NCBI GenBank assembly: GCA_900752975.1
Contig: CAADXH010000018.1
Location: 46,904 to 110,903, forward strand
Length of the DNA stretch: 64,000 nucleotides
Reading direction: 5' to 3'
Source of the DNA: Bacilli bacterium
GTDB taxonomy: Bacteria; Bacillota_I; Bacilli_A; ML615J-28; CAG-313
Both the position numbers and the translations under genes were made by a program. The notes under the pieces were generated by a model. It worked only from the letters and a program-made list of their open reading frames with translations. It was not told where the DNA came from and searched no databases. Positions within the stretch are counted from its first letter, which is position 1. Every line of letters starts with the position of its first letter. This document shows positions 1 through 64,000 of this stretch, piece by piece.

Positions 1-1
1 T

Positions 2-433
2 AGGAATGGTTGGGTTTATCAAAAGAAACAATTAGTTGAAATTCTTCAAAGTGAAAGAATTAATGACCTTTTAAAAACTGGGAATCTTTGTTGTAAAGAA
101 AAAACTGAAAGTATACGTGATGCTTGGGATATTAATACTTTATTCGAACTTTCAATTATAGATTCCAATGTCTCTATAAAAATTCATAAACTTTGGATAG
201 ATGGTAACGATATTCATGCTATAATTTCTCCGATGAATGATGAAATGTATAAAAAGCTTGAACAACAATCTCCTATTTATTTTTCTATTTTAGCATCAGG
301 ATATCTTTGTCTAAATCATTTTGAAAATGTAGATATTAAGATTGTCGATATCGTACATTTTATAAACTTTACAATTGTTGATTTTTGTTTATTTAATGAC
401 CTAGACGGAAAGTTCAAAAGAATATATGAATAA
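2..433 (+). CDS. hypothetical protein; 5'-truncated, the ORF is open from the window edge
   Basis: The frame of the 233..433 ORF stays open back to nt 2 with no stop. A hairpin terminator follows at 440..464. Confidence 0.5.
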   Translation, partial: RNGWVYQKKQLVEILQSERINDLLKTGNLCCKEKTESIRDAWDINTLFELSIIDSNVSIKIHKLWIDGNDIHAIISPMNDEMYKKLEQQSPIYFSILASGYLCLNHFENVDIKIVDIVHFINFTIVDFCLFNDLDGKFKRIYE

Positions 434-439
434 TGAATT

Positions 440-470
440 GGAGAGTAGTGTAATGCTACTCTCCGTTTGT
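440..470 (+). terminator. rho-independent terminator (ggagagtag/ctactctcc stem followed by a T-rich tract)
   Basis: The inverted repeat is read directly. It lies just downstream of the stop at 433. Confidence 0.55.
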
Positions 471-496
471 ATTTTGTCTAAGTTCCGAATTTCACA

Positions 497-569
497 TATA
501 TATTATAATAGTGATAGATAGGATACAGAAAACTGTTATAAAGAAATCGTCCTATCATCGGAGGTAGTT
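497..569 (+). promoter_or_regulatory. conserved ~70-bp promoter and 5' leader cassette (ATATATTATAATAGTGATAGATAGGATACAGAAA...CGGAGG), copy 1
   Basis: It is nearly identical to the reverse complement of 21202..21273. It contains a TATAAT element and an RBS, and lies immediately upstream of the ATG at 570. Confidence 0.6.
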
Positions 570-989
570 ATGTTGTTTACCACTTACATTACAAAGGCAG
601 AATTCGACGCATACGACACAGCATCAAAGAAAGACCAACCAAATATCTTTCATGTTATTACAGACAAGAAAGGAAAAAAATATTTGGTTTGTCATGGAGA
701 CAAAGATATGAAAATGCTCTATAACAACTACAGTTATTATACACCAGATGAAGTCTATGAAAAGGCTATCAGAAAAGGTCTGATAAAAGACGGTGAAAAA
801 ATTAATATTTGTTGTTGTTATGGTGGTTTAATGTCCAAACCGACCAACAAAAATATTACAATTTTAAACACAGAAAAAATCCCACTCTTTATTGAACGTC
901 ATAAGACAAGCAATGGTGATGCAAAACTTGTCATGTTTACAAAAAATAATTTACTAACTAGATTCTGTGCAGCAGTTGCAATGTTCTAA
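570..989 (+). CDS. hypothetical protein; distant third member of the paralog family formed with 20096..20644 and 20674..21201
   Basis: RBS GGAGG. It shares the VC(H/K)G...(I/V)P(L/I)F(I/F) motifs and the conserved leader with paralog A. Confidence 0.55.
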   Translation: MLFTTYITKAEFDAYDTASKKDQPNIFHVITDKKGKKYLVCHGDKDMKMLYNNYSYYTPDEVYEKAIRKGLIKDGEKINICCCYGGLMSKPTNKNITILNTEKIPLFIERHKTSNGDAKLVMFTKNNLLTRFCAAVAMF

Positions 990-996
990 AGAAATA

Positions 997-1028
997 GAAA
1001 CGTATCTTAATGATGCGTTTCTTTTTTG
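997..1028 (+). terminator. rho-independent terminator
   Basis: An 11-bp stem (agaaacgtatc/gatgcgtttct) is followed by TTTTTT. Confidence 0.55.
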
Positions 1029-1071
1029 TCTTACCTGTTCAACTTTAATATAATGAGAGGAGATGATATGA

Positions 1072-2268
1072 ATGGCTAGTGGAAATAATAATATGAATAT
1101 TACATCTGTTATTGATAAAGAGATTTTACCGATTGTTACTAATACTTTATCGAAATCGCTTACGAAATATAAATCTATGATGAGTAAGTTTATGAACAAT
1201 CGTTCTACATCTTTCTATGATACCTTCCCTGCAACTCGTTGTACTTATGGGCAACAAGATGCAGATGAATTGTATGCTGTTTTTGGAAAGTCAGAAAAGG
1301 AACTACAAGAGATTATTAATAAAACTTATTATGCTCAGATTCCTAATTTCAATCCTAGAACTGCAAAGAGTCCAGTAACAGTATTGTCTATTTGTATCAT
1401 TAAGTATTTCCTAACTAAGAATGATAAAAAGAATCTTGACTTAGCGATTATCTATATGTCTTTTTCTGGAGGATTTTATCCTTCTATTCATTATGGCTCT
1501 TATCCTGCTGCTGTACCAGCTGATTATAGATGGGTATGTGATTATGTTGTAAACAACGAATTGTCTAATAAGTTTGATTTGAAGAAAACTGGTTCAGTTG
1601 TTGGAACAATTCAATCTATTGGTAATACTTGGGCAGATGCATATAAGGATAGATTAAAAGGTAAAACTGATGATGAAGAGTATGTATATGTAATCCAACA
1701 GTTGCATATGCGTATTAAATCATTTATTCAGAATACTGCTGAAATATATTATAAGTGTTATCAAAATCGTGAATATCTTACTTATGATAGTGATGATTTA
1801 TCTCAGGATAGTTTTAGAATTACAGAAAACGATAGTACTAAAATTGAAGCAGTTACAGGACGAACAATGACATGGATTACAACACATGATATTGATTATC
1901 GTTTATGCAAGATGTGCTCTGATTCTAATGTAAAGACAGAAGAAATCAAAGCTATCATAGAATCTATTGTAAAGAATACAGATAACATCGATACAGTTAG
2001 AGAGTTGGTATCATTGATTGTTACCAATTATTTTAAGGCTAGTAAAACAAAAGATGTAAGAGATATTGAGTTTATTTCTTTTTCTGTTAAGGCTAAACCA
2101 AATACAAAAGATAAAGATGTATTAAGACAAAACGAAATTGTAGATAAGTTCTTATGTGAGAATAGTATTGCTTATAATCGACGTAAGAGTCGTGAAGCTA
2201 CGAAAAACAGCTATAATCGTGCAATACTTACATATTTTGTATTACTAATTAATCAAGCAAATAAGTAA
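1072..2268 (+). CDS. hypothetical protein (398 aa)
   Basis: Long ORF that heads a three-gene plus-strand block. No motif recognised. Confidence 0.55.
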   Translation: MASGNNNMNITSVIDKEILPIVTNTLSKSLTKYKSMMSKFMNNRSTSFYDTFPATRCTYGQQDADELYAVFGKSEKELQEIINKTYYAQIPNFNPRTAKSPVTVLSICIIKYFLTKNDKKNLDLAIIYMSFSGGFYPSIHYGSYPAAVPADYRWVCDYVVNNELSNKFDLKKTGSVVGTIQSIGNTWADAYKDRLKGKTDDEEYVYVIQQLHMRIKSFIQNTAEIYYKCYQNREYLTYDSDDLSQDSFRITENDSTKIEAVTGRTMTWITTHDIDYRLCKMCSDSNVKTEEIKAIIESIVKNTDNIDTVRELVSLIVTNYFKASKTKDVRDIEFISFSVKAKPNTKDKDVLRQNEIVDKFLCENSIAYNRRKSREATKNSYNRAILTYFVLLINQANK

Positions 2269-2283
2269 AGGGAGGATAGTTAA

Positions 2284-3654
2284 ATGTCGATATTTTGTAA
2301 TGAACATAGTATAGAATCTTATCAAGACAGACAACTTCAGCAAGCAATTAATGAAGCTTATTTCGGACGTAATGCTGGCATTACAAAAGTATATAATGCT
2401 TATTGTGATTGGAGAGAACCACTCATTTCTAAGAGTAAGTATTTCACTGCTACTATTAAGAATGTATATAATGAAGATATGAAATACTTTAGAAAATGTG
2501 TATGTGAACAATTTGGATTTGAAACTTTCTCTTATACTGTTGTCCAATCTGCAACAATAAATTCATTTACAATTACTGAATTCATTCCAACAAGAAATAA
2601 AAATAAATTAGAAATCACTAAAAATGGATATAAGTTTAAAGATGGTTCTAATGTTAATGCTATTGTCGCAGTGTATTCAGATTTAGTATTTAATCCTTAT
2701 TATACGAATGAAGAAAACTTTGCAATATTTCTTCACGAAATAGGACATAATTTTCAAACAGCAGTAAACAAGACAGTATTTTCTTTAACTGCTGCTACTG
2801 GATTGTTTTATGTATTAATTGATTTAATGAGATACGGTCCTATAGAACCAATTGCAAATCTTTTAGTTTCCTCAGATAATACTAAGAAAGTAATAAATAA
2901 TGTATTGAATGACTTATTAGATAATAAAGCAATGCAATGTATTTATACAGTAACCAGTATGTTACTATATGTGGGCACATCTATTAAAAATATTGTACTT
3001 GATATTATACAAATTACAGGTAGACCGGTTGCATTAATTATTGGTGCTTTATATAATTTACTTCCATTTTTATTGGAATTAATAACAGGTAGTCATCTTA
3101 AAAGTTATTATGGTGAAAGATTTGCCGATGGTTTTGCAGCTTCTTATGGATTTGGAGAAGCATTAGCATCTGGTCTAAAAAAGTTTGATGGAATGAATTA
3201 TGCAAGATCTCAAATTATGTCTGATGATATTATGCGTACTCCAATTATTGGTCATCTTTATGTATTAGCTTGTATGCCTGGATTAATGCTTTGGTCTATT
3301 ATTGACTGTCATCCATCTACTGAAGATAGATGCAAGAGTATTATAAAAGACTTAAGATATGACTTGAATGACCCATCTACACCACCTGCACTTAAGAAAC
3401 AACTAGAAAAAGAAATTGACGATTATGAAGCTGCTATGTCAGAATATTTTAAAGAAACAAAGAAGTTTTATAAACCTTCAGCTATTCCGGCTGTAATGCA
3501 GGAATTGATTTACAATAAATTAGGCGGTAGTGCTAAACTTAAGATGTCTGAATTACCATATATGATGAAAGGTGGTTTCAGATCATCCAACTATAATAAC
3601 AATCAAGAATTGAAAGAAGGGTACAACTTTATTTCAAATACTGAAATTGTTTAA
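2284..3654 (+). CDS. putative membrane-associated zinc metallopeptidase (HEIGH motif)
   Basis: RBS GGGAGG. It has the HExxH motif FLHEIGHNF followed by several long hydrophobic segments. Confidence 0.45.
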   Translation: MSIFCNEHSIESYQDRQLQQAINEAYFGRNAGITKVYNAYCDWREPLISKSKYFTATIKNVYNEDMKYFRKCVCEQFGFETFSYTVVQSATINSFTITEFIPTRNKNKLEITKNGYKFKDGSNVNAIVAVYSDLVFNPYYTNEENFAIFLHEIGHNFQTAVNKTVFSLTAATGLFYVLIDLMRYGPIEPIANLLVSSDNTKKVINNVLNDLLDNKAMQCIYTVTSMLLYVGTSIKNIVLDIIQITGRPVALIIGALYNLLPFLLELITGSHLKSYYGERFADGFAASYGFGEALASGLKKFDGMNYARSQIMSDDIMRTPIIGHLYVLACMPGLMLWSIIDCHPSTEDRCKSIIKDLRYDLNDPSTPPALKKQLEKEIDDYEAAMSEYFKETKKFYKPSAIPAVMQELIYNKLGGSAKLKMSELPYMMKGGFRSSNYNNNQELKEGYNFISNTEIV

Positions 3655-3668
3655 GGAGGGTTAATAAC

Positions 3669-4529
3669 ATGTGGAATGATTTATTTTTTCTAAATGAATC
3701 TGATGATGACGAAGAAAAGAAGAAGAATGATGAAAAAAAGGATGAAGAAGAAAAAGAAGATAAGAAGGAAGAAGAGAAATCTGAAAAGAAAAAAGATAAA
3801 GATGATGACGACAGTAGTGATGACTTTAATGACCTGAATCTAATGGGTAATGATGACGATATTGAATCTGATGTTGATGATACAGACTCAGAAATGAATG
3901 ATTTAGGACTTGGTGGTGACGACTCGTCTACAACTGATGATATTACTGATAATGATTCGGACTTTAATGCTCTTCTTGTTGTAGGAGATAGTGATAGTTC
4001 CGATAGCTGTTGCGGTGGAGAAGACCCTGTATATGAAAAAGCTTTAAAATGTGCATATGCCACTACAATATTTATGATGAATCTTAAGTATATTGGTATT
4101 AATGCTGTTGGTGAAAGATTGGAAGAAATCAGACGTAAGTGTACTGATTGGTACTATTCTATTGAAGGCTTCTCTTCTACATTATATTCATATGCTTCCG
4201 AATCTATGTCAATTGATATTGACAATCCGATTCGTGCAAAAGAACATTGTGAGGGTATGACAATTGCTGATGAAAAACAATATGATTATTTTGATGCTTT
4301 GAAAATGATTGATACAAATATTGGTGAATTGTTACAATATCTCAAATGTTTATCTGGAATGTCTGACAGAAAAGATATTACTGATAGTTGTAATTTAATT
4401 ATCGGAAATCTTGAGAAAGAATCTAGATGTACAATTAAGAGAGTTCTTTGTGGTAAATCATCTTCTTGTTTCGAAGATGAAAATAAAGTTGCTACAACAG
4501 AAGGATATAATTTTAATCGTTTGTTTTAA
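3669..4529 (+). CDS. highly acidic, disordered D/E/K-rich protein with a Cys-rich C-terminal domain
   Basis: RBS GGAGGG. The N-terminal ~110 aa are almost entirely D/E/K/S low complexity; the C-terminal ~170 aa are globular. Confidence 0.6.
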   Translation: MWNDLFFLNESDDDEEKKKNDEKKDEEEKEDKKEEEKSEKKKDKDDDDSSDDFNDLNLMGNDDDIESDVDDTDSEMNDLGLGGDDSSTTDDITDNDSDFNALLVVGDSDSSDSCCGGEDPVYEKALKCAYATTIFMMNLKYIGINAVGERLEEIRRKCTDWYYSIEGFSSTLYSYASESMSIDIDNPIRAKEHCEGMTIADEKQYDYFDALKMIDTNIGELLQYLKCLSGMSDRKDITDSCNLIIGNLEKESRCTIKRVLCGKSSSCFEDENKVATTEGYNFNRLF

Positions 4530-4540
4530 GAAAGACAAGT

Positions 4541-4575
4541 CCCAGAGGACATGAATCCTCTGGGATAATATTTTT
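4541..4575. terminator. bidirectional hairpin terminator between convergent genes
   Basis: cccagagga/tcctctggg stem with T-runs on both sides. Confidence 0.6.
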
Positions 4576-4579
4576 ATTT

Positions 4580-5110
4580 TTAATCAAGTGTAGTCCACTT
4601 CGGGCATGGATTGCTTACCTTTAATCCTTCATGAGCAGGAATTGTAGTTTCATTCTTTTCATATCTCGGAGAACCATCATCATTTACACCAACCTTCATT
4701 GGGAATTTCTTCTGAGCTTCCGGAATTTCTTTTAATTGAATAGAGATGTCAGACTTTTCAGTTGCACCAAGATTAATCTTTCTTCCTGTTCTGAGAGCAC
4801 AATTCATAAAGTCTTTAGACAAGGTTACCATTGTACTTGCATCGTTTTTCTTTACTTCATAACTATCTACAATTGAACAAGCCTCTACTTTAGGCATCTT
4901 AGTTGTAGATGCAATAATACCAGCAACCATTTCTCTATATTCTGTTGCTGGACAGTGTGTTTCTTGTGATGACCAATCTTTAACAACAAAGTTTCTGTCA
5001 TTGAGCATTGCTCTCATAACAGTTTCTTCATCACGTCTTGATGCTGATTTCTGTTTCAGATTTTCTTTGATATCACTAATCAGTTCCTGTACATTTACAT
5101 TGTTTTCCAT
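4580..5110 (-). CDS. hypothetical protein (176 aa)
   Basis: RBS AGGAGG is present in the reverse complement just upstream. Confidence 0.55.
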   Translation of the reverse strand: MENNVNVQELISDIKENLKQKSASRRDEETVMRAMLNDRNFVVKDWSSQETHCPATEYREMVAGIIASTTKMPKVEACSIVDSYEVKKNDASTMVTLSKDFMNCALRTGRKINLGATEKSDISIQLKEIPEAQKKFPMKVGVNDDGSPRYEKNETTIPAHEGLKVSNPCPKWTTLD

Positions 5111-5127
5111 TGTTAGTTCCTCCTGGA

Positions 5128-5289
5128 TTATTTATTATTAGTCGTTTTCTTTCTAGGATTTATATTATCCCATTGGAAAACGAATAATTGGTCATTTGAA
5201 TTGTTTTTTCCATTCTTCTTAATATACTCTTGAATATCATCTTCTGTCATTGACATTAACTTGTCAATGAATTTTTCTTTAGATTCCAT
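5128..5289 (-). CDS. small hypothetical protein (start moved to MESKE)
   Basis: AGGAGG lies 6 nt upstream of the ATG at 5289. The ORF-track start at 5346 has no RBS. Confidence 0.4.
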   Translation of the reverse strand: MESKEKFIDKLMSMTEDDIQEYIKKNGKNNSNDQLFVFQWDNINPRKKTTNNK

Positions 5290-5386
5290 ATCTAACCTCC
5301 TAATTATTTTATAGATATGTTTAAGAAGTGGTAAAATCATACCCATTGCGTTCTTTTAAACATTATTATAAAAGGAGGTTGATAGT

Positions 5387-6157
5387 ATGATTAATGAAAG
5401 TTCTATCATGGGAATTCAACCAAATGAAATTGATGTAGTGAAGATACCAAAAGAAATCCCACCTATGGATATTGAAGATTATGATTTATTAGATGATAAA
5501 GATAGAGAAAAGTATATTAAAGACTTAGAAAGAGAAGTACGCTCATCTTATGAATATCGAGCAATGATTCAATATTTAAGAGAATATATGAATATGAATT
5601 CTTGTGCCTTTATGCCAAATATTTCTAATGATACTACTAGAAGAATTAGAATTGAGATACATCATTCTCCATTTACATTAAGAGATATCTGTGTTACAGT
5701 TATCAATAAGAGAATGAAGACTGGTGAGCCTTTAACAACAGAATCTATAGCATATGAAGTTATGTATATTCATTATTCGTTAATGGTTGGTTTAATTCCA
5801 TTATCTGAAACTGTACATCAATTAGTACATACACAATATATATTCATTCCAGTAGATAAAGTATATGGATATTATAAGAACTTTGTACAAACTTATCGAG
5901 ATTTTATCGATCCAGAATTGCTAGACAAACTTGATGAATTAGAAAAACTTACAATTGCTGGTACATATAATGATTCTTATAAAGAAATACTTGAAAAGAA
6001 GTACATCACAATTGATATGGAAGGAAATGACCAAATTAATCAATTACATGATTTACAAGAAACGCTGAAACAGAGATTAGGAGAACTTAGAGGAGAACCA
6101 CAAACTCCAAATCAAGATTTTTCTAATTCCCCAATACTTCATCCACAGAATATATAA
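5387..6157 (+). CDS. hypothetical protein (256 aa)
   Basis: RBS AAAGGAGG. Followed by the inverted repeat at 6164..6198. Confidence 0.55.
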   Translation: MINESSIMGIQPNEIDVVKIPKEIPPMDIEDYDLLDDKDREKYIKDLEREVRSSYEYRAMIQYLREYMNMNSCAFMPNISNDTTRRIRIEIHHSPFTLRDICVTVINKRMKTGEPLTTESIAYEVMYIHYSLMVGLIPLSETVHQLVHTQYIFIPVDKVYGYYKNFVQTYRDFIDPELLDKLDELEKLTIAGTYNDSYKEILEKKYITIDMEGNDQINQLHDLQETLKQRLGELRGEPQTPNQDFSNSPILHPQNI

Positions 6158-6163
6158 GACAGC

Positions 6164-6198
6164 AGATATCCTCATAGGAATCAACCTATGAGGATATT
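6164..6198 (+). terminator. hairpin (atatcctcatagg/cctatgaggatat)
   Basis: A 13-bp inverted repeat after the stop. The T-run is weak. Confidence 0.4.
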
Positions 6199-6261
6199 GC
6201 TTCATACGATTAAATACTATAACATGTAATTACCTTAGGGAGGAGAACCCCTGGTTGGGAT

Positions 6262-6337
6262 AACTGGATTTGAACCAGTGGAATGACGGAGTCAAAGTCC
6301 GTTGCCTTACCGCTTGGCTATATCCCATCATTTATTT
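6262..6337 (-). tRNA. tRNA-Gln (anticodon UUG), 76 nt with encoded CCA
   Basis: Folded by hand: 7-bp acceptor stem, TTCAAAT T-loop on a 5-bp stem, and anticodon stem ACGGA/TCCGT with loop CTTTGAC. The D-stem is only 3 bp. Confidence 0.7.
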
Positions 6338-6360
6338 TACTTATAAGTTAGTGTTGTTAT

Positions 6361-6400
6361 AAAAAATAAACAGGCGGATTTATTCCGCCTGCCATTTTCT
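6361..6400. terminator. bidirectional hairpin terminator (caggcgga/tccgcctg)
   Basis: A GC-rich stem flanked by an A-run and a T-run. It lies downstream of the minus-strand gene 6423..6857. Confidence 0.6.
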
Positions 6401-6422
6401 TCCAATTTGATATGTAAAGAGA

Positions 6423-6857
6423 TTAGCAGTTTCTATCTGCTAATGTGAGTCTAGAAATTTCTTTTATCTTAATTGCTCCATCACTTAATTCATAATAACC
6501 ATTCATCTTAATCACAGGCTGATTAAGTTTAGAGAAGTATAAAGAATCGATAACTTCAATTTCCAAAAAATCATCCCCTTTATTATCTCTCATGTATCTA
6601 AGAACTTTTGCTACAATTCTATCACCATCATCAGGATATTCTGATAAATGATAAGACCCTTCATAGTTCACCTTATTATCTGGATGATTTGGGTCAACAC
6701 TTCTAGGCTCATAGATATATAACAATAATTTGTTTGAAATGTCTTTGAATAAGTTTGTCCGAACCTCATCAAAGTTAGAGATAGAAATACCTTTCAAGAG
6801 ATATTCCATATTGCTCTTGGTCATAAAGAACTTAACAATTGCTTTTGTTTCTTTCAT
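6423..6857 (-). CDS. hypothetical protein (144 aa)
   Basis: RBS GGAGG in the reverse complement. Confidence 0.55.
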   Translation of the reverse strand: MKETKAIVKFFMTKSNMEYLLKGISISNFDEVRTNLFKDISNKLLLYIYEPRSVDPNHPDNKVNYEGSYHLSEYPDDGDRIVAKVLRYMRDNKGDDFLEIEVIDSLYFSKLNQPVIKMNGYYELSDGAIKIKEISRLTLADRNC

Positions 6858-6919
6858 TTGTAATATCCTCCTTAAATAAGTATGAAGTCATCACCAAATG
6901 AATTGGTGATGACAACATT

Positions 6920-9295
6920 TTAGTTCTGATTCAACATTACTTCAACTACTTCTCCACCCTTAATCATCTTAACACCTGTGCTAATACTTGTTCCATCAGG
7001 AATTGTATTAACTGGAATATTAAATGTTTCACCGGTTGGAGCAGTTACGATGCTAAGAACATTATTCTGCTTAACACCATAAATCGATACGATGTTGTCA
7101 GTCTTACCAAGTTTGATTACATTACTTCCAGCTTTTCCACGTCCCTTCTGAACACAATCCGGAATTACCTTGTTAATATAACCATTCTTTGTAATTACTA
7201 CAATATTCTTAAAGTCCTTGCAAACTCCGCACATTCCTTCAACCTTGGTTGTCTTACTGGACATAGAAATGCATCCTCTAGAGTTTCTTTTCAAAATTGG
7301 AATTTCATTAATGTCAATTCTTAAAGCTTTCTTGTTTCCATATACAATAACATCCATAGTATTGTTAAACAATAGCATATCGATAATTCTATCGTCGCCA
7401 TCCAATTTACAATATACAAGACCGCTTGTAGGTACACTAAGGAAATCAGTTGTTGTCATTCTCTTAATGAAACCATCTTTTGTTAGAGTTACAATGAAGC
7501 CCTTATTATAATGCTCCATAATAACATCGTAAACAACTGCTGTTATCTTAGAATTGATATATTTATTAATCAATCTGATATCAACACCGTTTGAATTTTT
7601 ATCAGCAAATGGAACCTTACTAATCGGAATGTTGTATACCTTACCGAATTCATCAAATAATAAGATTCCTCGACTATTATCACCAACAACGACAAATTTT
7701 ACATTATCATTTTTCGGCTTAGTAATCGGATCATTTACACCAATCTTCTTAATAAAGTTTCCTTCAGTAAGAACAATCTTGAACGTACCAGCAGTTATAC
7801 CATTCACTTCAGATTCTGAAATCAACTTGCATACTCTAGGTTGTCCATACTTTGCTCTAATCTCTAGCAATTCATCAATAATAACTTGTTCAATTGCTCC
7901 ATCTGTCATAATAATGTTAGTATACATAGAAATCTCATCATTGAGCGACTTTTCTTCTTTCTTGAATACATTGTAATATCCTTTAGATAATTTCTTAAGC
8001 TCACAATTGATAAAGAACTTCGCTTGAATATCAGTGATTTTACATTTCTTAATTAGAAGTTCGATAAGAACATTATCATCAGTTGTCTTATTACTTTTGA
8101 TAATATTAATGATATCATCTGAAATTCCCTTCTCCATTGCCATTACATAATTACCAATTACGTGTAACCGTGTCATATCCTTTTGAAGTTTGTTTTCATA
8201 ATATCTTAACTTTGTCAACTTTCTAAAGTCAATCCATGCTTGTAGATATCCTTTATAAGAAAGTCTTTTTGTTAAGTGTTCTTTATCATTAATATCAAGA
8301 ACTTTAAGATTTACTCTTGCTGTCTGCATAAGATTTGTGTTCTTATAAATCTCATTTCTGACATAGTTTGGATCAGTTCCTGGTTTTAGAACAATAACAA
8401 ATCTCATTTGAGTTTTAGTTGATTGTTCCTCCATATCAATGATACCAATAATCTTATTCTTCTTAATCATTTCTATCAAACGATTAATCGCTGTCTCTAG
8501 AAATGTTAGATTCGGACAAGATTTGATAACAAGTGTCTGACAGTCCTTGTATTTCTTTTCAACACCAGAATATGGTTCGATATCAATGATACCTCTTACT
8601 TTGTAATTACCATATCCTTTTGCATTGATATCAGCCCAATCAGTATCTACAATTTCACAAGACTGACAGTGGTCTGGAATTAATACAATCTTTGCTTTTG
8701 GATTCTTAATCAAAGCAATTGTAGCATCGATTACTTCATTGATATTGTGAGTAGGTACGTCTACTTTATCACCTACACTAATACCAGTACAACCATTAAT
8801 CAATAATAATGGTACTTTACAAGGAAGAAAACTCGGTTCTAATTTAGAATCATCATAGTTTGGTTCCCAATCTACGACTTCTTTAAAAGATGTCAGTTCA
8901 TCAAGAATACATTCCTGTGCAAACTTACTAAGTTTTACTTCCGTATAACGATAAGATGCAGGATTGTTTTCATAAGTGTTACCAAAGTTACCCTGACCAT
9001 CAAACAATGGAATCTTTGTTTGAAACCAGTTTGTTAACGTACACAATGCACCGTAGATACTGGAGTCACCATGTGGGTGAAACTCACCCATTGTTGAACC
9101 AACAATATTTGCACATTTTCTGTTGACCAACGCATTGTTTACAAACTTTGCTGTATAGACAATTCTTCTCTGTACAGGTTTTAAACCATCTCTTAGTTCA
9201 GGTGTGGTTCGATGTCTTTCAACATATAAGGCATATTCCTTATAGTCTTTCATAAACTGCGTATTTGCCTTCACATCAATAATCTTCTCAGGCAT
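6920..9295 (-). CDS. type IIA DNA topoisomerase subunit A (GyrA/ParC-like)
   Basis: Motifs KPVQRRIVYTA, HPHGDSSIYGAL and the active-site Tyr context ASYRYTEVKLS. RBS AGGAGG. Confidence 0.85.
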   Translation of the reverse strand: MPEKIIDVKANTQFMKDYKEYALYVERHRTTPELRDGLKPVQRRIVYTAKFVNNALVNRKCANIVGSTMGEFHPHGDSSIYGALCTLTNWFQTKIPLFDGQGNFGNTYENNPASYRYTEVKLSKFAQECILDELTSFKEVVDWEPNYDDSKLEPSFLPCKVPLLLINGCTGISVGDKVDVPTHNINEVIDATIALIKNPKAKIVLIPDHCQSCEIVDTDWADINAKGYGNYKVRGIIDIEPYSGVEKKYKDCQTLVIKSCPNLTFLETAINRLIEMIKKNKIIGIIDMEEQSTKTQMRFVIVLKPGTDPNYVRNEIYKNTNLMQTARVNLKVLDINDKEHLTKRLSYKGYLQAWIDFRKLTKLRYYENKLQKDMTRLHVIGNYVMAMEKGISDDIINIIKSNKTTDDNVLIELLIKKCKITDIQAKFFINCELKKLSKGYYNVFKKEEKSLNDEISMYTNIIMTDGAIEQVIIDELLEIRAKYGQPRVCKLISESEVNGITAGTFKIVLTEGNFIKKIGVNDPITKPKNDNVKFVVVGDNSRGILLFDEFGKVYNIPISKVPFADKNSNGVDIRLINKYINSKITAVVYDVIMEHYNKGFIVTLTKDGFIKRMTTTDFLSVPTSGLVYCKLDGDDRIIDMLLFNNTMDVIVYGNKKALRIDINEIPILKRNSRGCISMSSKTTKVEGMCGVCKDFKNIVVITKNGYINKVIPDCVQKGRGKAGSNVIKLGKTDNIVSIYGVKQNNVLSIVTAPTGETFNIPVNTIPDGTSISTGVKMIKGGEVVEVMLNQN

Positions 9296-9340
9296 GCTAT
9301 TACCTCCTATAATTTTATTTATTAAGCTGTTGTGTGCTTA

Positions 9341-9360
9341 ATCAATATTATAATATATAG
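9341..9360 (-). promoter_or_regulatory. promoter-like element TATAATATTGA upstream of the topoisomerase A gene
   Basis: Member of the recurrent TATAATA(G/T)TGAA motif family, about 45 nt upstream of the start. Confidence 0.4.
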
Positions 9361-9374
9361 ATATATCAAAATTT

Positions 9375-9404
9375 CCTCTCTACAGGACTTAACCCGTAGA
9401 GAGG
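9375..9404 (-). terminator. hairpin terminator after 9425..9904
   Basis: cctctctac/gtagagagg stem. Confidence 0.5.
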
Positions 9405-9424
9405 AGAGGGATGATAAGAGATAA

Positions 9425-9904
9425 TTATTCAGTAACTTCTGCCTTCGGATAGTCTTCTTCAGATTCAGAAGCCATCATAGCCTTTTCAAGATCTGCATAT
9501 CCATTCTGTACAGACTTTCCCTTAACAATAGAGAAAGAATTTACATAAGTAATTTCACCGGTTTCAAAATCCTTATGGCAACGAATGCTCATAACATGTT
9601 TATCAGAGTTGAATTTACCTGCATAAGATTCCTGTACAGATACGGTGAATGTATTATCAGTATTAAACTTGATAATTGTACCAAACTGAGTAAAGCCCTT
9701 GAGCTGGTCATTGTCAAACAATTCTGCCTTACTCATACTAACTGGAATAGCTACCTTGTCGAAAGAAATAGAACACAACAGATTATACAACGAATCAAGA
9801 TTATTATTATAGAAATCAGAATCTGCGATTTCTACCTTAATCTTTGTAAATCTCGGTTTAGTCTTCTTAGTTTTATCACCTTTGTTGCTTCTGAAATTAG
9901 CCAT
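9425..9904 (-). CDS. hypothetical protein; possible ssDNA-binding protein (acidic C-terminal tail)
   Basis: Sits between the topoisomerase genes. It has a basic N-terminus and an acidic C-terminus ending ESEEDYPKAEVTE. No definitive motif. Confidence 0.5.
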   Translation of the reverse strand: MANFRSNKGDKTKKTKPRFTKIKVEIADSDFYNNNLDSLYNLLCSISFDKVAIPVSMSKAELFDNDQLKGFTQFGTIIKFNTDNTFTVSVQESYAGKFNSDKHVMSIRCHKDFETGEITYVNSFSIVKGKSVQNGYADLEKAMMASESEEDYPKAEVTE

Positions 9905-9985
9905 TTTAAATTTCTCCTTTATAAAAAATTTGTAATATGTAGATTTATTTTTACTAAATCTTTACATATTAGTTGCTGTGGTAGT

Positions 9986-10013
9986 AAAAAACAACGGGTA
10001 TATTTCAACCCGC
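9986..10013 (-). terminator. weak hairpin plus A-run downstream of the topoisomerase B gene
   Basis: cgggt/acccg stem followed by a T-run on the minus strand. Confidence 0.35.
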
Positions 10014-10039
10014 TGCCTATATTAGATATCGATTCCAAC

Positions 10040-12337
10040 TCAATCTTTTAACAAAAGATCTTTATTAGAATTGATATATCTCATTTCTTCTAGTTCCTTT
10101 TCAATATCTTCTACTGTATATCGAACCAGTGTTCTATCACCATTTGGATTCAAGGTTGATGATGCTAACATACTTGGATCCATTTCACCAAGACCTTTAA
10201 ATCGCTTCAATCTTGCTGGCTTGAATTTCTCAAATAGATTCATAAGATTGAATAACGATATTGTTTCACCATTAACAATATACTCTGCATCAGATCCATC
10301 GATATATGGAACTACTTTATTACACTCATTTATAAGAAAATTATTAAAGAATACCTTATGATATTTTTCATTTGCGATTCCATCGAATATAATTGTATCG
10401 TTTGTTCTCTCTATATTCAAGAATCTATATTTCTTAGATAAAGTTGATTTGAATTTAGCAAATGGTAACTTTCTATTGACTAAGATATCTTCTAGCAACT
10501 GAGGATCAATTGCATGATTGAAAGATACTTTCTTAAGTTCACTGATATAATCAGAATTGTTATATAACAATCTTGTTATTTCTGCTGGCTTAAGAGCAAT
10601 CTTCTTAGTTGTCTGGATGTTATATGATTTACTAAATTCCTTTTGAATATACTTGATAAAATCAAGCTTATCTGAAAAGTATCGATAGTCATTCTTTTCT
10701 GGAATTGCATATAGTGGTGGAAGTGCTGCGAATACTCTACCTGCTTCTACCAATGGAGCACAATATAACATAAGGAATCTTAACCATAATGTTCTAATGT
10801 GAGCACCATCAGGGTCTGCATCAGCCATGATAATAACCCTTTCTATCTTACACTTTTTAAGATTAAAGTTCTTACCATAACCAGCATCCATAATAGAAAG
10901 AACACCTGATAATTCATCATTCTTTAATACTTCTGCTTTTGACTTTTCGAACACATTCGGAATCTTACCTCTTGATGGTAGGATACCTTGATGTGCATGA
11001 TCTCTTACATTTCGAGCTGACCCGAATGCAGAATCACCCTCAACAATTATGAGTTCATTTCCGTGCCGACTATTTGGTTTCAAGTATTTTGCTGGAAGAC
11101 CAGAGAACGGCGACGCTTCGAACATCGAAGAAAGTTTAATTTTGTCTTTATCTTGTTTATTCCGCATTTCAATAACTTCTTTAAAGTACTTACAAAGTTT
11201 TTGAAGTTCTGTGGAATGAGATTTAGACCATTCATTTAAACCTGCAATAATTGTCTGAGAAACGAAAGGTTTCATATCATCATTATCAAGTAATTCTTTT
11301 GCTTGTCCATTGTATAATGCTTTAAGATGGAACGTACTAATTGCTAACTTAAGTCCTTGTCTAATATCAGCTGCTGAACAAGTTAACTTATTTTTAGCTT
11401 TAGAATTACTTAGAAAAATCTTATTCATGTAACTCTTAAAATACTTTGTAATACCATCAATTGCACCATCAACATGAGTACCACCATCTGTTGGACAAGT
11501 ATTATTTAGAGATATAATTTCTTCTTCACTTCCAGTATCATAAGTGAATGCAACTTCCATTTTTCTTGTACCATCATCATTTCGAATGATAATCGGTTCA
11601 ATAAATGGGTTCTGAGTCATATTAATAAGGTGTGTGATAATACCATCTCTGTTTTCAATCGACTCAACATGTTTCTTACCAGTAATATCAATACCAAGAT
11701 ATTCAACATGAGTTCCAATTGGAGTAGATGGAATGATAAGTGCTAACAAATCATAAATCTCTTTCCAAGTTGTAGTAACTTCACCAATTACAGTTTCATT
11801 TGGAATGAATGAAATTGTAGTTCCTTGTTTGTCACCACACTCAATATCAACTTCACCTTTTTTCCAAAGATGCCCTTCAATAAATTCTGCATGCTTTGCT
11901 TTTCCTAATACATAACTGTCTACAGTAAATTTACTTGAAAGAGCATTTGTTGTAGAACCGCCACAGCCATTCTTACCTGCTGAATACTTATATGGCTCTT
12001 TTACATAGTTTGATGAAGTATGACTTGTACCGAAAATGATACCAATCTTCCCATGTGGAATCCCTCTACCGTTATCACTAACAGTAACTTTATGATTTCT
12101 TTCATCATACTCTACAAAGATATTTGGTGAGAATGCATTTCCTTTTAAAATTTCATCTACAGAGTTTTGGAAGATTTCTCTTACCATTGTAATGAATGCT
12201 GCATTCTCTTTTACCTTACCAATAAACACATCTGGAGTTTGTCTTACTTGTTCTACAAAATCTGAGATTTGTCTAATCTCATTTCCGTAGTTCTTAGCTC
12301 TATCTTCTAATGAAGTTGTGTTTGATTTCTTCATTTT
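10040..12337 (-). CDS. type IIA DNA topoisomerase subunit B (GyrB/ParE-like); start moved to MKKSNTT
   Basis: GHKL ATPase region (VSDNGRGIP) and Toprim motif EGDSAFGSA. GGAGG lies 8 nt upstream of the ATG at 12337. The ORF-track start at 12424 has no RBS. Confidence 0.85.
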   Translation of the reverse strand, partial: KMKKSNTTSLEDRAKNYGNEIRQISDFVEQVRQTPDVFIGKVKENAAFITMVREIFQNSVDEILKGNAFSPNIFVEYDERNHKVTVSDNGRGIPHGKIGIIFGTSHTSSNYVKEPYKYSAGKNGCGGSTTNALSSKFTVDSYVLGKAKHAEFIEGHLWKKGEVDIECGDKQGTTISFIPNETVIGEVTTTWKEIYDLLALIIPSTPIGTHVEYLGIDITGKKHVESIENRDGIITHLINMTQNPFIEPIIIRNDDGTRKMEVAFTYDTGSEEEIISLNNTCPTDGGTHVDGAIDGITKYFKSYMNKIFLSNSKAKNKLTCSAADIRQGLKLAISTFHLKALYNGQAKELLDNDDMKPFVSQTIIAGLNEWSKSHSTELQKLCKYFKEVIEMRNKQDKDKIKLSSMFEASPFSGLPAKYLKPNSRHGNELIIVEGDSAFGSARNVRDHAHQGILPSRGKIPNVFEKSKAEVLKNDELSGVLSIMDAGYGKNFNLKKCKIERVIIMADADPDGAHIRTLWLRFLMLYCAPLVEAGRVFAALPPLYAIPEKNDYRYFSDKLDFIKYIQKEFSKSYNIQTTKKIALKPAEITRLLYNNSDYISELKKVSFNHAIDPQLLEDILVNRKLPFAKFKSTLSKKYRFLNIERTNDTIIFDGIANEKYHKVFFNNFLINECNKVVPYIDGSDAEYIVNGETISLFNLMNLFEKFKPARLKRFKGLGEMDPSMLASSTLNPNGDRTLVRYTVEDIEKELEEMRYINSNKDLLLKD

Positions 12338-12388
12338 AAACCTCCTATAAACAAAAAAGGATGATCTTTTACAATCACCCTTTTCTAA

Positions 12389-12418
12389 ATTTATGTACAC
12401 TCCACCTAATGGCAGAGT
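12389..12418. promoter_or_regulatory. perfect 9-bp inverted repeat (TGTACACTC-N12-GAGTGTACA) in the topoisomerase B leader
   Basis: Read directly. No adjacent T-run, so it is more likely an operator than a terminator. Confidence 0.4.
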
Positions 12419-12460
12419 GTACATAATATTTAGATTATTACTTTAATATGTGCTTACAGC

Positions 12461-13450
12461 TTATACCTTACTGTTTGCTGTAGTTGTTGTTCCCATACTT
12501 GGATTCTGAGTGCCAGACGGAGTTACTGGAACACCTGGCATTGGAACAGAATTCATATTTGGAACTGTCTGAGTTTGCTGCTGCATCATTTGAGGTTGTA
12601 CCTGAGGCTGGCCATTCTGAACAAATGCATTATTATTTAACATTGTTCCACCAGACTGCATTGGTGCACCCATCTGTTGCATTGGATTATTAAACTGCTG
12701 AGCAGTCTGCATAATCTGCTGCTGTGCTGTTTGCATTCCCATGTTTGCTGCCTGCTGCATCATCTGCTGCAACTGCTGTGGAGTCATCTGCATTTGCTGC
12801 TGAGGTTGCTGATAACCGAATCCAGGATTAGACGGAATATAATAATTTGGAACAGCTCCGATAGAACCATTATACATTCCGTTGCCCCAAGAACCTTGAT
12901 AGCCCTGGGCAGACATCATGTTACCAATCTGCTTGTTCAGAGTTTCATAGTTCTTCTGACCGTTTTCGTAAGCAATCGGTAAAAGCTTATTAACAATACC
13001 AAATGCCTTAAAGATTTCATCCATAATACCCTGGTCATCAGAAGTATTCGTAACCTTTACAGTCATTACGAAATTTCTCAAACCTTCCAAGTATTCGATG
13101 AGAACCTGAACTGGTTGCATAATCAGATTGAATTCCTGACCAGTCCACTTTACTCTCATTCTTTCTGTCTTCGGATCTACGATTTCCAATGCGAGATTAC
13201 CGTTGGAATCTCTCAAGTTCCACTTGAATTCTGCAAGTTCTTCATCAGATACAGACATAGAATTCTTAGTGGTCGAACGGATCATAGCCATTTCTTCTTC
13301 GTTAACGTTGCACTGCTTTGGCTTTTGAACATTGTTAAAGTTTAAGCCATTGTTTTGTGCAAAGTTATTTGGCATAGCCATCTGCTGTTGCTGGAATAAG
13401 TTTCCATTATTTCCCTGTGCTTGCTGATTTGCGAAAATGTTGTTAAACAT
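12461..13450 (-). CDS. Q/N/M-rich low-complexity (prion-like) protein with a central globular domain
   Basis: RBS GGAGGAAAATG. Roughly 60 aa at the N-terminus and 140 aa at the C-terminus are dominated by Q, N, M, P and G. The central ~110 aa have ordinary composition. Confidence 0.65.
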   Translation of the reverse strand: MFNNIFANQQAQGNNGNLFQQQQMAMPNNFAQNNGLNFNNVQKPKQCNVNEEEMAMIRSTTKNSMSVSDEELAEFKWNLRDSNGNLALEIVDPKTERMRVKWTGQEFNLIMQPVQVLIEYLEGLRNFVMTVKVTNTSDDQGIMDEIFKAFGIVNKLLPIAYENGQKNYETLNKQIGNMMSAQGYQGSWGNGMYNGSIGAVPNYYIPSNPGFGYQQPQQQMQMTPQQLQQMMQQAANMGMQTAQQQIMQTAQQFNNPMQQMGAPMQSGGTMLNNNAFVQNGQPQVQPQMMQQQTQTVPNMNSVPMPGVPVTPSGTQNPSMGTTTTANSKV

Positions 13451-13557
13451 AACATTTTCCTCCTTTTAAAATAATTTTATTTGATTGAGATTCCTCTCTA
13501 ATCACCTTAATATTATATAACCATTTACTTTTTTGTTCTAGACCTTGTAAATGATTA

Positions 13558-14037
13558 TCATAGGAAACGTGTTGCGTCCTTATCGACAATCTCGTCATCT
13601 GGACGCAATCCCCGTTTCTCAGTAGTTGGAGATTCATGACCCATGAAATAAGTTCTTTCATCCCATAGGTCAGTCATCTGTTGATAATATCTCTTTCTAG
13701 TTTCTTCATTAGTAAGTCCTTCACCAACTTTAGCCTTTAACAAGTTGTCAAGACAAAGTCTATCTAGAACTGTACCAATCATTTCAATTGAAGCATAATC
13801 CATTACTCTTACACTCATTGGGTAGAGTCTTGAATCAGTGGTTTGTGTTGGAACTGTATTCGGACAAATGATATATACTACTTCATTCGTATCGTCCCAT
13901 AACATACAACAATCTGCTTCTGAGAAACTATAGTTACCGTCGGAACCAACAATTCTAATTGGTAAAGCCATACCTCGTTCTTTACCTGGCAGATTGTGAA
14001 GTTCTTTACGGATTTTAATTACTGTATTTTTATCCAT
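13558..14037 (-). CDS. hypothetical protein (start moved to the ATG at 14037)
   Basis: GGAGG lies 10 nt upstream of the ATG. The ORF-track TTG start is too close to the RBS. Confidence 0.5.
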   Translation of the reverse strand: MDKNTVIKIRKELHNLPGKERGMALPIRIVGSDGNYSFSEADCCMLWDDTNEVVYIICPNTVPTQTTDSRLYPMSVRVMDYASIEMIGTVLDRLCLDNLLKAKVGEGLTNEETRKRYYQQMTDLWDERTYFMGHESPTTEKRGLRPDDEIVDKDATRFL

Positions 14038-14082
14038 TAGTATCAACCTCCTTGATTTATATGAAAGTTGATATGTTTGAGA

Positions 14083-14619
14083 TTAGATAAATCGTACAGC
14101 TGGGTTACCCCATTTGTTGTTTGTCTTATAAACCAGTCTACAGAAATTATCCATAAAGGTAAAGTCTGATAAACCAGAATTGATAAAGCCCGTCAATAAA
14201 CTGCATGCATTATAATAATAAGCATACGCTTCATCGACAAAATGAATAACTGGAATATTATTGATTTCCATCTGAATCTTATCCAGTTCTGCTTGTCGAA
14301 ATTCCTCAGCAATACTGTTAACAGTATTTACTCTAGATTGTTTCCACTCTGTAACAATCTGATACAGTGGAGCCATATTCGTCACCTTAGTACTATAGTA
14401 ATTGTACAAAGCTGACACAATTGAATACGAACACAAATCTTTAAAGTCTGGATTTGTGTTTACATTCGTTTCACCCATATTTCCGAAATACAGGTCTTTG
14501 ATGACATTCTCAATATAACGATTAAGAGTGTCTGGATGAATTCTGGATGTCCAATCTGGACCAAGAGATTGTCTCTGATTTGTCATCCACGATTTTCTTT
14601 CTTTGAACTGTTGTGCCAT
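14083..14619 (-). CDS. hypothetical protein (178 aa)
   Basis: RBS AGGAGG. Confidence 0.55.
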   Translation of the reverse strand: MAQQFKERKSWMTNQRQSLGPDWTSRIHPDTLNRYIENVIKDLYFGNMGETNVNTNPDFKDLCSYSIVSALYNYYSTKVTNMAPLYQIVTEWKQSRVNTVNSIAEEFRQAELDKIQMEINNIPVIHFVDEAYAYYYNACSLLTGFINSGLSDFTFMDNFCRLVYKTNNKWGNPAVRFI

Positions 14620-14623
14620 TTTA

Positions 14624-15118
14624 TTAGTCCTCCTTTAAGAATGTTCCACCGAAATTTCCATTACCAACTGCATCAGAATTCTCGGCTCTGAATTCCTCTT
14701 CATTATTGAATCCTTCGAGATACTGTTCAAGCGTATCATCATCGAAAGCTTCATTCGGATAAGCTTTGTTGCAGAGTTTTAAAAATCTGTAAAGAGAAAT
14801 ACCCTTTCCAGCATCTACTCCCTCTACCATTACAATCGATTCTCTTACATCGACTGCACGTTCTGCATCTTCATCGAGATACGATTTAATTGATACGAAA
14901 GCATGATATCTACCATAAACGATAAATGCTTCGCCACTAATTGTCATCTCATTATCAGCAAGCTGACTTCTGAGATCAATCAAATAGGATTTGAAGATAA
15001 TAAAATATTTCTTCTCCTCCGGTGATTTTGCGTCGGGTGGAACTACACCCGTCTTGTTGATTTGTTTGATCTGTTCTTGTGTAACATGACCATTCAATTC
15101 TGTGAATAAACTTCCCAT
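14624..15118 (-). CDS. hypothetical protein (164 aa)
   Basis: RBS GGAGG. Tightly packed against the downstream gene. Confidence 0.55.
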   Translation of the reverse strand: MGSLFTELNGHVTQEQIKQINKTGVVPPDAKSPEEKKYFIIFKSYLIDLRSQLADNEMTISGEAFIVYGRYHAFVSIKSYLDEDAERAVDVRESIVMVEGVDAGKGISLYRFLKLCNKAYPNEAFDDDTLEQYLEGFNNEEEFRAENSDAVGNGNFGGTFLKED

Positions 15119-15184
15119 TTTAAAATTCCTCCATTTTAAAAATTTTGTTTGATATATCTCTATATCTACCTTAATAATATATAC

Positions 15185-16399
15185 TTACCAAAATTTTTTA
15201 GGTCGTCTTTTTACATAGATACAATGATTACGGAATCTTGTGATACCAACGTAATGAAGATTGTTGTTTATATTTCTATTGAGAAACTCTTCAAAGTAGA
15301 TACCATTATTGAATTCAGAACCTTGACTCATATGTGTTGTAATAGCATACCCAAATTCAAACTTATTTCCTTTAGAAAAGTGAGTTTCTAGTAATGCTTT
15401 TCTCTCTTTTCTATCTGCTGTAAGATATCTATAATCAACATCAATATCCTTGAAATAAGAATCTACAATATCCGGTTTGAATGACATTTTGAATGTGTTG
15501 TCTTCATGGTTATAACTTGCTGGACTAATCATAGATACACAGTTTCCTACGAGTCCATTTGTTAAACTAATTCCACCACATTCTTCTTGCCAATTATTCT
15601 TTCTACAAACAACTCTTTCACCAAGATTTGGAATAGAATTAATGAATCCGAACATATTATGACGAACATGATTATTTATATTATCTCTAGTAGCGTTCTT
15701 TCCACAGATTACAATATCTGATTGAGCAATCATATTGTCTGTTACCTCATCGTCATAAATAACTGTAACATTTCTAAATTTGCCATGAGGTAATGGTCGT
15801 CCATTAATGAGTAACTGTGAGAATTTGATAATTGTATTATCACTAGCTTGTCTCATAATTTCAGTTAGTTTATGAACTCTTTCTGGATTATTTAAATACC
15901 CAGGTTTACCAACTACAGGTGGTAACTGGTCAATATCACCAGCAGCAATTACAGGTATATTCATACTATCAATAATTAACCGCATATCAGCTGGAACCAT
16001 ACCTGCTTCATCTACAATGATTAAGTCAATATTATCAAGATGTGTTTTAGGAATGAATACCATCTTAAATTTCGGTTTATTAAAGACAGGATCTAGTTCT
16101 TGTTCACCTTTGTCATTTAATACAGGCATTTCTATAAAGTCATATAACCAAGAAAAAATAGTACCTGCATTTTGCATTCCTTTTGTACGCATATTGATTG
16201 TTGCTGACCCTGTATAAGCCATAGGTGCAACACGCTCAATATCAATATGCAATGCTTCCAATATCTTATTGATAAGGAATGTTTTTCCGGAACCTGGTGG
16301 TCCAGAAATTTCAAAAGTTTGTTCAGTACCCTGACGCCACCATCTGATGGCGTCATTGAATACTTTTGTCTGTGATTGATTTAATTCAACAGGAATCAT
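15185..16399 (-). CDS. SF1 DNA helicase, Dda/RecD-like
   Basis: Walker A GPPGSGKT, Walker B DEAGMV, and the RecD/Dda-type motif ITTHMSQGSEF. Confidence 0.8.
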   Translation of the reverse strand: MIPVELNQSQTKVFNDAIRWWRQGTEQTFEISGPPGSGKTFLINKILEALHIDIERVAPMAYTGSATINMRTKGMQNAGTIFSWLYDFIEMPVLNDKGEQELDPVFNKPKFKMVFIPKTHLDNIDLIIVDEAGMVPADMRLIIDSMNIPVIAAGDIDQLPPVVGKPGYLNNPERVHKLTEIMRQASDNTIIKFSQLLINGRPLPHGKFRNVTVIYDDEVTDNMIAQSDIVICGKNATRDNINNHVRHNMFGFINSIPNLGERVVCRKNNWQEECGGISLTNGLVGNCVSMISPASYNHEDNTFKMSFKPDIVDSYFKDIDVDYRYLTADRKERKALLETHFSKGNKFEFGYAITTHMSQGSEFNNGIYFEEFLNRNINNNLHYVGITRFRNHCIYVKRRPKKFW

Positions 16400-16917
16400 T
16401 TCTTTTTATCTCCTTTTAAAGTTTGCTGAGTTAATCGATCAATATTAACTTGATTGTCAATTAAAGCCAGTGTATTATAATCACTGATACTGTTATTCTC
16501 CATAATATTGATTAAATCAATCCAACAAACTGTTTCGTTTGTAAAAGGGTGAGAGGTAATATCTCCTCTGTTTGTTCTACAAGTAGCATATAACATATTC
16601 GGATTGTTAAGATACTTGGAAATGAAGAACGCAGAGATACTAAAGTTACTATCTTCTTTCATTCTGATAATAGCATATCTATTGAACAAATAGTAAGCAA
16701 TCTTTCTATTGCTGAAAGGCTCATAGTTAATAGAATACTTATCAGGGAATTCGAACAGAATCTTAGGATAATTGATGGACTTACCATCAATATGCACAGG
16801 CATTCCATTCTCTACAAAGATGCCATTATTGATATTGATTTCCAATACCAATAGTAAGTTGTACTCGATTTCATCCATTGCCTTTTTCACGTCTGATACA
16901 TTGTAACCGATTTCCAT
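16396..16917 (-). CDS. hypothetical protein (173 aa); its stop overlaps the helicase start (ATGA)
   Basis: RBS AAGGAG. The 4-nt overlap suggests translational coupling. Confidence 0.55.
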   Translation of the reverse strand: MEIGYNVSDVKKAMDEIEYNLLLVLEININNGIFVENGMPVHIDGKSINYPKILFEFPDKYSINYEPFSNRKIAYYLFNRYAIIRMKEDSNFSISAFFISKYLNNPNMLYATCRTNRGDITSHPFTNETVCWIDLINIMENNSISDYNTLALIDNQVNIDRLTQQTLKGDKKK

Positions 16918-16959
16918 AATTAAATGTCTCCTTAATATAAATTTACTTTAAGAGTTGTG

Positions 16960-16988
16960 CTCTTAACACTTTTATAATATATAAATCG
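16960..16988 (-). promoter_or_regulatory. promoter-like element TATAAAAGTGTTAAGAG, overlapping the hairpin ttaagag/ctcttaa
   Basis: Motif-family member about 35 nt upstream of the gene start at 16917. Confidence 0.4.
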
Positions 16989-17002
16989 AAAGGGGTTTGT
17001 GT

Positions 17003-17353
17003 ATGAAAGACTATTCTAACTACAATTTTATACATGAAGCTGTTCTATATGAAACAGTAGATAAGTATGAAGAACAAGGAATTAAACATCCGTTTTTTAT
17101 TAAAGCACTTGTTCCTTTGGAAACAGAATCAGGACAAACAATCAATATTGATAAGTCTAATATTTATAATAAGGATTTGTCTTGGTTATCTACTTATTCA
17201 ATGACAAGTGAGAGAACAATTGACTTATACTTACCAAAATATCTTATGTTAGATTTTCCTAATAAGTATATCCAAAAGGGTACTAAGTTTCTTGTAGCTT
17301 TTATCGGTGGAAATATTAACAATTGTCAAATTATAGGGAGGTGTTATGAATGA
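17003..17353 (+). CDS. hypothetical protein (ATG at 17003)
   Basis: AAAGGGG lies 7 nt upstream. The ORF-track TTG start is unlikely. Confidence 0.5.
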   Translation: MKDYSNYNFIHEAVLYETVDKYEEQGIKHPFFIKALVPLETESGQTINIDKSNIYNKDLSWLSTYSMTSERTIDLYLPKYLMLDFPNKYIQKGTKFLVAFIGGNINNCQIIGRCYE

Positions 17354-17781
17354 GTACGAAAACAAATACTTCATTCACACTAGATCAATTTGCTGATAGT
17401 AAATCATCAAATGATATATCGTATTATTCTATGAGTCTATTAGAGAAAGACCCAAGTACAAATATTGAATATGACGTATTTAATGTTATATCTGATTATA
17501 TGAATGAACTCAAACAGATGTCCCATCCTGTAACATTATCAGAAACGGAATATTATACTTATCGATTTAAGCCAAAACTTCTCGCAAAATATCTATATGG
17601 TAATACAGAGCTATACTTTATCATCTTATGGATAAATGATATGTGGTCAGTAAAAGATTTTAATCTTCGAACGATAAAACTGATTAAGAATACAGAACTT
17701 TCTGAAGCATTGAGTAAAATAAACGCCTCAGAAAAGTCCTTTATTAAAGCTTATAATGAAGCTGCATTAGCCAACTTTTGA
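17350..17781 (+). CDS. hypothetical protein (143 aa), ATGA-overlapped with the preceding gene
   Basis: GGGAGG RBS. Confidence 0.5.
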   Translation: MSTKTNTSFTLDQFADSKSSNDISYYSMSLLEKDPSTNIEYDVFNVISDYMNELKQMSHPVTLSETEYYTYRFKPKLLAKYLYGNTELYFIILWINDMWSVKDFNLRTIKLIKNTELSEALSKINASEKSFIKAYNEAALANF

Positions 17782-19935
17782 TTGAGAGATAACTTTCTTA
17801 AGATACTTCAGATATGCATCTCTATCAACATCTGGAACTCTAATAAACAATCCGTTTGAAGAACAATCATCTTCGGGCACATAGGTTTTAGTCGGTTTTA
17901 CAAACTTATCTGTATCTGGAATTTCTCCATTCTTCATCATCATAAAATGAGAATACAACATTCCAAAATCAGCTTCTGTAAACTTATCCATCTCACTTCT
18001 ACCATATTTGATATTATAATCATGTGCTAATCGTTCTTCTTTACTTCCTGTTGGGTTATAGATTCTAGTATATTCGTCTGAATATCTAGAAATACCATTT
18101 AACGAATTGATTGACGGACTCATAATATTACCCATCTCCTCTTTTTTAACTACTCTTAATACGTCTTCTGGACATGAACCATCAAGATTTGGAATTCCAT
18201 TCTTGAGTTTTGATCCATCTCTCCAATATACATTATAGAACGGTTTTGTACCATCGCTATTTAAAACAATGGGGTTCTGAACTTTCGGAACCTCAGTGTT
18301 TTCTTCCAAAATTGTCGGCTTACGATTATCATTGTTTGGAATTTCTACAGATTCATCAACTTCACATCCTTCTACATTCTTACAACTCAAGTCTAGTTCA
18401 TATAACGGTTTCTTCAATCCGACGTCACACATTAAACTAATACTATCGATATTCTCATAAGGATGATAAATTCCGGTACAATAATCCAATGGTTTTGTAT
18501 ACGGTTCAAATCTATGCTTTACCAACTTAATAGACAGATACTTTTCTTTCAATCTCTTGATATAAGAAGGCGTAATAATAAATGCACCATCCAAGTTATT
18601 CAGAATCAACATAGACTCACCAAGATTACTTCTGTCAATACAGTTTGCTAGATTAAGGGCACCTTTTTCTCTTGCTTCATCAACTTTCTTATTAGCTTCA
18701 CGATTCAATTGTCCTGCTGTAATTACTGGAATATCCATTTCTGCAGAAATCGTCTTCATCTCATTAATGATAGCACCAAGTCTTAATCTTTCTTCAGAAG
18801 CACTAAAACGGTCGATTGACTTGATTACATTGATATAGTCTACAATATAACAGATTACTTCATAATTACTTTCTGCTAATGTATCAGCGAAATCATATAA
18901 GTAACCTGTATCAATCGTATTACTCGGTTCATATTTGATAATAACATCGATAGGGTCTTTATCGTTTACAACCAATCCATTCTGTCTCATCAATTCAACT
19001 ACTTTATCACTATTTCCAATTTCAGACATTCTCTGACCAGTTACCATAGAACAAAGACGAGTAAAAGTTTCTCTCTTTGTATTTTCAAGTGTAAGATATA
19101 CAATCGCTGGTTTCTTAGTAGGGTCTTTGGTTTTATAGTTTTTATTATACTTCTTTAACTGCAACGCTAAATTCAAAAGAGTTAATGATTTACCTTCACC
19201 CTGTAATCCAAAGAAGCCATATACTCTTGCATTTTCAAATCCACCACCAAGTAGATAGTTTAAACCTACCATACCTGTAGATAACTTACTAGAAGTGTTC
19301 GAAACATATGTGTATGTGTCTTTCGCATAATCTTCAAAAATACCAGGTCTAAGAGATACAAATTCCTGTTCTGGATTTATAACTTTATTATTTCTGATAT
19401 GATTATTACAATCAGCAATCATACCTTTCCAATTATTAACGATTGCTGTTTTTTCATATGCAGACGCACTATCAAAATCTCTGCTGATTTCTGCAAATCT
19501 ATGGATATAAGAAGAGAATGTTGCACTATCAAGTAAACTTGTTACCATTGTATTTACATATTCTACATCTTGGTTCGACATTTCTTGAAGATTGATATTA
19601 TAATGTCCTGCATGTGTTACATCTCTAGAAACAATATAATCCATGACTTTCTTGGCGTCATACAAACCATATTTTAATCTTGCATCTAGTGCAAATCGAA
19701 TAAAATCAATTCTTTCAATATCAGCATCACTTTTATAGTCATTTGGGTTAATGATACTGAAAAGTTCTTTGATTGTTTTATATCCCTTAGTCTTGATATT
19801 TTTGTTTTCTGATACTAGATAAGAACAAATCAAATCTAGAATTACATAACTTAATTTTTGTGTAAGTTCTCTTACTGGTTCTGAAGATTTACTTCTTCTT
19901 GAGTTTTCATATCTTTGAGAAATTTTTACTGCCAT
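17767..19935 (-). CDS. DnaB-like replicative helicase with a ~260-aa C-terminal extension
   Basis: GLNYLLGGG...GLQGEGKS Walker A, a DnaB-type AGQLNREANKK motif, and RBS AGGAGG. Confidence 0.65.
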   Translation of the reverse strand: MAVKISQRYENSRRSKSSEPVRELTQKLSYVILDLICSYLVSENKNIKTKGYKTIKELFSIINPNDYKSDADIERIDFIRFALDARLKYGLYDAKKVMDYIVSRDVTHAGHYNINLQEMSNQDVEYVNTMVTSLLDSATFSSYIHRFAEISRDFDSASAYEKTAIVNNWKGMIADCNNHIRNNKVINPEQEFVSLRPGIFEDYAKDTYTYVSNTSSKLSTGMVGLNYLLGGGFENARVYGFFGLQGEGKSLTLLNLALQLKKYNKNYKTKDPTKKPAIVYLTLENTKRETFTRLCSMVTGQRMSEIGNSDKVVELMRQNGLVVNDKDPIDVIIKYEPSNTIDTGYLYDFADTLAESNYEVICYIVDYINVIKSIDRFSASEERLRLGAIINEMKTISAEMDIPVITAGQLNREANKKVDEAREKGALNLANCIDRSNLGESMLILNNLDGAFIITPSYIKRLKEKYLSIKLVKHRFEPYTKPLDYCTGIYHPYENIDSISLMCDVGLKKPLYELDLSCKNVEGCEVDESVEIPNNDNRKPTILEENTEVPKVQNPIVLNSDGTKPFYNVYWRDGSKLKNGIPNLDGSCPEDVLRVVKKEEMGNIMSPSINSLNGISRYSDEYTRIYNPTGSKEERLAHDYNIKYGRSEMDKFTEADFGMLYSHFMMMKNGEIPDTDKFVKPTKTYVPEDDCSSNGLFIRVPDVDRDAYLKYLKKVISQSKVG

Positions 19936-19978
19936 TATAATAACCTCCTATATTGAGTTTATATCTTTACATGATTGT

Positions 19979-20007
19979 TTAGTGTATAGTAGTTTAATAC
20001 TATTTTT
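19979..20007 (+). promoter_or_regulatory. conserved palindromic element TAGTGTATAGTAGTTTAATACTATTTTT
   Basis: Near-identical (26/28) to 24789..24816. It contains the inverted repeat ATAGTA-N6-TACTAT. Confidence 0.45.
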
Positions 20008-20033
20008 GATACGTTAACGTACATAATGCGTTT

Positions 20034-20075
20034 AATAACAAAAAATAAAGGAGGTGAATTACTCACCCCCTTTCT
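20034..20075. terminator. bidirectional hairpin terminator
   Basis: aaaggaggtga/tcaccccctttc stem flanked by an A-run and a T-run. Confidence 0.5.
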
Positions 20076-20095
20076 TTCTCTTTGCTGGAAAATTA

Positions 20096-20644
20096 TCACT
20101 TAAAGACTTTTTGAATATATACATGTCTATACATGGATTCAAGAACACGCTTGGTAGTTTTAACCATAACAAAACGTTTGGTAGTTTTATCCATAACAGA
20201 ATAACTCTCAAAATCAACCAATGCTCTTGCGTCAACATATCCTTCTTTCAGCAATCTAGTGATCTGAGTATAGAAAATGTCATGTTGACTTTTTTCTAAG
20301 ACAAAGAATATAGGAACATCGCTTGTTGTCAATTCATTATACTCCAGTAGTTTTTCGATTATTTTAACGCATTTTTGAATATTACAAACATCAAAATTAC
20401 GAACAATAATGCAAGTTTTAACCGTTCCTTTACAAGCCCAAACAATATCTCCATGGGTTATAGAAAGACTACGAATGAATTCTTTGCTATTTATTGTAGT
20501 ATCAATAAGATCAAGCTCAAACATGAATTTTCTATCTTTCTTATCTTGTTCGGACAAGAAGAATTTGCAATTCAAAATTCCTTCATTAACAAACTTTACT
20601 TCAATGAGAGTTCCATTAAAAATACTGTTAAATACATCTTTCAT
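20096..20644 (-). CDS. hypothetical protein, paralog B of the tandem pair (start moved to MKDVF)
   Basis: Its RBS context aatcGGAGGtatattATG is identical to paralog A. The ORF-track N-terminus MGIFLAE... is translated leader. Confidence 0.6.
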   Translation of the reverse strand: MKDVFNSIFNGTLIEVKFVNEGILNCKFFLSEQDKKDRKFMFELDLIDTTINSKEFIRSLSITHGDIVWACKGTVKTCIIVRNFDVCNIQKCVKIIEKLLEYNELTTSDVPIFFVLEKSQHDIFYTQITRLLKEGYVDARALVDFESYSVMDKTTKRFVMVKTTKRVLESMYRHVYIQKVFK

Positions 20645-20673
20645 AATATACCTCCGATTACTTTGAGTTCTTT

Positions 20674-21201
20674 TCAGTTTCTTGCTTCTGCCAAAAAGAT
20701 TCCCGTACTCTGCCAAAAAGATTCCCATACTTCGTATTTAGTTTTTAACATGGATTTATATATCTCATTTTTAGCCTTAAGCAGAACTTTATTATTTTCT
20801 AGCTGAACCAAGGTGTTCGCTTCAAGATACCCATTCATGAGTAACAAAATATCCCATTCAAATGACAAGTTAAGCAACCCAGTGTCGAATATGAAGAATA
20901 TTGGGACATCATCCATATTCTCATCTTTCACATATTGTTCAAGACTTTTAACACTCCCTACAATATCATTATTATCCCAGTCAAAAACAACTATGCAATT
21001 GTCAACAATACCCTTACAAACTTCATATACTTCTCCACGAATTATAGCGAGCTTCTGGATAAATTCTTCATCATCTTTTGTGATGTCGATAACCTCAAAT
21101 TTGACAAATCTGTATCCTTCATCAAATTCTTCTGGTGTTGGTTCGATAACGTAATCAAGAATTCCATCACATAAAGCTTTCTCTGTTTTTACATTTTTCA
21201 T
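20674..21201 (-). CDS. hypothetical protein, paralog A of the tandem pair
   Basis: Clear similarity to B (CKG(I/T)V..C(I/V)V, DVPIFF(I/V)). RBS GGAGG. Confidence 0.6.
   Translation of the reverse strand: MKNVKTEKALCDGILDYVIEPTPEEFDEGYRFVKFEVIDITKDDEEFIQKLAIIRGEVYEVCKGIVDNCIVVFDWDNNDIVGSVKSLEQYVKDENMDDVPIFFIFDTGLLNLSFEWDILLLMNGYLEANTLVQLENNKVLLKAKNEIYKSMLKTKYEVWESFWQSTGIFLAEARN
20688..20726 (-). repeat. tandem direct repeat: 2 x 17 nt (CTGCCAAAAAGATTCCC) with 22-nt periodicity
   Basis: Read directly. It lies in the last ~17 codons of paralog A, which also form the 5' leader of paralog B. The two copies are read in different frames (WESFWQ and GIFLAE). Confidence 0.7.
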
Positions 21202-21273
21202 AATATACCTCCGATTATAGGACGAGTTCTTTATAACAGATTTCTGTATCCTATTATCACTATTATAATATAT
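21202..21273 (-). promoter_or_regulatory. conserved ~70-bp promoter and 5' leader cassette, copy 2 (reverse complement of 497..569)
   Basis: About 90% identical to copy 1 over ~70 nt, including the TATAATAGTGATA box and the RBS. Confidence 0.6.
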
Positions 21274-21278
21274 AAATA

Positions 21279-22400
21279 TTATAAAGTTTCTGATAATATT
21301 TTTATCAGTTCGTCTGATGTTATAAACTCTTCTCCTTTATTCTGGTTTACATACTTAGCAAAGATTTCATATTCAGATAAGTTATTGTCGAAGATATAAT
21401 CATACTGAGCAAACTTATCATTTGTCTTCTGATTCTCTTTCATCGATTCAATGAAACCAGAATCCTGTACGTCAATAATTATATTCTGTCCTTTTGTACT
21501 GAAGTATTGTTTAACTGCATCTGTTGAAGTTGTAGCATTTCGAAATCTTATCTTCAAATAATCAATACCAGAATTCTTTAGTTGAATGATATAGTTTATG
21601 ATTTCCTTTACATCACAATCTACCATATTATCTAAGTTTATTGTATCGTATCGAAAAGATTTGATTGGTTGAAACTGTACAGAATATTGATGAGTCGGTA
21701 CATCGTATAAACAGATAAGAAAACCTTTTTCTTGTTCTTCTCCAAATCTCCATCTTAATGGACTACCAGAATAATAAATATGGTTTTGGTAACATCCTTG
21801 TACATGAACATGTCCACATAAGATAGGACCATTACAACGAGCAAAACTGTTAATATCGAATACTGGGCTTTTAACTGTATCTAAATCTTCTCTATCTAAT
21901 CCATAGATTGCACCTTTGATATTACCATGAAGAACAGCCATATCATAGTCCTGAGTATAATATAGCAATTGTTCATAATACTCTCTACCTTTGTTATATT
22001 CTTCTGGAATGCATAAAACCTTTGTTCCTTTGATGTCTTGAAACTGCATATTCTCTACAATTCTTATATCTACTCCAGAGTTTATATATCGATAGAATAG
22101 TTTCAATTGGTCTGCATCATGTGAAAAAGTACCATGTAATAATACAAGTGTAGCATTATTTTGAATACAAAGCTTTACAATTTCATCTACAAATAGTAAG
22201 GCATACATAATAACATCTGAGTTTGACATAAACTTATGATGGAACAAATCTCCATTAATAAAGAATGCATCGAAATGAATCTTTCTAACTTCATTTATCA
22301 TTTGTTCCATTAATATATCATATTGTAGTTTTGGATCCATTGCTCCAAAATGAATATCTGCTGTATGAATCTCAACTAACGTCCTATTATAGTATTGCAT
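21279..22400 (-). CDS. SbcD/Mre11-like metallophosphoesterase nuclease
   Basis: Calcineurin-fold motifs HTADIHFG, NGDLFHH, LLHGTFSHD, AVLHGN and CGHVHV. Confidence 0.75.
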   Translation of the reverse strand: MQYYNRTLVEIHTADIHFGAMDPKLQYDILMEQMINEVRKIHFDAFFINGDLFHHKFMSNSDVIMYALLFVDEIVKLCIQNNATLVLLHGTFSHDADQLKLFYRYINSGVDIRIVENMQFQDIKGTKVLCIPEEYNKGREYYEQLLYYTQDYDMAVLHGNIKGAIYGLDREDLDTVKSPVFDINSFARCNGPILCGHVHVQGCYQNHIYYSGSPLRWRFGEEQEKGFLICLYDVPTHQYSVQFQPIKSFRYDTINLDNMVDCDVKEIINYIIQLKNSGIDYLKIRFRNATTSTDAVKQYFSTKGQNIIIDVQDSGFIESMKENQKTNDKFAQYDYIFDNNLSEYEIFAKYVNQNKGEEFITSDELIKILSETL

Positions 22401-22475
22401 TCAATTCACCCTCCGATTTATAATAATTTTATAGGAAAGTTTTTTAGTAAATTAAAAAAAACATAGTTATATATC

Positions 22476-22492
22476 ATTATAGTGAATAGCAG
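22476..22492 (+). promoter_or_regulatory. promoter-like element ATTATAGTGAATAGCAG
   Basis: Motif-family member about 65 nt upstream of the start at 22555. Confidence 0.4.
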
Positions 22493-22554
22493 AAATGTTA
22501 TTTCCGACCCGTACGGAATTACGGAGAATTTTAAAATACAGGAGGTATTCTATC

Positions 22555-23790
22555 ATGAATACAACAGCAAACAGAAACACAGCAACCACACGGGAAATCA
22601 CTACTATCTTCGACAAAGCTATTAGCTTTGATAAGGTAGAGCCTTGCATTCTCTACTTAGCCGAAAGTGTAAACGGCAAGCAGGGAATTTTCTTGAAGCT
22701 GGAACATTCCAATGGAAACATTTTCGGAGCAATCAGAAAAGTTAATCCCAAAAGAAAAGTGAAGGCTGGAAGCAACAAGATTATCTTTAAGTATTATGGG
22801 CAAACTTATAGCTTGTTCTTAAATGAAGTAATGCTTATTGATGGCCGCACATCAAGACTGTTTAAAATGTACAATTTTCGTCTTCATTTCGAAGATGCTG
22901 ACAGGATTTATGACGGTTTGTGCAAGCATTTCAAAGCGTTAAATGCAGCCAATCAAGTAAAAGAACAGGAAGAGAAACCACAGACGAATCAGACTGTAGC
23001 ACCAATTGATAAGGAATTGTTTGACAATTTGATGGGTATGGCTATTAGTCAGACAGGTTTGACAGAAGCTGAAGTTACTGAGTATGTTGACTATGTTACT
23101 CGGTATATTCAGAATAAGAGAGAAGAGATGAACGATCTTAAAGAACAGATTCAGGAAATTTCCGAAGATATCTCTTCCAAATCTTCAGAGTTTGTTTTGG
23201 AAATTCAGAAGCGGAAAGAAATAGCTGAAAAGAGAAGAGCAGAAGAAGCTCGTAAAGCTGCTGAGGAAAAAGCAAAGAAGAAGCAGGAAGAAATTAACTC
23301 TGTAAGAGAATTTCTCTCTGGAGCTTCAGATGATATGATTCAGTATCTGAAAGCACAGCTTGGTGTTGAAGAAACTAAAAAATCTGATGAAGAATCTGAT
23401 TCACTGAAAGGTGATATCAATATGAAGGTTAGAGTTGTTCCTTCTAATAATGATGACTCTTGGAATTTCTTTGCAAAACACGTTAGAGAAATTTGTGATC
23501 GTTCATCGTTACCAAATAAAGAAATTCTTGAAAGACTCGTGAAGAAATCTGACGGCATGACCCTTAAAGAAATTGCCGATGCGATGGGGTTTAACTCCAG
23601 CGGAAGAATCGTAAGAATAAATGATCTTCTCAGAAAAATGAAATTTGACAAGATCTTAGGAACCAGAGTTCGTAAATCTGGTTATAAGATAGCCACTAAT
23701 AAAGAAAGTCGTGCCAATGGTGGCGTAACAAGAAAAATTAATTGTGAAATTTATAATGAATTGGCATCTGAATCTGAATATATCAAATAA
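22555..23790 (+). CDS. coiled-coil protein with a C-terminal winged-helix DNA-binding domain (start moved to MNTTAN)
   Basis: GGAGG lies 9 nt upstream of the ATG at 22555. There is a charged helical stretch EKRRAEEARKAAEEKAKKK, and a C-terminal region LKEIADAMGF...VRKSGYKIA that looks like a wHTH. Confidence 0.55.
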   Translation: MNTTANRNTATTREITTIFDKAISFDKVEPCILYLAESVNGKQGIFLKLEHSNGNIFGAIRKVNPKRKVKAGSNKIIFKYYGQTYSLFLNEVMLIDGRTSRLFKMYNFRLHFEDADRIYDGLCKHFKALNAANQVKEQEEKPQTNQTVAPIDKELFDNLMGMAISQTGLTEAEVTEYVDYVTRYIQNKREEMNDLKEQIQEISEDISSKSSEFVLEIQKRKEIAEKRRAEEARKAAEEKAKKKQEEINSVREFLSGASDDMIQYLKAQLGVEETKKSDEESDSLKGDINMKVRVVPSNNDDSWNFFAKHVREICDRSSLPNKEILERLVKKSDGMTLKEIADAMGFNSSGRIVRINDLLRKMKFDKILGTRVRKSGYKIATNKESRANGGVTRKINCEIYNELASESEYIK

Positions 23791-23826
23791 ATTTCTAATG
23801 TCCTGTGATGCAGTTGTGATGTAACG

Positions 23827-23863
23827 AATAACAGAGTGGATTTTCCCACTCTGTTATTTTTTT
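23827..23863 (+). terminator. rho-independent terminator
   Basis: aacagagtgg/ccactctgtt stem followed by TTTTTTT. Confidence 0.7.
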
Positions 23864-23907
23864 ATATTTAACCTCAGATTAACTTTTTTATAAAGGAGGT
23901 GTATTAT

Positions 23908-24723
23908 ATGGATAACTACTTACTATTTGAGTCAGGTATAGATTATAACAGAGTGTTTGCTCATCGAGGTGATATATTTATCTGCGAAGGATTATTCAAA
24001 CCTATGTCTGATATCGAGGAAAATGACCATATAATAGCAAAACCGAATAGACCGGTTTTAATTATTTCTGATGACATACATAATGCTGATATTGTGAAAG
24101 TGTTACCGTTCTCTACAAAAGCTGGTTCACTTGATCAAGAGTCTATTACTTCTGGGAGAGTAATTAAAGTCCCTGGCATTAAAAGTGACACAAACTCTAA
24201 TTACATCGATGTATCTCAGATATTTACGATTAATGTATATCAATTGAAATATAAGTTAGGACATGCTTCTCAAGAAATTGTAGATGCAGCAGTAGCATTA
24301 CATACACTACAAAACGTTGCTAATGCTACATCTATTAATACGATTGTCAAAATTTTTAAAGAGAAATTTCCGAATGCTCCTATTTTTAATCAGTTAAATA
24401 CAATCACTACAAATAGCTATGCAAATGGTCAAACAATATTTGTGAATAATATGTATGATCCTTCAGTCGATTTGTTCTCAGAGGTTAAACAAGTTACATA
24501 TGAAGAACTAATGGCTGAGAATGCAGCTAAGCCAGTATTAATGAATCCTGAAACAAAAGAACAAGCATACGAAATTTACCAAAAATGGCTATCTATGGGA
24601 ACAGATCTATTTAGAGCAAAATATGGTTTAACAAAACAACAATATATTACTTTGCGAGATAGGTGTGTTTGTAAGATGCTTGGAAAAATTGCAAACTTTA
24701 AGAAACATGATTGGAGTGCATAA
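23908..24723 (+). CDS. MazF/PemK-like endoribonuclease domain (N-terminal ~125 aa) fused to a ~150-aa C-terminal domain of unknown function
   Basis: HRGDIFICEGLFKPMSDIEENDHIIAKPNRPVLIISDDIHNADIVKVLPFSTKAG aligns with PemK/MazF/EndoA (RGD(I/V)(Y/W)..L.P..G.EQ...RPVL(V/I)(I/V)S.D......VV(V/L)P.TS). AGGAGG lies 8 nt upstream of the ATG at 23908. Confidence 0.65.
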   Translation: MDNYLLFESGIDYNRVFAHRGDIFICEGLFKPMSDIEENDHIIAKPNRPVLIISDDIHNADIVKVLPFSTKAGSLDQESITSGRVIKVPGIKSDTNSNYIDVSQIFTINVYQLKYKLGHASQEIVDAAVALHTLQNVANATSINTIVKIFKEKFPNAPIFNQLNTITTNSYANGQTIFVNNMYDPSVDLFSEVKQVTYEELMAENAAKPVLMNPETKEQAYEIYQKWLSMGTDLFRAKYGLTKQQYITLRDRCVCKMLGKIANFKKHDWSA

Positions 24724-24726
24724 TTA

Positions 24727-24766
24727 AGATGGGTTGGATTTAGTTCCAACCCATTTTGTTTTTTCT
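24727..24766 (+). terminator. rho-independent terminator
   Basis: aagatgggttgg/ccaacccatttt stem followed by TTTTTT. Confidence 0.7.
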
Positions 24767-24780
24767 GAATATTTGAATTA

Positions 24781-24817
24781 TATAATATAATAGTGAATAG
24801 TAGTTGAATACTATTTT
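24781..24817 (+). promoter_or_regulatory. promoter-like element TATAATATAATAGTGAATAGTAGTTGAATACTATTTT
   Basis: It contains a TATAAT box, the TAGTGAATAG motif and the palindrome ATAGTA-N6-TACTAT, about 45 nt upstream of 24861. Confidence 0.45.
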
Positions 24818-24860
24818 GTACTGTCGAGGATTACAGAATCATCATTAAGGAGGAGTCATT

Positions 24861-25226
24861 ATGATTATTAATGACAAGAGCACAGTCGTGCTCATCAACA
24901 ACATTGATCTCGATGATGTTAAAATCTCGAGAATCAAACTCGAAAATATGTTTGGAAAGGAGGAATTAAAGGGTAAGTATATTACCATTTGGAACAACAA
25001 CTGCCATACCGGAACTTATCCAACTATGTATAATATCAAGGAAGGATTCAGTGTTGATTTCATTTTTGCCAATGTATTTATGACTAGATACACTGGCGAA
25101 ATTATCGTAAATGGTGTCGAACTCTATGTCAACGTTATTTGTGATGAATTCGAAAAGAGACCTGAAACTGATTTCGTAACTTTCGAACAGGCAATCAAGG
25201 GTTGCCTTAAGGAAACTGAATATTAA
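24861..25226 (+). CDS. hypothetical protein (121 aa)
   Basis: RBS AAGGAGG. Confidence 0.55.
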   Translation: MIINDKSTVVLINNIDLDDVKISRIKLENMFGKEELKGKYITIWNNNCHTGTYPTMYNIKEGFSVDFIFANVFMTRYTGEIIVNGVELYVNVICDEFEKRPETDFVTFEQAIKGCLKETEY

Positions 25227-25337
25227 TAGTTTTCCTTTAAAACCGATAAAAGAATACTGTCCGTCGTTAGATGGGCAGTTTCTTTTTTGTCGTATAGCTC
25301 GAACTTTATTATAAATGACTATAAAGGAGGAATCGTT

Positions 25338-26273
25338 ATGGCTAAAAATTATAACAATACTTTTATCTATACGAAATTTCCGTATGAAGAGAATATTTTT
25401 AGATTCTTAGTAAATGCAAATCGTATTGATAAAGATACTGATAAGTTTGAGGATATTAAGTATGAGTTTAAGAAGAGACAGATTGACAGTTGTCTTCTTA
25501 AGGTTTTGATGTCTAAGAACGTAATTCTGTGTGTATCTGATACTACACCGTTGAATACACAGTTCAGGGTTATTTGTGCAAGAGACCCTAAGTTTAAATC
25601 TAATACAGATTATAAGATTTTCATTGATTGTACCGGACTTATTATAATGGATAAGGACGGTAGTTATAAATGTAGAAGTATTGATATTCTTGTTTCTCAT
25701 ATTGTGAATGCTATGACTACAATGATTTACCATAAAGCTGAGAATCAAATCCTTTCTACACAATTGGTCAGTGATACAATGGAAGCTTTCTGTAATCTAT
25801 TTACGCATATAATTGACTATCTTGCAAAGATTTCTGTAATTCCTTCTTCTAAATCCAAGTGTCAATTCTTATCTTGTATGTACTTTACAGAGAACATCAT
25901 TCAGAAGGAATTTAATAATAACTATCAGCATATTGCCGGTAGAATTACAAATCTTTCTGAAAGAGAACAGGAAATGATTATGGCTCAGTGTGATGAAAAG
26001 GATTTTGAATCGATTAAATCTTTTGTAGAAAAACTTGCTGACTTAATTAAAGTTCCTGCATTGAAAGTAGATAATGTGATTGATAAATGGATGTACTTAT
26101 ACGGTTCTAATACTGTATTTGCAATTGAATATTATCCGGCATTGTCTGCTATGTTGACAGATGCATACTGTGGTGCATATATCAACAACCAAAAAACAAT
26201 TGAAAAGGTGGTAGGTAATACTTTAGTAAGTTATACAAAGAATGTTATTGCTAAAGGTGGGACGTTAGTATGA
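25338..26273 (+). CDS. hypothetical protein (start moved to MAKNYNN)
   Basis: AAAGGAGG lies 7 nt upstream of the ATG at 25338. Confidence 0.55.
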   Translation: MAKNYNNTFIYTKFPYEENIFRFLVNANRIDKDTDKFEDIKYEFKKRQIDSCLLKVLMSKNVILCVSDTTPLNTQFRVICARDPKFKSNTDYKIFIDCTGLIIMDKDGSYKCRSIDILVSHIVNAMTTMIYHKAENQILSTQLVSDTMEAFCNLFTHIIDYLAKISVIPSSKSKCQFLSCMYFTENIIQKEFNNNYQHIAGRITNLSEREQEMIMAQCDEKDFESIKSFVEKLADLIKVPALKVDNVIDKWMYLYGSNTVFAIEYYPALSAMLTDAYCGAYINNQKTIEKVVGNTLVSYTKNVIAKGGTLV

Positions 26274-29200
26274 GTAAATATATGGAAGATATACGAGGAA
26301 AAGTTGTATCGAATCCAATTAATGAAACAAATACTAAATATGGATATATTGAGAAAGTCGATGGTGTTCGAAATTCTGATTACTATGCTATTGACACTCA
26401 ATATATGTATAATAACAATGAACCTGTAAGTGATTTCGATACTGCTTATTACGATGATTATAGAAATAAAGTAGAAGAGCTTCGTAAGAAAACGGAAAGT
26501 ACTTATGAAGCATTAGAATCTTGCTTAGTTCCAGTTGAGATTCCAGGTATGTCATTTCAACCATTTGAATATGACACTGAAGAATCTGATGAAGGAGAAA
26601 TCATCCAAAAGAAAGTAAAGTCATTTACTTATTTTTTTCAAGACCATTTGTCACCAATCGGATATAAATCTCCTTTAACTGGTGGTGCAGTTAGAGAATT
26701 TGTTTTCAGAACAAATAAGGTTAAATTTATTGATGATCGTCATAGAAGATTAATCTATGATAGAACAATTCATCTTATGAGTCTTAAAGAAGATGAAGAT
26801 AATGATGTTTCTTTTAAGCAAGTTATTCTGAGAACTTTCTTTGATTATTATAATGGAAAATATTATTCTAAGGTAAGAGATTTAGATTCTAATACATATA
26901 CTTATGAACAAATTGCTAGAGCGATTGTAGAAGATATTAAATCTTCTGGAGAAAGTTGTACTGTAATCGATAAAGCTGGTAATGAAAAGAAAGTAGAAAC
27001 AATTGATGATTTTGATTGCAAACTTCTCAGTGGTCAAGATATCGATACTTTGATTCCTAGTAGTTTGTATAATTTATATAATCTTGGTTGGGTTAATGCC
27101 GCATTGATTTTTCTAAACGGATTGTCTATTAGTTGGAATAAAGTATTAATCTCTGTAGATAGTATTGATACATTTATCATTGTATCAAATCTATCTAAAA
27201 CAGGTGCATCTTTTTTAGATGATGACAAAGAAATATATTTAGACTATATTCATATTCCGTTTAAAGTAGCATATTTGATCGGCTCTCTAGACGCTAATAC
27301 GATTGAGTATGATAAGTATATTACTAATGGAAAGATAAATAAACAGATTATTTTTACAATTGATAAACCAACTCTTACAACGAAATTTACACATCTTATG
27401 GATTTGTATTCCAATTCTACTGGATATAACTTTGATAAGATTATTTGTCTTGATGATAATATTCGATTTATGGAATTTACTTTATATGATGGTGATGAAT
27501 CGAATTTAAAAGATGCTGGTATTAATTATACAAAGTCTTTTAGACAGTTCTGTGATAATGATTATAGATGCAAGCTAAAGCAATTTAATTTTTTAGGATT
27601 TGAACTGAATCGATATGACCCAAATGACCAGACAGGTAGAGGTACATTAAAGAATGATGACTTTACAATAACTTGGCATCCATTTAATATTATGGACATT
27701 CGATTTAAGAGATTATTCAATAATCCTAGAATCTTTAAAGTATTCTATAATACAAAAGTATTGTACGATCAAGACAACATCCTACGTATTAAGAATCATG
27801 ATAAGTTAGCAGATGAATATGAAAAGTATCGAAAGGATGTTACTGCAAATATAGAGACTTACCTAAATGAAATCTATATTTTAGCAAAGAAAGATATTGG
27901 TACATATATTGCTACAAATGGAACAATGTACGGATATAAGTATAACTATGTAACACCATATGAATGCTTTATACTTTACAATACGTTAAGAGAATTGAAA
28001 TCTGATACAAAGATATCATTCGATGAATTTAGAAAGATTAATGTATCTGGTATTAAATCTGATTCTAATAAATATAAGACTCAGATAAATCCCAAATTGA
28101 TTGCAAATAAAGATGGTGATTGTGTATGGGTTATTTCAGTAGATGATGAGCAGAAACAATGTCCAGCTGTAAAGATTGTTGAAATTGCTACTGGTGAACA
28201 AGTGTTAGCTGATGTCAACTACGATGAAGCTAAGAATAATATTATTATTACAATGAATAAAGATAGCCAGAATATTCAAGAGAGCCTTTATAAAGTAACA
28301 TTGTATTATGCTGATATTATTAAAGGTTGCCCAGCAATTACTGAAGAAGATGGTACTTGTATTTGGAGAGAAGTTGTAAAAGGAAATGTAACAGCAACTG
28401 CTGTATATGACACAGTAACCAATCAAGTCGTTTTGACAGATATATATTCTGATACGAAAGATGGATTTACATCTATTGTAATTACATTTCATAATACAGG
28501 TAATATTGATAGCGATAGATATAGATTGGTTATTAATATTAATGAATCTGATCAACACAGTGTGTTGAATTATATGAATGGTGGCTTTATCGCTGTTCCT
28601 GTTAATGAAGATAGTATGTTTATGGAGAAGCTTGATGAAAAAGATTTCTATCAAAAGGATGGAACTGTAAATCCAAAATACAAAGACTATCTATTAAATA
28701 TTCTGAATTCAACCAATGCTACAATTCCTGATATTCTTATTCCAATTGATAATGAAATCAGAGATGACCAGACACAACCAAATGATGCTTTCATTAATTA
28801 TGAAGGTGATACAAAGGGAAAGTTATTACCATATACACCAATTATGAAAGAATTTGGTTTAGAACAAGAATATACTGATTTGACATATGACAGTTTAAAA
28901 CTACGATTTGAATTAGCTTATCTTAATAACGTTGAAGAAGGTGCTACGCCAATTGATGAATTTATCTATTACCTTGATAATGATTACTTGATAAATCTTA
29001 ACAAATATCCAGTAGTATTGAATTATCGTTATCGAAAGACAGCTAATATTTTAAACGCAATTGCTAAGAATATATTCAAATACGATCCTAACATGGTTCT
29101 GGATTCTATTATAAAGATGAACTATTCTGCTGACTTTATTATTCCAAAAGAAATAGATAAAACAAGAGAAGATATCATCACAACTTCTAATGAAGAACCA

Positions 29201-30844
29201 CCTACATCAGGATATGATTATATCTATGATCCTAGATTCTATTATAATTATGGATATTATGATAAAGATAATAAACCTCATAGACTTCAGTCTGAATGGG
29301 GATTAAGACGTAATCTTCCAGAAATGTTCTATTGGAGTTTGGATGAAAAAGAATATACATTAGATAGTATGCATTTATTGGATGAAGTATTTAACTTTAC
29401 CTATGACTTCAATCAAACATATGAAGAAAATCTTAAGAATGGTTTAAATTATATTGTAGGGTATGATGCCGATAAACTAGAGCAATCTATCAAACGTAGT
29501 ATTGTTTCTTTCAGTAAAACTGGTGCTGAACTAAAGAAACTGCAATCACAGCATCCTTATAAAAAATATTGTACTTTAGATGGATATAAGATTATGACAT
29601 TTTTAAAGAACAGTAACCAAAAAGTACTGTTTGATAACGTGAAATTACAAGTTGTTTTAAACAAATCTTATGGTAACTTAGCAACAGTTTCAGAATTGTA
29701 TTATATTAGGAATGGAAGAAGAATCCAAATTACACAAGATACATATCTTGAAATGATGTTTAAAGACCAGACTAATCCTACTATAACAAAGAATGCTGCA
29801 TCGAATTCTATTACAGATGTAGATAAGAACTTTAGACAATTGTACACTGATATGAAATATAATAGAGATACCGATTTACTTATGTTCTATAACAATGATG
29901 ATATTGTTATTACAACACAAGTTGATGAAGTGATTGATAATTCTAAATTAGAAATGTCTAGATGGAATATTGGTAAACAATATAACTATGTCATGATATT
30001 TAAGAATAGAGAGTTATATGATAGATATAGTAGTATTCAGTATACAGATATTGCTTTTTCAGTTGATTTCAATTCTGATTATATATTAAACAGTGATGTA
30101 TTTGAATTTGTATTCTTTCTAAATGCAAATAACTCAATAATGAAGAAGATTTGTGAAACAGATGATGACTTATCTATAAATGTTCCTACTTTATATGCTT
30201 CTAATTCTCCTAATAGGATTCGTACTGATAAGTATGGTAATCCTATGGATAAAGGTCTATATGAATCTATAACAGAAAATAAAGATTTTAGCCCAGCAAT
30301 CGCTTGTAATACGAGTTTATTTGATGCTGAGAATGTTCAATTACTCGTTAATATTATGCCAAGTAATAAGGATGATAAATGGACTGTTGATAAAACAGAC
30401 AATACAACTTATGAATTGTCATTTAATGTATTATCATATAAACAATCTGTTACTATGGACACAAATAAAAAGTTCTATGTTCGTTTAACAACAGATACTA
30501 AATTAAATGGTTTATATAGAGTTACAAAACAAGGTGGTGGAGAATATTTCCTAACATTTGATGGTAAAGTCCCAAAGAACGATGGTACTACTGGTGGTGG
30601 TGTACATGTTAAGCCAGGTGGCGGTGGAGGTACTAGTGGAATATCTGGCATCGGACTTATGGCTCTTGCAACACAGAATGTTCGAGAAATTGATTTTTCT
30701 GGAACAATGGAAGAATGGAATAAAATTTCAAAGACTTTACCATGGATTAGAGATGCTACGAACTTAAATAATGGTGGTGGTATCAAATGCAAAGACGGAA
30801 ATATAAAAGTTAAAAAAGAAGAAACACAGAATGGCAGTGTTTAA
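26270..30844 (+). CDS. giant structural protein (1524 aa), probably tail or baseplate, with a Gly-rich C-terminal region
   Basis: Its size, its position next to the LRR protein, and the GGGVHVKPGGGGGTSGISG tract. No enzymatic motif seen. Confidence 0.6.
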   Translation: MSKYMEDIRGKVVSNPINETNTKYGYIEKVDGVRNSDYYAIDTQYMYNNNEPVSDFDTAYYDDYRNKVEELRKKTESTYEALESCLVPVEIPGMSFQPFEYDTEESDEGEIIQKKVKSFTYFFQDHLSPIGYKSPLTGGAVREFVFRTNKVKFIDDRHRRLIYDRTIHLMSLKEDEDNDVSFKQVILRTFFDYYNGKYYSKVRDLDSNTYTYEQIARAIVEDIKSSGESCTVIDKAGNEKKVETIDDFDCKLLSGQDIDTLIPSSLYNLYNLGWVNAALIFLNGLSISWNKVLISVDSIDTFIIVSNLSKTGASFLDDDKEIYLDYIHIPFKVAYLIGSLDANTIEYDKYITNGKINKQIIFTIDKPTLTTKFTHLMDLYSNSTGYNFDKIICLDDNIRFMEFTLYDGDESNLKDAGINYTKSFRQFCDNDYRCKLKQFNFLGFELNRYDPNDQTGRGTLKNDDFTITWHPFNIMDIRFKRLFNNPRIFKVFYNTKVLYDQDNILRIKNHDKLADEYEKYRKDVTANIETYLNEIYILAKKDIGTYIATNGTMYGYKYNYVTPYECFILYNTLRELKSDTKISFDEFRKINVSGIKSDSNKYKTQINPKLIANKDGDCVWVISVDDEQKQCPAVKIVEIATGEQVLADVNYDEAKNNIIITMNKDSQNIQESLYKVTLYYADIIKGCPAITEEDGTCIWREVVKGNVTATAVYDTVTNQVVLTDIYSDTKDGFTSIVITFHNTGNIDSDRYRLVININESDQHSVLNYMNGGFIAVPVNEDSMFMEKLDEKDFYQKDGTVNPKYKDYLLNILNSTNATIPDILIPIDNEIRDDQTQPNDAFINYEGDTKGKLLPYTPIMKEFGLEQEYTDLTYDSLKLRFELAYLNNVEEGATPIDEFIYYLDNDYLINLNKYPVVLNYRYRKTANILNAIAKNIFKYDPNMVLDSIIKMNYSADFIIPKEIDKTREDIITTSNEEPPTSGYDYIYDPRFYYNYGYYDKDNKPHRLQSEWGLRRNLPEMFYWSLDEKEYTLDSMHLLDEVFNFTYDFNQTYEENLKNGLNYIVGYDADKLEQSIKRSIVSFSKTGAELKKLQSQHPYKKYCTLDGYKIMTFLKNSNQKVLFDNVKLQVVLNKSYGNLATVSELYYIRNGRRIQITQDTYLEMMFKDQTNPTITKNAASNSITDVDKNFRQLYTDMKYNRDTDLLMFYNNDDIVITTQVDEVIDNSKLEMSRWNIGKQYNYVMIFKNRELYDRYSSIQYTDIAFSVDFNSDYILNSDVFEFVFFLNANNSIMKKICETDDDLSINVPTLYASNSPNRIRTDKYGNPMDKGLYESITENKDFSPAIACNTSLFDAENVQLLVNIMPSNKDDKWTVDKTDNTTYELSFNVLSYKQSVTMDTNKKFYVRLTTDTKLNGLYRVTKQGGGEYFLTFDGKVPKNDGTTGGGVHVKPGGGGGTSGISGIGLMALATQNVREIDFSGTMEEWNKISKTLPWIRDATNLNNGGGIKCKDGNIKVKKEETQNGSV

Positions 30845-30861
30845 GAAAGGAGGGATGTTAA

Positions 30862-32661
30862 ATGCAAATGTTATATTGTGGTCTTACTGATTTTAGTACA
30901 GTTGTAAGAAATGACCCTCAGATTACGATATATGGCGATGAATCCAATTCTACTATAAGAAAAAACTTCATAGAAAATCTTGCTAAATGTTTAAACTCAT
31001 TATCAATAATTGAATTAAAAGAAATAACTGTTATTGAAGATTATGCATTATCCAATCTTCAAGTAAGCAAGTTTAAATTGATTCTTCCTGATACATTAAT
31101 AACAATTGGCAAGTATGCTTTTCAGAATTGTACAGCGATGAACGATATTGTAATTCCTGCTTCTGTAACTGAAATTGGTGAAGGTGCTTTTTATGGATGC
31201 AATTCTCTTAATAATATTTATTTTAAAGAAGATACTAAGATCACTTATATTCCAGAATTGTTCTGTTCTGGTGGTGGACTTAACACAGTTGGTATCGAAT
31301 ATAAAAACGGAACAAGAACTGTTCATGATACAATAGAATTTCCAAAATCAATTACTAAAATTAATAACAATGCTTTTTATAATTGTGGTTCTATGGGTCA
31401 TACTTGTATTATTGGAGATAATATAACAACAATTGGCGACTATGCCTTTTACGGTACTACGATTGATGTATTTAAAATAGGTACTGGTATTAACACAGGT
31501 TCTGACCAAAAGACAGAAGATTTTAATGATGGTAATTATGATACAGATAGAGATATTAAAACTCCATATGTTTTATACCTATCTTCTAAACGTCAGTTCA
31601 GATATAAACATTTTGTCGCTGCAGAAGATATGGATGCTGGTACAATCTATTTACTAAATAAGAAAGAATATGAAGTACCGAATGAAAAGACATATGTATA
31701 TAAAACCGATGATGATGATTTTAAATTCTGTTTAAAGAATTCTCATTTGCTAATCTTTAAGAATGGTCTCCTCTTACCAAAATCATATTATTATCTCCAT
31801 TCTATTATCAATACTCCTATTACAGACGTTGGTGTTGTATTTAACGTATCAATTAAAACAGGAGATATTATTGATATCTTCTATGTTACTAACGACTTAT
31901 TCCATATAGATACAGAGTATTATGATGAGAAAACAAAAGAGCGTTATATCACAAATGGTGATATAGAATTGAGTAAGAATGAAGATGAATATAGAGTAAT
32001 GGGTAATGAACTTTATGAAAATAGTAATACACGAACAAACTATATTAAAATGCATTCTCCTTTATATGGTATTTCTAGTAAGCATTCAGTCTTTGTATTC
32101 TTAAACGGTAAGAAGATTAGATTAGATGAATTAGAAGATATATCTGATACGATTATGAGCATTAAAACAGATTACTCTGTATATAATCCAGAAATCAATG
32201 CAGGAATACTAGAAGTATTAAACCATCTAGATACACAAGATATCATTGAACAAGTGTATATTAATGATGGTTTACATCCTGATAATAATGAATCAGCAAA
32301 AAATCAATTTACTAGTACAACCAATCAGAATATCTTTAGAAATACAAGATTAGTAAGATCAATAGATTTAACAAAGTTAGAGTCATATGCTGAACGTACT
32401 TTGTTAGATAAAATATTAAATGATTTATCTGATGAGAATCTCAATAAATTATTCTATAATTATGACACAGCGAAAGGTCCAATGACTATGTATCGAAAAG
32501 CCAGTATTAATGAGCCAGATTTTATTAATAGAAATTCTGTAATCACGAGTATTGTAGATAAATACTATACAACAAACGGTACATCTTATATTGATGATAA
32601 AGCAGCACTATTTTCTACAGAATCTACAGATAAAGAAGTTATTGAAACAGATACAGAATAA
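30862..32661 (+). CDS. BspA-type leucine-rich-repeat protein, a candidate receptor-binding or adhesin protein
   Basis: Repeats such as IPASVTEIGEGAFYGCNSL, ITKINNNAFYNCGSM and IGDYAFYGT. RBS AGGAGG. Confidence 0.6.
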   Translation: MQMLYCGLTDFSTVVRNDPQITIYGDESNSTIRKNFIENLAKCLNSLSIIELKEITVIEDYALSNLQVSKFKLILPDTLITIGKYAFQNCTAMNDIVIPASVTEIGEGAFYGCNSLNNIYFKEDTKITYIPELFCSGGGLNTVGIEYKNGTRTVHDTIEFPKSITKINNNAFYNCGSMGHTCIIGDNITTIGDYAFYGTTIDVFKIGTGINTGSDQKTEDFNDGNYDTDRDIKTPYVLYLSSKRQFRYKHFVAAEDMDAGTIYLLNKKEYEVPNEKTYVYKTDDDDFKFCLKNSHLLIFKNGLLLPKSYYYLHSIINTPITDVGVVFNVSIKTGDIIDIFYVTNDLFHIDTEYYDEKTKERYITNGDIELSKNEDEYRVMGNELYENSNTRTNYIKMHSPLYGISSKHSVFVFLNGKKIRLDELEDISDTIMSIKTDYSVYNPEINAGILEVLNHLDTQDIIEQVYINDGLHPDNNESAKNQFTSTTNQNIFRNTRLVRSIDLTKLESYAERTLLDKILNDLSDENLNKLFYNYDTAKGPMTMYRKASINEPDFINRNSVITSIVDKYYTTNGTSYIDDKAALFSTESTDKEVIETDTE

Positions 32662-32754
32662 AATTGAGGGGATAGTTCGACTATCCCCTCGTTCATTTAT
32701 TACCAACAATTTAATAATACCTATGAGTATTGATATACTCGGAAAGGAGTAAAT

Positions 32755-33567
32755 ATGACTACTACAATGGTTACTGAGACATCTAGCTATACAGAACAAA
32801 TCAAAGAATATACTGATTTGATTCATACTTATGGTGCTTCAGCTGTTATCATTGCTGTTTTTCTAATAATCTTATTAATGGTGGTTGCTTATATCTTAAA
32901 GAACAATCAGAAGACTAATAATCATATTATTGAACAGCAACAAGAGCTTGTTGATATGCTTTTGAAAAATTCTAAAGAAGAGGAGGTGAAAAAAGATGTA
33001 CCAAAACAAATTACGAGGAAAGAACCTGATTTAGTTCAGGTATTTCTAAGCATCAATTCTAGTTTGAAAGAAGTATTGAGAGATTTGTCTGATACAATTG
33101 ATGCTAGTAGAGTTGCAATTTATGTGTTTCATAATGGTGTTTATAGTTCTCATGGATTACCCTTTTTTAAAACGTCGTGTATATGTGAAGTTGTAAAAAA
33201 GAATTCCGGTGTTGTAAAGAATATTAAACCACATACAGGTTTACCATTACAGATGTTTGATAATAGCATATCCTATATTTATAAAAATGGTAAAATGAGT
33301 GTCCTTGATTCTAATGATGAAACAGATGAATTGGTACATGATTCTCCGGTGTTAATTGGTATGTTGCGGGGTAATAATATTCGGTCAGCTAGTGCAATTG
33401 CAGTATATGACCATGATAATAATGTTCTAGGGATCATCATGGCAGAGTTTACAGATGTACATGATAAGGAGTTCTTGATAAATGTTGAATCTAAGCTTAT
33501 TGAAAAAGCACCTACATTATCTCCTATTCTTGAATATTCTGGTATTTATAATACAACTAATAAATAA
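32755..33567 (+). CDS. membrane-anchored protein (N-terminal TM helix) with a possible GAF-like domain
   Basis: Hydrophobic segment ASAVIIAVFLIILLMVVAYIL. The GAF-like fold is a guess from secondary-structure-like patterning only. Confidence 0.45.
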   Translation: MTTTMVTETSSYTEQIKEYTDLIHTYGASAVIIAVFLIILLMVVAYILKNNQKTNNHIIEQQQELVDMLLKNSKEEEVKKDVPKQITRKEPDLVQVFLSINSSLKEVLRDLSDTIDASRVAIYVFHNGVYSSHGLPFFKTSCICEVVKKNSGVVKNIKPHTGLPLQMFDNSISYIYKNGKMSVLDSNDETDELVHDSPVLIGMLRGNNIRSASAIAVYDHDNNVLGIIMAEFTDVHDKEFLINVESKLIEKAPTLSPILEYSGIYNTTNK

Positions 33568-33597
33568 GGTATACCTCCATAGTTTTCCAATAGAATA

Positions 33598-33630
33598 GAC
33601 TCCATACCATTCACGGTATGGAGTCAATTG
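33598..33630. terminator. bidirectional hairpin terminator between convergent genes
   Basis: gactccataccat/ggtatggagtc stem. Confidence 0.6.
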
Positions 33631-33631
33631 T

Positions 33632-34027
33632 TTATTCTTTCTTTCCCTGGTCTGTATCAGAAGACGAAGGATCATCTTTAGTACTAGTTGTTTTATCATC
33701 ATATACAACAATAAGACGATTATCATCAATAATTGTAGTTGGTTCTACACTTACAACTTTCAATCCTTCTAGAGCTTTATCGATTACTTTAGCAGCTTCT
33801 TTTGTATCGTTAATAGAGAACGGTACAATTTTAACCTGTGGCTTTGTTACTGTAGATGTAGAATCATCATATAGAACTACTGCAACAGTATTAGAACTAG
33901 TAGCAGTCATCTTAATAGAAGAAAACTTTTCTACTGTCTTAAGTTTTTCATTAACCTGCTTTTCAATTTCTGTGACATCAGCACGACCAATATTAATAAC
34001 AAGACTTTTCATATATATTACCTCCAT
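33632..34027 (-). CDS. hypothetical protein (131 aa) with an internal duplication
   Basis: Two similar halves (VAVVLYDDSTSTVTKP and LIVVYDDKTTSTKDDP). RBS GGAGG. Confidence 0.5.
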   Translation of the reverse strand: MEVIYMKSLVINIGRADVTEIEKQVNEKLKTVEKFSSIKMTATSSNTVAVVLYDDSTSTVTKPQVKIVPFSINDTKEAAKVIDKALEGLKVVSVEPTTIIDDNRLIVVYDDKTTSTKDDPSSSDTDQGKKE

Positions 34028-34542
34028 TATTTAAATAAAATAATTAAGTTCTTATCATCTAGCATGAAACTATCATACGGTTCTAAATCCCAAGAATCAT
34101 CTTTATCTAATCTTTCAAAGAAGTCAGTTAATTTTCTAGAACCAATATATGCATCCGCTGGATTTGGAACAATCTTAACTCTTGGATTAGTACCAGCTTT
34201 GTATTCGAAAAGAATAATATACATAAATTCAGAAGGATGACAAATAGAAATAAAGGACTTACTATCTTCATCCATCGCCTTTAATTCTTCATTAATAATC
34301 TCTTCTGTCTTAAGCATATTTTGAGAACCTCTAATAACTCTTACACCAATTTCCGGCGTTTCGCTACCAGCAGTTTCTTCTTTATCGGCTACAAGCATAT
34401 ACTTACTATCATCTAAAGCTTTGATAAGATCAGCTAACCAAGTAACTGAAGAATCCTTACCAATTCTATAAATAGCATCATTGATTACTTTTTCATTTTC
34501 GTCTTCATATCTAGACATAGGGATTAAATATACTTGCTTCAT
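34027..34542 (-). CDS. hypothetical protein (171 aa)
   Basis: RBS AAGGAGGG. Confidence 0.5.
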   Translation of the reverse strand: MKQVYLIPMSRYEDENEKVINDAIYRIGKDSSVTWLADLIKALDDSKYMLVADKEETAGSETPEIGVRVIRGSQNMLKTEEIINEELKAMDEDSKSFISICHPSEFMYIILFEYKAGTNPRVKIVPNPADAYIGSRKLTDFFERLDKDDSWDLEPYDSFMLDDKNLIILFK

Positions 34543-34604
34543 TAAGACTTTACCCTCCTTAAATAACAGCTATCATCTTTTATTATAAAGTTTTGACAAA
34601 AAAA

Positions 34605-34640
34605 TAAAAAGGCTCTCTTATAGCATATGCTATAAGAGAA
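34605..34640 (-). terminator. hairpin terminator (palindrome ctcttatagcatatgctataagag)
   Basis: A perfect palindrome followed on the minus strand by a T-run. Confidence 0.55.
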
Positions 34641-34670
34641 CCAAAGTTATTTTAAGAACATAGTAAATTA

Positions 34671-35564
34671 TCAGTTTTCTGTATACCAAATTTCATCTGT
34701 TAAAGAGTGTTTTTCAAAGAATTCTCGTTCATTCCATTTATATATTTCACCGTGCGAATATGCACCAATAAATCTAAATTGTTCTGTATGGCCAACATCA
34801 TTATCTGCTTTATTAGATGATACTAATTCAATTATCTTTAAATATTTAATCCCATATTCTTCCAACGCACTACTATAGATTTTCTTTCCGTCTTTAAGAT
34901 ATTTAGAAGCTTGAATAAAATCTACTAATAACTTACAGTCATTACTTTTTTGTTTTACTTGTTTTTTAACACACCAATCTTTGGCTTCAATATCTTCAAG
35001 TTGTAAATAGAAATCGTTTACAGGACCTTCTTTAAGTTCTTTATCGTTACCTTCTTCTTTCCATTTCTTTCTGAAAATAGTTTTTCCTTCATGGAAATAC
35101 ATCAGTGTAAGGTTTAAACTTAAAGACTCATCGATGATAATATCAATTGGCTTGTCATCTTCGGAAATTATATGCCAAATAATAGGCTTTCTAGAAAGAT
35201 TCCATTCACCATTGAATTCTAAATCTACAACATGATAACGGAATTCAGAAAAATTATGATCACAATATACATAGTAATTTTTTGTTAGCACATCAAATAT
35301 ATCATCATTCATAATTTGAAATTTATTATTACCCAATGCAATAACAATGAAGAATTCTTTATTACGATTTGATTTAGCTTTTGTATAATTTGGACGTTTA
35401 GAAGAGAACGGAATACTATATTTCGGTAAATCTTCTCTAAAGCATCCAACTATATATTCACACGAAATAATCTTATCCAGAAAATCTGAATGCAATTTTT
35501 TATTGTTTCCGGCTGGAGCTGGATCTAAAAACTTCTCTACTAGCTTTTTAAAATTGTAACACAT
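34671..35564 (-). CDS. hypothetical protein (297 aa)
   Basis: RBS AAAGGAG. Confidence 0.5.
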   Translation of the reverse strand: MCYNFKKLVEKFLDPAPAGNNKKLHSDFLDKIISCEYIVGCFREDLPKYSIPFSSKRPNYTKAKSNRNKEFFIVIALGNNKFQIMNDDIFDVLTKNYYVYCDHNFSEFRYHVVDLEFNGEWNLSRKPIIWHIISEDDKPIDIIIDESLSLNLTLMYFHEGKTIFRKKWKEEGNDKELKEGPVNDFYLQLEDIEAKDWCVKKQVKQKSNDCKLLVDFIQASKYLKDGKKIYSSALEEYGIKYLKIIELVSSNKADNDVGHTEQFRFIGAYSHGEIYKWNEREFFEKHSLTDEIWYTEN

Positions 35565-35578
35565 AATTCATAACTCCT

Positions 35579-36301
35579 TTACAGCATATCTATGTTATAA
35601 GTTTCACCATCATCATATTCATACCATATCTTCTCATCAGATAGTAAATCACTAGTAGTAAATGCATAAGGCGTAGAAGAAATGATAGCATTACCACCAA
35701 AATACATTTTAAAGTATTGTGTTTCATCCTTTGCAAGAAAGATAAATTTGAATAATCTTCTTGGATTTTTCGTTGAAATTAATTTACCTTGCTTTAGTAA
35801 CTTTATAGCTTCCAATGCTGTCATTGGTTCACCAACTAGAACATTCTTCTTAGGTTTGGTTTCTTCTTCTTTTTGATAGAATTGCTCAATTGTTTCAGAG
35901 AAATGGTCAAGTATATTAATTATAGCTTTATTAGGATTAACAAATTCAAAATCTGTTTCAAGCCATTCTATTAGATTCTTTCGATCAGTAGACCCAAATC
36001 CAATATCATACTCATCCTTACCAACTTCTAGATACTTGATTTCATAATAAGGTTTTGTTTTATCACCCATATCAATTAACCTAGAAACGATATAAGCATC
36101 TTCGACTAGAAATAGATGGTCTTTGTCCTTCTTCCGCTTGAACTTGTCAAATAACGATACTTTAGTATTGTCTATAAATGTATCCTCCTGTAAAATATTT
36201 TTACTATTCTGTTTTTGATTCATTAAACTTTGAATCTGAGGATTAACATTATTTAAGTCTCCATTACTTTTTAAAATTTCTAACAGATTATCATTGTCCA
36301 T
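35579..36301 (-). CDS. hypothetical protein (240 aa)
   Basis: RBS AAAGGAG. Confidence 0.5.
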   Translation of the reverse strand: MDNDNLLEILKSNGDLNNVNPQIQSLMNQKQNSKNILQEDTFIDNTKVSLFDKFKRKKDKDHLFLVEDAYIVSRLIDMGDKTKPYYEIKYLEVGKDEYDIGFGSTDRKNLIEWLETDFEFVNPNKAIINILDHFSETIEQFYQKEEETKPKKNVLVGEPMTALEAIKLLKQGKLISTKNPRRLFKFIFLAKDETQYFKMYFGGNAIISSTPYAFTTSDLLSDEKIWYEYDDGETYNIDML

Positions 36302-36342
36302 TTATAAATATTCTCCTTTTATTCGTTATATAATAACAATCA

Positions 36343-36720
36343 TTAAAGTTCACCACAAATATCAAACCTCTCATTGTCTTCTTTTGAAAACGCAATTATC
36401 CAATCGTTTGCTAAAATATCTTGATCTGTCATAAGATAATCAACAGTAACACCATATCTACGAATTACTTCAAAAGTATTTTTATTTTTTATAAATTTTA
36501 AAAACTTATCTCTATTCCAAGCTTTTCTAGTACAAATATATCCTTTCTTTAAAAATCTTAATATAACATCAAATTCAACTCCTATAGGTTCATAATCTTT
36601 TATAGTATAACGCTCTGTTGCTACGATAACTGGTGGAGAAGGAAAATCAGATTTATGATTTAATATCATATTAGCAAGTTCATCACTATAAGGTATATAT
36701 TTAAAGTTCATATTCAACAC
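36343..36720 (-). CDS. hypothetical protein (125 aa)
   Basis: RBS AGGTG. Confidence 0.45.
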   Translation of the reverse strand: MLNMNFKYIPYSDELANMILNHKSDFPSPPVIVATERYTIKDYEPIGVEFDVILRFLKKGYICTRKAWNRDKFLKFIKNKNTFEVIRRYGVTVDYLMTDQDILANDWIIAFSKEDNERFDICGEL

Positions 36721-36742
36721 CTGACCTTTTCTTTTTATAAAA

Positions 36743-36778
36743 AGTCCTAGAGATTGTGTTTTGAAATTCTCTAGGACT
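36743..36778 (-). terminator. strong hairpin (11-bp perfect stem agtcctagaga/tctctaggact) downstream of the HNH gene
   Basis: Read directly. Confidence 0.55.
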
Positions 36779-36781
36779 CTC

Positions 36782-37495
36782 TTAATAATATAATTCTTTA
36801 ATTACATATTTATCTTCTTGAAATACAAACATCTGATTTTTGAACCAGAATCTCCAGCCGCCGCCAGTTGTTGCTTGTACGCCTCTAAGACAATCTGAAA
36901 TATGTCTAGATTCTAATCCATGGTTAGCCGCAAACATAGTTTGATTATTTGTAAGGTAAATTTCACCAGTAGGCGACACTGCGTAAAATTCTTTAACCAT
37001 TCTCGAATTTCTAGTCTGTCTTGTTGGAGTGGTCCATCTAAGATTTCCTCTAACATATCCGACATTATTATTGATTCTATCCAAAGATACTCTTTCTCCA
37101 GCATAATGATTTTTAGCATATAAGTATTTTCCATACTCATCATCATAGAAATCTACAAATGCATCGTAATCTGTGGTCAATCCTCTGCCTCCATAATTAT
37201 AATAGTATTCACTATTAGGATTATAAATACGATTTTTCATATGTACCCATACATCATAAAATTTAGGATCTTGTTGTTTTAATCCAAATCCACAAGCAAC
37301 CTCATGTAGTGAACAATTTTGTCTATCCCTAAGATTGCCTTCGTAAATATCTTTTTCTCTTCCACATTTTAAGCATCTGCAGGTTAACATTCTTCTATTG
37401 TTAACAACATCTCTTTTTGAAGAGATAACCTCCATGTCATTAATAACATCTCCTGGTTTAATTTCTTTGAACTTTCTAGACATAATTAAAACCAC
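36782..37495 (-). CDS. HNH homing endonuclease with an N-terminal zinc-finger-like region
   Basis: HNH_3-type motif SLDRINNNVGYVRGNLRWTTP and a Cys cluster CRCLKCG...C..H..C. Confidence 0.7.
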   Translation of the reverse strand: MVLIMSRKFKEIKPGDVINDMEVISSKRDVVNNRRMLTCRCLKCGREKDIYEGNLRDRQNCSLHEVACGFGLKQQDPKFYDVWVHMKNRIYNPNSEYYYNYGGRGLTTDYDAFVDFYDDEYGKYLYAKNHYAGERVSLDRINNNVGYVRGNLRWTTPTRQTRNSRMVKEFYAVSPTGEIYLTNNQTMFAANHGLESRHISDCLRGVQATTGGGWRFWFKNQMFVFQEDKYVIKELYY

Positions 37496-37612
37496 CTTTC
37501 ATAAATATAAATAAATAGCTATTTATTAAGCAAAATTATTTATATTTATGTTAGTATGTTTTAAAAAATAATTATGAAAAGGCTGTGATGAGATAACTTG
37601 TCATTAAATTCA

Positions 37613-38827
37613 TTAATCTCCGAATGCTTCCATAGCGTTCATTTGTGTAAACTTCTCTGTACTATCGTGGAAAGCCTTCATCATAATATTCTTTACAGAA
37701 CTAGCTAATTGAGGAGTAGCAGTACCAATATTAGGAGTATTTAGTAGGTAATACAAGTCGCCAGCACACTTGTTGCAGATGCATTCGTTTTTACATAAAC
37801 TACTAAAACGCATCTTTACAGTCTTCCCCTTGTATTTATCCATATTTGTACTGTCTAGACGCACTAGTCTACTTCCTTCTACTATATAAGAATACATTAG
37901 AAGTTTTAGATAGTTTTTATCTAAAGTTACTGTAATTGTATGTTTTGTACCACAGTCGCTACCCTTTGGTCCTAACTTAATATGCTGAAATGCCAATAAG
38001 AATTTCTTTTCCTCATAACCCCATATAGAAGTTTTTCTAGAACGGGAATATGGACCAGCTGCTAGAGAGTTTGCCATTGCAGCATAATCATCTTTTGATA
38101 CACCTTCAGAATAACAAGACTTAATAATGTTGTATCCCTTGGTAGGGTCAGGGTCTTTTTGTGCACCTTTTACGACATACATATTTTTAAAGTTGTTACC
38201 TAAGTCTGCACCTGCACCAGCTTTAATATTATCCCATGCAGGGTCATCTTTTAATTTATCTTCACAATAGGCTAATAGTTCATTCTCTATCTTCTGCATA
38301 GTAAATGCATCACCAGCAGCCAATTCCTTTTCATATTTCTTAAACAATTCTTTCTTCTTTGGTTCAATGACTTTGGAGATTAATAACATATCCTCTGAAG
38401 AAGTAGTGCAAATTACAGTAGAATAATTCATGAATTTTTGACAACAGAGAATCCAGTCTTTAAATTGCTGTGTTGTTACTCTATCTTCCAGAATGGCTAG
38501 AGATAGTTTATCATTAATATCACCGTATACACCTTTACTAATTGGTTTATTAATATAACCAATTTCATCAAAGAGTCCTGGATAATCGATGCAAGCTTTA
38601 TTAAAGAACCAAGAACCAACTGTAGTAACAAATTCATTCTTATTATTATGATAGGTCTTTGGTGGCACTTTTATAACATCATAAGTGTTAAACTTTTTCT
38701 TTCCATTAAATTCCCCGAAACATTCCATGAATACGCTTGTTTTCAAACAATCTTTGCTAGATAATGATAGAATATAATCTCTTTCACTATCTGTAATATA
38801 TCTAGATTTTCTCTTTTTAATAGCCAT
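37613..38827 (-). CDS. hypothetical protein (404 aa) with a C-terminal Cys-rich segment
   Basis: RBS AAGGAGG. Confidence 0.5.
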   Translation of the reverse strand: MAIKKRKSRYITDSERDYILSLSSKDCLKTSVFMECFGEFNGKKKFNTYDVIKVPPKTYHNNKNEFVTTVGSWFFNKACIDYPGLFDEIGYINKPISKGVYGDINDKLSLAILEDRVTTQQFKDWILCCQKFMNYSTVICTTSSEDMLLISKVIEPKKKELFKKYEKELAAGDAFTMQKIENELLAYCEDKLKDDPAWDNIKAGAGADLGNNFKNMYVVKGAQKDPDPTKGYNIIKSCYSEGVSKDDYAAMANSLAAGPYSRSRKTSIWGYEEKKFLLAFQHIKLGPKGSDCGTKHTITVTLDKNYLKLLMYSYIVEGSRLVRLDSTNMDKYKGKTVKMRFSSLCKNECICNKCAGDLYYLLNTPNIGTATPQLASSVKNIMMKAFHDSTEKFTQMNAMEAFGD

Positions 38828-39032
38828 ATTGATTCCTCCTTACTCGCTTTCTTTCAATAGAAGGCAATGCTTTATATTCTTTATGGGTAATACCATTTAG
38901 GTCAGTATAATGATAATACTCACCTTCATCAACAATACATTTGAATATTTTGCTTCTTTCTTGTTCTTCTAATTTCCTGCCTTCAAGAATCTTTGTTTTC
39001 TTTTGTTCAATTGTTGACATTGGCTTAAACAT
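38817..39032 (-). CDS. small hypothetical protein (71 aa)
   Basis: RBS AGGAG. Confidence 0.4.
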   Translation of the reverse strand: MFKPMSTIEQKKTKILEGRKLEEQERSKIFKCIVDEGEYYHYTDLNGITHKEYKALPSIERKRVRRNQYGY

Positions 39033-39086
39033 ATTGTATTCTCCTTTCCGAATTTATATGATTGTTGAAATGGGTTATAATTACAT

Positions 39087-39105
39087 ATTATAATATTGAA
39101 GAGGA
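39087..39105 (+). promoter_or_regulatory. promoter-like element TATTATAATATTGAAGAGG
   Basis: Motif-family member about 45 nt upstream of the ATG at 39147. It heads the operon that carries the RNAP gene. Confidence 0.45.
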
Positions 39106-39146
39106 AGGTCAACTACTCTTTAATACTATTTAAAGGAGGAGATTAT

Positions 39147-39599
39147 ATGTCAATTCTAATTAGAGATTTGAACAATAATCCACATGAACAACAACCACGT
39201 CGGTATGTGTCTATTAAAGACGTTAGTATACCAACAAAGAAGAACATTGTACCATCTAAGACACTTGTGATTAATGAATTAAGTGTTACGATTGTACAAG
39301 ATTTTGATGAAGATATCGATTTCAAAATCGATACGAAACCTGGAGTATTGTCTGATAATAAGACAATCCCGAAATTGGATATTACTGCGAAAGAAGAAAT
39401 CACATTTGATGATGATTTGACTTTAGCGAAACTGGAAAGTATCATTCGTCGTTGCGGTATTCTGGATGAGTATAAGGAATACTTTACGAATGACCCTGAC
39501 ATTGTAATTAATCAATATACTCTTAGTATTCAGAAGAAGTACAAGTATTTTAATGAATTCAGAGAGGGCATTATGATAGCTGGTGATATTGTAGTATAA
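39147..39599 (+). CDS. hypothetical protein (start moved to MSILIRDL)
   Basis: AAAGGAGG lies 6 nt upstream of the ATG at 39147. Confidence 0.5.
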   Translation: MSILIRDLNNNPHEQQPRRYVSIKDVSIPTKKNIVPSKTLVINELSVTIVQDFDEDIDFKIDTKPGVLSDNKTIPKLDITAKEEITFDDDLTLAKLESIIRRCGILDEYKEYFTNDPDIVINQYTLSIQKKYKYFNEFREGIMIAGDIVV

Positions 39600-39644
39600 A
39601 ACACTATCGTCAACTTTATAATAAAAAATTATAGGAGGTACAAT

Positions 39645-41234
39645 ATGTCAGACGTATATTCAACATCGGAAAATTATGATTACTTGTATGAGAAATTGGA
39701 AGAATTCTATAATGTTTCTGTTACAGGTAACTACCCATTCAATATTCCATTGAATGAAAATGGACAACCTTTATACAGATTTGAATCTAGAATCGTTCCG
39801 ATCGATTTTGATAAGGAATGTGAAGATGATATTGTAAAAGGTACAGGGTTTTATATCGTAAAGAAGCAAAACATTAAGAAAGATATTCGTTCTATTGACA
39901 GTATCTTTTCTTCAAGATTTGGAATGCAGATTGATGATGTAACACCATTTGGGGACGTTTATAAATGTAAGTGTGGTAAAACAATGATGAAGGTAAACAA
40001 TGGTTTATTTTGTCCGTTTTGTCATACGAAAGTAAGATATGTTGCAAATGACTTTTCTATTACAGGATGGATAAAGATGAATGATTTCACTGTAATTCAT
40101 CCAAATATGTTTAAAAAGTTAGTAGCATTTATCGGAAAGAAAATCTTCGATGATATTATTAATGTAGAACCGAAGATTGATGAGGATGGTTTTGCAATTC
40201 CAAAAACACCGTCCAAATCAAATCCATTTTCTGGTATTGGGTTTATGGAATTAAGAGATAGATTTGATGAAGTAATGGAGTTCTATCGAAACAAATATAA
40301 GTCCAATACAAATAAGATGGCTTATTATGAGGATATTATGCAGAATAAGAATATTGTGTTTACACATTGTTTACCTGTATATACATCTCAGTTAAGACCA
40401 TTCTCTATTAAACAGAATAAGTTTAACTTTGAAGGAAATAATGCTTTGTATAATTTGATTGCTGGATTAGTAGCAAAATTAAACAAGCATGATATCTATT
40501 CTAGAAACCGTTCAAAGCCAACAAATCAGATTCTGTATGATATTCAAATGAAGTATATGGAAATTTATGCAGATTTGGAAAAAGTAATTGCACAGAAGAA
40601 AGGTTATACCCGTTCTTTAAACGGTGGACGTTATAACTTTACCGCAAGAAATGTAATTATTCCAGACCCAGATTTGAGAATTGATGAAGTCATTCTTCCA
40701 TATCCAACTTTGATTGAATTAATGAGTTTGACAATCATTAATGTTCTTACAAAAACCTATAGTCCTGCAGAGGCTTATCGCATTTGGGATGAAGCCCGTA
40801 TTGAGTATAATCCGATGATTGCTGATTTGATTCAGAATATCATTGATAATCAGTATGTCGGAATTATCTTAAATCGAAATCCTAGTATTTCTCCATCGTC
40901 TATTATTCAACTTCATGTAACTGGTGTAACAAAGAATGACACATATAGTTGTCATTTACCACATGAAATTCTTAAGTCGATGGGTGCAGACTTTGATGGT
41001 GATACTTTAAATATCACACTTATCATTAATGATGAATTCTTATTGAACGCTGCAAAACTATTTAATCCTAGACTTAGTATGCAGGTATCTTATAATGATG
41101 GTATGTTTAATAGTAAGATGTCATTACAAACTGACACAATGATTTGTATTAATTCATTTGCACAACTTGGAATCAATTCTATCACAGAAGAAGAATTACG
41201 ACTTATTGAAGTTTGTCAATCATATCAAGAATAA
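39645..41234 (+). CDS. multisubunit RNA polymerase beta-prime-like subunit, N-terminal portion (zinc ribbon plus catalytic DFDGD loop)
   Basis: CKCGK...GLFCPFCHTKV matches the beta-prime Zn ribbon (CLCGK...GVICEKCGVEV). SMGADFDGDTLNI matches the universal NADFDGD active site. The spacing between the two (~330 aa) fits beta-prime. Confidence 0.75.
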   Translation: MSDVYSTSENYDYLYEKLEEFYNVSVTGNYPFNIPLNENGQPLYRFESRIVPIDFDKECEDDIVKGTGFYIVKKQNIKKDIRSIDSIFSSRFGMQIDDVTPFGDVYKCKCGKTMMKVNNGLFCPFCHTKVRYVANDFSITGWIKMNDFTVIHPNMFKKLVAFIGKKIFDDIINVEPKIDEDGFAIPKTPSKSNPFSGIGFMELRDRFDEVMEFYRNKYKSNTNKMAYYEDIMQNKNIVFTHCLPVYTSQLRPFSIKQNKFNFEGNNALYNLIAGLVAKLNKHDIYSRNRSKPTNQILYDIQMKYMEIYADLEKVIAQKKGYTRSLNGGRYNFTARNVIIPDPDLRIDEVILPYPTLIELMSLTIINVLTKTYSPAEAYRIWDEARIEYNPMIADLIQNIIDNQYVGIILNRNPSISPSSIIQLHVTGVTKNDTYSCHLPHEILKSMGADFDGDTLNITLIINDEFLLNAAKLFNPRLSMQVSYNDGMFNSKMSLQTDTMICINSFAQLGINSITEEELRLIEVCQSYQE

Positions 41235-41245
41235 AGGAGATAATC

Positions 41246-41527
41246 ATGGGACGTTATTCAATTGACCAAATAACAAAGGAATCATTCGAGGAAAGAGCAA
41301 AGGAATGCACTAGCATCAATGGGATTGTTTTACAATACGTTAAGAACAAGGGTGTGAAACAATCATCTGAAGAAATCAGAGGATTGGAAAGTCTGCTTTA
41401 TCTGAAGCTCTTATCATTATATAAACATGATAGAAAACATATCATTCAGTTAGAGAATAGTGTTGTAACAGCTGGAACAATCTTATCACAACTTAAGATT
41501 GCTGTAAACACTCGTTATGGAAACTAA
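41246..41527 (+). CDS. small hypothetical protein (93 aa)
   Basis: AAAGGAG lies 6 nt upstream of the ATG at 41246. Confidence 0.45.
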   Translation: MGRYSIDQITKESFEERAKECTSINGIVLQYVKNKGVKQSSEEIRGLESLLYLKLLSLYKHDRKHIIQLENSVVTAGTILSQLKIAVNTRYGN

Positions 41528-41552
41528 GATATAGAATCAGAAAACAAAAATG

Positions 41553-41590
41553 GGGTAGGTGACGTAATTGTCACCTACCTTTTATTTTTT
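41553..41590. terminator. bidirectional hairpin terminator
   Basis: ggtaggtgac/gtcacctacc stem followed by TTTTATTTTTT. Confidence 0.7.
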
Positions 41591-42662
41591 AATAGTATAG
41601 ATAGTAAATAATCTCGATACCTTTAGAATAATCAATCAATGCTTCATTTGGGAAGTTAAATCTTGTGAATGGTCTGATATCAGCATACTCAAGATTTCCT
41701 TCTGGATTAAGATATGGAATTGCAGTACATAAAGAAATTGTATTAATCTTAGAATCATTTGTACCAACGTTTCTGTTAAAGTATTCTCTACAGTCAGATG
41801 CAGATACACTCATCTTTAATTGTACAACAACCTCTGCTTCAGAATCACGTTTATCTTTCCACACATCTAATCCAGAACCCGTAATATTAATTAAATCTGC
41901 ACTATCATCAGCGTAGCGTCTAATTAACTTAGGTTCTTCATCAAATGTTTTAAAGAAATATCCGATAACACCATTTGCATCCATACGACCAAAGTACTGC
42001 TTTCTATAGGATGTACTCAAGTCAGCATCAGATGTTCTATATTTAAACGGAATCAAACAAGTTAGTCCACTTGTATCAGTTGTTGGATAAGTATTATTAC
42101 CACCTGTACCATCATTAAAATCCCAATATCCATACGGTGCAATCCACTTTGTATTATGTACTTTAAATACTCTAGAAGCTTCAATACCGCAACCATCAAT
42201 ACCAACACACCATAGACAAGCTCTACGAGCAAAATGTCTATATAACTTATGTGCAGGTTCACTACTAATAGATAAGTTATTGAATATACTTAAAGTACTA
42301 TTTGTACCGGCTTCACCAGTATAGAAATTAAATCCAGCTGTTGCAAAACCATCGAGTGTTGTTGGAATTTCTACAGCACTACTAGATTTAAAAGGTCTAT
42401 TTGCATTCTTAAATGCCATATCATAACTTGGAATAGAATTTAAGAAATCATATTCATCATCTAATACAAACTTATCATAATCAAAATCTTTGATTGCATT
42501 AAATTCAGAACCAGATACAATTACTTTATTGGAACCACGGAATATTACCTTACCATTAGCCAAGGACTTTAAAATAATATCAGTTCCTTTAACATTAGCT
42601 TTATCACCTTTAATAATATTTGTACCACCGTTATTATCAAAGATAGTAAGTTTTTTATTCAT
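41589..42662 (-). CDS. putative tail fibre or structural protein (357 aa)
   Basis: G/T/N-rich beta-type composition. Follows the 1590-aa gene in the same operon. Confidence 0.5.
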   Translation of the reverse strand: MNKKLTIFDNNGGTNIIKGDKANVKGTDIILKSLANGKVIFRGSNKVIVSGSEFNAIKDFDYDKFVLDDEYDFLNSIPSYDMAFKNANRPFKSSSAVEIPTTLDGFATAGFNFYTGEAGTNSTLSIFNNLSISSEPAHKLYRHFARRACLWCVGIDGCGIEASRVFKVHNTKWIAPYGYWDFNDGTGGNNTYPTTDTSGLTCLIPFKYRTSDADLSTSYRKQYFGRMDANGVIGYFFKTFDEEPKLIRRYADDSADLINITGSGLDVWKDKRDSEAEVVVQLKMSVSASDCREYFNRNVGTNDSKINTISLCTAIPYLNPEGNLEYADIRPFTRFNFPNEALIDYSKGIEIIYYLYY

Positions 42663-42680
42663 AAGTATACCTCTCTTTCT

Positions 42681-45600
42681 TTATGGTAATAACACATTAC
42701 CATTCGCATCCTTTTGTACATCACCTTTATATTCCACATAATGCATTTCAACTTTTTCTGATGGACTTACTTTATCCGTTAATGTAAGTTTAGAAGTTAA
42801 ACTTGGAAAGTCGAAGTTATGACCATACATCTTTTCTCCAAAACCAAATTTGATTTCATATGGTTCAAAATATGTAGATTTTAAATTGTATTTCTCTCCT
42901 ATTTTAATAGGATCTTTGTATTCAGTATGATTATGAAAATACTTATAGTCTTTTGGACGAACCTTTTCTAATAGGTTATCAAACTTTGTAGTATAATACA
43001 TATCATCAAGAATATGTACATGATTGTTAAATGGGTCATCAATAATATAACTAATATTAGTATCAAGAATCTGTGTTTTCCATGATTTAAAGAAAATAAC
43101 CATTTTCATGATATATCTCTGGACATTCTCAATATTAGCGGTAGGAATCAAATTGAATATATATTTCCATTCATTTTTATCAAAGTACTTTTCTAGAGCA
43201 GAAGCAATTAATTCACACAAGACTTCTATTCTTCTTCGTTTTTCGTCTGAAGGCACATAGTAAGTTGTCTTAGTTGTAGGGTCGGTAACTGCTGTATTTG
43301 TATAATTATATTTTAAATCAATCAGATGACTATACAGACTTGGATTTCTATATTGTAAGAAGTCATAATAACTATCAGCAATCTTACGGGTAATTGTAAT
43401 AACTTTATCATCTGGAGAAGTTTGAGCTCCTTTATTAACTCTGATAACTTTTCCGTCTTTGATAATGTATTTCCACTTATAATTTGAATCAGTTATCTTA
43501 TGTCCTTCATCATCAACTATATTGTTTTCATCATCAACAGTTACTTCTATCTTTATAGTAGGGTCTTGTTTACTTACTAAGTAATGTTTTAGTATTTCTT
43601 CCATTCTAAAGAAATAACCGTCTAAGTTTGGTACCATGTAATATTTTCTAGGAAATTGATTTAGATAGTTATCATGAATTACATAGTCTTTCTTACCAGT
43701 TTGTTTATATACTTCATCATAGTATAAACAATCAACTGACAATCCATTTGTATTCGTATAACGGCATTCACTGAAATCATCGTTATGAGAATAAGTAAAT
43801 AAACCCTCATCAATATCTCTATCTGGTTCTAATTTAAACCCTCTAAAATACGGATATCCATCTTTATCATATAATACATCTATAGCAGAAGTAAGATAGA
43901 ATAAATCATCTGGATTTTCAGAATCACTATATACAGGACTACCAGATTCATCAATCAATCCATAATAATCATGATTCATCTTTGTTTCCATAAACGAATC
44001 AAATAAGACTTTATAAATATCATACATACGTTTCGATTCAGCATGTCGCATCATATAAGTAAGATGATCATATAAGTTTGTATTACTATAATAGATTTTC
44101 TTTAGCATATTTATTTTTTCCAAATCAGACATACTACTATCTAATCTAGTTAAAATATCTGTATCTAACCATAAACCATGAGAATTATTATCATCATTTG
44201 TATATTGAGTTGGTTTCCAAGAAATATCGATTGTTCGAATTTCTCCATATTCATTCACAATTGGGTGCTTCTCTAGATTATAACACCAAATATCAGAATG
44301 TCCAAAGTCTAAGTTTAATTTAGCAGTTGTGGAACAATTCTCTGGGCAAGTATTATATCTACCACTTAAAAACGCACCGATACTCGGATTTGGAATATGA
44401 TGATCTTCATCTGAGTAATATGGTTTTGCATTTGGAATATCATTAATCTTACTAGAAGGAAGTATCGGAGAATCTACAGTTCCAGTAGGCATTCCGTAAT
44501 ACACCTTTATATCATTATCAGCATCATAAACAAACCAGTCATCAAATCTTTCTGATAACCATCCTTTATCCATTGGTGACATTCCGTAACCTGTATTTGA
44601 GATTGTTTCACCAAATTCATTAATATAAGAATAGTCATGAATTTCATTCTCATAGTTATTATTGATAAAGTGTTTGTTTTGTAGATAGTTATAAATATCA
44701 TTCCAATCGGTATCGAAATTGAACCCATTAATATACATATTCTTTTCCATATCAGATGCAATGTTATCTGGTTCAACACCATTGTATATAAAATTCAATG
44801 CAATTGCAAATGTAAGTAAATCATTTAATCTTACTTTTGCACTGGATAATTCAGGGTCAACTTCTACATATAAATCTTCTTCATCAATATGCTTATCATA
44901 TAGCATATTCATAAAGTAACTTAATTGATATGACATCTTAACCAAATCAATCGAAGCTTCAACAGCAATATATTTTGTTCGTTCAATTGTAAATTCTTTA
45001 TTAAGAATTTGCTGTTTCTTAGACTGATGAAGTTTATCACGTTCTTCATCTGTTAAAATATCAAATGTAGATACACCATCCCAAAATGGGTCGGCTAGAG
45101 TAATACTATCATAGCTTCTTCTCATATCTTTTCGTTCAAGAACTTTAGATGCATTCGGGTCAAGAAGTGGAACTTTTAGAAAACATAGATTATAGTTCTT
45201 TCTAAAGTATTCTTTACCAATCATGTCTTCTGTAATAACTTCATACACATATGGCGTTTTATATACAGGAACTAAATCGTTATCAATTGTAGATACAATA
45301 TCACCTAATTGTAATTCATCTAGTGACATTCCAGTTATTTCAATAACATTTCCGATATCCATCCATCCTACATATCTAGGTGTAGGATTATTAAGAGCGT
45401 CATAAGCAAGGCTATCAAACACAGCTTCTACATATACTCTAACAGAAACACAATAGTTTTCTCTAAAGATTCTAGTATATCGTTCATATAAATCACCCAA
45501 TGTACTAGGAGTAGCACCAAATGTAGAATTTGTATTAAATATGTAATTAGATTGATCACCAAAATAATCACTAATTGTTTTCGGAGTATCTTCATCATCA

Positions 45601-47453
45601 TCTGCTAACATATTGATTCCAGCTTTATATGGTAACCAAACCATAAATGGAATTGTATGATTTAACATATATTTATTTTCAGTTTCTATTTCTGCATCAT
45701 AATCTAATCCATGAAGTGCACAATATGCTTCATCAATTTCTGTATCAGCATTATAGAAATATGTAGAAGAATTCAATTCTTCATCTGTAATATTATCAAA
45801 ATCAATTGACTTATCATATTTGAATAAACCTAGGATAGAATAGATTCTATATTTAATTCGTCTATAATGAAACGCATTAAGACCGAATGTAGGATCATTT
45901 GATGTCTCTTCATCGAATACAAGTTTGATTACATTTGAAATAGCTTCTTTAATATTACTCAAGAGAGTGCTACGTTCTTCTAAATATCTTGTACTATTTA
46001 CTGTATCTTTATTATATCGACTTGTACCAAACCAAGGAAGATCATTTTTATAAGCAATATTATCTAGGAAGTCACAAATAAAACTATTAGAAGTTGTTGC
46101 ACCATGTAGAACATTAATAGAATCAGCAATCTTTCCTGCAATTGGTTGATAATCAGATGGCAAAATTACTCGATTGATAGATGTATCAGCATGCTTCTCA
46201 TCCTTTAAAGAATAACCATACACATATGTTCTAATAAAGTTATCTTTGATAATTTCACCATTCTCATCCTTTTCAACTGTAGTATCATCTATCATATATG
46301 GTACATTCATCAATGGGATTTTATTATTTGTAATGTCTTTCATTCTTCCTAAATAATATTCTCTATTTGTATGATACTTTGGATTGATATCATCTTTTGT
46401 GTAATAGAAGAAATCTTCTCGATTGATTCGTTTTGTTTTCATTAGATAATATGTATATACTACAATATCATCATTATCAAACAATTCTAGAATATCAGTA
46501 ATGTTTCGATTAGAAGATTTATATTTAAGAAGTTTATTTACATTCTTGATGATTCTTATTTGATACTTTACTGGAATCTCTTTATAGTAAGCAATCCCAT
46601 AAGATTCAAATAGATAACGAATTGTTCTAGAATCAAATACATCTTTATTGATGATGTATTCTTGTACTTCAGAAATCATATCTACCATTGTTTGTATGAT
46701 AATTAGAATCTGAATAAATGCGTCATAATGATAAGACATGAATCGATAAGCTTCTGAGTATACAGTAGCCATTGTATATCTTCTATTTCTGTCATACATT
46801 CTTTTGAATTTATTTTCAATGATATCAAATGTATTTAGTTTTGGGACATATAGAAGAGAAAAATTAACAGCTTTTCTTGCTGTATAGTAATCAATTCGCT
46901 TATCACCTAAATGGTAAATATATTGATAATGTGTATCTTCAGCATAATCTGCTTTGATTTGGTCAAGTGTACCATCTGCAATGATAACTGCTAATTGTTC
47001 TTCATCTAATTCATGTAAGTATTTTCCTTGCAAGTCATCTTTATACTGTCCCATGTCAATGAAGTATCTTTTATATAATTCTGGAATTATAAATGCTGGA
47101 CCAATATCTTCATATATATCTTCAGGTTCATATCCTGTTGCTTGAAGATAAGCTTTTTCATCATTTAATGTATATGCAGGTGGTAAACCATTCAGCATTC
47201 TATAATAACTATTCCATTCCATATAGTTATATTCTGCATATGGACCATCTTTTATTTGATTCCAGTTCCCTTCTTTGAACTTAATGAATTTACCAGCAGC
47301 CATAGAAGAACGAAGGTCTTCATAATGTAAAGCTTGATTCTCATTTTTTGTAATTGCATTCATACCAAGTATCTTAACACAATTTACAATAAGATCAATG
47401 TAAGGATTATCTGTATACTTCATTTTAAAAGTATAATCATATCTATTACCCAA
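42681..47453 (-). CDS. giant structural protein (1590 aa), probably tail or baseplate
   Basis: Its size and its context in the same block as the fibre and lysis genes. No motif recognised. Confidence 0.6.
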   Translation of the reverse strand: MGNRYDYTFKMKYTDNPYIDLIVNCVKILGMNAITKNENQALHYEDLRSSMAAGKFIKFKEGNWNQIKDGPYAEYNYMEWNSYYRMLNGLPPAYTLNDEKAYLQATGYEPEDIYEDIGPAFIIPELYKRYFIDMGQYKDDLQGKYLHELDEEQLAVIIADGTLDQIKADYAEDTHYQYIYHLGDKRIDYYTARKAVNFSLLYVPKLNTFDIIENKFKRMYDRNRRYTMATVYSEAYRFMSYHYDAFIQILIIIQTMVDMISEVQEYIINKDVFDSRTIRYLFESYGIAYYKEIPVKYQIRIIKNVNKLLKYKSSNRNITDILELFDNDDIVVYTYYLMKTKRINREDFFYYTKDDINPKYHTNREYYLGRMKDITNNKIPLMNVPYMIDDTTVEKDENGEIIKDNFIRTYVYGYSLKDEKHADTSINRVILPSDYQPIAGKIADSINVLHGATTSNSFICDFLDNIAYKNDLPWFGTSRYNKDTVNSTRYLEERSTLLSNIKEAISNVIKLVFDEETSNDPTFGLNAFHYRRIKYRIYSILGLFKYDKSIDFDNITDEELNSSTYFYNADTEIDEAYCALHGLDYDAEIETENKYMLNHTIPFMVWLPYKAGINMLADDDEDTPKTISDYFGDQSNYIFNTNSTFGATPSTLGDLYERYTRIFRENYCVSVRVYVEAVFDSLAYDALNNPTPRYVGWMDIGNVIEITGMSLDELQLGDIVSTIDNDLVPVYKTPYVYEVITEDMIGKEYFRKNYNLCFLKVPLLDPNASKVLERKDMRRSYDSITLADPFWDGVSTFDILTDEERDKLHQSKKQQILNKEFTIERTKYIAVEASIDLVKMSYQLSYFMNMLYDKHIDEEDLYVEVDPELSSAKVRLNDLLTFAIALNFIYNGVEPDNIASDMEKNMYINGFNFDTDWNDIYNYLQNKHFINNNYENEIHDYSYINEFGETISNTGYGMSPMDKGWLSERFDDWFVYDADNDIKVYYGMPTGTVDSPILPSSKINDIPNAKPYYSDEDHHIPNPSIGAFLSGRYNTCPENCSTTAKLNLDFGHSDIWCYNLEKHPIVNEYGEIRTIDISWKPTQYTNDDNNSHGLWLDTDILTRLDSSMSDLEKINMLKKIYYSNTNLYDHLTYMMRHAESKRMYDIYKVLFDSFMETKMNHDYYGLIDESGSPVYSDSENPDDLFYLTSAIDVLYDKDGYPYFRGFKLEPDRDIDEGLFTYSHNDDFSECRYTNTNGLSVDCLYYDEVYKQTGKKDYVIHDNYLNQFPRKYYMVPNLDGYFFRMEEILKHYLVSKQDPTIKIEVTVDDENNIVDDEGHKITDSNYKWKYIIKDGKVIRVNKGAQTSPDDKVITITRKIADSYYDFLQYRNPSLYSHLIDLKYNYTNTAVTDPTTKTTYYVPSDEKRRRIEVLCELIASALEKYFDKNEWKYIFNLIPTANIENVQRYIMKMVIFFKSWKTQILDTNISYIIDDPFNNHVHILDDMYYTTKFDNLLEKVRPKDYKYFHNHTEYKDPIKIGEKYNLKSTYFEPYEIKFGFGEKMYGHNFDFPSLTSKLTLTDKVSPSEKVEMHYVEYKGDVQKDANGNVLLP

Positions 47454-47485
47454 TTATCTTACCTCCTTTCTATGATTAATATATT

Positions 47486-47947
47486 TTACAAAGAGGTCTT
47501 ATTATGTTCAATGACAAAGTTTGTTACTTTGAAATAGACTCTCTTACCAATTATATCATAAATTGCATCTTCATTATAATATAAAGAAAGTTGTTGTAAC
47601 ATTACTGGAGAAATTCTATCACTTACTAAAGTGCAAATATCTTTACTGATTTGAATTTCTTCCTCTTCTTTAATATACCAATCTGCTTTATAGATAAGAT
47701 TCATTAAAGAATATTCCTGGAAACAACTTTCAATAATTGCATCCAATCTTGTTTCAATATCTTTTGTGACATTCAAATGAATATCAATATTATACTTCTT
47801 TAATTCAAGTTCTTTATATTTGTACTTCAGCCATTTATTAATCGTTGAAGTAATTACTGCATTACTCACAATCCCCAGTATTAGAATTAGAAGTATTCCA
47901 AAAATAATAAGGGTTCTTGGATTCAATAGGGTGGATAGTACTTCCAT
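47486..47947 (-). CDS. single-pass membrane protein, a candidate holin or lysis accessory (start at the ATG 47947)
   Basis: N-terminal TM helix LIIFGILLILILGIVSNAVI. GGAGTG lies 9 nt upstream. Confidence 0.45.
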   Translation of the reverse strand: MEVLSTLLNPRTLIIFGILLILILGIVSNAVITSTINKWLKYKYKELELKKYNIDIHLNVTKDIETRLDAIIESCFQEYSLMNLIYKADWYIKEEEEIQISKDICTLVSDRISPVMLQQLSLYYNEDAIYDIIGKRVYFKVTNFVIEHNKTSL

Positions 47948-48605
47948 AGTTTCTTTCACTCCAATTCTGTATTTCGTTTCCTAAAGTTAATAATTCATCA
48001 TCATTAGATTCTTTCTCTCTTTGAGCAAGTCTAATATAATATAATAGTTTTGAACATATTTCTGGTGTAATACCATTATAATATGTCTTAATTAATTCTG
48101 TCCATTTACCAAATACTTGATTTGGATGTACATAGAATAAATCATCATTATGATACAGCTGATGAACCGTTTTACTCATCATAATAATCGGCACTCGATT
48201 CTGTTTATGTTCTTCTCTTAAAGCACCTACAATATGGAAAGTAGAAACATACCCATATGTATTCAAATAGTGTTCACTAATCATTAAAGCAATATCAAAT
48301 ATTGTAAGAATGACATGATTCATTTCAAGTTCAGCCATTTCGGAATTTATATTATGTAGATAAGCACAATGGTCTAATCCTAGTGACATTAGGTTTGCTT
48401 TATAAGCTTTATAGAATCTACTATGTCTAAATTGAGAAATTGCATTATTGATAAATCTGGCATAACTATCAATATCTGCTAAGGTTTCTTTTGTCTGCAT
48501 AAGACTAATCTCATAAACAGAACTTGGGCTTCTAAGCGTAGGATTTCCGTTATTTAAGTAACTAAATATATTAGGAAAGTCTTTCCCATTTAATTCAATA
48601 TCCAT
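47862..48605 (-). CDS. hypothetical protein (247 aa); its 3' end overlaps the next gene by ~86 nt out of frame
   Basis: RBS AGGAGGG. Confidence 0.5.
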   Translation of the reverse strand: MDIELNGKDFPNIFSYLNNGNPTLRSPSSVYEISLMQTKETLADIDSYARFINNAISQFRHSRFYKAYKANLMSLGLDHCAYLHNINSEMAELEMNHVILTIFDIALMISEHYLNTYGYVSTFHIVGALREEHKQNRVPIIMMSKTVHQLYHNDDLFYVHPNQVFGKWTELIKTYYNGITPEICSKLLYYIRLAQREKESNDDELLTLGNEIQNWSERNYGSTIHPIESKNPYYFWNTSNSNTGDCE

Positions 48606-48684
48606 ATATAACCCTCCTTATTTAACTTTTACTAAATAGTTGCTGGTATTAAAGAATATGGGAAATGTAAATTTGGTAAAATGA

Positions 48685-48718
48685 GAAGAACGGACTTTAC
48701 ATCCGTTCTTCTTTTTTT
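48685..48718. terminator. hairpin terminator downstream of the endolysin
   Basis: gaagaacgga/tccgttcttc stem followed by TTTTTTT. Confidence 0.6.
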
Positions 48719-48724
48719 GTTTAT

Positions 48725-50395
48725 TTACTTAATATCAGAAACTTTTACCCATCCAGTAACATAATTACCAATTGGTGTTCTACCTACATTACTAGCAGAG
48801 TTTGTAATACGAATTTTACCATTTAATACTTCATTACTATAGATATAATAAGTACCAGATTTCTTGGAAGAATAATTAGATGTAGAAGCAGAAGCATATA
48901 ATGCCACGCTTCTCAATGTAATTCTATCACCAGCTTTTGGAGTTCCGGAAGAAGAGGACACAGTTGTTGTACCCTTTACCAAAGAAACATCAATCCACCC
49001 AGTAACATAATTACCGATTGGTGTTCTACCTACATTACTAATAGAATTTGTAATACGGATACGATTGCTAACTACTTCTGTACTATATACATAGAATGTA
49101 CCAGATTTTCTTATACCAGACTTTGCAGAAGCAGAAGCATATAGTGTAGCACCAGATAGAGTTACTTTTGCACCAGCTTTAATTGTTACAGGAGTAGATG
49201 GGGTTGTCGGCTTAGCTGGAGTTGTTGGGACAGCTTTATTTTTATATACATCATCTTTTGTTAGTCCATAATATTGATAGAAGTTAGATGTAACTGTGTT
49301 ATTGCTTACACATTCATCACCCTTCCAGATATTACTTGTTCTGCAATCTAGATGAATAGATGTATATGAAGATGTGATATTAGCAATACCACCAACACCC
49401 AAATCCTGTGCAGCACAAGAAACAAGCTTTGTAGAAATTGCCTTTTTATGTTTATCATATAATACAACATCTGCTGCATTACCAATACCATGCTGACCAA
49501 CGAATCCACCGATCTTCTTATCGTAATCTGGACAACGATATCCACTATTTACAATAATCATAGAGCATTCGAAAGTTTCAAATAGCTTTTCAAGAATATA
49601 TACAAGGTATAGGTTAATCTTAATTTCATGTGATTTACCACACTTACACTTAAATTCTTGAACATTGAAATGTTTGGAGATTTGTGTTCTATCACTTACA
49701 TTAAATGAAGTAACCTTATTCTCTGGTGCTTTATCTGTAGTAACAAGATAACCTGTTGGAGTTACCGGTTTAGATTCATTAACAGAACCGGTAAGATTAT
49801 TCAATCCAAGGGCTTTAATCTTTTCTGGATAATTATCTACATAGCAGTAATCAAGATCTACATTACCAGAAATACCAGCTACTCTACCAGTGGAAGAATA
49901 TTGCCACATTGTTTTTTGTGTCCATGGTGTAGAGCTAGCATAATGTGCTACTGCAATATCATACTTGCTATATACACTTGATGGAACATAGCTTTTTAGG
50001 AAAGAATAGTAGGAATAAATACCTGGATAATATCCAGCTGCTCTAATTGTATCACAGAACGCAGGGATGATGGCAGAGGCTACAGCAGTATTTGTTTGAG
50101 TAGAGTGTTCAATATCAAATAGAATTGGGTATTCAAACTTCTTACCTTTCAAACATTCAATACAAGCTTTTGCTTCTTGAATTGCTTCATCTTTTGTGGT
50201 TGCATAAGAGAACCAATAAGCACCCTTTGGAATATTATACTTTTCACAAGCAGCATAATATTCTTCAAATCTATCATCCTTCTGAGATACATGACGTCCA
50301 TAACCTGCTCTTAAAATAGCGAAATCAATTTCATCTTTTGTTTTAGACCAATCAATTGAACCTTGCCATACAGATACATCAATACCTTTAAGCAT
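48725..50395 (-). CDS. multidomain endolysin: GH25 muramidase + M15-family peptidase + 2 x SH3b-like wall-binding repeats
   Basis: GIDVSVWQGSIDW (GH25). SGYRCPDYDKKIGG...HGIGNAADV...HLD (M15/VanY-like). Two ~45-aa C-terminal repeats of the form GT(F/Y)Y(V/I)YS.EV...IRITNS.SNVGRTPIGNYVTGW. Confidence 0.85.
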   Translation of the reverse strand: MLKGIDVSVWQGSIDWSKTKDEIDFAILRAGYGRHVSQKDDRFEEYYAACEKYNIPKGAYWFSYATTKDEAIQEAKACIECLKGKKFEYPILFDIEHSTQTNTAVASAIIPAFCDTIRAAGYYPGIYSYYSFLKSYVPSSVYSKYDIAVAHYASSTPWTQKTMWQYSSTGRVAGISGNVDLDYCYVDNYPEKIKALGLNNLTGSVNESKPVTPTGYLVTTDKAPENKVTSFNVSDRTQISKHFNVQEFKCKCGKSHEIKINLYLVYILEKLFETFECSMIIVNSGYRCPDYDKKIGGFVGQHGIGNAADVVLYDKHKKAISTKLVSCAAQDLGVGGIANITSSYTSIHLDCRTSNIWKGDECVSNNTVTSNFYQYYGLTKDDVYKNKAVPTTPAKPTTPSTPVTIKAGAKVTLSGATLYASASAKSGIRKSGTFYVYSTEVVSNRIRITNSISNVGRTPIGNYVTGWIDVSLVKGTTTVSSSSGTPKAGDRITLRSVALYASASTSNYSSKKSGTYYIYSNEVLNGKIRITNSASNVGRTPIGNYVTGWVKVSDIK

Positions 50396-50413
50396 AATAA
50401 ATACCTCCTTTAA

Positions 50414-53400
50414 TTACTTAGATTCTAGAGCAGTTAGTCTAGTTTCTAAGTCTTTAATTTTTTGTTGTAATGCTTTAATTGTAGATTTCTCATCAGTATC
50501 AGTAGCATTTTCTCTGTCAAAATATTCTTTTGTACAAACCAAACCATCTTTCGATACAAACATTCTCTTTGCTTGAATTACAGAAGCATTTACATCTTCT
50601 GTCCATATCGATTCATCAAGACTACCATTTTTATTCAATCTAGAATAACCGTTGGATAATGTAAAAACAATAACACCCCTATTATCAATTTGACGGTAGT
50701 CATTATCATCAAATCCTTTTACATAGTTATAATCATATACATTAGTATCTGAATTGAATGTAGCAATATCGGTGGTTGGATTAGCATTCTTAGTAATTGT
50801 AATTGTATCATTAACATTTTGTCCAGATTTAATGAACGACTGATTAATCGATTTCTTCATATTAATCAAAGCATCACTTAGAATATCTATAGTCTTATTA
50901 TTAGACAATGCTAATAACAGATTATTCCAATTCAATGTATTACATTCAATTGTACCAAGGATACCATTAATATTTAGCAATACATTATCTTGGTCATTCA
51001 AAGAAATGTTCAAAACAGATTTATTACCAGCTTGTTCTTTTGAAGCGTAAATTTTATCTACAGAGATATAATCATTAGTGACATCTTTTTGTCCAGTTCC
51101 TTGAATATATACTTGGTTAAAACCAAATCGATTGTTATTATCAATCTTACAAATAATAATATTGCTTGCTTTTGCAGTTACTTTATTTCCGCTGGAATCC
51201 ACCATGTATCTTTCACCATCATCAAAGAACTTAACATCGGTTACAGAATTGAACGTGCTTTTATCATATATTGCAATATTTGTATCACTCACACTATCAA
51301 TCTTTTGATCAGCCATCGGAACAGCTAAATCATAAAGACTCATATATCTAAAGAAATCATAGATTGTTTTATTTTTATAATATTCTTCTCTAATACCTTT
51401 ACCATTGATATATTTTAGCTGAATATCATTCAATAAAGGCTTTACTGTGTTAGAAATATTACTATCTGTATCATAAGTATACTTTGTTATATATACATTA
51501 GAAATGAAATCTTTATAAGTATCTATATTATATACGTATTGATTATTAGAATTTTTAGTTTTAGATAACCTTGGTGCAGGACCGTCTGTATATGTAAATG
51601 TATTCTCTGGGATAAAATCTGATAATTTAAAGCTGATTGGATTATTATTACTATCTACACCAGATGTTGAGTTTTTAAGATATCTATGAAATCTATAATC
51701 TAATGTTGTTGTTAATGATAATGTGGTTACATGCTCATATTCATTCTCATTTTTCATATATTTCTTATCAACGAAACAAGGAACTAAAAGGCCTTGAGCT
51801 TGAGGCAGTTTAACCTTATTATTCATAATACCAGAACCGTATAAGAAATAAGTTTCAATAACTGTTGCTATTCTTACTTTAGGATCTTCATCAAAGTTTT
51901 GACTTAAAATTAAGTTATTATATGTATCTCCTTTAGCCGCACAATATGCTTTATCATATGAACTTAATTTAGATAAACCACCAGGGGTATTAATAATCAT
52001 AATTGGATCTAAGAAATAATCATAAGTTCCAAAATGATTATTGATATCAGTAATTGTATTCCAATTATAATCATATGAAACACTGTTAATAAGCAATTTA
52101 AATCTATACCATATTCCAGGAGTTTTTTCATAATATAGATATGTAGTTTTATTAAAAGCTAGAGCGTTCTTTAATGCAGTTACTGTTGTAGGGACTAAGG
52201 AATTATCTTCCTTACTAAATACCCACGTTTTATAGTTATTAAAACTACCGCTATTAACATACTCATTATCTTTTATTTCATATATATTTAGTACATCATT
52301 GTCAAAATATAAATATTTTGGCATAGTGTTCATAAGATGTTTTCTAGCATGAAACATTTTTGCTTTCATTAATATTTTAGTAGTGGATACATCTGAATGT
52401 AATACTTTATCAGAATTATATGATGTATCAATCGCCCTTACTAAACCTCTTGAAAGAAAATGGCAAATAAATAAATCGTAAGTTTTTGATTTTGAATTTC
52501 TAACAGATAAAAATGAACTATTAGAGTTGTTACTATTCGGAAGAAAGTCTTTTGACACTTTAAATTTAAAGTTTTTAGGAGTTTTTGAAATTAAATCATA
52601 ATTAGAATAAACGAATCTTGTTTGATTATTGATTTGAATAACATCATAATCTAGATTATTATCAGGACTGTTTATATCACTTACAGAATAATTTGTTAGT
52701 TTATATGATAATGCATATAATTCCTCTGTATCAATATCTGAATAATCAGTATCACTTCCACAAGTATTTGTTTTATAAGTATAACTTTTTAAATCAACAA
52801 AATTATCAAGAAGATCTTTACAATAATCAACTAATGACGATTTGCTATTAGTATTATCAATATACATCATTAATTGTTCATCACACATCATTGATGTAGC
52901 AACAGGAGAAGATGCAGGATCATATAAGAATTGTTCATTTGTTTTAGTAAAATAAACCATTTCATCGGTTTCATTAATTGTACTAGTTAATGTTCTGCAT
53001 ATATAATTTTCATACCGATCATCTTTATTTGAAAAAAAGTTTATTATTTTTTTAACTTTCTTGCCTTCTGGACTAAAATTAATAATATCTTGTGCTAAAT
53101 CTGCTCCAGATGGCATTGTCATATAATATTTATCACTACTATACGGACTTACTCGCATTATTTCAAATGCACTCCATAAGTCACTATGTGCTAATTTATA
53201 TGAAAACATGTCATATGAATCTTGATAATTAAAGCAATTTTCATTTGGTGTTATTAAAAATCTTAAAGCCGATGGTTGTGACTTTACATTGAAACTAAAT
53301 GTCCAAGCAGTATCACCATCTACAAAATTTCCCGTCCACCAGTTACCAATGATAGTGGAAGAAAGTCCAAGCCCACCAGCAGTTAACATGTTTAATTCCA

Positions 53401-54484
53401 TGTCAAATCCGTTACATTTATTTTTATTTCCATCAATGATTTCTAGTTCAGAGAAACGGTAAGTATCTAATGGAATTGGAATGATTGTGATTGAAGTTTT
53501 TGGTAAGTTCGTAGAATATCCATCGTTTTCAATTTCTCTAGAACCAATTAAATCTCTGAAAAAATAAATGTATTCGTTTTCTTTCTTTTGGTTAAAGATA
53601 TTTGAAATAAAACTAGTGGAATAAGCCAATACATCACTTTTAATTTCACCAGTACTACTATTATAAGTAATGAATGGTAATGCTTTTAATTCACTAGCGG
53701 TATAACAACAATCCTTAATAAATTTCTCATTGACGGTACCAGAGAATTGTACAAAGTTTCTACAACTTCTTACAATTTCAAAGTCGTTTTGGTAAGTTGA
53801 TGTAATAAAAGGAAACATCAATGGATAACAAGAAGCATTAAATGCGTTGATATTAGTTACATCTACATTTGATACCGGTACTGCGTAATAACCACCATCG
53901 TCATCTTTAGTAGGAATCTGATATACAACATTGTCATCACTATTTCTAATAAAGGAATAATAACCGTCTTGAGAATCAAATGTAATTGCTTCATTATAGA
54001 TATCTTCATTGATATTCTTTGTTTTATTGTTATTGAATTGAACAGATGATTCTCCTGCAACATCAAACAATTTGAATTGGCATTTCTCACCGACATCTTC
54101 ATTGCCAGTGATAAACTTTTCAAAGTTTGTTTGACTACAGAGATAGATTTTATATTCATCAAAATCAATAATAGCGACTACATAGTCACCTTGCTTATAA
54201 ACATCTTGTTCAGAAGCATAAGACTTCTCTTCTCCGATGCTATTCTTGATAACTCTACCAGCAAAGTCAAAGATATTATCACTTGTAACAGTGAGAATAC
54301 TTTCACCATCTGTATTAAGAATTACCCAATCTGACGAAGACCATACAGCACTTGCAGTGAAGATTTTTAATACTTTGCCAGCAAGTCGCACAGGATAACT
54401 CGTATCCATAGTAAGGGTATTTTTACCTTCATCTACATTATGATGTAAATCCATACGTCTATTTAAGAAATCTGTAGGCATCAC
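50414..54484 (-). CDS. giant tail-fibre-like protein (1356 aa) with a C-terminal coiled coil
   Basis: C-terminal heptad tract STIKALQQKIKDLETRLTALESK. RBS AAGGAGG. Confidence 0.6.
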   Translation of the reverse strand: MMPTDFLNRRMDLHHNVDEGKNTLTMDTSYPVRLAGKVLKIFTASAVWSSSDWVILNTDGESILTVTSDNIFDFAGRVIKNSIGEEKSYASEQDVYKQGDYVVAIIDFDEYKIYLCSQTNFEKFITGNEDVGEKCQFKLFDVAGESSVQFNNNKTKNINEDIYNEAITFDSQDGYYSFIRNSDDNVVYQIPTKDDDGGYYAVPVSNVDVTNINAFNASCYPLMFPFITSTYQNDFEIVRSCRNFVQFSGTVNEKFIKDCCYTASELKALPFITYNSSTGEIKSDVLAYSTSFISNIFNQKKENEYIYFFRDLIGSREIENDGYSTNLPKTSITIIPIPLDTYRFSELEIIDGNKNKCNGFDMELNMLTAGGLGLSSTIIGNWWTGNFVDGDTAWTFSFNVKSQPSALRFLITPNENCFNYQDSYDMFSYKLAHSDLWSAFEIMRVSPYSSDKYYMTMPSGADLAQDIINFSPEGKKVKKIINFFSNKDDRYENYICRTLTSTINETDEMVYFTKTNEQFLYDPASSPVATSMMCDEQLMMYIDNTNSKSSLVDYCKDLLDNFVDLKSYTYKTNTCGSDTDYSDIDTEELYALSYKLTNYSVSDINSPDNNLDYDVIQINNQTRFVYSNYDLISKTPKNFKFKVSKDFLPNSNNSNSSFLSVRNSKSKTYDLFICHFLSRGLVRAIDTSYNSDKVLHSDVSTTKILMKAKMFHARKHLMNTMPKYLYFDNDVLNIYEIKDNEYVNSGSFNNYKTWVFSKEDNSLVPTTVTALKNALAFNKTTYLYYEKTPGIWYRFKLLINSVSYDYNWNTITDINNHFGTYDYFLDPIMIINTPGGLSKLSSYDKAYCAAKGDTYNNLILSQNFDEDPKVRIATVIETYFLYGSGIMNNKVKLPQAQGLLVPCFVDKKYMKNENEYEHVTTLSLTTTLDYRFHRYLKNSTSGVDSNNNPISFKLSDFIPENTFTYTDGPAPRLSKTKNSNNQYVYNIDTYKDFISNVYITKYTYDTDSNISNTVKPLLNDIQLKYINGKGIREEYYKNKTIYDFFRYMSLYDLAVPMADQKIDSVSDTNIAIYDKSTFNSVTDVKFFDDGERYMVDSSGNKVTAKASNIIICKIDNNNRFGFNQVYIQGTGQKDVTNDYISVDKIYASKEQAGNKSVLNISLNDQDNVLLNINGILGTIECNTLNWNNLLLALSNNKTIDILSDALINMKKSINQSFIKSGQNVNDTITITKNANPTTDIATFNSDTNVYDYNYVKGFDDNDYRQIDNRGVIVFTLSNGYSRLNKNGSLDESIWTEDVNASVIQAKRMFVSKDGLVCTKEYFDRENATDTDEKSTIKALQQKIKDLETRLTALESK

Positions 54485-54526
54485 AAATCCTCCTTTTCTT
54501 GATTTTATAATAAAGTTCTTCTATTA

Positions 54527-54565
54527 AGACAAAAAAGAAAAGCGTACCCTCAAAGAGAGTACGCC
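54527..54565 (-). terminator. hairpin terminator
   Basis: gcgtaccctc/gagagtacgc stem followed on the minus strand by a T-run. Confidence 0.5.
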
Positions 54566-54570
54566 AGTTC

Positions 54571-55338
54571 TTATTTTTTATATTGAATATCCATCAGTAT
54601 TGAGAATAGTTCTCTGTTAAACATCTGATTGTTCTCAATAGATACAACGCCTTTATAAGCTTCATCTAAGAAGCTCATTCCAAAGTTTCCAATTCGAAAC
54701 ATTGATTCAGCATTAAACTCTCTATAATAATCTAATTCCAATTCACGATTATCATACTTCTGAATAAAACTCATTAATTCTTGAATTGCCATGTCGACGT
54801 TATTCTTAATGACAAGTTTTAATATATAAGCTATGAAAGAAACATAAGCTTCATGATACTGCAACTTCCCATCACTAATACCCTTAATATCCATAACACC
54901 TTCATCGAATTCATTTAATCCATAGTATATTTCTATACCACGACAATATATATAAATATCATATTGATTTCTAAGGGTGAAATCAATATGACCGAATGTT
55001 GTTTTATCAAGCCTTCTCAAAGTATAAAAGGCATCTTTCTTGATTGATACAATATCATCTTCTGTCAAATGATTTGCATCGATCAATTTTTTTCTGGCAA
55101 TTTTAAATCCTTCTTTTAAAGCCTCTCCAATAAGAGGAGTTTTCTGCATATATCCAAGGGTTACTTCTCTTTGATATTTAGTCATTTGACTAAACATATC
55201 ATATTCTCTTTGTTTAATGATACCAGATTGAAGTAATATGGATATGTTTGCTTTAGCAATATCATATTCATATATTTCATTTATGATAAATCTAACCTTC
55301 TTTGTATATAAAGTTCTTTTGTATAACTGCGTATCCAT
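54571..55338 (-). CDS. hypothetical protein (255 aa)
   Basis: RBS AAGGA. Confidence 0.5.
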   Translation of the reverse strand: MDTQLYKRTLYTKKVRFIINEIYEYDIAKANISILLQSGIIKQREYDMFSQMTKYQREVTLGYMQKTPLIGEALKEGFKIARKKLIDANHLTEDDIVSIKKDAFYTLRRLDKTTFGHIDFTLRNQYDIYIYCRGIEIYYGLNEFDEGVMDIKGISDGKLQYHEAYVSFIAYILKLVIKNNVDMAIQELMSFIQKYDNRELELDYYREFNAESMFRIGNFGMSFLDEAYKGVVSIENNQMFNRELFSILMDIQYKK

Positions 55339-55358
55339 ATTACACGTCCTTTACTTGC

Positions 55359-55859
55359 TTACATTTCCGTAGAAGGAAGTTCTCTTGTTCCGAAATATTT
55401 AATATAAGTTTCCATATTACGATCGAACTGTTGAATACCTTCTATTGAAAACGTACCTTCTTTTAAATCCTGAATATCATCAATTTTTCTAACGACATTG
55501 CAGACATATCCATAATTATCTACAATGAATTTAATCAAAGCTTCGATGATATTCTCAGCAATACCATTAATGTCATTGTCCCACCCCCAACTACACATGA
55601 TATATACAGTTTCTCCATTATATGCATGTCTAAGAATATCCATTAATTCTTTGAATGCTTCCGGAGTTGTCGTTAAATACTGAACATACCATTTATCAAA
55701 TTCTTCTTCAGAAGTAAATGAGAAATGAGCAAGAGAATACGGATTCAAATAAACTAATTTTGGAACAGACTCAATTAATTCATTGAGATTATACATTTTA
55801 TCAATTACTCTATAAGCTGATACATATTTGTATAAATTTCCAACTCCAAAGATAATCAT
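55359..55859 (-). CDS. hypothetical protein (166 aa)
   Basis: RBS AAGGAGGG. Confidence 0.5.
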   Translation of the reverse strand: MIIFGVGNLYKYVSAYRVIDKMYNLNELIESVPKLVYLNPYSLAHFSFTSEEEFDKWYVQYLTTTPEAFKELMDILRHAYNGETVYIMCSWGWDNDINGIAENIIEALIKFIVDNYGYVCNVVRKIDDIQDLKEGTFSIEGIQQFDRNMETYIKYFGTRELPSTEM

Positions 55860-55871
55860 ATGAATCCCTCC

Positions 55872-56438
55872 TTAAAACTCTATAAACAAAGACTCAGGTT
55901 TATTTGAGAGTTTGTACTGTCGAATCTCATCATTTATTCTTGGAAGATAGTACTTGTTCACAGATGAAACCATAATGATATTTGAATTTGACACTACATA
56001 TGCATTATAAGGTAATATACTAATTCCATATCTTGAATGAAGATATGTCGCTAATGCAGATGCAATGATATTCGTGAATTGAGGATCTTCGCTATCAAAA
56101 TAGAAGATATAGTCAAATCCTCTTTCAATCAACCCTGCAAGTAATACAACAAGATACTCATGAATCTGTGGGTCAGATTCAAGCTTTCTGTAATACTGAG
56201 TTTGGAATCCTTCGTAATCTCCTTCGATTAAAGAGAACATTGCTTTTGAGTCTGGTAATAAAATTGAACCAACAATATAGCTATCTCCGTAGCTATCAGT
56301 ATCATTGATTACAACAATCTTTGTTTTGTTGAAATCAGTTTTACCAGTTTGTGCAAGCTGAGATCTGTATTGATTTCTAATATCAATTAGACTCATCAAT
56401 TCTTGATAGGTTAACGCAATAGAAATATTTCCAATCAT
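55872..56438 (-). CDS. hypothetical protein (188 aa)
   Basis: RBS AGGAGG. Confidence 0.5.
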   Translation of the reverse strand: MIGNISIALTYQELMSLIDIRNQYRSQLAQTGKTDFNKTKIVVINDTDSYGDSYIVGSILLPDSKAMFSLIEGDYEGFQTQYYRKLESDPQIHEYLVVLLAGLIERGFDYIFYFDSEDPQFTNIIASALATYLHSRYGISILPYNAYVVSNSNIIMVSSVNKYYLPRINDEIRQYKLSNKPESLFIEF

Positions 56439-56469
56439 GGTATTTTCCTCCTATAAATTATTTATAAGT

Positions 56470-56507
56470 AAGTTGAGGTTGCTTTAATATGCTACCTCAA
56501 CTTACCC
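56470..56507 (-). terminator. hairpin terminator (gtaagttgaggt.../...acctcaacttac)
   Basis: A 12-bp stem read directly. Confidence 0.55.
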
Positions 56508-56518
56508 ATTATGATTGA

Positions 56519-58459
56519 TTATCTTCTATGATTACGATTGCGATTCTTTTTCTTCTTGCCACCGTATCTCTGTTCTTGGGATCTAGACATTCTCTTACCA
56601 TTGTCACCAAGATTCTCAGGAACTACTGTACTAACTGGCTCAGAAGAAACCACAACAGGTTCTTTAGGTTCTTCTTTTACTTCATTAACACAGTGATTAG
56701 TGAAAGTGATACTACTATCAAGGAAAGAGATTGTCAAATCCTTAGTCATATCAATAGCATCTTCGTTCAAAGACAGTTCTTCGAGTTCGTTTAATCCTCT
56801 AGTGATAAAGGAAAGAACATTCGAAACACTATACTTAGAACCACCAGAGATTACAATATTGAACTTGTAATCATGCAATGCATTCGACACAATTTCCAGA
56901 TACTTGTCATATATCGTCTTATAGATATGAATGTCTGTATGGTCTTCTTCTTCATCCATAATATCAAACGACAGTTTAGTAATAACCGTCTTCCAGAAGT
57001 TGATGATGCTATTGCAGAACGACTTCGTGTTCTTTACGTTGTTAATCAACTTATAGAACACGATAAATCTGTTCGGATTATCATCTGAGATTTCAGACAA
57101 CAATTGATTCAGGACACAATCACATTCAATAATATTATTGAATGAAACCTCACCATTCTTATCAGTTAACATTGTAGCAGTGCACATATCTTTATAGATA
57201 CGAGCTGCTTCCTTAACTTCAACAAAATGATTCTCAGTTGTCATTTCATTGATTTCCTTTGCTAACTTCATAAGTGTCATAGCATCTTTCTTTTCATTCA
57301 AAACCGTAAAGTTGATACCAGAGTTTAACATATTAAACATCTCTACCAACTTAGAAGTTACAACCTCTTTCGCTTTTGGTTCTTCCTTCTTTTCTGGCTT
57401 TGGTTCTTCTACCACCGCTGTTGTCTGAGTCGGAGTTGTAACAACTTCTTCTTCTGGATTCAGAGAAGTGATGATAACTCTTCTCTTCTTCTTTCTCATC
57501 AGTGTAGATGGCTTCTGACGATACTCAACATTGTTGTTCATGTTGGAAACTGTATAATCAATATGCTTGCTACGAGCATCACAGTTTCTAACTTCGGTTC
57601 TTCCTGTTTCGATGTCAGTAATTTGAATTTTCATTTTCTTTACTCCTTTTTCTTTATCTTTTTTATACCCTACAGCACTAAGAAGATTTGATAATTCATC
57701 TCCCTTAGGCATAGATAACGTTGATGCTTCGAATGTTCTACCACATTCTGTACACACAATACGATTATATCCATCATCATAGTCTAATGTCCCACAACAC
57801 ATTTTACCATCAACAATATTTGGACACAATCGTTTCTTTGGATTTGCTACATACATAGACGGATAGTCTAATAGTACTGGACCAAACCCTTGGCGGTACC
57901 CCCAATTCTTCATAGATCTTGTTCCAATATCATCCATCGCAAGGTCATGATTACGAAATCGAAAGAACAAGATTTCATGAATCTCAGGAGCATACTTTTG
58001 AAATTCCGATACATCTTTAATCGGAACTACCTTTTCCATGATGGATAAAGCTCCATCAGGAGAAACGGAAAAGATTTTATTACAAAACGGCTTTAAGACA
58101 TTCTGGTTTACAAATTCTTTTAGATTGCTTGTAAGACCTACCCTATCAGTTGCAACTTTCGCTACAACACGGTCGTCATAGATACATTCATAAGCACGTC
58201 TATTTGTACCTCCACCAATTAACTTAAACCCTCTTCTATTCATGATTTCACCAAGTAACCGATACTTCTCATGAATTTCACCATTATAAGCAGGAGATAT
58301 TGCTAATCGATAGATTTCAGTAATATCTTCTGTAGTGAAATAAGATAGTAACGGATTAACCTGATAAGAATCATACTCATAGATTAACTGTCTTAAAAAT
58401 TCAGAGTCTTTGATGATATCTTTTCTGTAAATATCAGATAGCTTCTTATTCATTTTCAT
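56519..58459 (-). CDS. hypothetical protein (646 aa) with a zinc ribbon and a basic C-terminal tail; weak protein-kinase-like features at the N-terminus
   Basis: CPNIVDGKMCCG...CTECG Zn ribbon. Tail GGKKKKNRNRNHRR. A G-rich loop IGGGTNRRAY plus VVAKV and HDLAMDD. The kinase assignment is tentative. Confidence 0.5.
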   Translation of the reverse strand: MKMNKKLSDIYRKDIIKDSEFLRQLIYEYDSYQVNPLLSYFTTEDITEIYRLAISPAYNGEIHEKYRLLGEIMNRRGFKLIGGGTNRRAYECIYDDRVVAKVATDRVGLTSNLKEFVNQNVLKPFCNKIFSVSPDGALSIMEKVVPIKDVSEFQKYAPEIHEILFFRFRNHDLAMDDIGTRSMKNWGYRQGFGPVLLDYPSMYVANPKKRLCPNIVDGKMCCGTLDYDDGYNRIVCTECGRTFEASTLSMPKGDELSNLLSAVGYKKDKEKGVKKMKIQITDIETGRTEVRNCDARSKHIDYTVSNMNNNVEYRQKPSTLMRKKKRRVIITSLNPEEEVVTTPTQTTAVVEEPKPEKKEEPKAKEVVTSKLVEMFNMLNSGINFTVLNEKKDAMTLMKLAKEINEMTTENHFVEVKEAARIYKDMCTATMLTDKNGEVSFNNIIECDCVLNQLLSEISDDNPNRFIVFYKLINNVKNTKSFCNSIINFWKTVITKLSFDIMDEEEDHTDIHIYKTIYDKYLEIVSNALHDYKFNIVISGGSKYSVSNVLSFITRGLNELEELSLNEDAIDMTKDLTISFLDSSITFTNHCVNEVKEEPKEPVVVSSEPVSTVVPENLGDNGKRMSRSQEQRYGGKKKKNRNRNHRR

Positions 58460-58471
58460 TATCTCACCTTC

Positions 58472-60178
58472 TTAGAAAAAGTTTGAAAGTTGATCATCTG
58501 ACATTTTCTCAGATACATCATGTGCACCAGACCCAGGACCCACATCAAATTCCTCTTGTGATAATATCTCTCCTGTATCATCATCGACAGAAACATATCC
58601 TATCGTTCGTTTAAGAGGAACTATATTGCCGTTGTCGTCTACATTTACTCCCATTTCTCTTAACTCTTCCGGCGATAAATCTTCTTTTGTTTTTGATAAG
58701 TCTTTGGGAATAAATAGATTCTCGGTAGCAAGTTGAGGGGTTACTTGCTTTGTATACATGAACTGATTCTCAGGTTTCTTATAATCGTCCAAGGTTAATT
58801 GGTCGATTGGTGTTTTACCAAATGTAGGATGATAATGTGCATCATTTGCCATTTGACAACCAAGATTACCAGAGTATACCTTATCCAAGAATAACTTTCG
58901 CTTTATCTCATATTCTTCTTGAAGCTTTTGATGAACAAGTGGGTCAGTGCTCATTTCTTCAGGAGTTGAGGTTAAAGCTCTATAATGAAGATCTCGTTCA
59001 AAGTCATAGGACAGACTAAAGAAGTTTGAACGATGATCGTAAGTTAGATCAGTGTTGCAGCATGCAGAAAGAATCTTATTAAACGAATCCTTTGAGAATG
59101 CTGCTGTTCTCAAAGCTCTTTCGATGAGTTGTTCTTGTTTCTTCCAATCAATTCTTTCATCTTCACGTCTTGCGTACTGTTCTGCTAAAGAAAGCCCCTC
59201 TGCTTTCCAAGCATTCCAACGATTGATATTATCGAAATATGCTTTCTTCATTAATGCATCTGTGATTTGCATTCTCTTTTCGAAGAGAGCAACTTCGTTT
59301 CGGAATTGTTCCATTTCATACTGTCTTTGTCTATCTTCCATTCTAGTGTGAATTGTATAAGACTGTCCTCTGTTGTCTTTTGTCTTATAATTCTTTTCTC
59401 TGATGACATTTCCAGTTTCACAATCGATAATTTTGAATGAAATTGCTCTTTGATAACGGATACCATTAATGTCATAAACATTATAAATGATGTCACTTCC
59501 GTCTCCTTCCATTTCTTTTAGAGCTTCCATTCTTTCTCTTTCAGCTTCAATTCTTGCTTCTTCTTGTTCTTTGTGAATTTGTTCAGCAGATTTGAATTTG
59601 AAGCTTTCAGCCCAATCCATCATTTCCTTTGAAGGGTTATGTTGAGCAATAAATAATGCCCATCCATATTGCTGATTACATTGATACTCTCTATCTTCTT
59701 CTAAAGACTGATAGTAATTCTCCATTGCTTCAGCGTTATAAAAGTTATATGGATTGATTCCGTATAATCTCATCCCTGGTGTATATCTTTTGATTCTTTC
59801 GTCTTGTTGTTGATTTCCAACATAGCCTCCATAGTTATTATTTCCAAAAGAGATACAATTAGATGGATTTCCAAGTTGGAAAAGATTCACCTTTCCTTGT
59901 TGTGCAGCCTGAGCTGTAGTGGAAAGAATTCCTTCCCATGGTGGTGCAATAGAAATTTCTTGTTGATTGTTTGGTTGATTATCATAGTCAACTACAATTC
60001 TAGGATTATCTTGGTCTGCACCTACCGATAACATTTCTTCAATTTCTGGATTCTGTTCTACAAAGTTATTAATCTCTTCGTCAGACATAGTATCCAGATG
60101 AGACTGAATCTGAGCATCTTGAACTCTTACAGCTTGAGATGCTTGCAGTAATTTAGCTCGTCTTTCTTCTGATAACAT
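58472..60178 (-). CDS. hypothetical protein (568 aa)
   Basis: RBS GGAAGGAG. Confidence 0.5.
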   Translation of the reverse strand: MLSEERRAKLLQASQAVRVQDAQIQSHLDTMSDEEINNFVEQNPEIEEMLSVGADQDNPRIVVDYDNQPNNQQEISIAPPWEGILSTTAQAAQQGKVNLFQLGNPSNCISFGNNNYGGYVGNQQQDERIKRYTPGMRLYGINPYNFYNAEAMENYYQSLEEDREYQCNQQYGWALFIAQHNPSKEMMDWAESFKFKSAEQIHKEQEEARIEAERERMEALKEMEGDGSDIIYNVYDINGIRYQRAISFKIIDCETGNVIREKNYKTKDNRGQSYTIHTRMEDRQRQYEMEQFRNEVALFEKRMQITDALMKKAYFDNINRWNAWKAEGLSLAEQYARREDERIDWKKQEQLIERALRTAAFSKDSFNKILSACCNTDLTYDHRSNFFSLSYDFERDLHYRALTSTPEEMSTDPLVHQKLQEEYEIKRKLFLDKVYSGNLGCQMANDAHYHPTFGKTPIDQLTLDDYKKPENQFMYTKQVTPQLATENLFIPKDLSKTKEDLSPEELREMGVNVDDNGNIVPLKRTIGYVSVDDDTGEILSQEEFDVGPGSGAHDVSEKMSDDQLSNFF

Positions 60179-60292
60179 TGAGATTCTCCTTCCAATAACA
60201 TAATTAAGATTAAACCAATCTTTGCTATCACATAAATAATATATGGTTCAACTTATTATTAAATTGTAGATTGTGAGGTGATTATTTACAAA

Positions 60293-60982
60293 ATGATAAA
60301 ACCAGAATTACTATTAAACGATATCACAAAATTTGACAAAGGTAAGAAAGCACGCTACCATATTAATGGAAGAGGTATTCCGAGTGTAACAGAATTATTA
60401 TCGTTTATCGATTCAGAAGGATTAATTGCTTGGGCAAATAGAATCGGTAGACAAGGACAAGATAATAAAGAAGTTGCTAGTAAAGCTGCAGATTTTGGTA
60501 CAATGGTGCATGAATCAATTGAAATGTATTTAAAACGAAAACCAATTGAAAATGATAATGTATGTTTACAATCATTTAAAGAATGGTGGGATGGAGTTAA
60601 TAATTGTCATAGAGTAAAAGTATTAGGACAAGAACAAGCATTGATTGGGGAATACTTTGCAGGAACATACGATTTGCTCATCTCAATTGACGATAAACCT
60701 TATTTGATTGATTTTAAAACATCTAATCATGTTGGGTATAAATACTTTATGCAATTAGCTGCATATCGCTATCTATTATATACTTTAAAGAATATTAATA
60801 TCAATGGTTGTATTATATTACAATTTGATAAAAAAGAACCAAAGTTCAGAGAGTTCAATCTAGACTTTACGAATCCATATGATTACGAGTTTATTGAAAA
60901 CTGTTATCGAGCATTCATGGGACTTGTATATACCTATTATAATGTGAAATTATGTCAAAGAGAATTTGGACATATGTTTTAA
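60293..60982 (+). CDS. PD-(D/E)XK nuclease of the RecB/Cas4/lambda-Exo (YqaJ) type
   Basis: Motifs MVHESIE, GTYDLL, IDFKTS and QLAAYRY (QxxxY). The start could be the ATG at 60293 or the GTG at 60278. Confidence 0.6.
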   Translation: MIKPELLLNDITKFDKGKKARYHINGRGIPSVTELLSFIDSEGLIAWANRIGRQGQDNKEVASKAADFGTMVHESIEMYLKRKPIENDNVCLQSFKEWWDGVNNCHRVKVLGQEQALIGEYFAGTYDLLISIDDKPYLIDFKTSNHVGYKYFMQLAAYRYLLYTLKNININGCIILQFDKKEPKFREFNLDFTNPYDYEFIENCYRAFMGLVYTYYNVKLCQREFGHMF

Positions 60983-60993
60983 AAAATAAAGAT

Positions 60994-61020
60994 GGGGTGA
61001 TACATTGTATCACCCCTTTA
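60994..61020. terminator. bidirectional hairpin terminator
   Basis: ggggtgatac/gtatcacccc stem between convergent genes. Confidence 0.65.
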
Positions 61021-61043
61021 TATATTTTGCTTAAATATATTCT

Positions 61044-62306
61044 TTATTTTGTTTTTTCGTATGTGTATTCATCAAACTGAAGAACTTCTGTACTATCTGT
61101 GTTTTCTTCATAATGAACTGTTTTAGAAGTTATATTGCCTGAGGCATCATAACGAATATCAGTTCTCTTTCTAGTATGAGTATTGTTATCTTCATCATCT
61201 GTATACTCATATTTGATTTCACTGATAGTCTTTAATTCACCATCGAAAGACTGTTTTGTAATCGCAGATAAACGTCTATCGTTATCATCATATTCATATG
61301 TCGTAACGATATTATTTTCAGAATCAGAATAAGATAAAATCTTCTTTTTGTCCTTATCAAATACGTTCTGAACAACCTTATCCTTAATTACATTCTGTGT
61401 CTTCTTATCAATTATGATAAGTTTACTGATTTCAGTAATATCACCTGTATCAGAATCAACAGTTCGTTCTGTTCTTCTAAATGTTTCAATCTTTCCATTA
61501 TCTAACATCATAGAAATTTCATCTCCATTTAAATCATATGTATATCTTTCCGTAAGAATACCATTCTTAATTACTTCAGAAATCTTATAATCTGCAGCTG
61601 GATTATAGGATGTTGTAATATAAGAGATAAGTTTCTTATCAGGTAAAGACACATCAAAGAATCGAATTGTTTCAGATAAAGTTTTTCCATCAGTATCTAA
61701 ATCTCTTTCATAATCCTTTTCAATGTGTCTATCGCCATCATAGATTTTAATAATATTTCCGAAAGCATCAAAATCTGCACGATACTTTACATGCTGCATC
61801 TTACTTTCAATTGTCTTATCTACAATAGAAGATACTTCATCTTTGTAGAATTTTGTGTATGTAATTGTATGAGTTCCTTTGACTGTTTTCTTAGAAACTT
61901 TATTGTCTACAGTATAGTCATATAAAGTTGTTCGGAAGGTAACACCATCTCTAGTTTTATCTTCTTCTCTAATCAATCTACCAAGTGAATCATAATACTT
62001 AACAACCTCTACCTTTTCGATATCTAAAGACTTTCCATTCTTTTTACTTGTTTTGAATACTCGGCAGTTATTGACATTACCAATTTCATCTTTGTCAAAT
62101 TCATACTTATATGAATCGACAAATTTATCGCTCGTAACAATTTTACCAGTTGGATAAGTTCCCTCTTCATCCTTAAAGATTACGTGAGTAATATCCTTTG
62201 TTACGCTAGTAACATTTTTCTTATCACTACCATTAAATTTTTCATACTTCGTAGTAGTGGTGTTTCTAACAAAATCCTTTAATCCTTCTTCATAACGAAC
62301 TAACAT
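61044..62306 (-). CDS. YD-repeat (RHS-family) protein, 420 aa, with no recognisable toxin tip
   Basis: Repeats YDSLGRLIREED, TLYDYTVDN, RYTYDLNGDEI, YEYDDNDRRLSAI and IRYDASGNITS. RBS AAGGAGG. Confidence 0.65.
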   Translation of the reverse strand: MLVRYEEGLKDFVRNTTTTKYEKFNGSDKKNVTSVTKDITHVIFKDEEGTYPTGKIVTSDKFVDSYKYEFDKDEIGNVNNCRVFKTSKKNGKSLDIEKVEVVKYYDSLGRLIREEDKTRDGVTFRTTLYDYTVDNKVSKKTVKGTHTITYTKFYKDEVSSIVDKTIESKMQHVKYRADFDAFGNIIKIYDGDRHIEKDYERDLDTDGKTLSETIRFFDVSLPDKKLISYITTSYNPAADYKISEVIKNGILTERYTYDLNGDEISMMLDNGKIETFRRTERTVDSDTGDITEISKLIIIDKKTQNVIKDKVVQNVFDKDKKKILSYSDSENNIVTTYEYDDNDRRLSAITKQSFDGELKTISEIKYEYTDDEDNNTHTRKRTDIRYDASGNITSKTVHYEENTDSTEVLQFDEYTYEKTK

Positions 62307-62348
62307 TTTAAAGTCCTCCTTAAAAAATAATCTTTATTATAAAGTTAA

Positions 62349-62380
62349 GGGATAGTGTAGTAATGAAACCACACTATCCC
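62349..62380 (-). terminator. hairpin terminator (gggatagtgt/acactatccc)
   Basis: Read directly, downstream of the nrdG-like gene. Confidence 0.5.
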
Positions 62381-62386
62381 CGTTCT

Positions 62387-62902
62387 TTACAATTCTACTT
62401 CTACGATAGTTTTCTGTGCTAATGATTGTTTTACATCAATTATCCGTTGATTGGTACTGCCTCTCCAATTACAGTTAAGAGAAGCTTTATCTTGTTCGAA
62501 TCTACCATCAATCAAATAATCGACATTAGATAAAAGTTTGAAATACGATAATACACCAGAATCAATAATCTTTGTGAGTTCCTCATAAGTGTATCCTGTA
62601 TAACAAATAATACTAAGACTTTTATCTGCTCGTTTAATTCGAACAGCAAGTTCAGCTAATGCATCAGCCTGAAGGAATGGTTCTCCACCGGAGAACGTCA
62701 CCCCTTCAATCATTGTACTTCCTAATATCTCATCCAGAATCTCATTAATATCAATGAGCTTTCCTTCATTAGGATTATGAGTTTGCGGGTTTTGACAACC
62801 TTCACATTTATGATAACAACCTTGGGTAAAGATTACATATCTTATACCAGGCCCATCAACAATGCTATTCTTAGCAAAGCCCGCTACCTTTAATTGCACC
62901 AT
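62387..62902 (-). CDS. nrdG: anaerobic ribonucleotide reductase activating protein (NrdG-like radical-SAM enzyme)
   Basis: GPGIRYVIFTQGCYHKCEGCQNPQTH matches the NrdG consensus GPG.R..F.SGC.H.C.GC.N. SAM-binding loop TFSGGEP. Size 171 aa. Confidence 0.7.
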   Translation of the reverse strand: MVQLKVAGFAKNSIVDGPGIRYVIFTQGCYHKCEGCQNPQTHNPNEGKLIDINEILDEILGSTMIEGVTFSGGEPFLQADALAELAVRIKRADKSLSIICYTGYTYEELTKIIDSGVLSYFKLLSNVDYLIDGRFEQDKASLNCNWRGSTNQRIIDVKQSLAQKTIVEVEL

Positions 62903-62904
62903 AT

Positions 62905-63714
62905 TTAATCCTCCTCCGATTTCTTGTCGATAAAGAACGCTTGGTTTGGTTGAATTTCTTCAAATTCAAATATATTTTTCCAAATTTCTGCACCATTTGA
63001 CTGGAGAGAGTCGATTGCTGTGTCTAAAGAACTGTGCCATCCTAATCCAGAATCTTGAAATTGAGCTAGGATCTCATCTTCATTTCCTTCAAAATCTTTA
63101 CAATATTCAATATTGTCGAATTTATGAAGTACCTTTTTGTTAGCGTAGTCACACTTATAATCATGATAAATTTGAATATCATCTTGACCAGCCAGATACA
63201 TAAAAGGACCATAGGAAAGTTGCTGATTAAACATATCGGGAAAATTCAATAAATTAGTTATCCCGTTGATAGACACATTCATATGATATTTAGGCAATAA
63301 GCCTCTATCATTTGTAAGGAATATTTCACTTCCTGGTTCAGTGGCTTGATATAGAATTTCGATGAGTCCTTCTGGGTATAATGCAGTAGTCAAGATATAC
63401 CAAAAATCTACATTAGGTACCCATGCATCATAACACAATACCTGAAACGTGTGATTGTCTACACAAGACATATATTCGATATAACCTCTTTTGTCAGCAT
63501 TTATGCTCTTGTCTTTCAAAGAGTCTATCTTTGTCATGACATAATCTTCGACATCTTGTTCCCATAGTACTTTTCGCCAATGACCTTCCGAATCAATACA
63601 ACAAGCGTTTATACCAGCACTTATCAATTTACTGTAAAAATCCACCAAAGCCTGATTTCCTGCTTCAGTACCATTGCTCTGAAAAGTTAAATAAGTTTCA
63701 CACCAGTTTGCCAT
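62905..63714 (-). CDS. hypothetical protein (269 aa), not NrdD
   Basis: RBS AGGAGG. No glycyl-radical motif. Confidence 0.5.
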   Translation of the reverse strand: MANWCETYLTFQSNGTEAGNQALVDFYSKLISAGINACCIDSEGHWRKVLWEQDVEDYVMTKIDSLKDKSINADKRGYIEYMSCVDNHTFQVLCYDAWVPNVDFWYILTTALYPEGLIEILYQATEPGSEIFLTNDRGLLPKYHMNVSINGITNLLNFPDMFNQQLSYGPFMYLAGQDDIQIYHDYKCDYANKKVLHKFDNIEYCKDFEGNEDEILAQFQDSGLGWHSSLDTAIDSLQSNGAEIWKNIFEFEEIQPNQAFFIDKKSEED

Positions 63715-63733
63715 AATATTTTCCTCCTAAGAT

Positions 63734-63985
63734 TTACTTCTTTTTGAATGAAACCATTATAAGTATGGTAATAAAGATTATCATACTTACAACGAATGTT
63801 TCTGTAATTGTAGCCATTGTAATAATAACAAATGGAAATATCATTTTTATTATTTTAATCACACCAAAAGTGATTAGTGCTGGAAATAAAATCATTGTGA
63901 TAAATATCACAATGTATGCAATTATTTCAAATATAACATCTCTAATATTTTTATCTTTCTTCATTGGTGATATACCTCCTTTCAT
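63734..63985 (-). CDS. small hydrophobic membrane protein (2 TM), a holin-like candidate
   Basis: Two long hydrophobic stretches. RBS GGAGG. Confidence 0.45.
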   Translation of the reverse strand: MKGGISPMKKDKNIRDVIFEIIAYIVIFITMILFPALITFGVIKIIKMIFPFVIITMATITETFVVSMIIFITILIMVSFKKK

Positions 63986-64000
63986 AGTTTTAGATTATAC

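Follow-up and report, generated by a model that had tools for sequence, protein, structure and literature searches.

A putative portable early-expression cassette ahead of unrelated small genes in a jumbo phage with a multisubunit RNA polymerase

To our knowledge, few isolates of jumbo phages carrying their own RNA polymerase (RNAP) have been studied, and, apart from AR9 and phiKZ, their expression signals have been worked out in only a handful of cases. In the Bacillus jumbo phage AR9, dRNA-seq combined with primer extension defined the early promoter of the virion RNAP as AAATATATATTAT-(6N)-G+1 and the late promoter as AACA-(6N)-TA/G (PMC5312081; Lavysh et al. 2017). Mobile regulatory cassettes, termed PeSL (promoter-early stem-loop), have been described in T4-type phages (Arbiol et al. 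2010, PMC2839356; Comeau et al. 2014, PMC4122927). Stem-loops at the 5′ end of an mRNA can also act as stabilizers, examples being Escherichia coli ompA/papA, the Bacillus subtilis aprE leader, ermC and the 5′ stabilizer of phage SP82, and the blocking of 5′-end-dependent decay by 5′-terminal helices is established in E. coli and B. subtilis (reviewed in PMC3997798). Here, we compare with these systems a cassette of 77 bases, consisting of an early promoter and a folded mRNA leader, that is found twice in the 64-kb stretch of DNA analyzed in its entirety in this work (hereinafter, the window).

The window belongs to a jumbo-type phage, with a gene content that includes gyrase A and B, a divergent DnaB and a Pif1-like helicase; among the GenBank phages, there was no near DNA match, only distant protein matches. 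The related contigs come from gut metagenomes, and a GH25+M15 endolysin, along with the strong GGAGG sites, points to a Firmicute as the probable host. A 529-aa fragment of the β′ subunit of a multisubunit RNAP (msRNAP), encoded at 39645-41234, was recognized by PF00623 (E=7e-11) and phrog_2987 (E=9e-55) and is treated here as a jumbo-phage RNAP subunit of either the virion or the nonvirion form. In tblastn searches, the closest isolates, at about 29-30% identity, included phiR1-37, the Bacillus jumbo phages BpSp and Goe21, and Staphylococcus jumbo phages.

The two copies of the cassette precede gene 570-989 (X) and gene 20674-21201 (A), respectively, with GGAGG located 5-7 nt upstream of the ATG in both cases. 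Their promoter and leader segments are as follows.

494-512, plus strand: early-promoter box of copy 1, ACATATATATTAT followed by AATAGT, a match to the AR9-type virion-RNAP consensus; the box recurs in the window.
513-569, plus strand: predicted 5′UTR of copy 1, 57 nt, supported by MFE and ensemble folds, RNAalifold, pair counts and a covariance model hit at 517-564.
21259-21274, minus strand: early-promoter box of copy 2, TATATATTAT followed by AATAGT, directly after the stop codon of the phosphoesterase gene 21279-22400.
21202-21258, minus strand: predicted 5′UTR of copy 2, a type II allele, with the predicted transcription start at G21258, a covariance model hit at 21255-21208 and the Shine-Dalgarno (SD) sequence at 21212-21208.

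Global alignment of 497-572 (plus strand) with the reverse complement of 21199-21274 yielded 71 identical columns out of 77 (92.2%), whereas the flanks, 60 nt on each side, are only about 46% identical, which is the background for this DNA of 30% G+C; the DNA 17 nt upstream of the boxes is unrelated between the two copies. The differences between the copies are a 1-nt indel (G517), three substitutions, at 532 (in the loop), 546 and 556, and two further changes in the spacer between the SD and the ATG. In a repeat search of the window, this pair ranked first among the inverted repeats in the 64 kb (49 nt, 94%), with the other repeat pairs being 70-82% identical. The 27-nt core of the leader occurs twice in the window, against zero occurrences expected by chance, and the 20-nt box TATATATTATAATAGTGATA has five matches with three or fewer mismatches, against 0.1 expected. 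A covariance model that was trained on 10 distinct variants of the leader scored 76.3 bits for copy 1 and 74.9 bits for copy 2, compared with 13.6 bits for the next best site, and, run with filters off, detected no further diverged copies of the leader in the window. Thus, the duplication that the preliminary description had placed at these coordinates with about 90% identity is confirmed, the sole correction being one additional base of similarity, at 21274. The concern that the resemblance might be generic to AT-rich sequence (<70% identity) is answered by the contrast between 92% in the cassette and about 46% in the flanks, and the self-comparison of the window, with this pair on top, concurs.

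The boxes agree with the AR9 consensus AAATATATATTAT at 12 of 13 positions in copy 1 (ACATATATATTAT) and at 11 of 13 positions in copy 2 (ATTTATATATTAT), and in both, the predicted +1 is a G located 6 nt past the box, beyond the spacer AATAGT (G513 and G21258). The same box and spacing were seen in six promoters that the AR9 record labels as early. With a looser search, for TATATATTAT-N6-(G/A), 11 sites were found in the window, all of them intergenic, oriented with the gene that follows and located 48-71 nt from its start codon; the predicted +1 base is G in nine of these sites and A in the remaining two, and the genes behind them include gyrA, a gene in the helicase region and several small open reading frames (ORFs). 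A sigma-70 scan found no −35/−10 promoter at either box, and the reading of the TATAAT within the box as a sigma-70 element was rejected because no −35/−10 pair emerged from that scan. A second recurrent motif, (TTTTTTGTC...)AACTTTAT(A/T)ATAA, that is, AACT-N6-TA, lies ahead of structural-type genes and, at the level of consensus, mirrors the AR9 late promoter. The box itself is best read as a putative early promoter recognized by the virion polymerase of the phage itself, with predicted starts at G513 and G21258; the start sites, the early timing and the promoter strength are all predicted by analogy with AR9, across RNAP subunits that are only about 30% identical. These observations support the earlier proposal of a promoter, leader and ribosome-binding site (RBS) ahead of the two genes, with 12 and 11 of the 13 consensus positions matched and a G at +1, and the AR9-type box together with the msRNAP β′ fragment in the window makes early expression of both genes plausible.

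The 57-nt leader is predicted to fold into a two-tier hairpin, and the same structure was obtained from single-sequence folds and, independently, from RNAalifold. In copy 1, the outer pairs 513-515/557-559 are followed by a bulged A516 and by helix P1, 517-524/549-556 (GAUAGGAU/GUCCUAUC, with the core AUAGGAU/GUCCUAU), which carries an inner hairpin with the stem 525-528/533-536 and the loop 529-532 (ACAG-AAAA-CUGU). A one-sided, 12-nt internal loop, 537-548 (UAUAAAGAAAUC), begins with an invariant unpaired heptamer, UAUAAAG. The SD GGAGG (560-564) lies outside the helix; its predicted accessibility in copy 1 is only 0.43, owing to pairing with the start of the X coding sequence. Nucleotides 1-3 at the predicted 5′ end are paired (probability of being unpaired, 0.03-0.04), and in all variants, P1 starts at +1 or +2 or extends to +1. 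Two functional readings of this leader were rejected. In the case of a switch that sequesters the SD, the UCCU of P1 can pair with GGAGG over 3 bp only, and no alternative fold was found; in the case of cleavage by MazF/PemK at UACA, suggested by a neighboring PemK-domain protein, one of the variants (L063, see below) does not contain that sequence.

Hairpins at the predicted 5′ end are not restricted to the duplicated leader. Among the 11 predicted early transcripts of the window, 10-11 have a hairpin at +1 or +2, the 36-nt segments that were folded being too short for the long P1 in the leader of X, whose pairing likewise starts at +1; in the controls, dinucleotide shuffles and random intergenic segments, about 1.5 of 11 did, and no more than 5 did in any of 300 sets. 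One of these +1 hairpins covaries between lineages. The other early leaders in the window carry hairpins different from that of X and A, the latter type being confined to a few genes. The +1 hairpin rule finds no precedent in AR9, given that the six AR9 early leaders that we read are short and unstructured, without a +1 hairpin.

The genes behind the two copies, their borders and a third, empty site are listed below.

439-474, plus strand (hairpin, 439-465): intrinsic terminator with a 12-bp stem and a T-run, from the terminator scan; it closes the upstream gene and insulates copy 1.
570-989, plus strand: gene X, encoding an ORFan of 139 aa with invariant CHG and CCCYGG motifs; the hypervariable cargo of the copy-1 slot.
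996-1052, plus strand: terminator (996-1022 and a T-run) fused to a putative late-type promoter, AACT-N6-TA (1041-1052), which corresponds to repeats D4/I3/I4 and to the AR9 late consensus; it bounds the X module on its 3′ side and supplies gene 1072-2268 with a promoter.
20047-20073, minus strand: intrinsic terminator ending the A-B unit, from the terminator scan.
20096-20644, minus strand: gene for paralog B, 182 aa, the second gene of the transcription unit.
20645-20673, minus strand: A-B intergenic region containing an RBS; by alignment, a remnant of the leader's 3′ half (AAAGAACTC ... TAATCGGAGGTATATTATG) is preserved here and in the final codons of A.
20674-21201, minus strand: gene for paralog A, 175 aa, with a predicted GNAT/antizyme-like fold.
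34642-34656, minus strand: empty site at which relatives hold a third cassette, consisting of a terminator, the box, the leader and an ORF of 68-73 aa (C).

The order of hairpin and box seen at copy 1 is also found ahead of the module-C copies in relatives.

Relatives were sought through pattern scans of IMG/VR and metagenome contigs and through contigs encoding homologues of X or A; random metagenome matches, 6 of 16 (L054, L056, L058, L059, L065 and L066), contained neither the box nor an SD and were set aside. The related contigs, which represent metagenomic phages and reach 212-219 kb, yielded 26 further copies of the cassette, with one to three per genome. The leader pattern had zero hits in bacterial and archaeal genomes, and therefore, nothing points to a host-derived element or to a prophage copy. 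Between near-identical genomes, the ORF behind the cassette differs or is missing. The flanks in L005 are 99% identical to positions 1-574 of the window and 98% identical to positions 981-3936, but between the ATG (574) and the stop codon (981), L005 holds an allele of X that is only 38% identical in protein. Module C, comprising the terminator hairpin, box, leader and ORF, is a clean indel at 34642-34656. The A slot is occupied by A, by a 45% variant of A or by a B-like gene placed directly behind the leader (as in L064, where the leader is full length), and contains one or two paralogs depending on the genome. Because these swaps and deletions of ORFs fall exactly at its borders, the cassette can be regarded as a recombination border.

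The leader itself exists in two alleles, I and II, distinguished by the four differences between copies 1 and 2. Within the close clade, the A slot carries type II and the C slot type I, and the copy-1 slot holds either type depending on the genome, each leader type being found with each of the two X alleles. The presence of both leader alleles at the copy-1 locus in all four of these combinations indicates that ectopic recombination or gene conversion is at work within the cassette. Furthermore, three of the cassette loci (L007, L008 and L063) have no other detectable DNA or protein similarity to the window. Comparison of these genomes shows the box, leader and RBS conserved as a unit that is placed before unrelated small ORFs and that coincides with the breakpoints of swaps, indels and duplications, with alleles that evidently move between loci.

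The cargo behind the cassette includes X (139 aa), A/B (161-182 aa), C (68-73 aa, helical), a family of 66-89 aa proteins ending in ...KL(F/V)(L)GY and one other ORF, in L063. This diversity bears on the central proposal of the preliminary description, namely, that X, A and B form a family of three paralogs whose members kept identical expression signals. A and B are indeed paralogs (E=1e-20), but X is not a third member: its BLASTP matches to A and B have E=0.09 and 0.36, and hhalign assigned a probability of 0.1%. The AlphaFold (AF2) models are usable, with a pLDDT of 76 for X and 87 for A, and structure comparison found no fold match for the X model; by predicted fold, too, X is unrelated to A/B. 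The logic of retained signals is, in effect, reversed, because with at least four unrelated ORF families behind the cassette in the relatives, it is the cassette that is conserved and mobile, with the genes as its interchangeable cargo.

At the sequence level, the earlier statement that none of the three proteins has a recognizable fold holds: searches of Pfam, PHROGs and PADLOC with X, A, B, C and the 66-89 aa family returned nothing significant, a faint match of a 66-aa protein to Sigma70_r4_2 (E=0.058) falling short of significance. At the level of predicted structure, it does not hold for A, and an alpha/beta fold of the GNAT type is predicted for A/B. Neither protein has a Pfam GNAT hit, and the acetyl-CoA motif, Q/R-x-x-G-x-G/A after strand 4, is absent; the loop that follows the strand at 68-75 (A, DNNDIVGS; B, DVCNIQKC) does not, by eye, match the motif and is not conserved in the family alignment. 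Since both the Pfam hit and a conserved acetyl-CoA-motif loop are missing, A/B may be noncatalytic, antizyme-like binders. Both families are rare, with X represented by four clusters in 5.8 billion sequences and A/B by only 23 cluster representatives among 1.84 billion in a profile search, the longer members of the latter being without a Pfam domain.

In our judgment, the locus is probably a portable early-expression cassette of an msRNAP jumbo phage, the genes behind it being unrelated cargo rather than one family. Such a cassette would join three parts: an AR9-type early promoter (TATATATTAT-N6-G+1), a 57-nt 5′UTR folded into the two-tier hairpin and an exposed GGAGG. If the consensus match is a guide, the injected virion RNAP would initiate at G513 and G21258 early in infection. 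The 5′-terminal helix would then shield the transcript from 5′-end-dependent decay, and the self-contained fold would keep the RBS unpaired with whichever ORF lies downstream. At the DNA level, the approximately 70 bp of identity provide a handle for homologous recombination through which small accessory ORFs can be swapped, inserted, deleted and tandemly duplicated while the copies are homogenized, a step that the genome comparisons show. The presumed roles of the leader are protection of the 5′ end and insulation of the RBS, with a possible further role as the site of a specific factor.

Stabilization and insulation alone fail to explain the conservation of the leader sequence, because a generic protective hairpin needs neither an invariant UAUAAAG nor a fixed P1. 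From these two features, we tentatively suppose that the conservation is due mainly to a specific reader, which would probably be a protein. In the stronger form of this idea, to which we give comparable, limited credence, the leader is mainly a specific cis-regulatory RNA: an operator for an RNA-binding protein of the phage or the host, such as a RegA-like repressor or a timing or localizing factor, or, less likely, a small riboswitch. The cassette would then mark a post-transcriptional regulon of one to three genes per genome, and its spread would reflect selection for shared control and not just recombination.

The pattern of variation lends this alternative its main support. The unpaired UUAUAAAG and P1 are invariant in sequence in all 10 distinct variants, including L063, in which the adjacent inner stem covaries, with AUGG/CCAU replacing ACAG/CUGU through two compensatory pairs. 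Variation is confined to the hairpin loop, four positions of the internal loop and the SD spacer, and 37 of the 39 core positions are identical in a lineage with about 77% identity in syntenic DNA and 55-59% identity in the A protein. The existence of different hairpins in the other early leaders further suggests an element specific to a few genes. However, the element is small, and the RBS is not sequestered in either of the states obtained by folding, so that no switch is evident; no candidate binding protein, such as a RegA homologue, was found; the leader has no match in Rfam even at E<=10; and the independent evolutionary events are few, with gene conversion alone being able to keep the copies alike within the close clade. 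Specifically, Rfam 15 contains no family for the leader, the whole window searched at the gathering threshold gave a single tRNA, and the hits at E<=10 on 430-640 were noise only.

The conservation of the leader is, moreover, not exceptional for this genome by sequence comparison: at its highest, it reaches 0.88-0.93 identity to the 77%-identity lineage, just as well-conserved coding stretches do, and another early leader in the window likewise shows about 88% conservation. As for the structure, paired cells amount to 97.5%, compared with 31-59% in slid controls; the closing pair alternates among G-C, G-U and A-U, and U524-G549 is replaced by U-A in L007. Double changes were found in 3 of the 12 pairs, two of these three deriving from the single sequence L063, and 8 of the 12 pairs are invariant. 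Overall, the alignment provides some evidence of constraint on an RNA structure. In a broader version of the regulatory reading, msRNAP jumbo phages would possess a hitherto undescribed cis-regulatory RNA motif, namely, the two-tier 5′ hairpin and its UAUAAAG, read by a dedicated phage or host factor that controls the stability, translation timing or handling of a few hypervariable early mRNAs, and the +1-hairpin rule would be a requirement of this transcription/translation system rather than generic stabilization; this version appears to us unlikely.

It is improbable that the inverted repeats act primarily in DNA, either as an operator for a dimeric regulator just past the start site or as a structured recombinase site that moves ORF cassettes, analogous to integron attC. 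There are two suggestive palindromes at +5 to +44, the perfect ACAG-N4-CTGT and ATAGGA...TCCTAT; the borders of the cassette are the breakpoints of ORF replacements and indels; and a protein target of the stem-loops was also raised by the authors of the PeSL work (PMC2839356). Against this reading, the palindrome in L063 is altered in sequence with the pairing kept, which a base-specific operator would not tolerate, and conservation of the asymmetric 12-nt loop is limited to one side. The U-G wobble of P1, present in 9 of the 10 variants, is a pair on the sense strand only and corresponds to A-C mismatches on the other strand, which favors an RNA helix over a duplex-DNA operator. Nor were integrase or recombinase genes found among the window proteins scanned. 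Finally, a recent neutral duplication, in which the promoter and leader were copied once by illegitimate recombination and have not yet decayed, might seem adequate for a short element with only two copies in the window that are 92% identical, but it is highly improbable and already contradicted by the comparative data, because the same two loci plus the third are occupied in many related genomes, down to 55-59% identity in protein A and about 77% in DNA, with a near-invariant core, because the cassette occurs in loci otherwise unlike the window (L007, L008 and L063), and because compensatory changes preserve the structure.

The window lends sequence-level support to an extension of the AR9-type grammar of early and late promoters to an uncultured gut clade with an RNAP subunit only about 30% identical to those of isolates, and it offers a compact example of how jumbo phages plug interchangeable accessory genes into the early program via one promoter-leader cassette. 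No major concept is changed by these findings, and the function assigned to the leader is a deduction, but they yield a small, testable RNA motif and a list of cargo proteins, namely, X, the GNAT/antizyme-like A/B, C (68-73 aa) and the 66-89 aa family, as candidates for host-takeover and anti-defense screens. The insulated unit of promoter, 5′UTR and RBS could also serve in the engineering of such phages.

Among the known systems, the targets of RegA resemble the cassette in that some of the early mRNAs are marked by a short 5′ RNA sequence that they have in common; the RegA sites of T4 overlap the start codon and are unstructured. The X module and module C are moron-like, being terminator-promoter-ORF-terminator units inserted between conserved genes, but morons do not have a common flanking cassette. 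The likeness to the 5′ stabilizers lies in a helix located at or within 1-2 nt of the predicted 5′ end and followed by a strong RBS; however, stabilizers require structure only, whereas this leader also has a fixed P1 and an invariant unpaired heptamer that are common to unrelated genes. The early promoters of the AR9/phiKZ group share with the box an AT-rich sequence, ...ATATATATTAT, the 6-nt spacer and the G at +1, along with a split multisubunit RNAP and a late-type motif, AACT/AACA-N6-TA. The differences from the AR9/PBS1 group are that the RNAP subunit is so distant, that the spacer AATAGT is itself conserved here and that every predicted early transcript here begins with a hairpin, unlike the AR9 early leaders.

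The closest analogue in evolutionary behavior is PeSL, likewise an intergenic repeat of about 70-100 bp that combines an early promoter, a stem-loop and an SD and is tied to small ORFans. In both, the indels and replacements between close relatives break in the cassette, recombination in PeSL having been localized to the interval from the −10 element to the ATG. Yet the PeSL promoters are sigma-70-like, with −35 and −10 elements for the host RNAP, whereas the box described here is AR9-type, without a −35, and PeSLs are present in dozens of copies as opposed to one to three per genome. The stem-loops of PeSL are terminators or attenuators at varied positions; the hairpin described here is the sequence-conserved predicted 5′ end of the mRNA, located downstream of +1 without a T-run or U-tract, and termination is left to separate hairpins at 439-465 and 996-1022. 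Because the sigma-70 promoter and the terminating stem-loop, two defining features of PeSL, are both absent here, we do not class the cassette as a PeSL, nor do we consider it a categorically new system; it marks hot spots of ORF swap, duplication and loss much as PeSLs do, but apparently with a phage-RNAP promoter and an mRNA 5′ hairpin.

Directly downstream of the predicted AR9-type early promoters, a hairpin starting at +1/+2 was found in 10-11 of the 11 cases in the window, against an expectation of ~1.5, within leaders of 48-71 nt. The candidate start sites, each preceded by a predicted AR9-type promoter, are as follows.

513 (+), predicted early start
9343 (-), predicted early start
13503 (-), predicted early start
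15167 (-), predicted early start
16967 (-), predicted early start
21258 (-), predicted early start
22484 (+), predicted early start
24795 (+), predicted early start
36778 (-), predicted early start
39098 (+), predicted early start
60229 (-), predicted early start

The leader shared by copies 1 and 2, the early cassettes preceding gene X and paralog A, recurs in seven relatives (L001, L003, L006, L010, L057, L060 and L062) within a ~310-bp module composed of a terminator hairpin, an early box, this leader and a helical ORF of 68-73 aa; at the corresponding site of the window, 34642-34656, the module is cleanly absent. Ahead of paralog B, the 3' half of the leader is retained at 20645-20690 (-) (AAAGAACTC...TAATCGGAGGTATATTATG), with the 5' helix strand missing, and from its sequence this partial leader appears to be left over from a tandem duplication of leader and gene.

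In some relatives, a further early-type promoter (TATATAATTATAGTG), with a hairpin of its own, is inserted directly past the X terminator, in the interval separating X from the homologue of gene 1072 (L048, 3421-3700, where the insertion also holds a 124-aa ORF; L069, 3' end), which makes the copy-1 region a hot spot for early modules. Elsewhere, a 411-aa ORF without a family match (22555-23790, +) has its own early-type promoter (predicted start 22484). It is 67-70% identical in L004 and L064, whose adjoining genes are 96-100% identical, and was not detected in the retrieved syntenic stretches of the L051/L053 lineage; judged by these comparisons, it is another hypervariable slot.

Several other genes were annotated.

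6252-6327 (-), tRNA-Gln (UUG), 66 bits, flanked by 144-aa and 256-aa ORFs
23908-24723 (+), 271-aa phage protein, PemK/MazF-like toxin domain at the N terminus (PF02452, E=1e-7)
30862-32661 (+), 599-aa protein carrying leucine-rich repeats of the BspA type (PF13306, E=5e-26), neighboring a 1524-aa ORF without a family match
48737-48862 and 48983-49108, 126-nt direct repeat units (79% identity, 246-nt spacing) within the endolysin gene (556 aa, GH25 and peptidase M15)

The endolysin repeat probably encodes repeated cell-wall-binding modules. The position of the PemK/MazF-like gene, adjoining the phosphoesterase gene, is conserved in the lineage with 77% identity.

A second recurring composite consists of a terminator T-run (TTTTTTGTC), a gap of 2-14 nt, and AACTTTAT(A/T)ATAA, that is, AACT-N6-TA.

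1015-1053, terminator and late-type motif
25278-25314, the same
about 34556-34590 (reverse complement), the same
54504-54543 (reverse complement), the same
upstream of 39645 and of 61044, the same

On its 3' side the X module is bounded by this composite, and structural-type genes lie downstream of the composite. In front of the RNA polymerase beta'-like fragment (39645-41234, +), the late-type motif CAACTTTATAATAAAA is present and an early box is absent.

The AACT-N6-TA motif resembles the AR9 late promoter, AACA-N6-TA/G, used by the non-virion RNA polymerase. The early leaders differ: the six examined in AR9 lack a +1/+2 hairpin, whereas those predicted here have one, which may, on sequence grounds, represent a clade-specific rule for virion RNA polymerase transcripts.

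Follow-up and report, generated by a model that had tools for sequence, protein, structure and literature searches.

An AT-rich motif that recurs upstream of genes in a 64,000-nucleotide stretch of DNA (the window) most probably marks the early promoters of a jumbo phage of the AR9/PBS1 type, which are most likely read by the virion RNA polymerase (RNAP); we put the probability of this explanation as a whole at about 0.8. The window is part of an uncultivated jumbo phage of ~215 kb in which both kinds of split-RNAP genes are present, and the setting is that of a low-GC, GGAGG-using host, probably an anaerobe. The phage belongs to a widespread, uncultivated clade, with members of ~215 kb in ENA, JGI, and Logan metagenome assemblies. 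Megablast of 20 kb of the window against a phage collection gave no match, searches with single poorly conserved early proteins recovered near-identical contigs only, and tRNA was the sole match in an Rfam search of the window.

An AT-rich element with a fixed-distance purine upstream of genes

The conserved unit of these sites, referred to as class A, is TTATATATTAT-N6-G, and the nucleotide following the 6-nt spacer is G at nine of the ten sites and A at the other (Table 1). All are co-oriented with the next gene, with the 3′ end of the motif 46 to 69 nt before the start codon, and they often lie directly after terminators, such as that at 9405-9374, which precedes the gyrA site. The initial annotation had listed seven main instances and two looser copies, each pointing toward the next gene; all seven and both looser copies are where it placed them, and the orientation is as described. 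Its literal consensus, TATAATAKTGAWTAG, fared less well, with 6 matches at up to two mismatches versus 3.84 ± 1.95 in shuffled sequence (18 of 100 shuffles reach 6); the consensus is at chance level because it is mis-centered, with the conserved block located farther toward the 5′ side. The (A/T)TAG tail that it had counted as part of the promoter is instead the variable 5′ arm of a hairpin.

Motif discovery by expectation maximization (EM) on 32 upstream regions, trimmed of the Shine-Dalgarno (SD) sequence and with a stronger second motif masked, returned TTATATATTATAATAGTGAT with a log-likelihood of 90.0, compared with 65.3 ± 3.1 (maximum, 72.1) for 20 dinucleotide shuffles; an initial run, before trimming, returned the SD sequence only. 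A class A matrix at a threshold of at least 13 bits has 11 matches on both strands of the 64 kb versus 1.7 ± 1.2 (maximum, 5) in 100 shuffles, and 10 of the 11 are intergenic; intergenic DNA makes up 6% of the window. A doubtful match inside a coding region, at 48069..48088, is conserved in relatives L013 and L014, which may reflect coding constraint alone. The pattern TATATATTAT-N6-G, taken from the AR9 literature, has 18 matches at up to one mismatch versus 8.8 ± 2.6, a count reached by none of 100 shuffles; all ten class A sites, that at 60227..60246 included, match it at this level, four of them exactly. The full 13-mer AR9 consensus is marginal at two mismatches (12 versus 6.5) and at background level at up to three (65 versus 62).

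One further class A match, correctly placed, was found out of sample in the 12 kb beyond the window; it lies just past the window end, 52 nt before the gene at 63734-63964. The motif is also kept before orthologous genes in relatives whose marker proteins are 83%, 81%, and 36 to 37% identical, while the flanking intergenic sequence changes. L026 and L029 retain the gyrA site ahead of their gyrA orthologs, and the site at 13501..13520 is kept in L029 although the downstream protein is only 43% identical. The L029 ortholog of the site at 16965..16984 retains both the motif and a hairpin with a compensatory change, and the site at 39081..39100 is retained ahead of the corresponding operon across seven lineages, with 36 to 100% protein identity.

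TABLE 1 Class A and class B sites, RNAP subunit genes, and a shared leader in the window
Feature	Coordinates	Strand	Predicted start	Downstream gene or description	Bits	Remarks
Class A, ATATATATTATAATAGTGAT	496..515	+	G 513	570-989 gene, 57 nt from start	21.6	Exact TATATATTAT-N6-G
Class A	9341..9360	-	G 9343	gyrA (6920-9295), 48 nt from start		
Class A	13501..13520	-	G 13503	12461-13450	20.6	Looser copy in initial annotation
Class A	15165..15184	-	A 15167	14624-15118	15.3	Weakest intergenic site; kept in L026
Class A	16965..16984	-	G 16967	16396-16917 and SF1 helicase gene 15185-16399		
Class A	21256..21275	-	G 21258	20674-21201	23.6	
Class A	22467..22486	+	G 22484	22555-23790 ("wHTH" gene)	19.5	
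Class A	24778..24797	+	G 24795	24861-25226		After terminator 24725-24758
Class A	39081..39100	+	G 39098	39147-39599 and non-virion RNAP beta′ N-terminal gene		
Class A	60227..60246	-	G 60229	58472-60178	17.0	Absent from initial annotation
Doubtful class A-like match	48069..48088	-		Inside coding region	16.4	A at start position; no 5′ hairpin
Class B, TTTCAACAATCATATAAA (AACA-N6-TA)	39053..39070	-		38817-39032 and virion RNAP gene	12.9	
Class B, CTCGAACTTTATTATAAA	25298..25315	+		25338-26273 and 1524-aa gene	16.9	
Class B	54504..54521	-		1356-aa gene 50414-54484	14.7	
Class B	6336..6353	-		tRNA-Gln (6252-6327)		Directly before tRNA
AR9 g270 homolog	39645..41234	+		Non-virion RNAP beta′, N-terminal part		phrog_2987; tblastn and AR9 annotation
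AR9 g264 homolog	37613..38827	-		Virion RNAP beta, C-terminal part		phrog_2962; 33.6% identity over 98% of protein
Early leader cassette, 57 nt	513..569	+		TAGGATAC-hairpin-GTTATAAAG...TCCTAT-GGAGG		

Correspondence with AR9 early promoters

The early promoter of Bacillus phage AR9, of the PBS1 group, has the consensus AAATATATATTAT-(6N)-G+1, and Lavysh et al. (2017, PMC5312081) attribute it to the multisubunit RNAP of the virion. The consensus was mapped by dRNA-seq and primer extension, its use is chloramphenicol insensitive, and early transcription in AR9 needs no new protein synthesis, although reading of these promoters in vitro by the virion RNAP without helpers is undemonstrated (PMC5312081). 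More broadly, a highly conserved AT-rich element of ~10 nt, centered near -10, has been found bioinformatically before early operons in all RNAP-encoding jumbo phages (PMC7598289).

When the matrix derived from the window is run over 50 kb of AR9 it has six matches, all six of them annotated early promoters, with the G of the matrix falling on the AR9 +1. It also matches annotated promoters of phiR1-37 and sites in Staphylococcus phage PALS_2, and the form ATATATTAT-N6-G is common to both of these phages and the window. The window sites thus share with AR9 the core ATATATTAT (centered near -11), the 6-nt spacer, the G at the start, and the lack of a -35 element, and in both phages the motif precedes the gene for the N-terminal part of the non-virion RNAP beta′ subunit (g270 in AR9; the site with its predicted start at 39098 in the window). 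There are differences as well: the 5′ AAA of AR9 is not kept, the window sites having TT or variable sequence there; the window leaders are longer, at 48 to 71 nt; a 5′ stem-loop is present in 8 of 10 window leaders versus roughly 2 of 7 in AR9; and the window phage, whose host is probably an anaerobe, has RNAP subunits only about 29 to 34% identical to those of AR9. Phages phiKZ and 201phi2-1 differ in having extra conserved regions at -20 and -30, none of which is seen at the window sites.

The start site, the timing, and the reading enzyme are assigned to the window sites by homology only, and assignment of the motif to the virion RNAP, by analogy with AR9, is the best-supported reading. 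The initial annotation was right to propose a phage-specific, -35-less promoter class, which agrees with AR9 early promoters in sequence and register, and its suggestion of a phage multisubunit RNAP as the reader is favored by this match together with the homologs of both RNAPs in the window. Its treatment of TATAAT as a sigma-type -10 with transcription starting 7 to 10 nt downstream is not supported: the AR9 register, TATAATA[G/T]T-G-A, puts the start at the G inside the motif and the core TATATATTAT at -16 to -7. Since the motif matches an AR9-like early promoter, it adds an example to a system already known and does not represent a new kind of promoter.

A second motif and the arrangement of genes behind the two classes

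The stronger second motif, class B, is AAC[T/A]-N6-TA, with an EM log-likelihood of 95.7 versus 56.0 ± 2.6 for shuffles. Its matrix has 34 matches versus 14.2 ± 3.7, of which 28 are intergenic and 27 are co-oriented with and no more than 80 nt from a start, and sites lie 16 to 39 nt before the start codons of virion genes, the virion RNAP gene, and a tRNA gene. The product of one of the downstream genes, 25338-26273, has a weak Pfam match to the phiKZ gp28 vertex protein. AR9 late promoters have the form A(-11)ACA-(6N)-T A/G(+1); the non-virion RNAP, an enzyme that requires uracil in the DNA, reads them together with gp226 on the template strand (PMC7598289, PMC9209446). Class B resembles these promoters, with the same AAC-N-(6N)-TA geometry and a position just upstream of putative late genes; the difference is at position -8, which is A in AR9 and mostly T in class B (T at 64% and A at 35% of sites). 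The idea that class B sites generally sit in hairpin loops was dropped, as most class-B-only sites lack a flanking inverted repeat when intergenic sequences are listed and inspected by eye.

One subunit of each RNAP set is encoded within the window, both only about 29 to 34% identical to AR9. The non-virion gene lies downstream of the class A start at 39098, with a class B site (39608-39625) in addition, and the region upstream of the virion RNAP gene has a class B site only. More generally, the non-virion RNAP operon, gyrA, and the helicase operon are behind class A, and the virion RNAP gene, the virion structural protein region, and the tRNA are behind class B only, a layout that fits an early/late two-polymerase model. 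The early timing of class A genes is suggested by the functions of a few of the genes downstream; most of the downstream genes have no known function.

Under this model, the functional unit would be the AT-rich core (T)TATATATTAT at about -16 to -7, followed by the 6-nt spacer and a purine start, and it would be read by the phage split beta/beta′ RNAP without sigma or -35 contact. The virion RNAP would be packaged in the particle, injected with the DNA, and would transcribe the genes for replication and for the non-virion RNAP as soon as infection has occurred; in turn, the non-virion RNAP would read AAC[T/A]-N6-TA ahead of the tRNA, the virion genes, and the gene for the virion RNAP.

Host RNAP and other alternative explanations

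The alternative that survives best, and which we nonetheless regard as improbable, is that these are -10-only promoters read by the host sigma-A RNAP, either by itself or under the direction of a phage-encoded factor. TATAAT or TATTAT, often perfect, occurs in most copies and is plausibly spaced from the predicted start, and sigma-A promoters are AT-rich in a low-GC, GGAGG-using host; some host sigma-A activity at class A sites may therefore occur. The resemblance to sigma-70/sigma-A promoters is limited to an AT-rich element near -10, however, and class A has neither a -35 nor, at any site, a TG extension. The best TTGACA match at 16 to 18 bp averages 3.4 of 6 positions versus 3.16 at random positions, in agreement with the earlier observation that no -35 box is recognizable. 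A single match reaches 5 of 6 (TTGAAA, before 39098); it belongs to a class B site on the opposite strand, and L013 and L015 do not keep it at that spacing. Sigma-70-like sites are not enriched between 9000 and 25500 (90 versus 85.5 ± 9.4), the conserved block of ~11 nt with its fixed-distance G is longer than a hexamer, and in AR9 this element is active with no new protein synthesis and is attributed to the virion RNAP. No sigma or gp55-like protein was found among roughly 50 window proteins scanned (64 of ~215 kb), and nothing in the analysis favors host RNAP acting with a phage factor, as had been suggested. T4 late promoters, which go with a gp55/gp33 system, are likewise AT-rich near -10 and lack a -35; their motif, TATAAATA, differs from class A, and a gp55 homolog is not seen among the proteins scanned in these 64 of ~215 kb.

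A much less probable explanation, put forward in the initial annotation, is that class A has its specificity factor or an activator in the 22555-23790 product, which may be a winged-helix protein. By eye, its C-terminal ~70 residues read as helix-helix-helix-strand-strand, and a low-confidence model agrees, but this single-sequence AlphaFold model (pLDDT 47) is unusable and too poor for a structure search, and sequence searches of Pfam, PHROG, and PDB gave no useful match. The gene is itself behind a class A promoter, so that the initial round of class A transcription cannot depend on its product, and AR9 early transcription needs no new protein (PMC5312081). The protein is also poorly conserved, with 69 to 93% identity in close relatives and no ortholog recovered in distant ones, and the motif is kept as far as AR9. 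It may instead shut off early promoters.

Equally improbable is that the motif arises by chance in AT-rich intergenic DNA, or that it is no promoter but a DNA-binding site such as an operator, which would suit the unenriched literal consensus and the background count of the AR9 13-mer at up to three mismatches but not the enrichment of the re-centered motif by three independent measures (EM, matrix, and AR9 pattern), its strict co-orientation with genes, often just past terminators, its conservation across relatives, or its coincidence with experimentally mapped AR9 promoters.

Stem-loops in the leaders of predicted early transcripts

By a criterion-based hairpin test, 8 of the 10 predicted early transcripts have a stem-loop at the 5′ end, beginning at the predicted start nucleotide (the G or A after the spacer). 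The putative stems differ between promoters and show compensatory substitutions between orthologs, and in several class A leaders the late-promoter AAC lies within the loop of the stem. The leader at 513..569 has a near-identical copy at 21202-21258 on the minus strand, before an unrelated gene; RNAalifold on this shared leader gave an invariant outer stem only, with no covariation, and the structure is putative. It is a tentative proposal, to which we give somewhat less than even odds, that the early promoter of this clade is a cassette with an obligatory stem-loop from transcript position +1 or +2. No mention of a promoter-linked 5′ stem-loop was found in the AR9, phiR1-37, and phiKZ papers searched. 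If the proposal is true, the stem-loop could be a built-in device that protects the 5′ ends of the earliest viral mRNAs in a Gram-positive host that has 5′-dependent RNases or, less likely, a structural element of which the virion or the non-virion RNAP makes use.

Implications for the phage clade

If class A sites are early promoters read by the virion RNAP, as we consider most likely, the AR9-type programme of two polymerases and two promoters extends to a widespread uncultivated clade, in which the promoter core has hardly changed even though the polymerase subunits share only about 30% identity. The two motifs would provide a ready rule by which genes in these phages could be classed as early, late, or both, and testable leads on the stability of early mRNAs or control of their translation come from the stem-loops at the 5′ ends and from the shared leader cassette. 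As divergent promoter variants found in nature, the sites would also be of use in studies of how virion RNAPs recognize promoters.

Phage genome and gene content

The window has a GC content of 30% and strong ribosome-binding sites (GGAGG), and it codes for a single tRNA, tRNA-Gln, together with the genes listed in the table. According to tblastn and the GenBank annotation of AR9, one of the two split RNA polymerase (RNAP) subunit genes is a homolog of g264 of the Bacillus jumbo phage AR9 (C-terminal part of the virion RNAP beta subunit; 33.6% identity over 98%), and the other is a homolog of AR9 g270 (N-terminal part of the non-virion RNAP beta' subunit; about 29% identity). The reference phage collection contains no close relative at the DNA level; contigs of 212 to 219 kb that are near-identical or 75 to 88% identical are present in many metagenome assemblies, and more distant relatives were found at 36 to 37% identity. 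The presence of the anaerobic ribonucleotide-reductase activase gene suggests that the host is anaerobic. Among other genes, the HNH homing-endonuclease gene adjoins the virion RNAP beta gene and is variable among near-identical contigs, with some having a copy and contigs L001 and L005 lacking it. There are two diverged paralog pairs, 20096-20644(-)/20674-21201(-) (32% identity) and 5387-6157(+)/47862-48605(-) (27% identity).

Coordinates of genes and predicted elements
Feature	Position	Strand	Remark
GyrA	6920-9295	-	
GyrB	10040-12424	-	
SF1 helicase	15185-16399	-	
DnaB-like helicase	17767-19935	-	
PemK/MazF-like toxin domain protein	23908-24723	+	
BspA-type leucine-rich-repeat protein	30862-32661	+	
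HNH homing endonuclease	36782-37435	-	
Split RNAP subunit of jumbo phages	37613-38827	-	phrog_2962; g264 homolog
Split RNAP subunit of jumbo phages	39645-41234	+	phrog_2987; g270 homolog
Virion structural protein	42681-47453	-	
Endolysin	48725-50395	-	
Anaerobic ribonucleotide-reductase activase	62387-62902	-	
Cpn60-like chaperonin	L046:5340-7058		Close outside the window
Class A 5' stem-loop	9320-9343	-	+1 to about +25
Class A 5' stem-loop	16947-16967	-	+1 to about +25
Class A 5' stem-loop	24795-24816	+	+1 to about +25
Class A 5' stem-loop	39098-39121	+	+1 to about +25
Class B site	6336-6353	-	
Class B site	25298-25315	+	
Class B site	39053-39070	-	
Class B site	54504-54521	-	
Class B site	56461-56478	-	
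Class B site	62333-62350	-	

A re-centred promoter motif

The initial annotation proposed a recurrent promoter motif without a -35 box, TATAATA(G/T)TGA(A/T)TAG. The observation is real, with all of the listed sites present and each directed toward the next gene, but the consensus is mis-centred: as written it is not enriched (6 matches with up to two mismatches vs 3.8 ± 2.0 expected), its (A/T)TAG tail is variable when the sites are aligned on the common GTGA, and the conserved part sits further 5'. A ZOOPS-type EM search of 32 upstream regions, taken from a rough gene model with the Shine-Dalgarno part trimmed off, gave CAAC[T/A]-N6-TAAA (class B) as the strongest motif (log-likelihood, 95.7 vs 56.0 ± 2.6 in shuffles) and, once this was masked, TTATATATTATAATAGTGAT (class A) as the second (90.0 vs 65.3 ± 3.1; shuffle maximum, 72.1).

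Over the whole window, the class A matrix has 11 matches at ≥13 bits (1.7 ± 1.2 in shuffles), 10 of them in the intergenic DNA that makes up 6% of the window. All 10 are co-oriented with the next gene, the motif ending 46 to 69 nt upstream of the start codon, and they include a site not listed initially, 60227-60246 (minus); the eleventh, 48069-48088 (minus), is a doubtful match within a gene. One extra site is present in 12 kb of this phage genome beyond the window, correctly placed 52 nt before gene 63734-63964. The motif is retained before orthologous genes in a relative with an 83% identical helicase, even where the downstream protein identity is only 43% or 26%. Seven lineages, with identities as low as 36%, have it ahead of the non-virion RNAP operon, and the intergenic sequence around it diverges across them.

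Identity with AR9-type early promoters

Transcriptome analysis of AR9 mapped 41 early starts (consensus, AAATATATATTAT-(6N)-G+1) and 94 late starts (AACA-(6N)-T-A/G), and early transcription, which is chloramphenicol insensitive, was attributed to the virion RNAP that is injected (PMC5312081). According to a review, all jumbo phages that encode an RNAP have a motif of this type that can be recognised upstream of their early operons (PMC7598289). Class A is the same element as the AR9 early promoter, with the core TATATATTAT, then six bases, and then G. The AR9 pattern TATATATTAT-N6-G, with at most one mismatch, has 18 sites in the window (vs 8.8 ± 2.6, with 18 reached by no shuffle), including all ten class A sites. 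The window-derived matrix applied to 50 kb of AR9 yields six sites, all annotated early promoters and with the matrix G at the AR9 +1; an eighth annotated early promoter in this stretch, upstream of g270, has the consensus in reverse-complement form. Both g270 and its window homolog lie behind an early-type promoter, the latter behind the class A site with its predicted +1 at 39098. The class A form is also found at annotated promoters of phiR1-37 and in Staphylococcus phage PALS_2. Class A is a further member of a known promoter kind, and its homology to the mapped AR9 system supports the initial proposal that a phage RNAP reads it. The annotated phiR1-37 promoter before the non-virion RNAP beta' N-terminal gene g274 (L049:19796-19820) and the window promoter at 39087-39105, upstream of the orthologous operon, have 19 consecutive identical bases, ATATTATAATATTGAAGAG; the proteins behind them are only about 29% identical.

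A wHTH protein encoded at 22555-23790 had been suggested as a candidate factor and is not supported: the protein has no sequence match in Pfam, PHROG, or PDB, its single-sequence model is unusable, and its own gene is preceded by a class A promoter, which means that the initial round of class A transcription cannot depend on it. It may still act as a regulator later. Nor does the sequence support a sigma-type promoter with TATAAT as the -10 element. The AR9 register puts the start at the G inside the motif, and TATAAT would therefore lie at -9 to -4, too close for a -10 element. The proposed lack of a -35 box holds, as the best TTGACA match at 16 to 18 bp averages 3.4/6 vs 3.16 at random positions; no class A site has a TG extension, and sigma-70-like sites are not enriched within 9000-25500. 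Only one -35-like hexamer is good, TTGAAA ahead of 39098; it belongs to a class B site of the other strand, and its spacing is not conserved in relatives.

Class B and promoter layout

Class B (AAC[T/A]-N6-TA) shares its geometry with the AR9 late promoter but differs in that -8 is mostly T. There are 34 sites at ≥10 bits (14.2 ± 3.7 expected), of which 28 are intergenic and 27 are co-oriented and no more than 80 nt from a start; the motif is 16 to 39 nt ahead of the start codon in 22 of 35 upstream regions, frequently directly after terminators. Class A is upstream of gyrA, the helicase operon, the operon with the gene for the non-virion RNAP, and several genes without a known function, and class B is upstream of the operon of the virion RNAP gene, a weak homolog of a phiKZ vertex protein, large structural-region genes, and tRNA-Gln. 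Upstream of gyrA and of 12461-13450, class A is accompanied by a strict class B site, a combination that resembles continuously expressed AR9 genes. This arrangement is the one expected if an injected enzyme makes a second enzyme, which would then make virions.

5' stem-loops and a shared leader

Eight of the ten predicted class A transcripts form a hairpin within +1 to +30 with nucleotide 1 or 2 as the first paired base and an energy of ≤-3 kcal/mol, the same being true of 8% of shuffled sequences and 13.5% of random genomic segments that start with G (binomial P, about 1e-7 to 4e-6; mean z-score, -2.2). The other two pair over a longer range close to the 5' end, with stems from nucleotide 1 (60229) and about nucleotide 5 (513). 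Stem sequences vary from promoter to promoter, and orthologs retain the hairpin with other stems (GAAGAG/CTCTTT, GAAGTTAGT/ACTAATCTT, GGAGA/TCTCT, and GATATA/TATATC). Hairpins starting at nucleotides 1 to 3 are found at 4/5 PALS_2 sites, and such hairpins are at only 2/9 phiR1-37 sites and about 2/7 AR9 sites; the literature searched on AR9, phiR1-37, and phiKZ yielded no mention of them. A class B-like AAC-N6-TA element overlaps the loop and 3' arm at several sites (9343, 16967, and 39098).

A near-identical promoter and 57-nt leader are present at 513-569(+) and 21202-21258(-), the leader being composed of TAGGATAC, a small hairpin, GTTATAAAG, TCCTAT, and GGAGG. The genes downstream of the two copies have no detectable similarity. 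The cassette is also in contigs L003, L005, L008-L010, L022, L023, and L029, and relatives have it upstream of at least five other genes. The inner hairpin comes in several versions (ACAG/CTGT, ACG/CGT, and ACTGT/ACAGT), with no formal covariation by RNAalifold. The spacer between the tandem 32%-identical paralogs (20645-20673) repeats the 3' end of this leader.

The 5' stem-loops and the shared leader cassette add modest interest beyond the known promoter kind, and it is plausible that the stem-loops protect the 5' ends of early mRNAs.

Follow-up and report, generated by a model that had tools for sequence, protein, structure and literature searches.

A MazF-fold domain fused to a family-specific C-terminal domain in gut jumbo phages, a candidate antitoxin-less endoribonuclease of the phage

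An uncultured jumbo phage from the gut, with a genome of ~215 kb, encodes a 271-aa protein that combines a MazF/PemK-fold domain with a C-terminal domain found only in this protein family, and no gene beside it is conserved as a partner. The best explanation, to which a probability of roughly 45% is assigned, is that this protein is a MazF-type endoribonuclease that is expressed late, has no antitoxin, and carries a lineage-specific domain for targeting or regulation, serving as the phage's own tool in a way that is functionally like RegB of phage T4. A role as an RNA-cleaving tool of the phage is preferred over a classic toxin-antitoxin (TA) pair because there is no antidote gene alongside. 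The window, which is the whole stretch of 64,000 nucleotides that was analyzed, belongs to this phage. A previous interpretation, made from the letters of the DNA without database searches (the sequence-only reading), had taken the gene to be phage-borne and the phage to possess its own RNA polymerase (RNAP). Both hold, since the phage encodes the subunits of a multisubunit RNAP, with split genes of the phiKZ/AR9 type.

The mechanically determined open reading frame of the MazF-like gene starts at GTG 23899. The start at ATG 23908 is favored because of the sequence GGAGG directly upstream and because of the N-termini of homologues. The features of the locus are as follows.

22555..23790, + strand: neighboring gene for a 411-aa coiled-coil protein, a lineage-restricted accessory gene, with an early-type motif, TATATCATTATAGTGAATAG, at 22470-22489
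23826..23859, + strand: terminator-like hairpin of the upstream 411-aa gene, 14 bp stem and T-run, ~40-48 nt before the ATG
23881..23893, + strand: promoter-like motif B, AACTTTTTTATAA, 27 nt upstream of the ATG, fitting the AACW-N6-TA form of the late promoter consensus of phage AR9
23895..23899, + strand: Shine-Dalgarno sequence GGAGG inside the conserved ATAAAGGAGGTG, read from the sequence and kept in orthologous loci
23908..24723 (stop codon included), + strand: coding sequence of the MazF-like fusion protein, 271 aa, from the homologue search
23959..24318, + strand: MazF/PemK-fold domain, residues 18-137, with R20-G21-D22, R48-P49, P67-F68-S69-T70, Q104/T107/N109, and a C-terminal helix (122-135), from Pfam, Foldseek, and the family alignment
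24319..24453, + strand: extra helix (residues 140-153, up to the invariant P155), then a disordered linker of variable sequence and length (about residues 159-182), from the AlphaFold2 (AF2) model and column identity
24454..24720, + strand: family-specific C-terminal domain (C-domain), residues 183-271
24725..24758, + strand: terminator-like hairpin behind the MazF-like gene, 14 bp stem followed by a T-run
24861..25226, + strand: neighboring gene with a product of 121 aa, found in 6 of the 13 related loci, with an early-type motif at 24779-24800 and its own terminator at 25256-25279

The N-terminal half of the protein is a genuine MazF/PemK-fold domain in which catalytic-type residues are retained. 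The Pfam profile PF02452 (PemK_toxin) matches residues 20-127 over profile positions 2-100 of 109, with an E-value of 1.2e-7 and 32.3 bits against a curated cut-off of 23.1. This is the sole Pfam match of the protein, and the same annotation (precomputed) is present in all full-length homologues. PHROG 1936 ('MazF-like growth inhibitor') is matched with an E-value of 4e-10. Sequence searches of the PDB returned only marginal matches to MazF (E 0.1-0.4), so that the fold was settled only by a structure search. In the AF2 model, the MazF domain has a pLDDT of 70-86, and the top 50 Foldseek matches of the model in the PDB are all MazF, Kid, or MoxT structures with a probability of 1.00 and an identity of 12-24%. 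TM-scores normalized to the target are 0.59-0.75 in the top 50 and 0.64-0.74 in the top ten. The model and its matches show the SH3-like barrel with C-terminal helix of MazF and Kid; the domain is acidic, with a pI of 5.5, which counts against the preferred explanation. The sequence-only reading had aligned this half with the MazF/PemK fold and had named an assignment to an unrelated SH3-like or β-barrel family as the outcome that would speak against it. Profile and fold searches alike lead back to MazF/PemK.

Across 60 homologues with identities down to 43%, no substitution was seen at R20-G21-D22, R48-P49, S69, Q104, T107, or N109, and S69 is followed by S or T, resulting in a P-x-S-[S/T] motif. 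The motifs RGD, NRPVLIIS, LPFSTK, QIFTI, and EIVDAAVA, which had been picked out by eye, are all present and fall into invariant or near-invariant columns of this alignment. R48 takes the place of the catalytic Arg in alignments to SaMazF, BsMazF, and MazF-mt3, and R48-P49 aligns with the R-P of SaMazF, BsMazF, Kid, EcMazF, and MazF-mt3. In EcMazF and BsMazF, the catalytic Arg that opens strand 2 is R29 and R25, respectively, and the catalytic Thr/Ser that closes strand 3 is T52 and T48. In the phage protein, S69 ends the predicted strand 62-69, with the HMM and hhalign registers to the catalytic Thr of SaMazF and BsMazF shifted by 2-3 residues. The P-F-S-T sequence is mirrored by P-L-S-H in gp171 of phage A9, and its counterpart in E. 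coli MazF is P-C-T-T.

The C-terminal extension is as much a part of the family as the MazF domain. About 85-90 homologues with 41-97% identity were found, and the full-length ones all have both domains; 82 of 85 comprise 256-274 aa with a query coverage of 98-100%, the other three being shorter fragments. Conservation is high and even along the full length of the protein, with a mean column identity of 64% in the 60-sequence alignment and strong purifying selection on both domains. In the linker, column identity is 0.24-0.27 over residues 161-180, the length varies from 15 to 27 residues, and the segment 163-179 is modeled with a pLDDT below 50. The C-domain consists of an acidic part (185-215, pI 4.9), made up of an extended segment and a helix, and a subsequent basic three-helix bundle (216-271, pI 9.2), with the invariant residues P185, D233, F235, Y239, Y246, C253, F264, and W269. 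No relatives of this domain were detected outside the MazF-like fusion family in searches that included 1.84 billion representative proteins, and it is always accompanied by the MazF domain and never found alone. The extra C-terminal region recognized in the sequence-only reading is therefore real, as a conserved stretch of ~130-150 residues without detectable relatives outside the family. The C-domain may target or regulate the nuclease by binding nucleic acid or a partner.

The family is confined to a clade of gut jumbo phages with genomes of ~190-230 kb. Contig names of the relatives suggest metagenomes of the pig or human gut as their source. In the wider group of jumbo phages, a MazF-like gene was found nearby in none of 70 loci with a gp28-like protein of 31-62% identity, showing that it is not essential for the jumbo-phage lifestyle. 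In two distant relatives (L032 and L033), the possibility that the genes preceding the gp28-like gene are diverged homologues of MazF was examined and dismissed. Among GenBank phages, neither megablast with positions 22000-26500 nor tblastn with the full-length protein, even at E<=10, gave a match, and the N-terminal domain alone gave only matches with E~5 to MazF-like genes of Lactobacillus phages. NCBIfam and PADLOC scans of the protein were empty, and literature searches on MazF/PemK in jumbo phages or phiKZ-like phages, and on TA systems with a fused MazF, brought up nothing relevant.

Judging by the predicted hairpins, the MazF-like gene is monocistronic, with a terminator on each side. 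The terminator that had been noticed between this gene and the upstream gene was recovered as the hairpin at 23826-23859, which would insulate the MazF-like gene from the 411-aa gene. In total, the region has 9 terminator-like sites versus 1.5 expected. Motif B at the MazF-like gene has the AR9-late-like form AACTTT-N2-TATAA. The AR9 late consensus has been described as A(-11)ACA-N6-U-A/G(+1) (PMC7598289); AACT-N6-TA at 23881-23892 has T at position -8 versus A in this consensus. The sequence AACWTWNNTATAA occurs in 10 copies in the window versus 1.36 expected (7-fold), a number reached by none of 100 shuffles, and all 10 copies are intergenic, upstream of open reading frames, and correctly oriented. 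Motif B precedes, among others, the genes for a gp28-like vertex protein and a 1356-aa protein, and it is also located upstream of an SbcD-like nuclease gene and of an RNAP subunit gene, which counts against the late assignment. In six independent lineages, AACW-N6-TA is found 25-39 nt upstream of the orthologous gene, with a background of 0.001 per nt. The early-type motif carried by both flanking genes is distinct from motif B. Because the motif B class precedes virion genes and resembles the late promoter of the non-virion RNAP of AR9, expression of the MazF-like gene in the middle or late phase is suggested. The gene is probably transcribed by a phage RNAP.

The organization of the locus bears directly on whether the protein is the toxin of a classical two-gene system of type II or type III, with the 411-aa winged-helix protein, the 121-aa protein, or an RNA as antitoxin. 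The three genes adjoin in the window and in the closest relatives, and an HTH-like stretch, as read from the sequence, ends the 411-aa protein. However, these neighbors are missing or swapped for unrelated genes in other lineages in which the MazF-like gene is intact. In the 13 related loci, the upstream slot is occupied by the 411-aa family, an unrelated gene for 139-150 aa, a MazF paralogue, or nothing, and the downstream slot by the 121-aa family, three other unrelated genes, or nothing. The 411-aa gene is absent from the loci L001, L017, L004, L020, L021, L002, and L007, and its homology to the 139-150-aa family of the same slot was rejected by profile-profile comparison. Terminators separate all three genes, their promoter classes differ, and antitoxin profiles match neither flanking gene. 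Thus, a cognate antitoxin of the MazE/PemI/Kis type that is adjacent and co-transcribed was not found across the 13 loci, and neither flanking gene is a conserved partner; the suggestion that 22555..23790 and 24861..25226 encode partners or neutralizers is not upheld. The description of the upstream product as a coiled-coil protein with a C-terminal winged helix stands in part: the gene is real and its product has weak coiled-coil-type profile matches, but the winged helix gave sub-threshold matches only in all profile searches. Type III systems are marked by an array of tandem repeats of ~30-40 nt that, together with a terminator, immediately precedes the toxin gene. No tandem repeats were found by TRF between 23790 and 23908 or nearby, and the locus has no Rfam match, so that a ToxN-like toxin with a repeated RNA antitoxin was rejected. 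Altogether, a two-gene system is regarded as extremely improbable. A CcdB-like gyrase poison, considered because the phage carrying the MazF-like gene also encodes its own topoisomerase II, was likewise rejected, as the top 50 fold matches contain no CcdB and PemK_toxin is the sole Pfam match.

The antitoxin might instead reside in the same polypeptide. Precedents exist in CapRel(SJ46) and EzeT, in which toxin and antitoxin are fused, and in such a single-chain arrangement the acidic segment 185-215, the C-terminal bundle, or both would cover the RNA groove of the MazF domain like the tail of MazE until a trigger arrives; superinfection, a defence factor of the host, or a late-stage signal could play this part. 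The lack of a conserved separate antitoxin gene, the flexible linker between the two domains, the position of the acidic segment ahead of the basic bundle, and the exclusive occurrence of the C-domain with MazF all agree with self-neutralization. It is nevertheless judged unlikely, since the segment 183-197 reaches a pLDDT of 82-83 when modeled without the MazF domain and hence appears to be part of the C-domain fold, and since the full-length model, with a pTM of 0.48 and a pLDDT of 56-67 over residues 181-200, predicts no confident docking. Furthermore, MazE has its DNA-binding part at the N-terminus and its neutralizing tail at the C-terminus, an order that is reversed here. A dimeric nucleic-acid-binding regulator, in which the MazF fold would serve only as a scaffold for dimerization or ligand binding while the HTH-like C-terminal bundles regulate late gene expression through DNA or RNA binding, is also considered improbable. 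A decoy that disarms or pre-empts an abortive-infection system by titrating a MazE-type antitoxin of the host or some other host factor, or by mimicking a host toxin, would fit a phage-borne gene that is limited to a single clade within the larger phage group and that lies between accessory-gene slots varying among lineages. This is very unlikely, however, given that no PADLOC model is matched, that a pure binding decoy does not need invariant catalytic residues, and that conservation is even and high over the whole length.

Among the functions proposed in the sequence-only reading, namely a host-shutoff or anti-defence nuclease, a fused self-neutralized TA, and an RNA-processing enzyme for phage transcripts, the evidence favors an RNase that serves the phage. 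In the antitoxin-less endoribonuclease preferred here, the N-terminal domain (18-137) would provide the MazF fold with catalytic-type Arg and Ser/Thr residues and a putative RNA-contact strand, Q-x-x-T-x-[ND], and a flexible, variable linker would tether this nuclease to the 89-residue helical domain with its acidic lead-in and basic helical core. Synthesis from a self-contained transcription unit in the middle or late phase could then lead to the sequence-specific cleavage of transcripts of the host, of early phage genes, or of both, resulting in a shut-off or a temporal switch as with T4 RegB. As a sub-variant, the RNase might be packaged and delivered at the next infection. As a point against the preferred explanation, a synonymous-codon shuffle test gave no avoidance of sense-strand k-mers that would mark a cleavage site; on the mRNA strand, depletion concerned homopolymers and GATC only. 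A more elaborate version is rather unlikely: a self-contained RNase switch in which the MazF nuclease is gated or targeted in cis by the new domain, is made late and possibly packaged by a jumbo phage with its own RNA polymerases, and selectively destroys host or early-class transcripts, so that the logic of a TA pair would be compressed into a single chain and turned to temporal control by the virus.

MazF nucleases have been understood almost entirely as halves of bacterial TA pairs. Here, the MazF fold is under purifying selection in gut jumbo phages, has no conserved adjacent antitoxin gene, and is joined to a novel domain. If active, the protein would be a second independent case, after T4 RegB, of a toxin-fold RNase domesticated by a phage for mRNA control, and it would provide a sequence-specific RNase and a small domain, both new, for characterization. 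The practical value is moderate. The family has few members and none in culture, and long 'PemK-like' phage proteins already exist as annotations, although they have not been studied.

The closest structural relatives are the MazF/EndoA-type toxins (PF02452), such as S. aureus MazF (4MZM/4MZP) and B. subtilis MazF (4MDX/1NE8), which have the fold in common with the phage protein (Foldseek probability 1.0, TM 0.64-0.74, 19-24% identity) as well as the R-G-D of the first strand, the R-P motif with the catalytic Arg, a Q-x-x-T-x-[DN] strand, a C-terminal helix, and, probably, the Ser/Thr closing strand 3. In contrast to these toxins of about 110-120 aa, the phage protein has 271 aa, with a longer β1-β2 loop bearing the invariant residues D40, H41, and K45, and with the extra helix, the linker, and the 89-residue C-terminal domain. 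A MazE-type gene is lacking beside it, its carrier is a jumbo phage of the lytic type, and its transcription probably depends on a phage RNAP. T4 RegB is a phage RNase with the RelE/YoeB toxin fold that inactivates a temporal class of mRNAs without an antitoxin (PMC3014915). It is proposed as a functional analogue and not as a homologue, having the RelE/YoeB rather than the MazF fold; unlike the MazF-like protein, RegB is the single-domain product of an early gene and is activated by ribosomal protein S1.

MazF-fold proteins are already known from phages, comprising PHROG 1936, gp061 of Lactobacillus phage Maenad, which differs in being a stand-alone protein of 120 aa, and PemK-like proteins of 170-266 aa from uncultured phages in BFVD. 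The long BFVD proteins A0A8S5SHR3 (233 aa), A0A8S5UF15 (235 aa), A0A8S5UCH8 (247 aa), and Q332J9 (220 aa) align over 181-271 columns; a profile search with the C-domain recovered none of the long BFVD PemK-like proteins, and their extensions are not detectably homologous to it. In gp171 of Brochothrix phage A9 ('putative toxin-antitoxin system'), also from a lytic phage, a MazF-like domain with R-R-P and P-L-S motifs is accompanied by an extra region. This protein of 206 aa from a member of the Herelleviridae differs in that its extension is N-terminal, has about 75 helical residues, and is unrelated. The single-chain TA proteins CapRel SJ46 and EzeT resemble the phage protein in having a toxin domain covalently joined to a second domain and no separate antitoxin gene. 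They differ in being host defence proteins with toxSAS and zeta kinase folds, for which neutralization in cis has been demonstrated.

The 271-aa product of the ORF at 23908-24723 (+) belongs to the MazF/PemK fold family, which is established by profile, fold, and a catalytic arginine. Residues 20-127 match Pfam PemK_toxin with 32.3 bits (cut-off 23.1), the protein also matches PHROG 1936 ('MazF-like growth inhibitor'), and an AlphaFold2 model built from a 60-sequence alignment (mean pLDDT 73) has a beta-barrel plus a helix at 122-135. The model's best 50 PDB matches are MazF, Kid, or MoxT in 50/50 cases (probability 1.0; TM 0.59-0.75 on the target; 12-24% identity). The MazF/PemK fold proposed for the N-terminal half in the sequence-only reading is thus borne out, and the searches did not place this half in an unrelated SH3-like family. 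Among 5.8 billion proteins, 85 homologues were found, 82 of which have 256-274 aa, 98-100% query coverage, and 41-97% identity, while three are shorter fragments. In the 60-sequence alignment, invariant columns of the MazF-like half include F7, R20-G21-D22, F30-K31, D40-H41, K45, R48-P49, S54, N59, L66, S69, P89, I100-D101, Q104, F106-T107, N109, Q112-L113, K116, I124-V125-D126, and V129.

R48-P49 aligns with the catalytic Arg-Pro of Staphylococcus aureus and Bacillus subtilis MazF, Kid, Escherichia coli MazF, and Mycobacterium tuberculosis MazF-mt3. Invariant S69 closes predicted strand 62-69, and position 70 is S or T; the resulting P-x-S-[ST] motif is similar to P-C-T-T in E. coli MazF and to P-L-S in gp171 of phage A9. 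Because automatic alignments against Gram-positive MazFs are displaced by 2-3 residues in this region, S69 is regarded as a probable rather than a proven catalytic-type residue. The strand S-Q-[IV]-F-T-[IV]-N is the counterpart of E-Q-I-R-T-I-D in B. subtilis MazF, which contacts RNA in the B. subtilis MazF-RNA structure. A k-mer avoidance analysis yielded no cleavage motif.

The MazF-like half is followed by an extra helix (140-153), a linker of about 15-27 residues that is variable (column identity near 0.25) and modelled with low confidence, and a conserved unit at residues 183-271 with invariant P185, D233, F235, Y239, Y246, C253, F264, and W269. This unit has an acidic stretch at 185-215 (pI 4.9) and a basic one at 216-271 (pI 9.2). 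A profile of this domain gave 10 matches among 1.84 billion representative proteins, nine of which belong to its own family (six full-length MazF fusions and three truncated fragments) and the tenth of which is an unrelated repeat protein. The C-terminal domain is therefore exclusive to the MazF fusion, and its suspected novelty was upheld.

With about 30% G+C, the window is AT-rich; it encodes the following:
GyrA/GyrB-like topoisomerase II subunits
DnaB-like helicase
Dda-like helicase
endolysin
PhiKZ gp28-like vertex protein
two beta-type RNA polymerase subunits, split as in phiKZ/AR9 (PHROGs 2962 and 2987)
6252-6327 (-), tRNA-Gln(UUG), a single gene among replication genes

IMG/VR viral genomes of about 212-225 kb contain the same sequence or one nearly identical to it, and no close relative was found among the GenBank phages searched. 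From these genomes and the encoded genes it follows that the window belongs to a jumbo phage that is uncultured and has multisubunit RNAPs of its own. Compared with synonymous-codon shuffles, GATC is scarce on coding strands throughout the window (73 vs 181 expected, z = -11), as is GGATC (5 vs 33), which points to avoidance of a restriction or modification system specific for GATC.

A survey of 80 IMG/VR loci anchored on the gp28-like protein showed that the fusion gene is conserved yet confined to one clade, and not core to all such jumbo phages. It lies within 5 kb in 9/9 loci with enough flank and a gp28-like protein at least 77% identical, and in 0/70 loci at 31-62% identity, where the neighbours, differing by lineage, are unrelated (HTH protein, RNase H, DHH phosphoesterase). 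It is nonetheless present in a few more distant lineages (loci L002, L006, and L007; 42-50% identity). The arrangement of a gp28-like gene with a giant ORF of 750-1530 aa behind it is kept across many IMG/VR jumbo phages of 200-285 kb, even at identities as low as 31%, and the genes upstream of the gp28-like gene vary with the lineage.

In 13 related loci, the usual order is SbcD-like gene (minus strand), variable slot, MazF fusion, second variable slot, gp28-like gene, and 1300-1528-aa ORF. In the upstream slot, the 411-aa family is present in the window's lineage and in three further loci of the sample (versions of 208-517 aa); elsewhere the slot holds a 139-150-aa coiled-coil gene or a tandem MazF paralogue (L002), or is empty (L001, L017). 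The coiled-coil gene was ruled out as a relative of the 411-aa family, no homology being found by hhalign. In the downstream slot, 6/13 loci have the 121-aa family (26% identity between lineages), and the others have one of three unrelated gene types or nothing (L006). Since both slots are variable or empty, no adjacent gene is a conserved partner, and the proposal of the flanking genes as candidate neutralisers is not supported. Tandem repeats or known RNAs able to act as RNA antitoxin were sought and none was found. The downstream family (121-135 aa; window 24861-25226, L001 7031-7384, L017 from 4966, L018 from 4889) has no database annotation, is preceded by motif A (see below), and has a common C-x2-C ... 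G-x-Y-P motif, of which the window copy retains just 'NNNCHTGTYP'. The L002 paralogue (2401-3156, 251 aa), directly 5' of the orthologue in this distant relative and behind a motif A copy, keeps G-D, N-R-P, and P-I-T-T, but its linker, which is K/E-rich, and its C-terminal region differ from those of the target. It is a singleton among the 5.8 billion proteins of the database.

Between 22555 and 25226, a hairpin-plus-T-run terminator lies behind each gene (23826-23859, 24725-24758, and 25256-25279; 9 terminator-like sites in the region vs 1.5 expected), the first confirming the terminator noticed between the 411-aa gene and the target. Two classes of promoter-like motif occur upstream of ORFs. 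Motif A, TATATATTATAATAGTGA, is conserved, AT-rich, and located about 60-80 nt 5' of the topoisomerase II gene and a number of small genes, both target neighbours among them; related contigs also contain it (L002 near 2326, L004 near 5452). Motif B, AACTTT-N2-TATAA (in degenerate form AACWTW-N2-TATAA), has 10 copies in the window vs 1.36 expected, 10/10 correctly oriented and 20-45 nt 5' of an ORF start; the ORFs behind it include the target (23881-23893), the gp28-like gene, a 1356-aa ORF, and the SbcD-like nuclease gene.

Copies of both motifs in the window
497-514, 22470-22489, 24779-24800 (+), motif A
9342-9359, 13502-13519, 16966-16983, 21257-21274 (-), motif A
1041, 5359, 23881, 25302 (+), motif B
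5321, 14069, 22441, 37552, 54517, 56474 (-), motif B

In jumbo phages, the early promoters, used by the virion RNAP, are conserved and AT-rich, and the AR9 late promoter is A(-11)ACA-N6-U-A/G(+1) (PMC7598289). By analogy, motif A is probably the early promoter class of this phage. Motif B fits AACW-N6-TA, a pattern near the AR9 late form. AACW-N6-TA lies 25-39 nt 5' of the target orthologue in six separate lineages whose intergenic DNA has otherwise diverged (background 0.001 per nt). Motif B may represent a class of late or non-virion-RNAP promoters. We infer that the MazF-like gene would be transcribed as a middle or late gene, by the non-virion RNAP, and both neighbours as early genes.

For the gp28-like gene (25287-26273), the likeliest start is ATG 25335, giving 311 aa in agreement with all homologues, rather than the mechanical TTG 25287, whose extension contains a motif B copy (25302-25314) and an SD. 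Two unrelated genes, 570-989 and 20674-21201, have in common a near-identical ~70-nt promoter plus 5' leader:
490-569 (+), shared promoter and leader
21202-21290 (-), shared promoter and leader

The shared sequence reads ...ATAGTGATA[G/A]ATAGGATACAGAAA[A/T]CTGTTATAAAGAA[A/C]TCGTCCTAT[C/A]ATCGGAGG; because its ends can pair (ATAGGA...TCCTAT), it may be a regulatory leader. Gene 20674-21201 (-) forms a paralogous pair with 20096-20728 (-) at 33% identity, from a small family of varying copy number (1-3) adjoining the SbcD-like gene in related loci.

The most economical reading of the target is a MazF-type endoribonuclease in the service of the phage. It would be expressed from a late-type promoter of the phage itself, its MazF domain would cleave RNA to the advantage of a lytic phage, so that an antitoxin would not be needed, and the C-terminal domain would supply targeting or regulation of the nuclease. 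A self-neutralised single-chain toxin-antitoxin (TA) is a rival that would suit the absent antitoxin gene and the acidic segment of the C-terminal half, but this segment is modelled confidently within the C-domain without MazF, and the full-length model (pTM 0.48) gives no docking signal. Another rival is a dimeric HTH-type regulator with MazF as its scaffold; in a pure scaffold, the catalytic-type and RNA-contact-strand residues need not have stayed invariant. An anti-defence decoy is a further rival to the endoribonuclease, and a classical two-gene TA is made unlikely by the synteny.

Tested as a 'type II TA toxin' system, the target lacked both an adjacent antitoxin and stand-alone size, and its membership as a system is not established. 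A functional precedent for a phage RNase is T4 RegB, which has a RelE/YoeB fold and inactivates early mRNAs (PMC3014915). Extended phage MazF proteins are not without precedent, given the 'PemK-like' phage proteins in BFVD (170-266 aa) and the N-terminal extension of Brochothrix phage A9 gp171, all uncharacterised. In a C-domain profile search, the target's C-terminal domain was absent from these proteins.

Follow-up and report, generated by a model that had tools for sequence, protein, structure and literature searches.

The question raised by this locus is whether a free-standing gene for the first part of the beta-prime subunit of RNA polymerase (RNAP), found in a contig assigned to a Bacilli bacterium, encodes a genuine subunit of one of the split enzymes of jumbo phages, and, if so, to which of the two enzymes of such phages it belongs. 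The gene is part of a stretch of 64,000 nucleotides (GCA_900752975.1 CAADXH010000018.1:46904-110903), analysed here as a whole and referred to as the window. An initial annotation had described a phage-encoded N-terminal fragment of beta-prime of the phiKZ/AR9 type, in an operon with two potential accessory subunits. The current evidence supports the core of this description, and we put a probability of roughly 0.9 on the 529-aa product being the N-terminal half of beta-prime (beta'N) of the non-virion multisubunit RNAP of a jumbo phage, uncultured and about 215 kb in size, with AR9, PBS1 and phiR1-37 as relatives. The features on which the argument rests are listed in Table 1.

Table 1. Features at the beta'N locus, with positions counted from the first letter of the window.
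Feature	Positions	Strand	Remarks
Virion-RNAP subunit gene, 404 aa	37613..38827	-	'middle beta-prime' (bridge-helix region); orthologue of AR9 gp264
71-aa ORF, variable	38817..39032	-	between leftward promoter and virion-RNAP gene
Late-type promoter-like motif, leftward	39055..39066	-	AACA-ATCATA-TA; 23 nt before 71-aa ORF
Early-type promoter-like motif	39084..39098	+	CATATTAT-AATATT-G; upstream of three-gene unit
Late-type promoter-like motif	39111..39122	+	AACT-ACTCTT-TA; 25 nt before start of 150-aa ORF
150-aa ORF, upstream, co-oriented	39147..39599	+	clade-specific; Shine-Dalgarno AAGGAGG
Late-type promoter-like motif	39612..39623	+	AACT-TTATAA-TA; in 45-nt gap directly before beta'N
beta'N gene, 529 aa	39645..41234	+	orthologue of AR9 gp270 and phiKZ gp55
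Zinc ribbon codons, C108-x-C110 ... C123-x-x-C126	39966..40022	+	in 'YKCKCGKTMMKVNNGLFCPFCHTKV'
Catalytic Mg-binding loop GADFDGD	40983..41003	+	residues 447-453; double-psi beta-barrel
93-aa ORF, downstream, co-oriented	41246..41527	+	fast-evolving or replaceable; own Shine-Dalgarno
Hairpin intrinsic terminator	41552..41591 (hairpin 41552..41581 + T-run)	.	closes three-gene unit; between convergent 93-aa and 357-aa ORFs

A free-standing N-terminal half of beta-prime

As to the gene itself, both the reading frame and its two diagnostic motifs, as originally described, are confirmed. A strong AGGAGG Shine-Dalgarno ends 7 nt upstream of the ATG, and in an alignment of 42 homologues, with identities down to 36%, no variation is seen at the four ribbon cysteines (C108, C110, C123, C126), at A448 or at D449, and conservation is 90% or higher at F450, D451, G452 and D453. 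The zinc-ribbon stretch corresponds, column for column, to C70/C72/C85/C88 of Escherichia coli beta-prime, and GADFDGD is aligned with NADFDGD of E. coli (458-464) and with DYDGD of AR9 (PMC9209446); the three aspartates of this DPBB-A loop would hold the catalytic Mg2+. The protein contains the N-terminus of the clamp, a zinc ribbon and the lid region as well as the catalytic loop of DPBB-A. It does stop early, as had been noted, the true distance from D453 to the stop codon being 76 residues and not about 90.

Matches in Pfam, PHROG, PDB and Foldseek, well above what chance would give, agree on a stand-alone N-terminal half of beta-prime of the phiKZ/AR9 type. The Pfam domain RNA_pol_Rpb1_2 (PF00623) reaches 43.1 bits (gathering cut-off, 25.3), PHROG 2987 is matched with E=8.7e-55, and a phmmer search of PDB returns AR9 gp270 (7S00_d, E=1.2e-36) and phiKZ gp55 (7OGP_A, E=1e-20). 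The same two proteins come first in the Foldseek comparison proposed earlier, carried out with an AlphaFold (AF2) model of pLDDT 76 (7S01_d, E=1e-29, and 8QUE_A, E=4e-23, respectively), the ranks next to the phage chains being taken by bacterial beta-prime and cyanobacterial gamma. Matches by tblastn to phage records are confined to jumbo-phage genes for the RpoC N-terminus, represented by phiR1-37 g274, by AR9 gp270 (E=2e-31 against AR9), labelled in the AR9 record as a non-virion RNAP subunit, and by Staphylococcus-phage genes labelled 'non-viral RNAP beta-prime'. As the solved non-virion beta'N proteins of AR9 and phiKZ are among these matches, the 529-aa protein belongs to an already known type of RNAP; it is plainly related to the well-studied AR9 and phiKZ enzymes, is not unusual among them and comes from an uncultured phage of metagenomes, and no new kind of enzyme is revealed. 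Identity to the characterised enzymes is just 23-29%, and the 5-kb region finds no match among GenBank phages by megablast, so the phage has no close cultured relative.

Which enzyme, and is the split genuine?

Assignment to the other enzyme, the virion-packaged RNAP that reads the early genes, needs to be weighed, as both enzymes include a beta'N polypeptide, split at the same point (PMC7598289), and as a virion-RNAP gene adjoins the beta'N gene. We consider this assignment very improbable, given that the closest matches are the non-virion proteins gp270 and gp55, that the region of g145, the virion beta'N of AR9, produces only noise at E<=10 in tblastn with the 529-aa protein, and that PHROG 2987 scores 187 bits versus 35 bits for PHROG 2986, the second RNAP family. 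The early-type promoter-like motif before the operon also speaks for the non-virion enzyme, whose genes in AR9 are preceded by such promoters, the virion RNAP genes of AR9 being late (PMC5312081). Scarcely credible, in our opinion, is the view that an rpoC gene has been cut short or interrupted here (as a pseudogene, through an error of assembly, or by an intron or an intein), with the rest of beta-prime located immediately downstream. One precedent is presented by AR9 itself, in which gp270 is interrupted at the DYDG codons by an intron with an HNH endonuclease. However, the same ORF, about 500-540 aa long, is found in more than 170 clusters of beta'N homologues (mostly 490-560 aa among the 120 listed) and on many independent contigs, the identical 529-aa protein being encoded on contigs as long as 215 kb. 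IMG/VR contains at least 491 related loci; the contigs that bear them reach 267 kb, and many measure 205-267 kb. What follows downstream is the 93-aa ORF, without similarity to beta-prime, then the terminator and a convergent gene, and in relatives the C-terminal half (beta'C) is encoded tens of kilobases from beta'N (30-130 kb in six related contigs). The place of the split is also a familiar one: a split just after DPBB-A has been described, and AR9, phiKZ and cyanobacterial gamma are split likewise (PMC7598289).

The alignment places the end of the 529-aa protein near residue 540 of E. coli beta-prime, and this C-terminal end is common to it, the gp270 family, the gp55 family and phiR1-37. 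No Pfam match to Rpb1 domains 3-5 is present in the protein. A cellular full-length RpoC was considered and rejected: it is a single chain with bridge helix and trigger loop, and the 529-aa protein ends before these. In the same alignment, the rudder segment of E. coli falls into a gap in the 529-aa protein and in all the phage homologues; the rudder is missing from the AR9 and phiKZ RNAPs (PMC9209446).

Partner subunits

As to the rest of the enzyme, gp089- and gp105-like halves of beta are now recognised outside the window, and beta'C has been located only in relatives. Partners were searched for on IMGVR_UViG_3300045988_128423, a 99%-identical IMG/VR contig of 215 kb. It encodes a gp089-like C-terminal half of beta (E=1e-69, with Pfam Rpb2_6 above the cut-off) and a gp105-like N-terminal half (E=2e-38), both non-virion beta halves being encoded to the left of the window, at about 6-14 kb; true partners of the 529-aa protein do lie outside the window, as predicted. 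Virion-RNAP pieces resembling AR9 gp078 and g189 are encoded on this contig as well, and the AR9 gene order g078-g086-g089-g095-g105 is kept left of the window. In the search for the beta'C of the window's phage, an alignment scan gave related contigs, none of them its own, a protein search with AR9 gp154 gave no cluster from its contigs among the matches listed, and a search with beta'C of the gut clade gave none from its contigs among the best 120 of 1,372. Single-protein scans with AR9 gp154 and gp089 reached AR9 alone, and nothing like the neighbours of the relatives' beta'C was seen among the regions read.

A further 52 ORFs of the window, each 120 aa or longer and none an overlapping shadow ORF, yielded no additional RNAP subunits when scanned with PHROG, and tblastn with AR9 gp089, gp105, gp125, gp154 and gp226 detected no third RNAP gene in the window. 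Likewise, when the window frames of at least 80 aa were compared by tblastn with all the RNAP-bearing regions of AR9, only the beta'N and gp264-like genes matched, and no alpha or omega homologues were detected in the window. Enzymes of this type had also been called sigma-independent, which is imprecise, as the known non-virion RNAPs require a fifth subunit (gp226 in AR9, gp68 in phiKZ) that is structurally sigma-like (PMC9209446). Neither the window nor the flanks read yielded a gp226/gp68 homologue. In the right flank, a 488-aa gene following GroEL was considered as a candidate for gp226 and turned out to encode a Zn-finger endonuclease (PHROG 15137), and three window ORFs considered for the sigma-like role (58472..60178, 22495..23790 and 12461..13450) produced no PDB match to gp226 or gp68.

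The neighbouring genes

The rest of beta-prime had been described as not recognisable in the window, yet the divergent neighbour of the beta'N operon is a beta-prime-derived fragment with the bridge-helix region. Its 404-aa product matches PHROG 2962 (E=2e-62) and is 34% identical to AR9 gp264 over 98% of the length (E=4e-57), gp264 being labelled as a virion RNAP subunit in the AR9 record; it also matches AR9 gp154 in PDB, weakly, and the non-virion beta'C family in hhalign (98.4%, E=4e-15, columns 49-407). The beta-prime of the virion enzyme consists of three pieces (PMC7598289). The 404-aa protein is part of the virion enzyme, the second of the two, and does not pair with the 529-aa protein. 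Of 80 related loci, 49 have a gene of this type no more than 6 kb from beta'N. The 71-aa ORF next to it is present in loci L003-L008 and L015; two contigs of 99% identity, L016 and L017, lack it, and there the 404-aa gene begins beside the promoter region.

The two small ORFs flanking beta'N are real, each having a Shine-Dalgarno, with a common terminator downstream. Their proposed role is another matter. If the three genes formed an RNAP module, the 150-aa and 93-aa proteins would be extra polymerase subunits or assembly factors, which would agree with the tight packing and co-orientation of the genes, with their own Shine-Dalgarnos and one terminator, with the presence, in most relatives too, of a small ORF both before and after beta'N, and with a divergence of the 150-aa ORF about like that of beta'N (49% identity versus 47-48%). 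We nevertheless find such a module improbable and do not retain the small ORFs as accessory subunits. The 150-aa ORF is kept beside beta'N only in relatives with a beta'N identity of about 47% or higher, its family numbering 14 relatives among 1.84 billion representative proteins, and the 93-aa ORF shows an identity of only 35% at a beta'N identity of 87%, being replaced within the close clade and replaced or absent in more distant relatives. Common ancestry of the small-ORF families found at the same positions across clades was rejected (hhalign probability of 0.1-3.2%), and AR9 g266-g269 show no similarity to the small ORFs of the window. In addition, a late-type promoter-like motif is inserted between the 150-aa ORF and beta'N, and the AR9 holoenzyme is described as having five subunits, without a small accessory protein of this kind (PMC9209446). 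Neither ORF has a Pfam or PHROG match, and a single-sequence AF2 model of the 150-aa protein was unusable (pLDDT 47).

Promoter-like motifs and the terminator

Most promoters in the window had been noted to lack a -35 element, and this fits a phage RNAP, as the motifs match the consensus sequences of AR9. Two classes are present in the window, one matching the early consensus of AR9, TATATTAT-N6-G, and one its late consensus, AAC[A/T]-N6-TA; the published AR9 sequences are AAATATATATTAT-N6-G for early promoters, used by the virion RNAP, and AACA-N6-TA/G for late promoters (PMC5312081). The early consensus is an extended, AT-rich one, with transcription starting 6 nt downstream of it. The early motif occurs in 8 of 33 upstream regions, versus 0.9+/-1.0 in shuffles, with a predicted start 44-66 nt upstream of the start codon, and the late motif AAC[AT]-N6-TA occurs in 20 of 33, versus 5.4+/-1.8. 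The early-type copy before the three-gene unit has one mismatch to the window consensus, TATATTATAATANTG, and is kept upstream of the 150-aa ORF in relatives. The late-type copy before beta'N is an exact match to the window late consensus, and the frame AAC-N-N6-TA is kept 22-27 nt before the beta'N start in 10 of 11 distinct relatives, with a varying N6. Similar conservation is seen before the 150-aa ORF, where AACT-N6-TA is kept in loci L018, L021, L023, L025 and L026, again with a varying N6, and in the leftward direction, where the frame reads AACA-ATAGTA-TA in L021 and L023 and AACA-ATTAAG-TA in L028.

A candidate host sigma-70 promoter, TTGAAA-18-TATAAT, overlaps the early motif at 39065..39094 and is the sole full -35/-10 match among the 33 upstream regions. 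We judge it probably coincidental, as its '-35' TTGAAA is supplied by the leftward AACA motif read on the opposite strand and as the spacing is not kept in relatives. Host sigma-A/sigma-70 may still use the late motifs, several copies of which contain a TATAAT-like sequence. That most window promoters are unlike those of host sigma-70 is explained by a jumbo phage with its own two-polymerase system. The strong terminator closing the three-gene unit is flanked by T-rich sequence on both strands. Its stem has 13 pairs, 6 of them G-C, and TTATTTTTTA comes next on the plus strand; the terminator scan also marks a site on the minus strand, the tail of which, CCATTTTTGT, is a weaker T-run.

Comparison with known systems

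The best match of the window protein in both sequence and fold is AR9 gp270 (PDB 7S00, 7S01, 7UM0, 7UM1), with which it shares the split after DPBB-A, the lack of a rudder and the DxDGD loop. The neighbourhoods are also alike, with a gp264 orthologue a few kilobases off, gp260/gp261-like genes near and an early-type promoter upstream. However, identity between the two proteins is about 28-29%, and the window protein retains the four-cysteine zinc ribbon that gp270 has lost, possesses about 45 extra N-terminal residues and has GADFDGD in place of SGDYDGD as its catalytic loop. The window gene is also free of the intron/HNH insertion of AR9, and position 4 of the late motif is mostly T in the window and A in AR9. 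Beyond these two, phiR1-37 g274 and PhiPA3 gp054 have the zinc ribbon, and Staphylococcus phage PALS_2 lacks it.

Another system is presented by phiKZ, a member of the nucleus-forming Chimalliviridae, whose gp55 (PDB 7OGP, 8QUE) is homologous to residues 94-476 of the window protein. The zinc-ribbon cysteines and the catalytic loop (NADFDGD in PhiPA3, GADFDGD in the window) are present in gp55 and PhiPA3 gp054, which also have the split architecture of the window protein, while identity is only about 23-25%, and the late promoters of phiKZ (TATG) are unlike the AACA-type motif (PMC5312081). Among cultured phages, the top tblastn match is g274 of Yersinia phage phiR1-37, an RpoC N-terminus (E=1e-34; identity 29%, query coverage 76%), which likewise has a zinc ribbon, a GADYDGD loop and a small ORF directly downstream, the latter a likeness in position; it differs in a shorter N-terminus and a gamma-proteobacterial host. 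The cyanobacterial and plastid RpoC1 (gamma) and bacterial RpoC share the fold and the motif order (zinc ribbon, lid, NADFDGD), and gamma is split where the window protein is (PMC7598289), but they are much weaker matches (E=1e-7 or worse), and the window protein lacks their rudder and lineage insertions and is set in a phage genome. Homologues in GTDB were considered as pointers to the host and rejected as too weak (39% identity in a Solobacterium MAG bin, 27% in a Waltera bin).

A probable two-polymerase programme

The presence of both motif types before the beta'N operon and of the late type before the virion-RNAP gene implies an AR9-like cascade of two polymerases. The virion-delivered RNAP would switch on the operon from the TATATTAT-N6-G early promoter, and the late-type promoters would keep it on; the non-virion RNAP genes of AR9 follow a 'continuously expressed' pattern (PMC5312081). 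The 529-aa protein would assemble with a separate beta'C and with the gp105- and gp089-like beta halves, a sigma-like fifth subunit probably completing the enzyme, which would transcribe late genes at AAC[A/T]-N6-TA promoters, the 404-aa virion-RNAP gene likely among them. The pairing of polymerases with motifs, the timing of expression and the rifampicin resistance suggested at the outset are what we infer by analogy with AR9. If so, the two motif classes could be used to sort the window genes into temporal classes.

A more far-reaching proposal, which we regard as unlikely, is that the clade may run the complete AR9-type programme, with template-strand recognition of AAC[A/T]-N6-TA, possibly deoxyuridine-dependent, and/or that the 150-aa protein may be a new factor of the non-virion RNAP. 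Deoxyuridine-dependent recognition of the AR9 type involves a gp226 orthologue with a conserved valine in the 2.1bis helix and a dU genome. Of such a system, only the AACA-like late motif is seen here. If the proposal were true, dU-DNA phages would be common in anaerobic human-associated communities, the dataset numbers of some member contigs resembling what we take to be Human Microbiome Project identifiers.

Irrespective of this proposal, a divergent lineage is added to the AR9/phiR1-37 branch of phage multisubunit RNAPs, and it is apparently abundant in metagenomes, 1,372 protein clusters of beta'C relatives accompanying the IMG/VR loci counted above (at least 491). With its ancestral zinc ribbon kept and its promoter motifs AR9-like at only about 29% protein identity, the lineage should be useful for comparing minimal-RNAP assembly and promoter recognition.

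Identity of the beta'N Gene

The initial annotation had proposed that a 529-aa product encoded in the window (G+C approximately 30%) is the N-terminal half of a beta-prime subunit of RNA polymerase (RNAP), hereafter beta'N, with zinc-ribbon cysteines and a GADFDGD loop. This observation is confirmed, the ORF coordinates being exact and the motifs conserved in homologues. The cysteines (residues 108, 110, 123, and 126, inside YKCKCGKTMMKVNNGLFCPFCHTKV) align onto C70/C72/C85/C88 of Escherichia coli RpoC, and the loop (residues 447-453, with the stop codon 76 residues further on) aligns onto NADFDGD 458-464. Across 42 aligned metagenomic homologues, with identities as low as 36%, the four cysteines never vary, nor do A448 and D449, and conservation is 90% or higher at F450, D451, G452, and D453.

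Pfam RNA_pol_Rpb1_2 matches beta'N with 43.1 bits (gathering cut-off 25.3), and PHROG 2987 ("RNA polymerase beta subunit") matches residues 102-504 (E=8.7e-55). In 50,697 phage records, tblastn matches come from jumbo phages only, each at below 60% identity, including phiR1-37 (g274, "RpoC N-terminus"; 29%), AR9, PBS1, Staphylococcus phages, where the label is "non-viral RNA polymerase beta-prime subunit," and phiKZ-like Pseudomonas phages. The AR9 match is gp270, annotated as the beta-prime N-terminal subunit of the non-virion RNAP (nvRNAP), one of the two enzymes of such phages, the other being the virion RNAP (vRNAP). The best solved-structure chain is also AR9 gp270 (7S00_d; E=1.2e-36, residues 136-501), phiKZ gp55 is matched as well (7OGP_A; E=1e-20), and the cyanobacterial gamma and cellular beta-prime subunits rank after the phage chains (E=1e-7 or worse). 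The structural comparison that the initial annotation had called for places AR9 and phiKZ RNAP chains on top: an AlphaFold2 model from the 42-sequence alignment (mean pLDDT 76), compared with PDB using Foldseek, matches 7S01_d first (E=1e-29), as well as 7S00_d and phiKZ 8QUE_A (E=4e-23), with bacterial beta-prime chains coming after these. A local tblastn search with beta'N recovers gp270 (E=2e-31) and finds no significant match in g145, the AR9 virion beta'N gene. Based on the homology, the structural matches, and this discrimination between gp270 and g145, beta'N is an orthologue of the non-virion subunit. The initial classification is correct in outline: beta'N adds a divergent new protein to a well-characterised family that already has solved structures (AR9, phiKZ) and a dedicated PHROG family, and is not a new kind of polymerase.

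The split in beta-prime is genuine. The identical protein is found on contigs up to 215 kb, and more than 170 homologue clusters are recognized, the 120 listed being mostly of 490-560 aa. At least 491 related loci are present in IMG/VR; their contigs reach 267 kb, with many of 205-267 kb, and include IMGVR_UViG_3300045988_128423, which is 99% identical and 214,829 bp long. In the alignment, the C-terminal end of beta'N coincides with those of the phiR1-37, PhiPA3, and Staphylococcus phage proteins, and the E. coli rudder segment is a gap in every phage protein, as reported for AR9 and phiKZ (PMC9209446). The zinc ribbon, kept in beta'N of the window, phiR1-37, and PhiPA3, is lost from AR9 gp270 and from Staphylococcus phage PALS_2.

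Features of the window and, where an L-number is given, of stretches left of it on the 99%-identical contig IMGVR_UViG_3300045988_128423
Feature	Position	Strand	Remark
beta'N ORF, 529 aa	39645..41234	+	AGGAGG ending 7 nt 5' of ATG
vRNAP gene, 404 aa	37613..38827	-	divergent from beta'N unit
71-aa ORF	38817..39032	-	
HNH homing endonuclease	36782..37495	-	PHROG 2081, E=3e-28
125-aa protein	36343..36720	-	PF11195
Class 1 site	39084..39098		beta'N unit
Class 2 site	39111..39122		beta'N unit, 5' of 150-aa ORF
Second class 2 site	39612..39623		directly 5' of beta'N
AACA-ATCATA-TA	39066..39055	leftward	5' of vRNAP gene; conserved in relatives
Further class 1 sites	499..513, 9343..9357, 16967..16981, 21258..21272, 24781..24795		
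Further class 2 sites	34580..34592, 54505..54517, 62334..62346		
gp078-like vRNAP piece	L101 8515..9237	-	E=3e-18
gp089-like nvRNAP betaC	L101 3155..5461	-	31% identity over 658 aa, E=1e-69
gp105-like nvRNAP betaN	L197 13993..15738	+	E=2e-38
AR9 g189-like vRNAP beta	L200 13419..18587	+	1,723-aa ORF
PHROG 12252 paralogues	5387..6157, 47862..48605	+, -	
g260-like virion protein	42681..47453		
g239-like	54571..55338		
NrdG-like radical SAM activase	62387..62902	-	PHROG 626, E=8e-43
Gyrase A-like, gyrase B-like	6920..9295, 10040..12424	-, -	
tRNA-Gln (anticodon TTG)	6252..6327	-	
MazF-like N-terminal region	23899..24723	+	PHROG 1936, E=4e-10

Other RNAP Subunits

The earlier view that the rest of beta-prime is not recognizable in the window does not hold, as the gene adjoining the beta'N unit encodes an RNAP protein (404 aa) with the bridge-helix region. 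This protein matches PHROG 2962 (E=2e-62) and AR9 gp264, annotated as a vRNAP subunit (34% identity, 98% of the length), and its family profile aligns to columns 49-407 of the non-virion beta'C family (98.4% probability, E=4e-15), spanning the bridge-helix "SGYLTRK" and a Cys-rich region. The virion enzyme consists of five pieces, including a "middle beta-prime" (PMC7598289), and the 404-aa protein fits this piece. Of 80 related loci, 49 have a homologue no more than 6 kb from beta'N, and g264 likewise lies approximately 5 kb from g270 in AR9, so the linkage of the two genes is old.

A free-standing HNH homing endonuclease gene adjoins the vRNAP gene; some otherwise near-identical contigs carry it (L004-L006, L008), and others lack it (L003, L007). 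In AR9, g264 also has a homing endonuclease gene as its neighbour (g265), and several RNAP genes contain introns with endonucleases, while no interruption is seen in those RNAP genes of the window phage that were read. A 71-aa ORF, located between the leftward promoter motif and the vRNAP gene and overlapping the start of the latter by 11 nt, is present in the window variant, L003-L008, and L015, and is missing in the 99%-identical L016 and L017. The 125-aa protein matches a Tad2-like (Thoeris anti-defence 2) Pfam family (32 bits; cut-off 25), making its gene a candidate anti-defence gene.

No further RNAP gene was found in the window by a PHROG scan covering 52 more ORFs with a minimum length of 120 aa (shadow ORFs that overlap others excluded), by tblastn with AR9 gp089, gp105, gp125, gp154, and gp226, or by tblastn in which every window reading frame of 80 aa or more was compared with the AR9 regions holding every RNAP gene. 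The beta genes had been expected to be elsewhere or highly divergent, and a leftward walk from the window start along the 99%-identical IMG/VR contig met homologues of gp089 and gp105, the former matching Pfam Rpb2_6 with 40.9 bits (cut-off 23.4), along with two vRNAP genes, UvsX, an NAD-dependent ligase, and SbcC. The order g078-g086-g089-g095-g105 left of the window is that of AR9. The g189 homologue is one uninterrupted ORF, while six pieces have to be joined to give g189 in AR9. Neither the partner beta'C nor a sigma-like fifth subunit resembling gp226/gp68 was located in the window or in the flanks read; six related contigs do have beta'C, at a distance of 30-130 kb from beta'N.

Small Flanking ORFs

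The 150-aa ORF, beta'N, and the 93-aa ORF are tightly packed, with a Shine-Dalgarno sequence for each and a terminator with a 13-bp stem after the third gene. Nothing supports the suggestion that the small proteins are accessory polymerase subunits, a role that is improbable, as they are clade-specific or replaceable and their counterparts in other clades are unrelated. The upstream ORF is kept beside beta'N within the clade only (49% identical where beta'N is 47-48%), and a search of 1.84 billion representative proteins finds just 14 that are related to it. The downstream ORF retains 35% identity where beta'N retains 87%, and is replaced beyond. Other clades likewise have one small ORF on either side of beta'N, of families unrelated to those in the window (hhalign probability 0.1-3.2%), and AR9 g266-g269 are without similarity to the window's small ORFs. 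For the 150-aa protein, modelling from the single sequence gave no usable structure (pLDDT 47).

Promoter-Like Motifs

Two classes of motifs show strong enrichment 5' of genes. Class 1, TATATTAT-N6-G, occurs in 8 of 33 upstream regions, versus 0.9+/-1.0 in shuffles, with a predicted start 44-66 nt 5' of the start codon, and is identical to the core of the consensus for early promoters of AR9 (virion RNAP), AAATATATATTAT-N6-G (PMC5312081). Class 2, AAC[A/T]-N6-TA, occurs in 20 of the 33 upstream regions, versus 5.4+/-1.8 in shuffles, mostly 17-39 nt 5' of the start codon (range 7-76), and is similar to the consensus for late promoters of AR9 (non-virion RNAP), AACA-N6-TA/G. Some genes have both, for example 20674..21201 and 6920..9295. 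In relatives, the AAC and TA of class 2 are fixed while the N6 changes (TTATAA, TACTGA, TATGAA, TAACAT, ATTCTA), which argues for AAC-N7-TA as the putative signal, rather than a host -10 hexamer. A sigma-70-like TTGAAA-18-TATAAT at 39065..39094, a match unique among the 33 upstream regions, is probably coincidental, arising where the leftward AACA motif and the early motif overlap.

In AR9, the nvRNAP genes are "continuously expressed" from early and late promoters, and the vRNAP genes, gp264 included, are late (PMC5312081). The layout of the motifs observed in the window would, if these are used as promoters, reproduce this logic, and the two classes could sort the window genes into temporal classes.

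Other Window Genes and Host Hints

The PHROG 12252 paralogues have relatives in AR9, the paralogous genes g242 and g261, and the g260-like and g239-like genes are also common to AR9. As to the host, the NrdG-like activase of anaerobic ribonucleotide reductase suggests that it is anaerobic. Two beta'N homologues, one (39%) on a contig binned in an uncultured Solobacterium MAG (CALISH010000016.1) and one (27%) on a contig of a Waltera intestinalis assembly (CAVBGZ010000001.1), present a weak hint at best and may be binning artefacts. The window also encodes a lone tRNA-Gln, a protein with an N-terminal region like the MazF growth inhibitor, and a two-subunit type II topoisomerase, with phage-type promoter motifs 5' of each topoisomerase gene or gene block.
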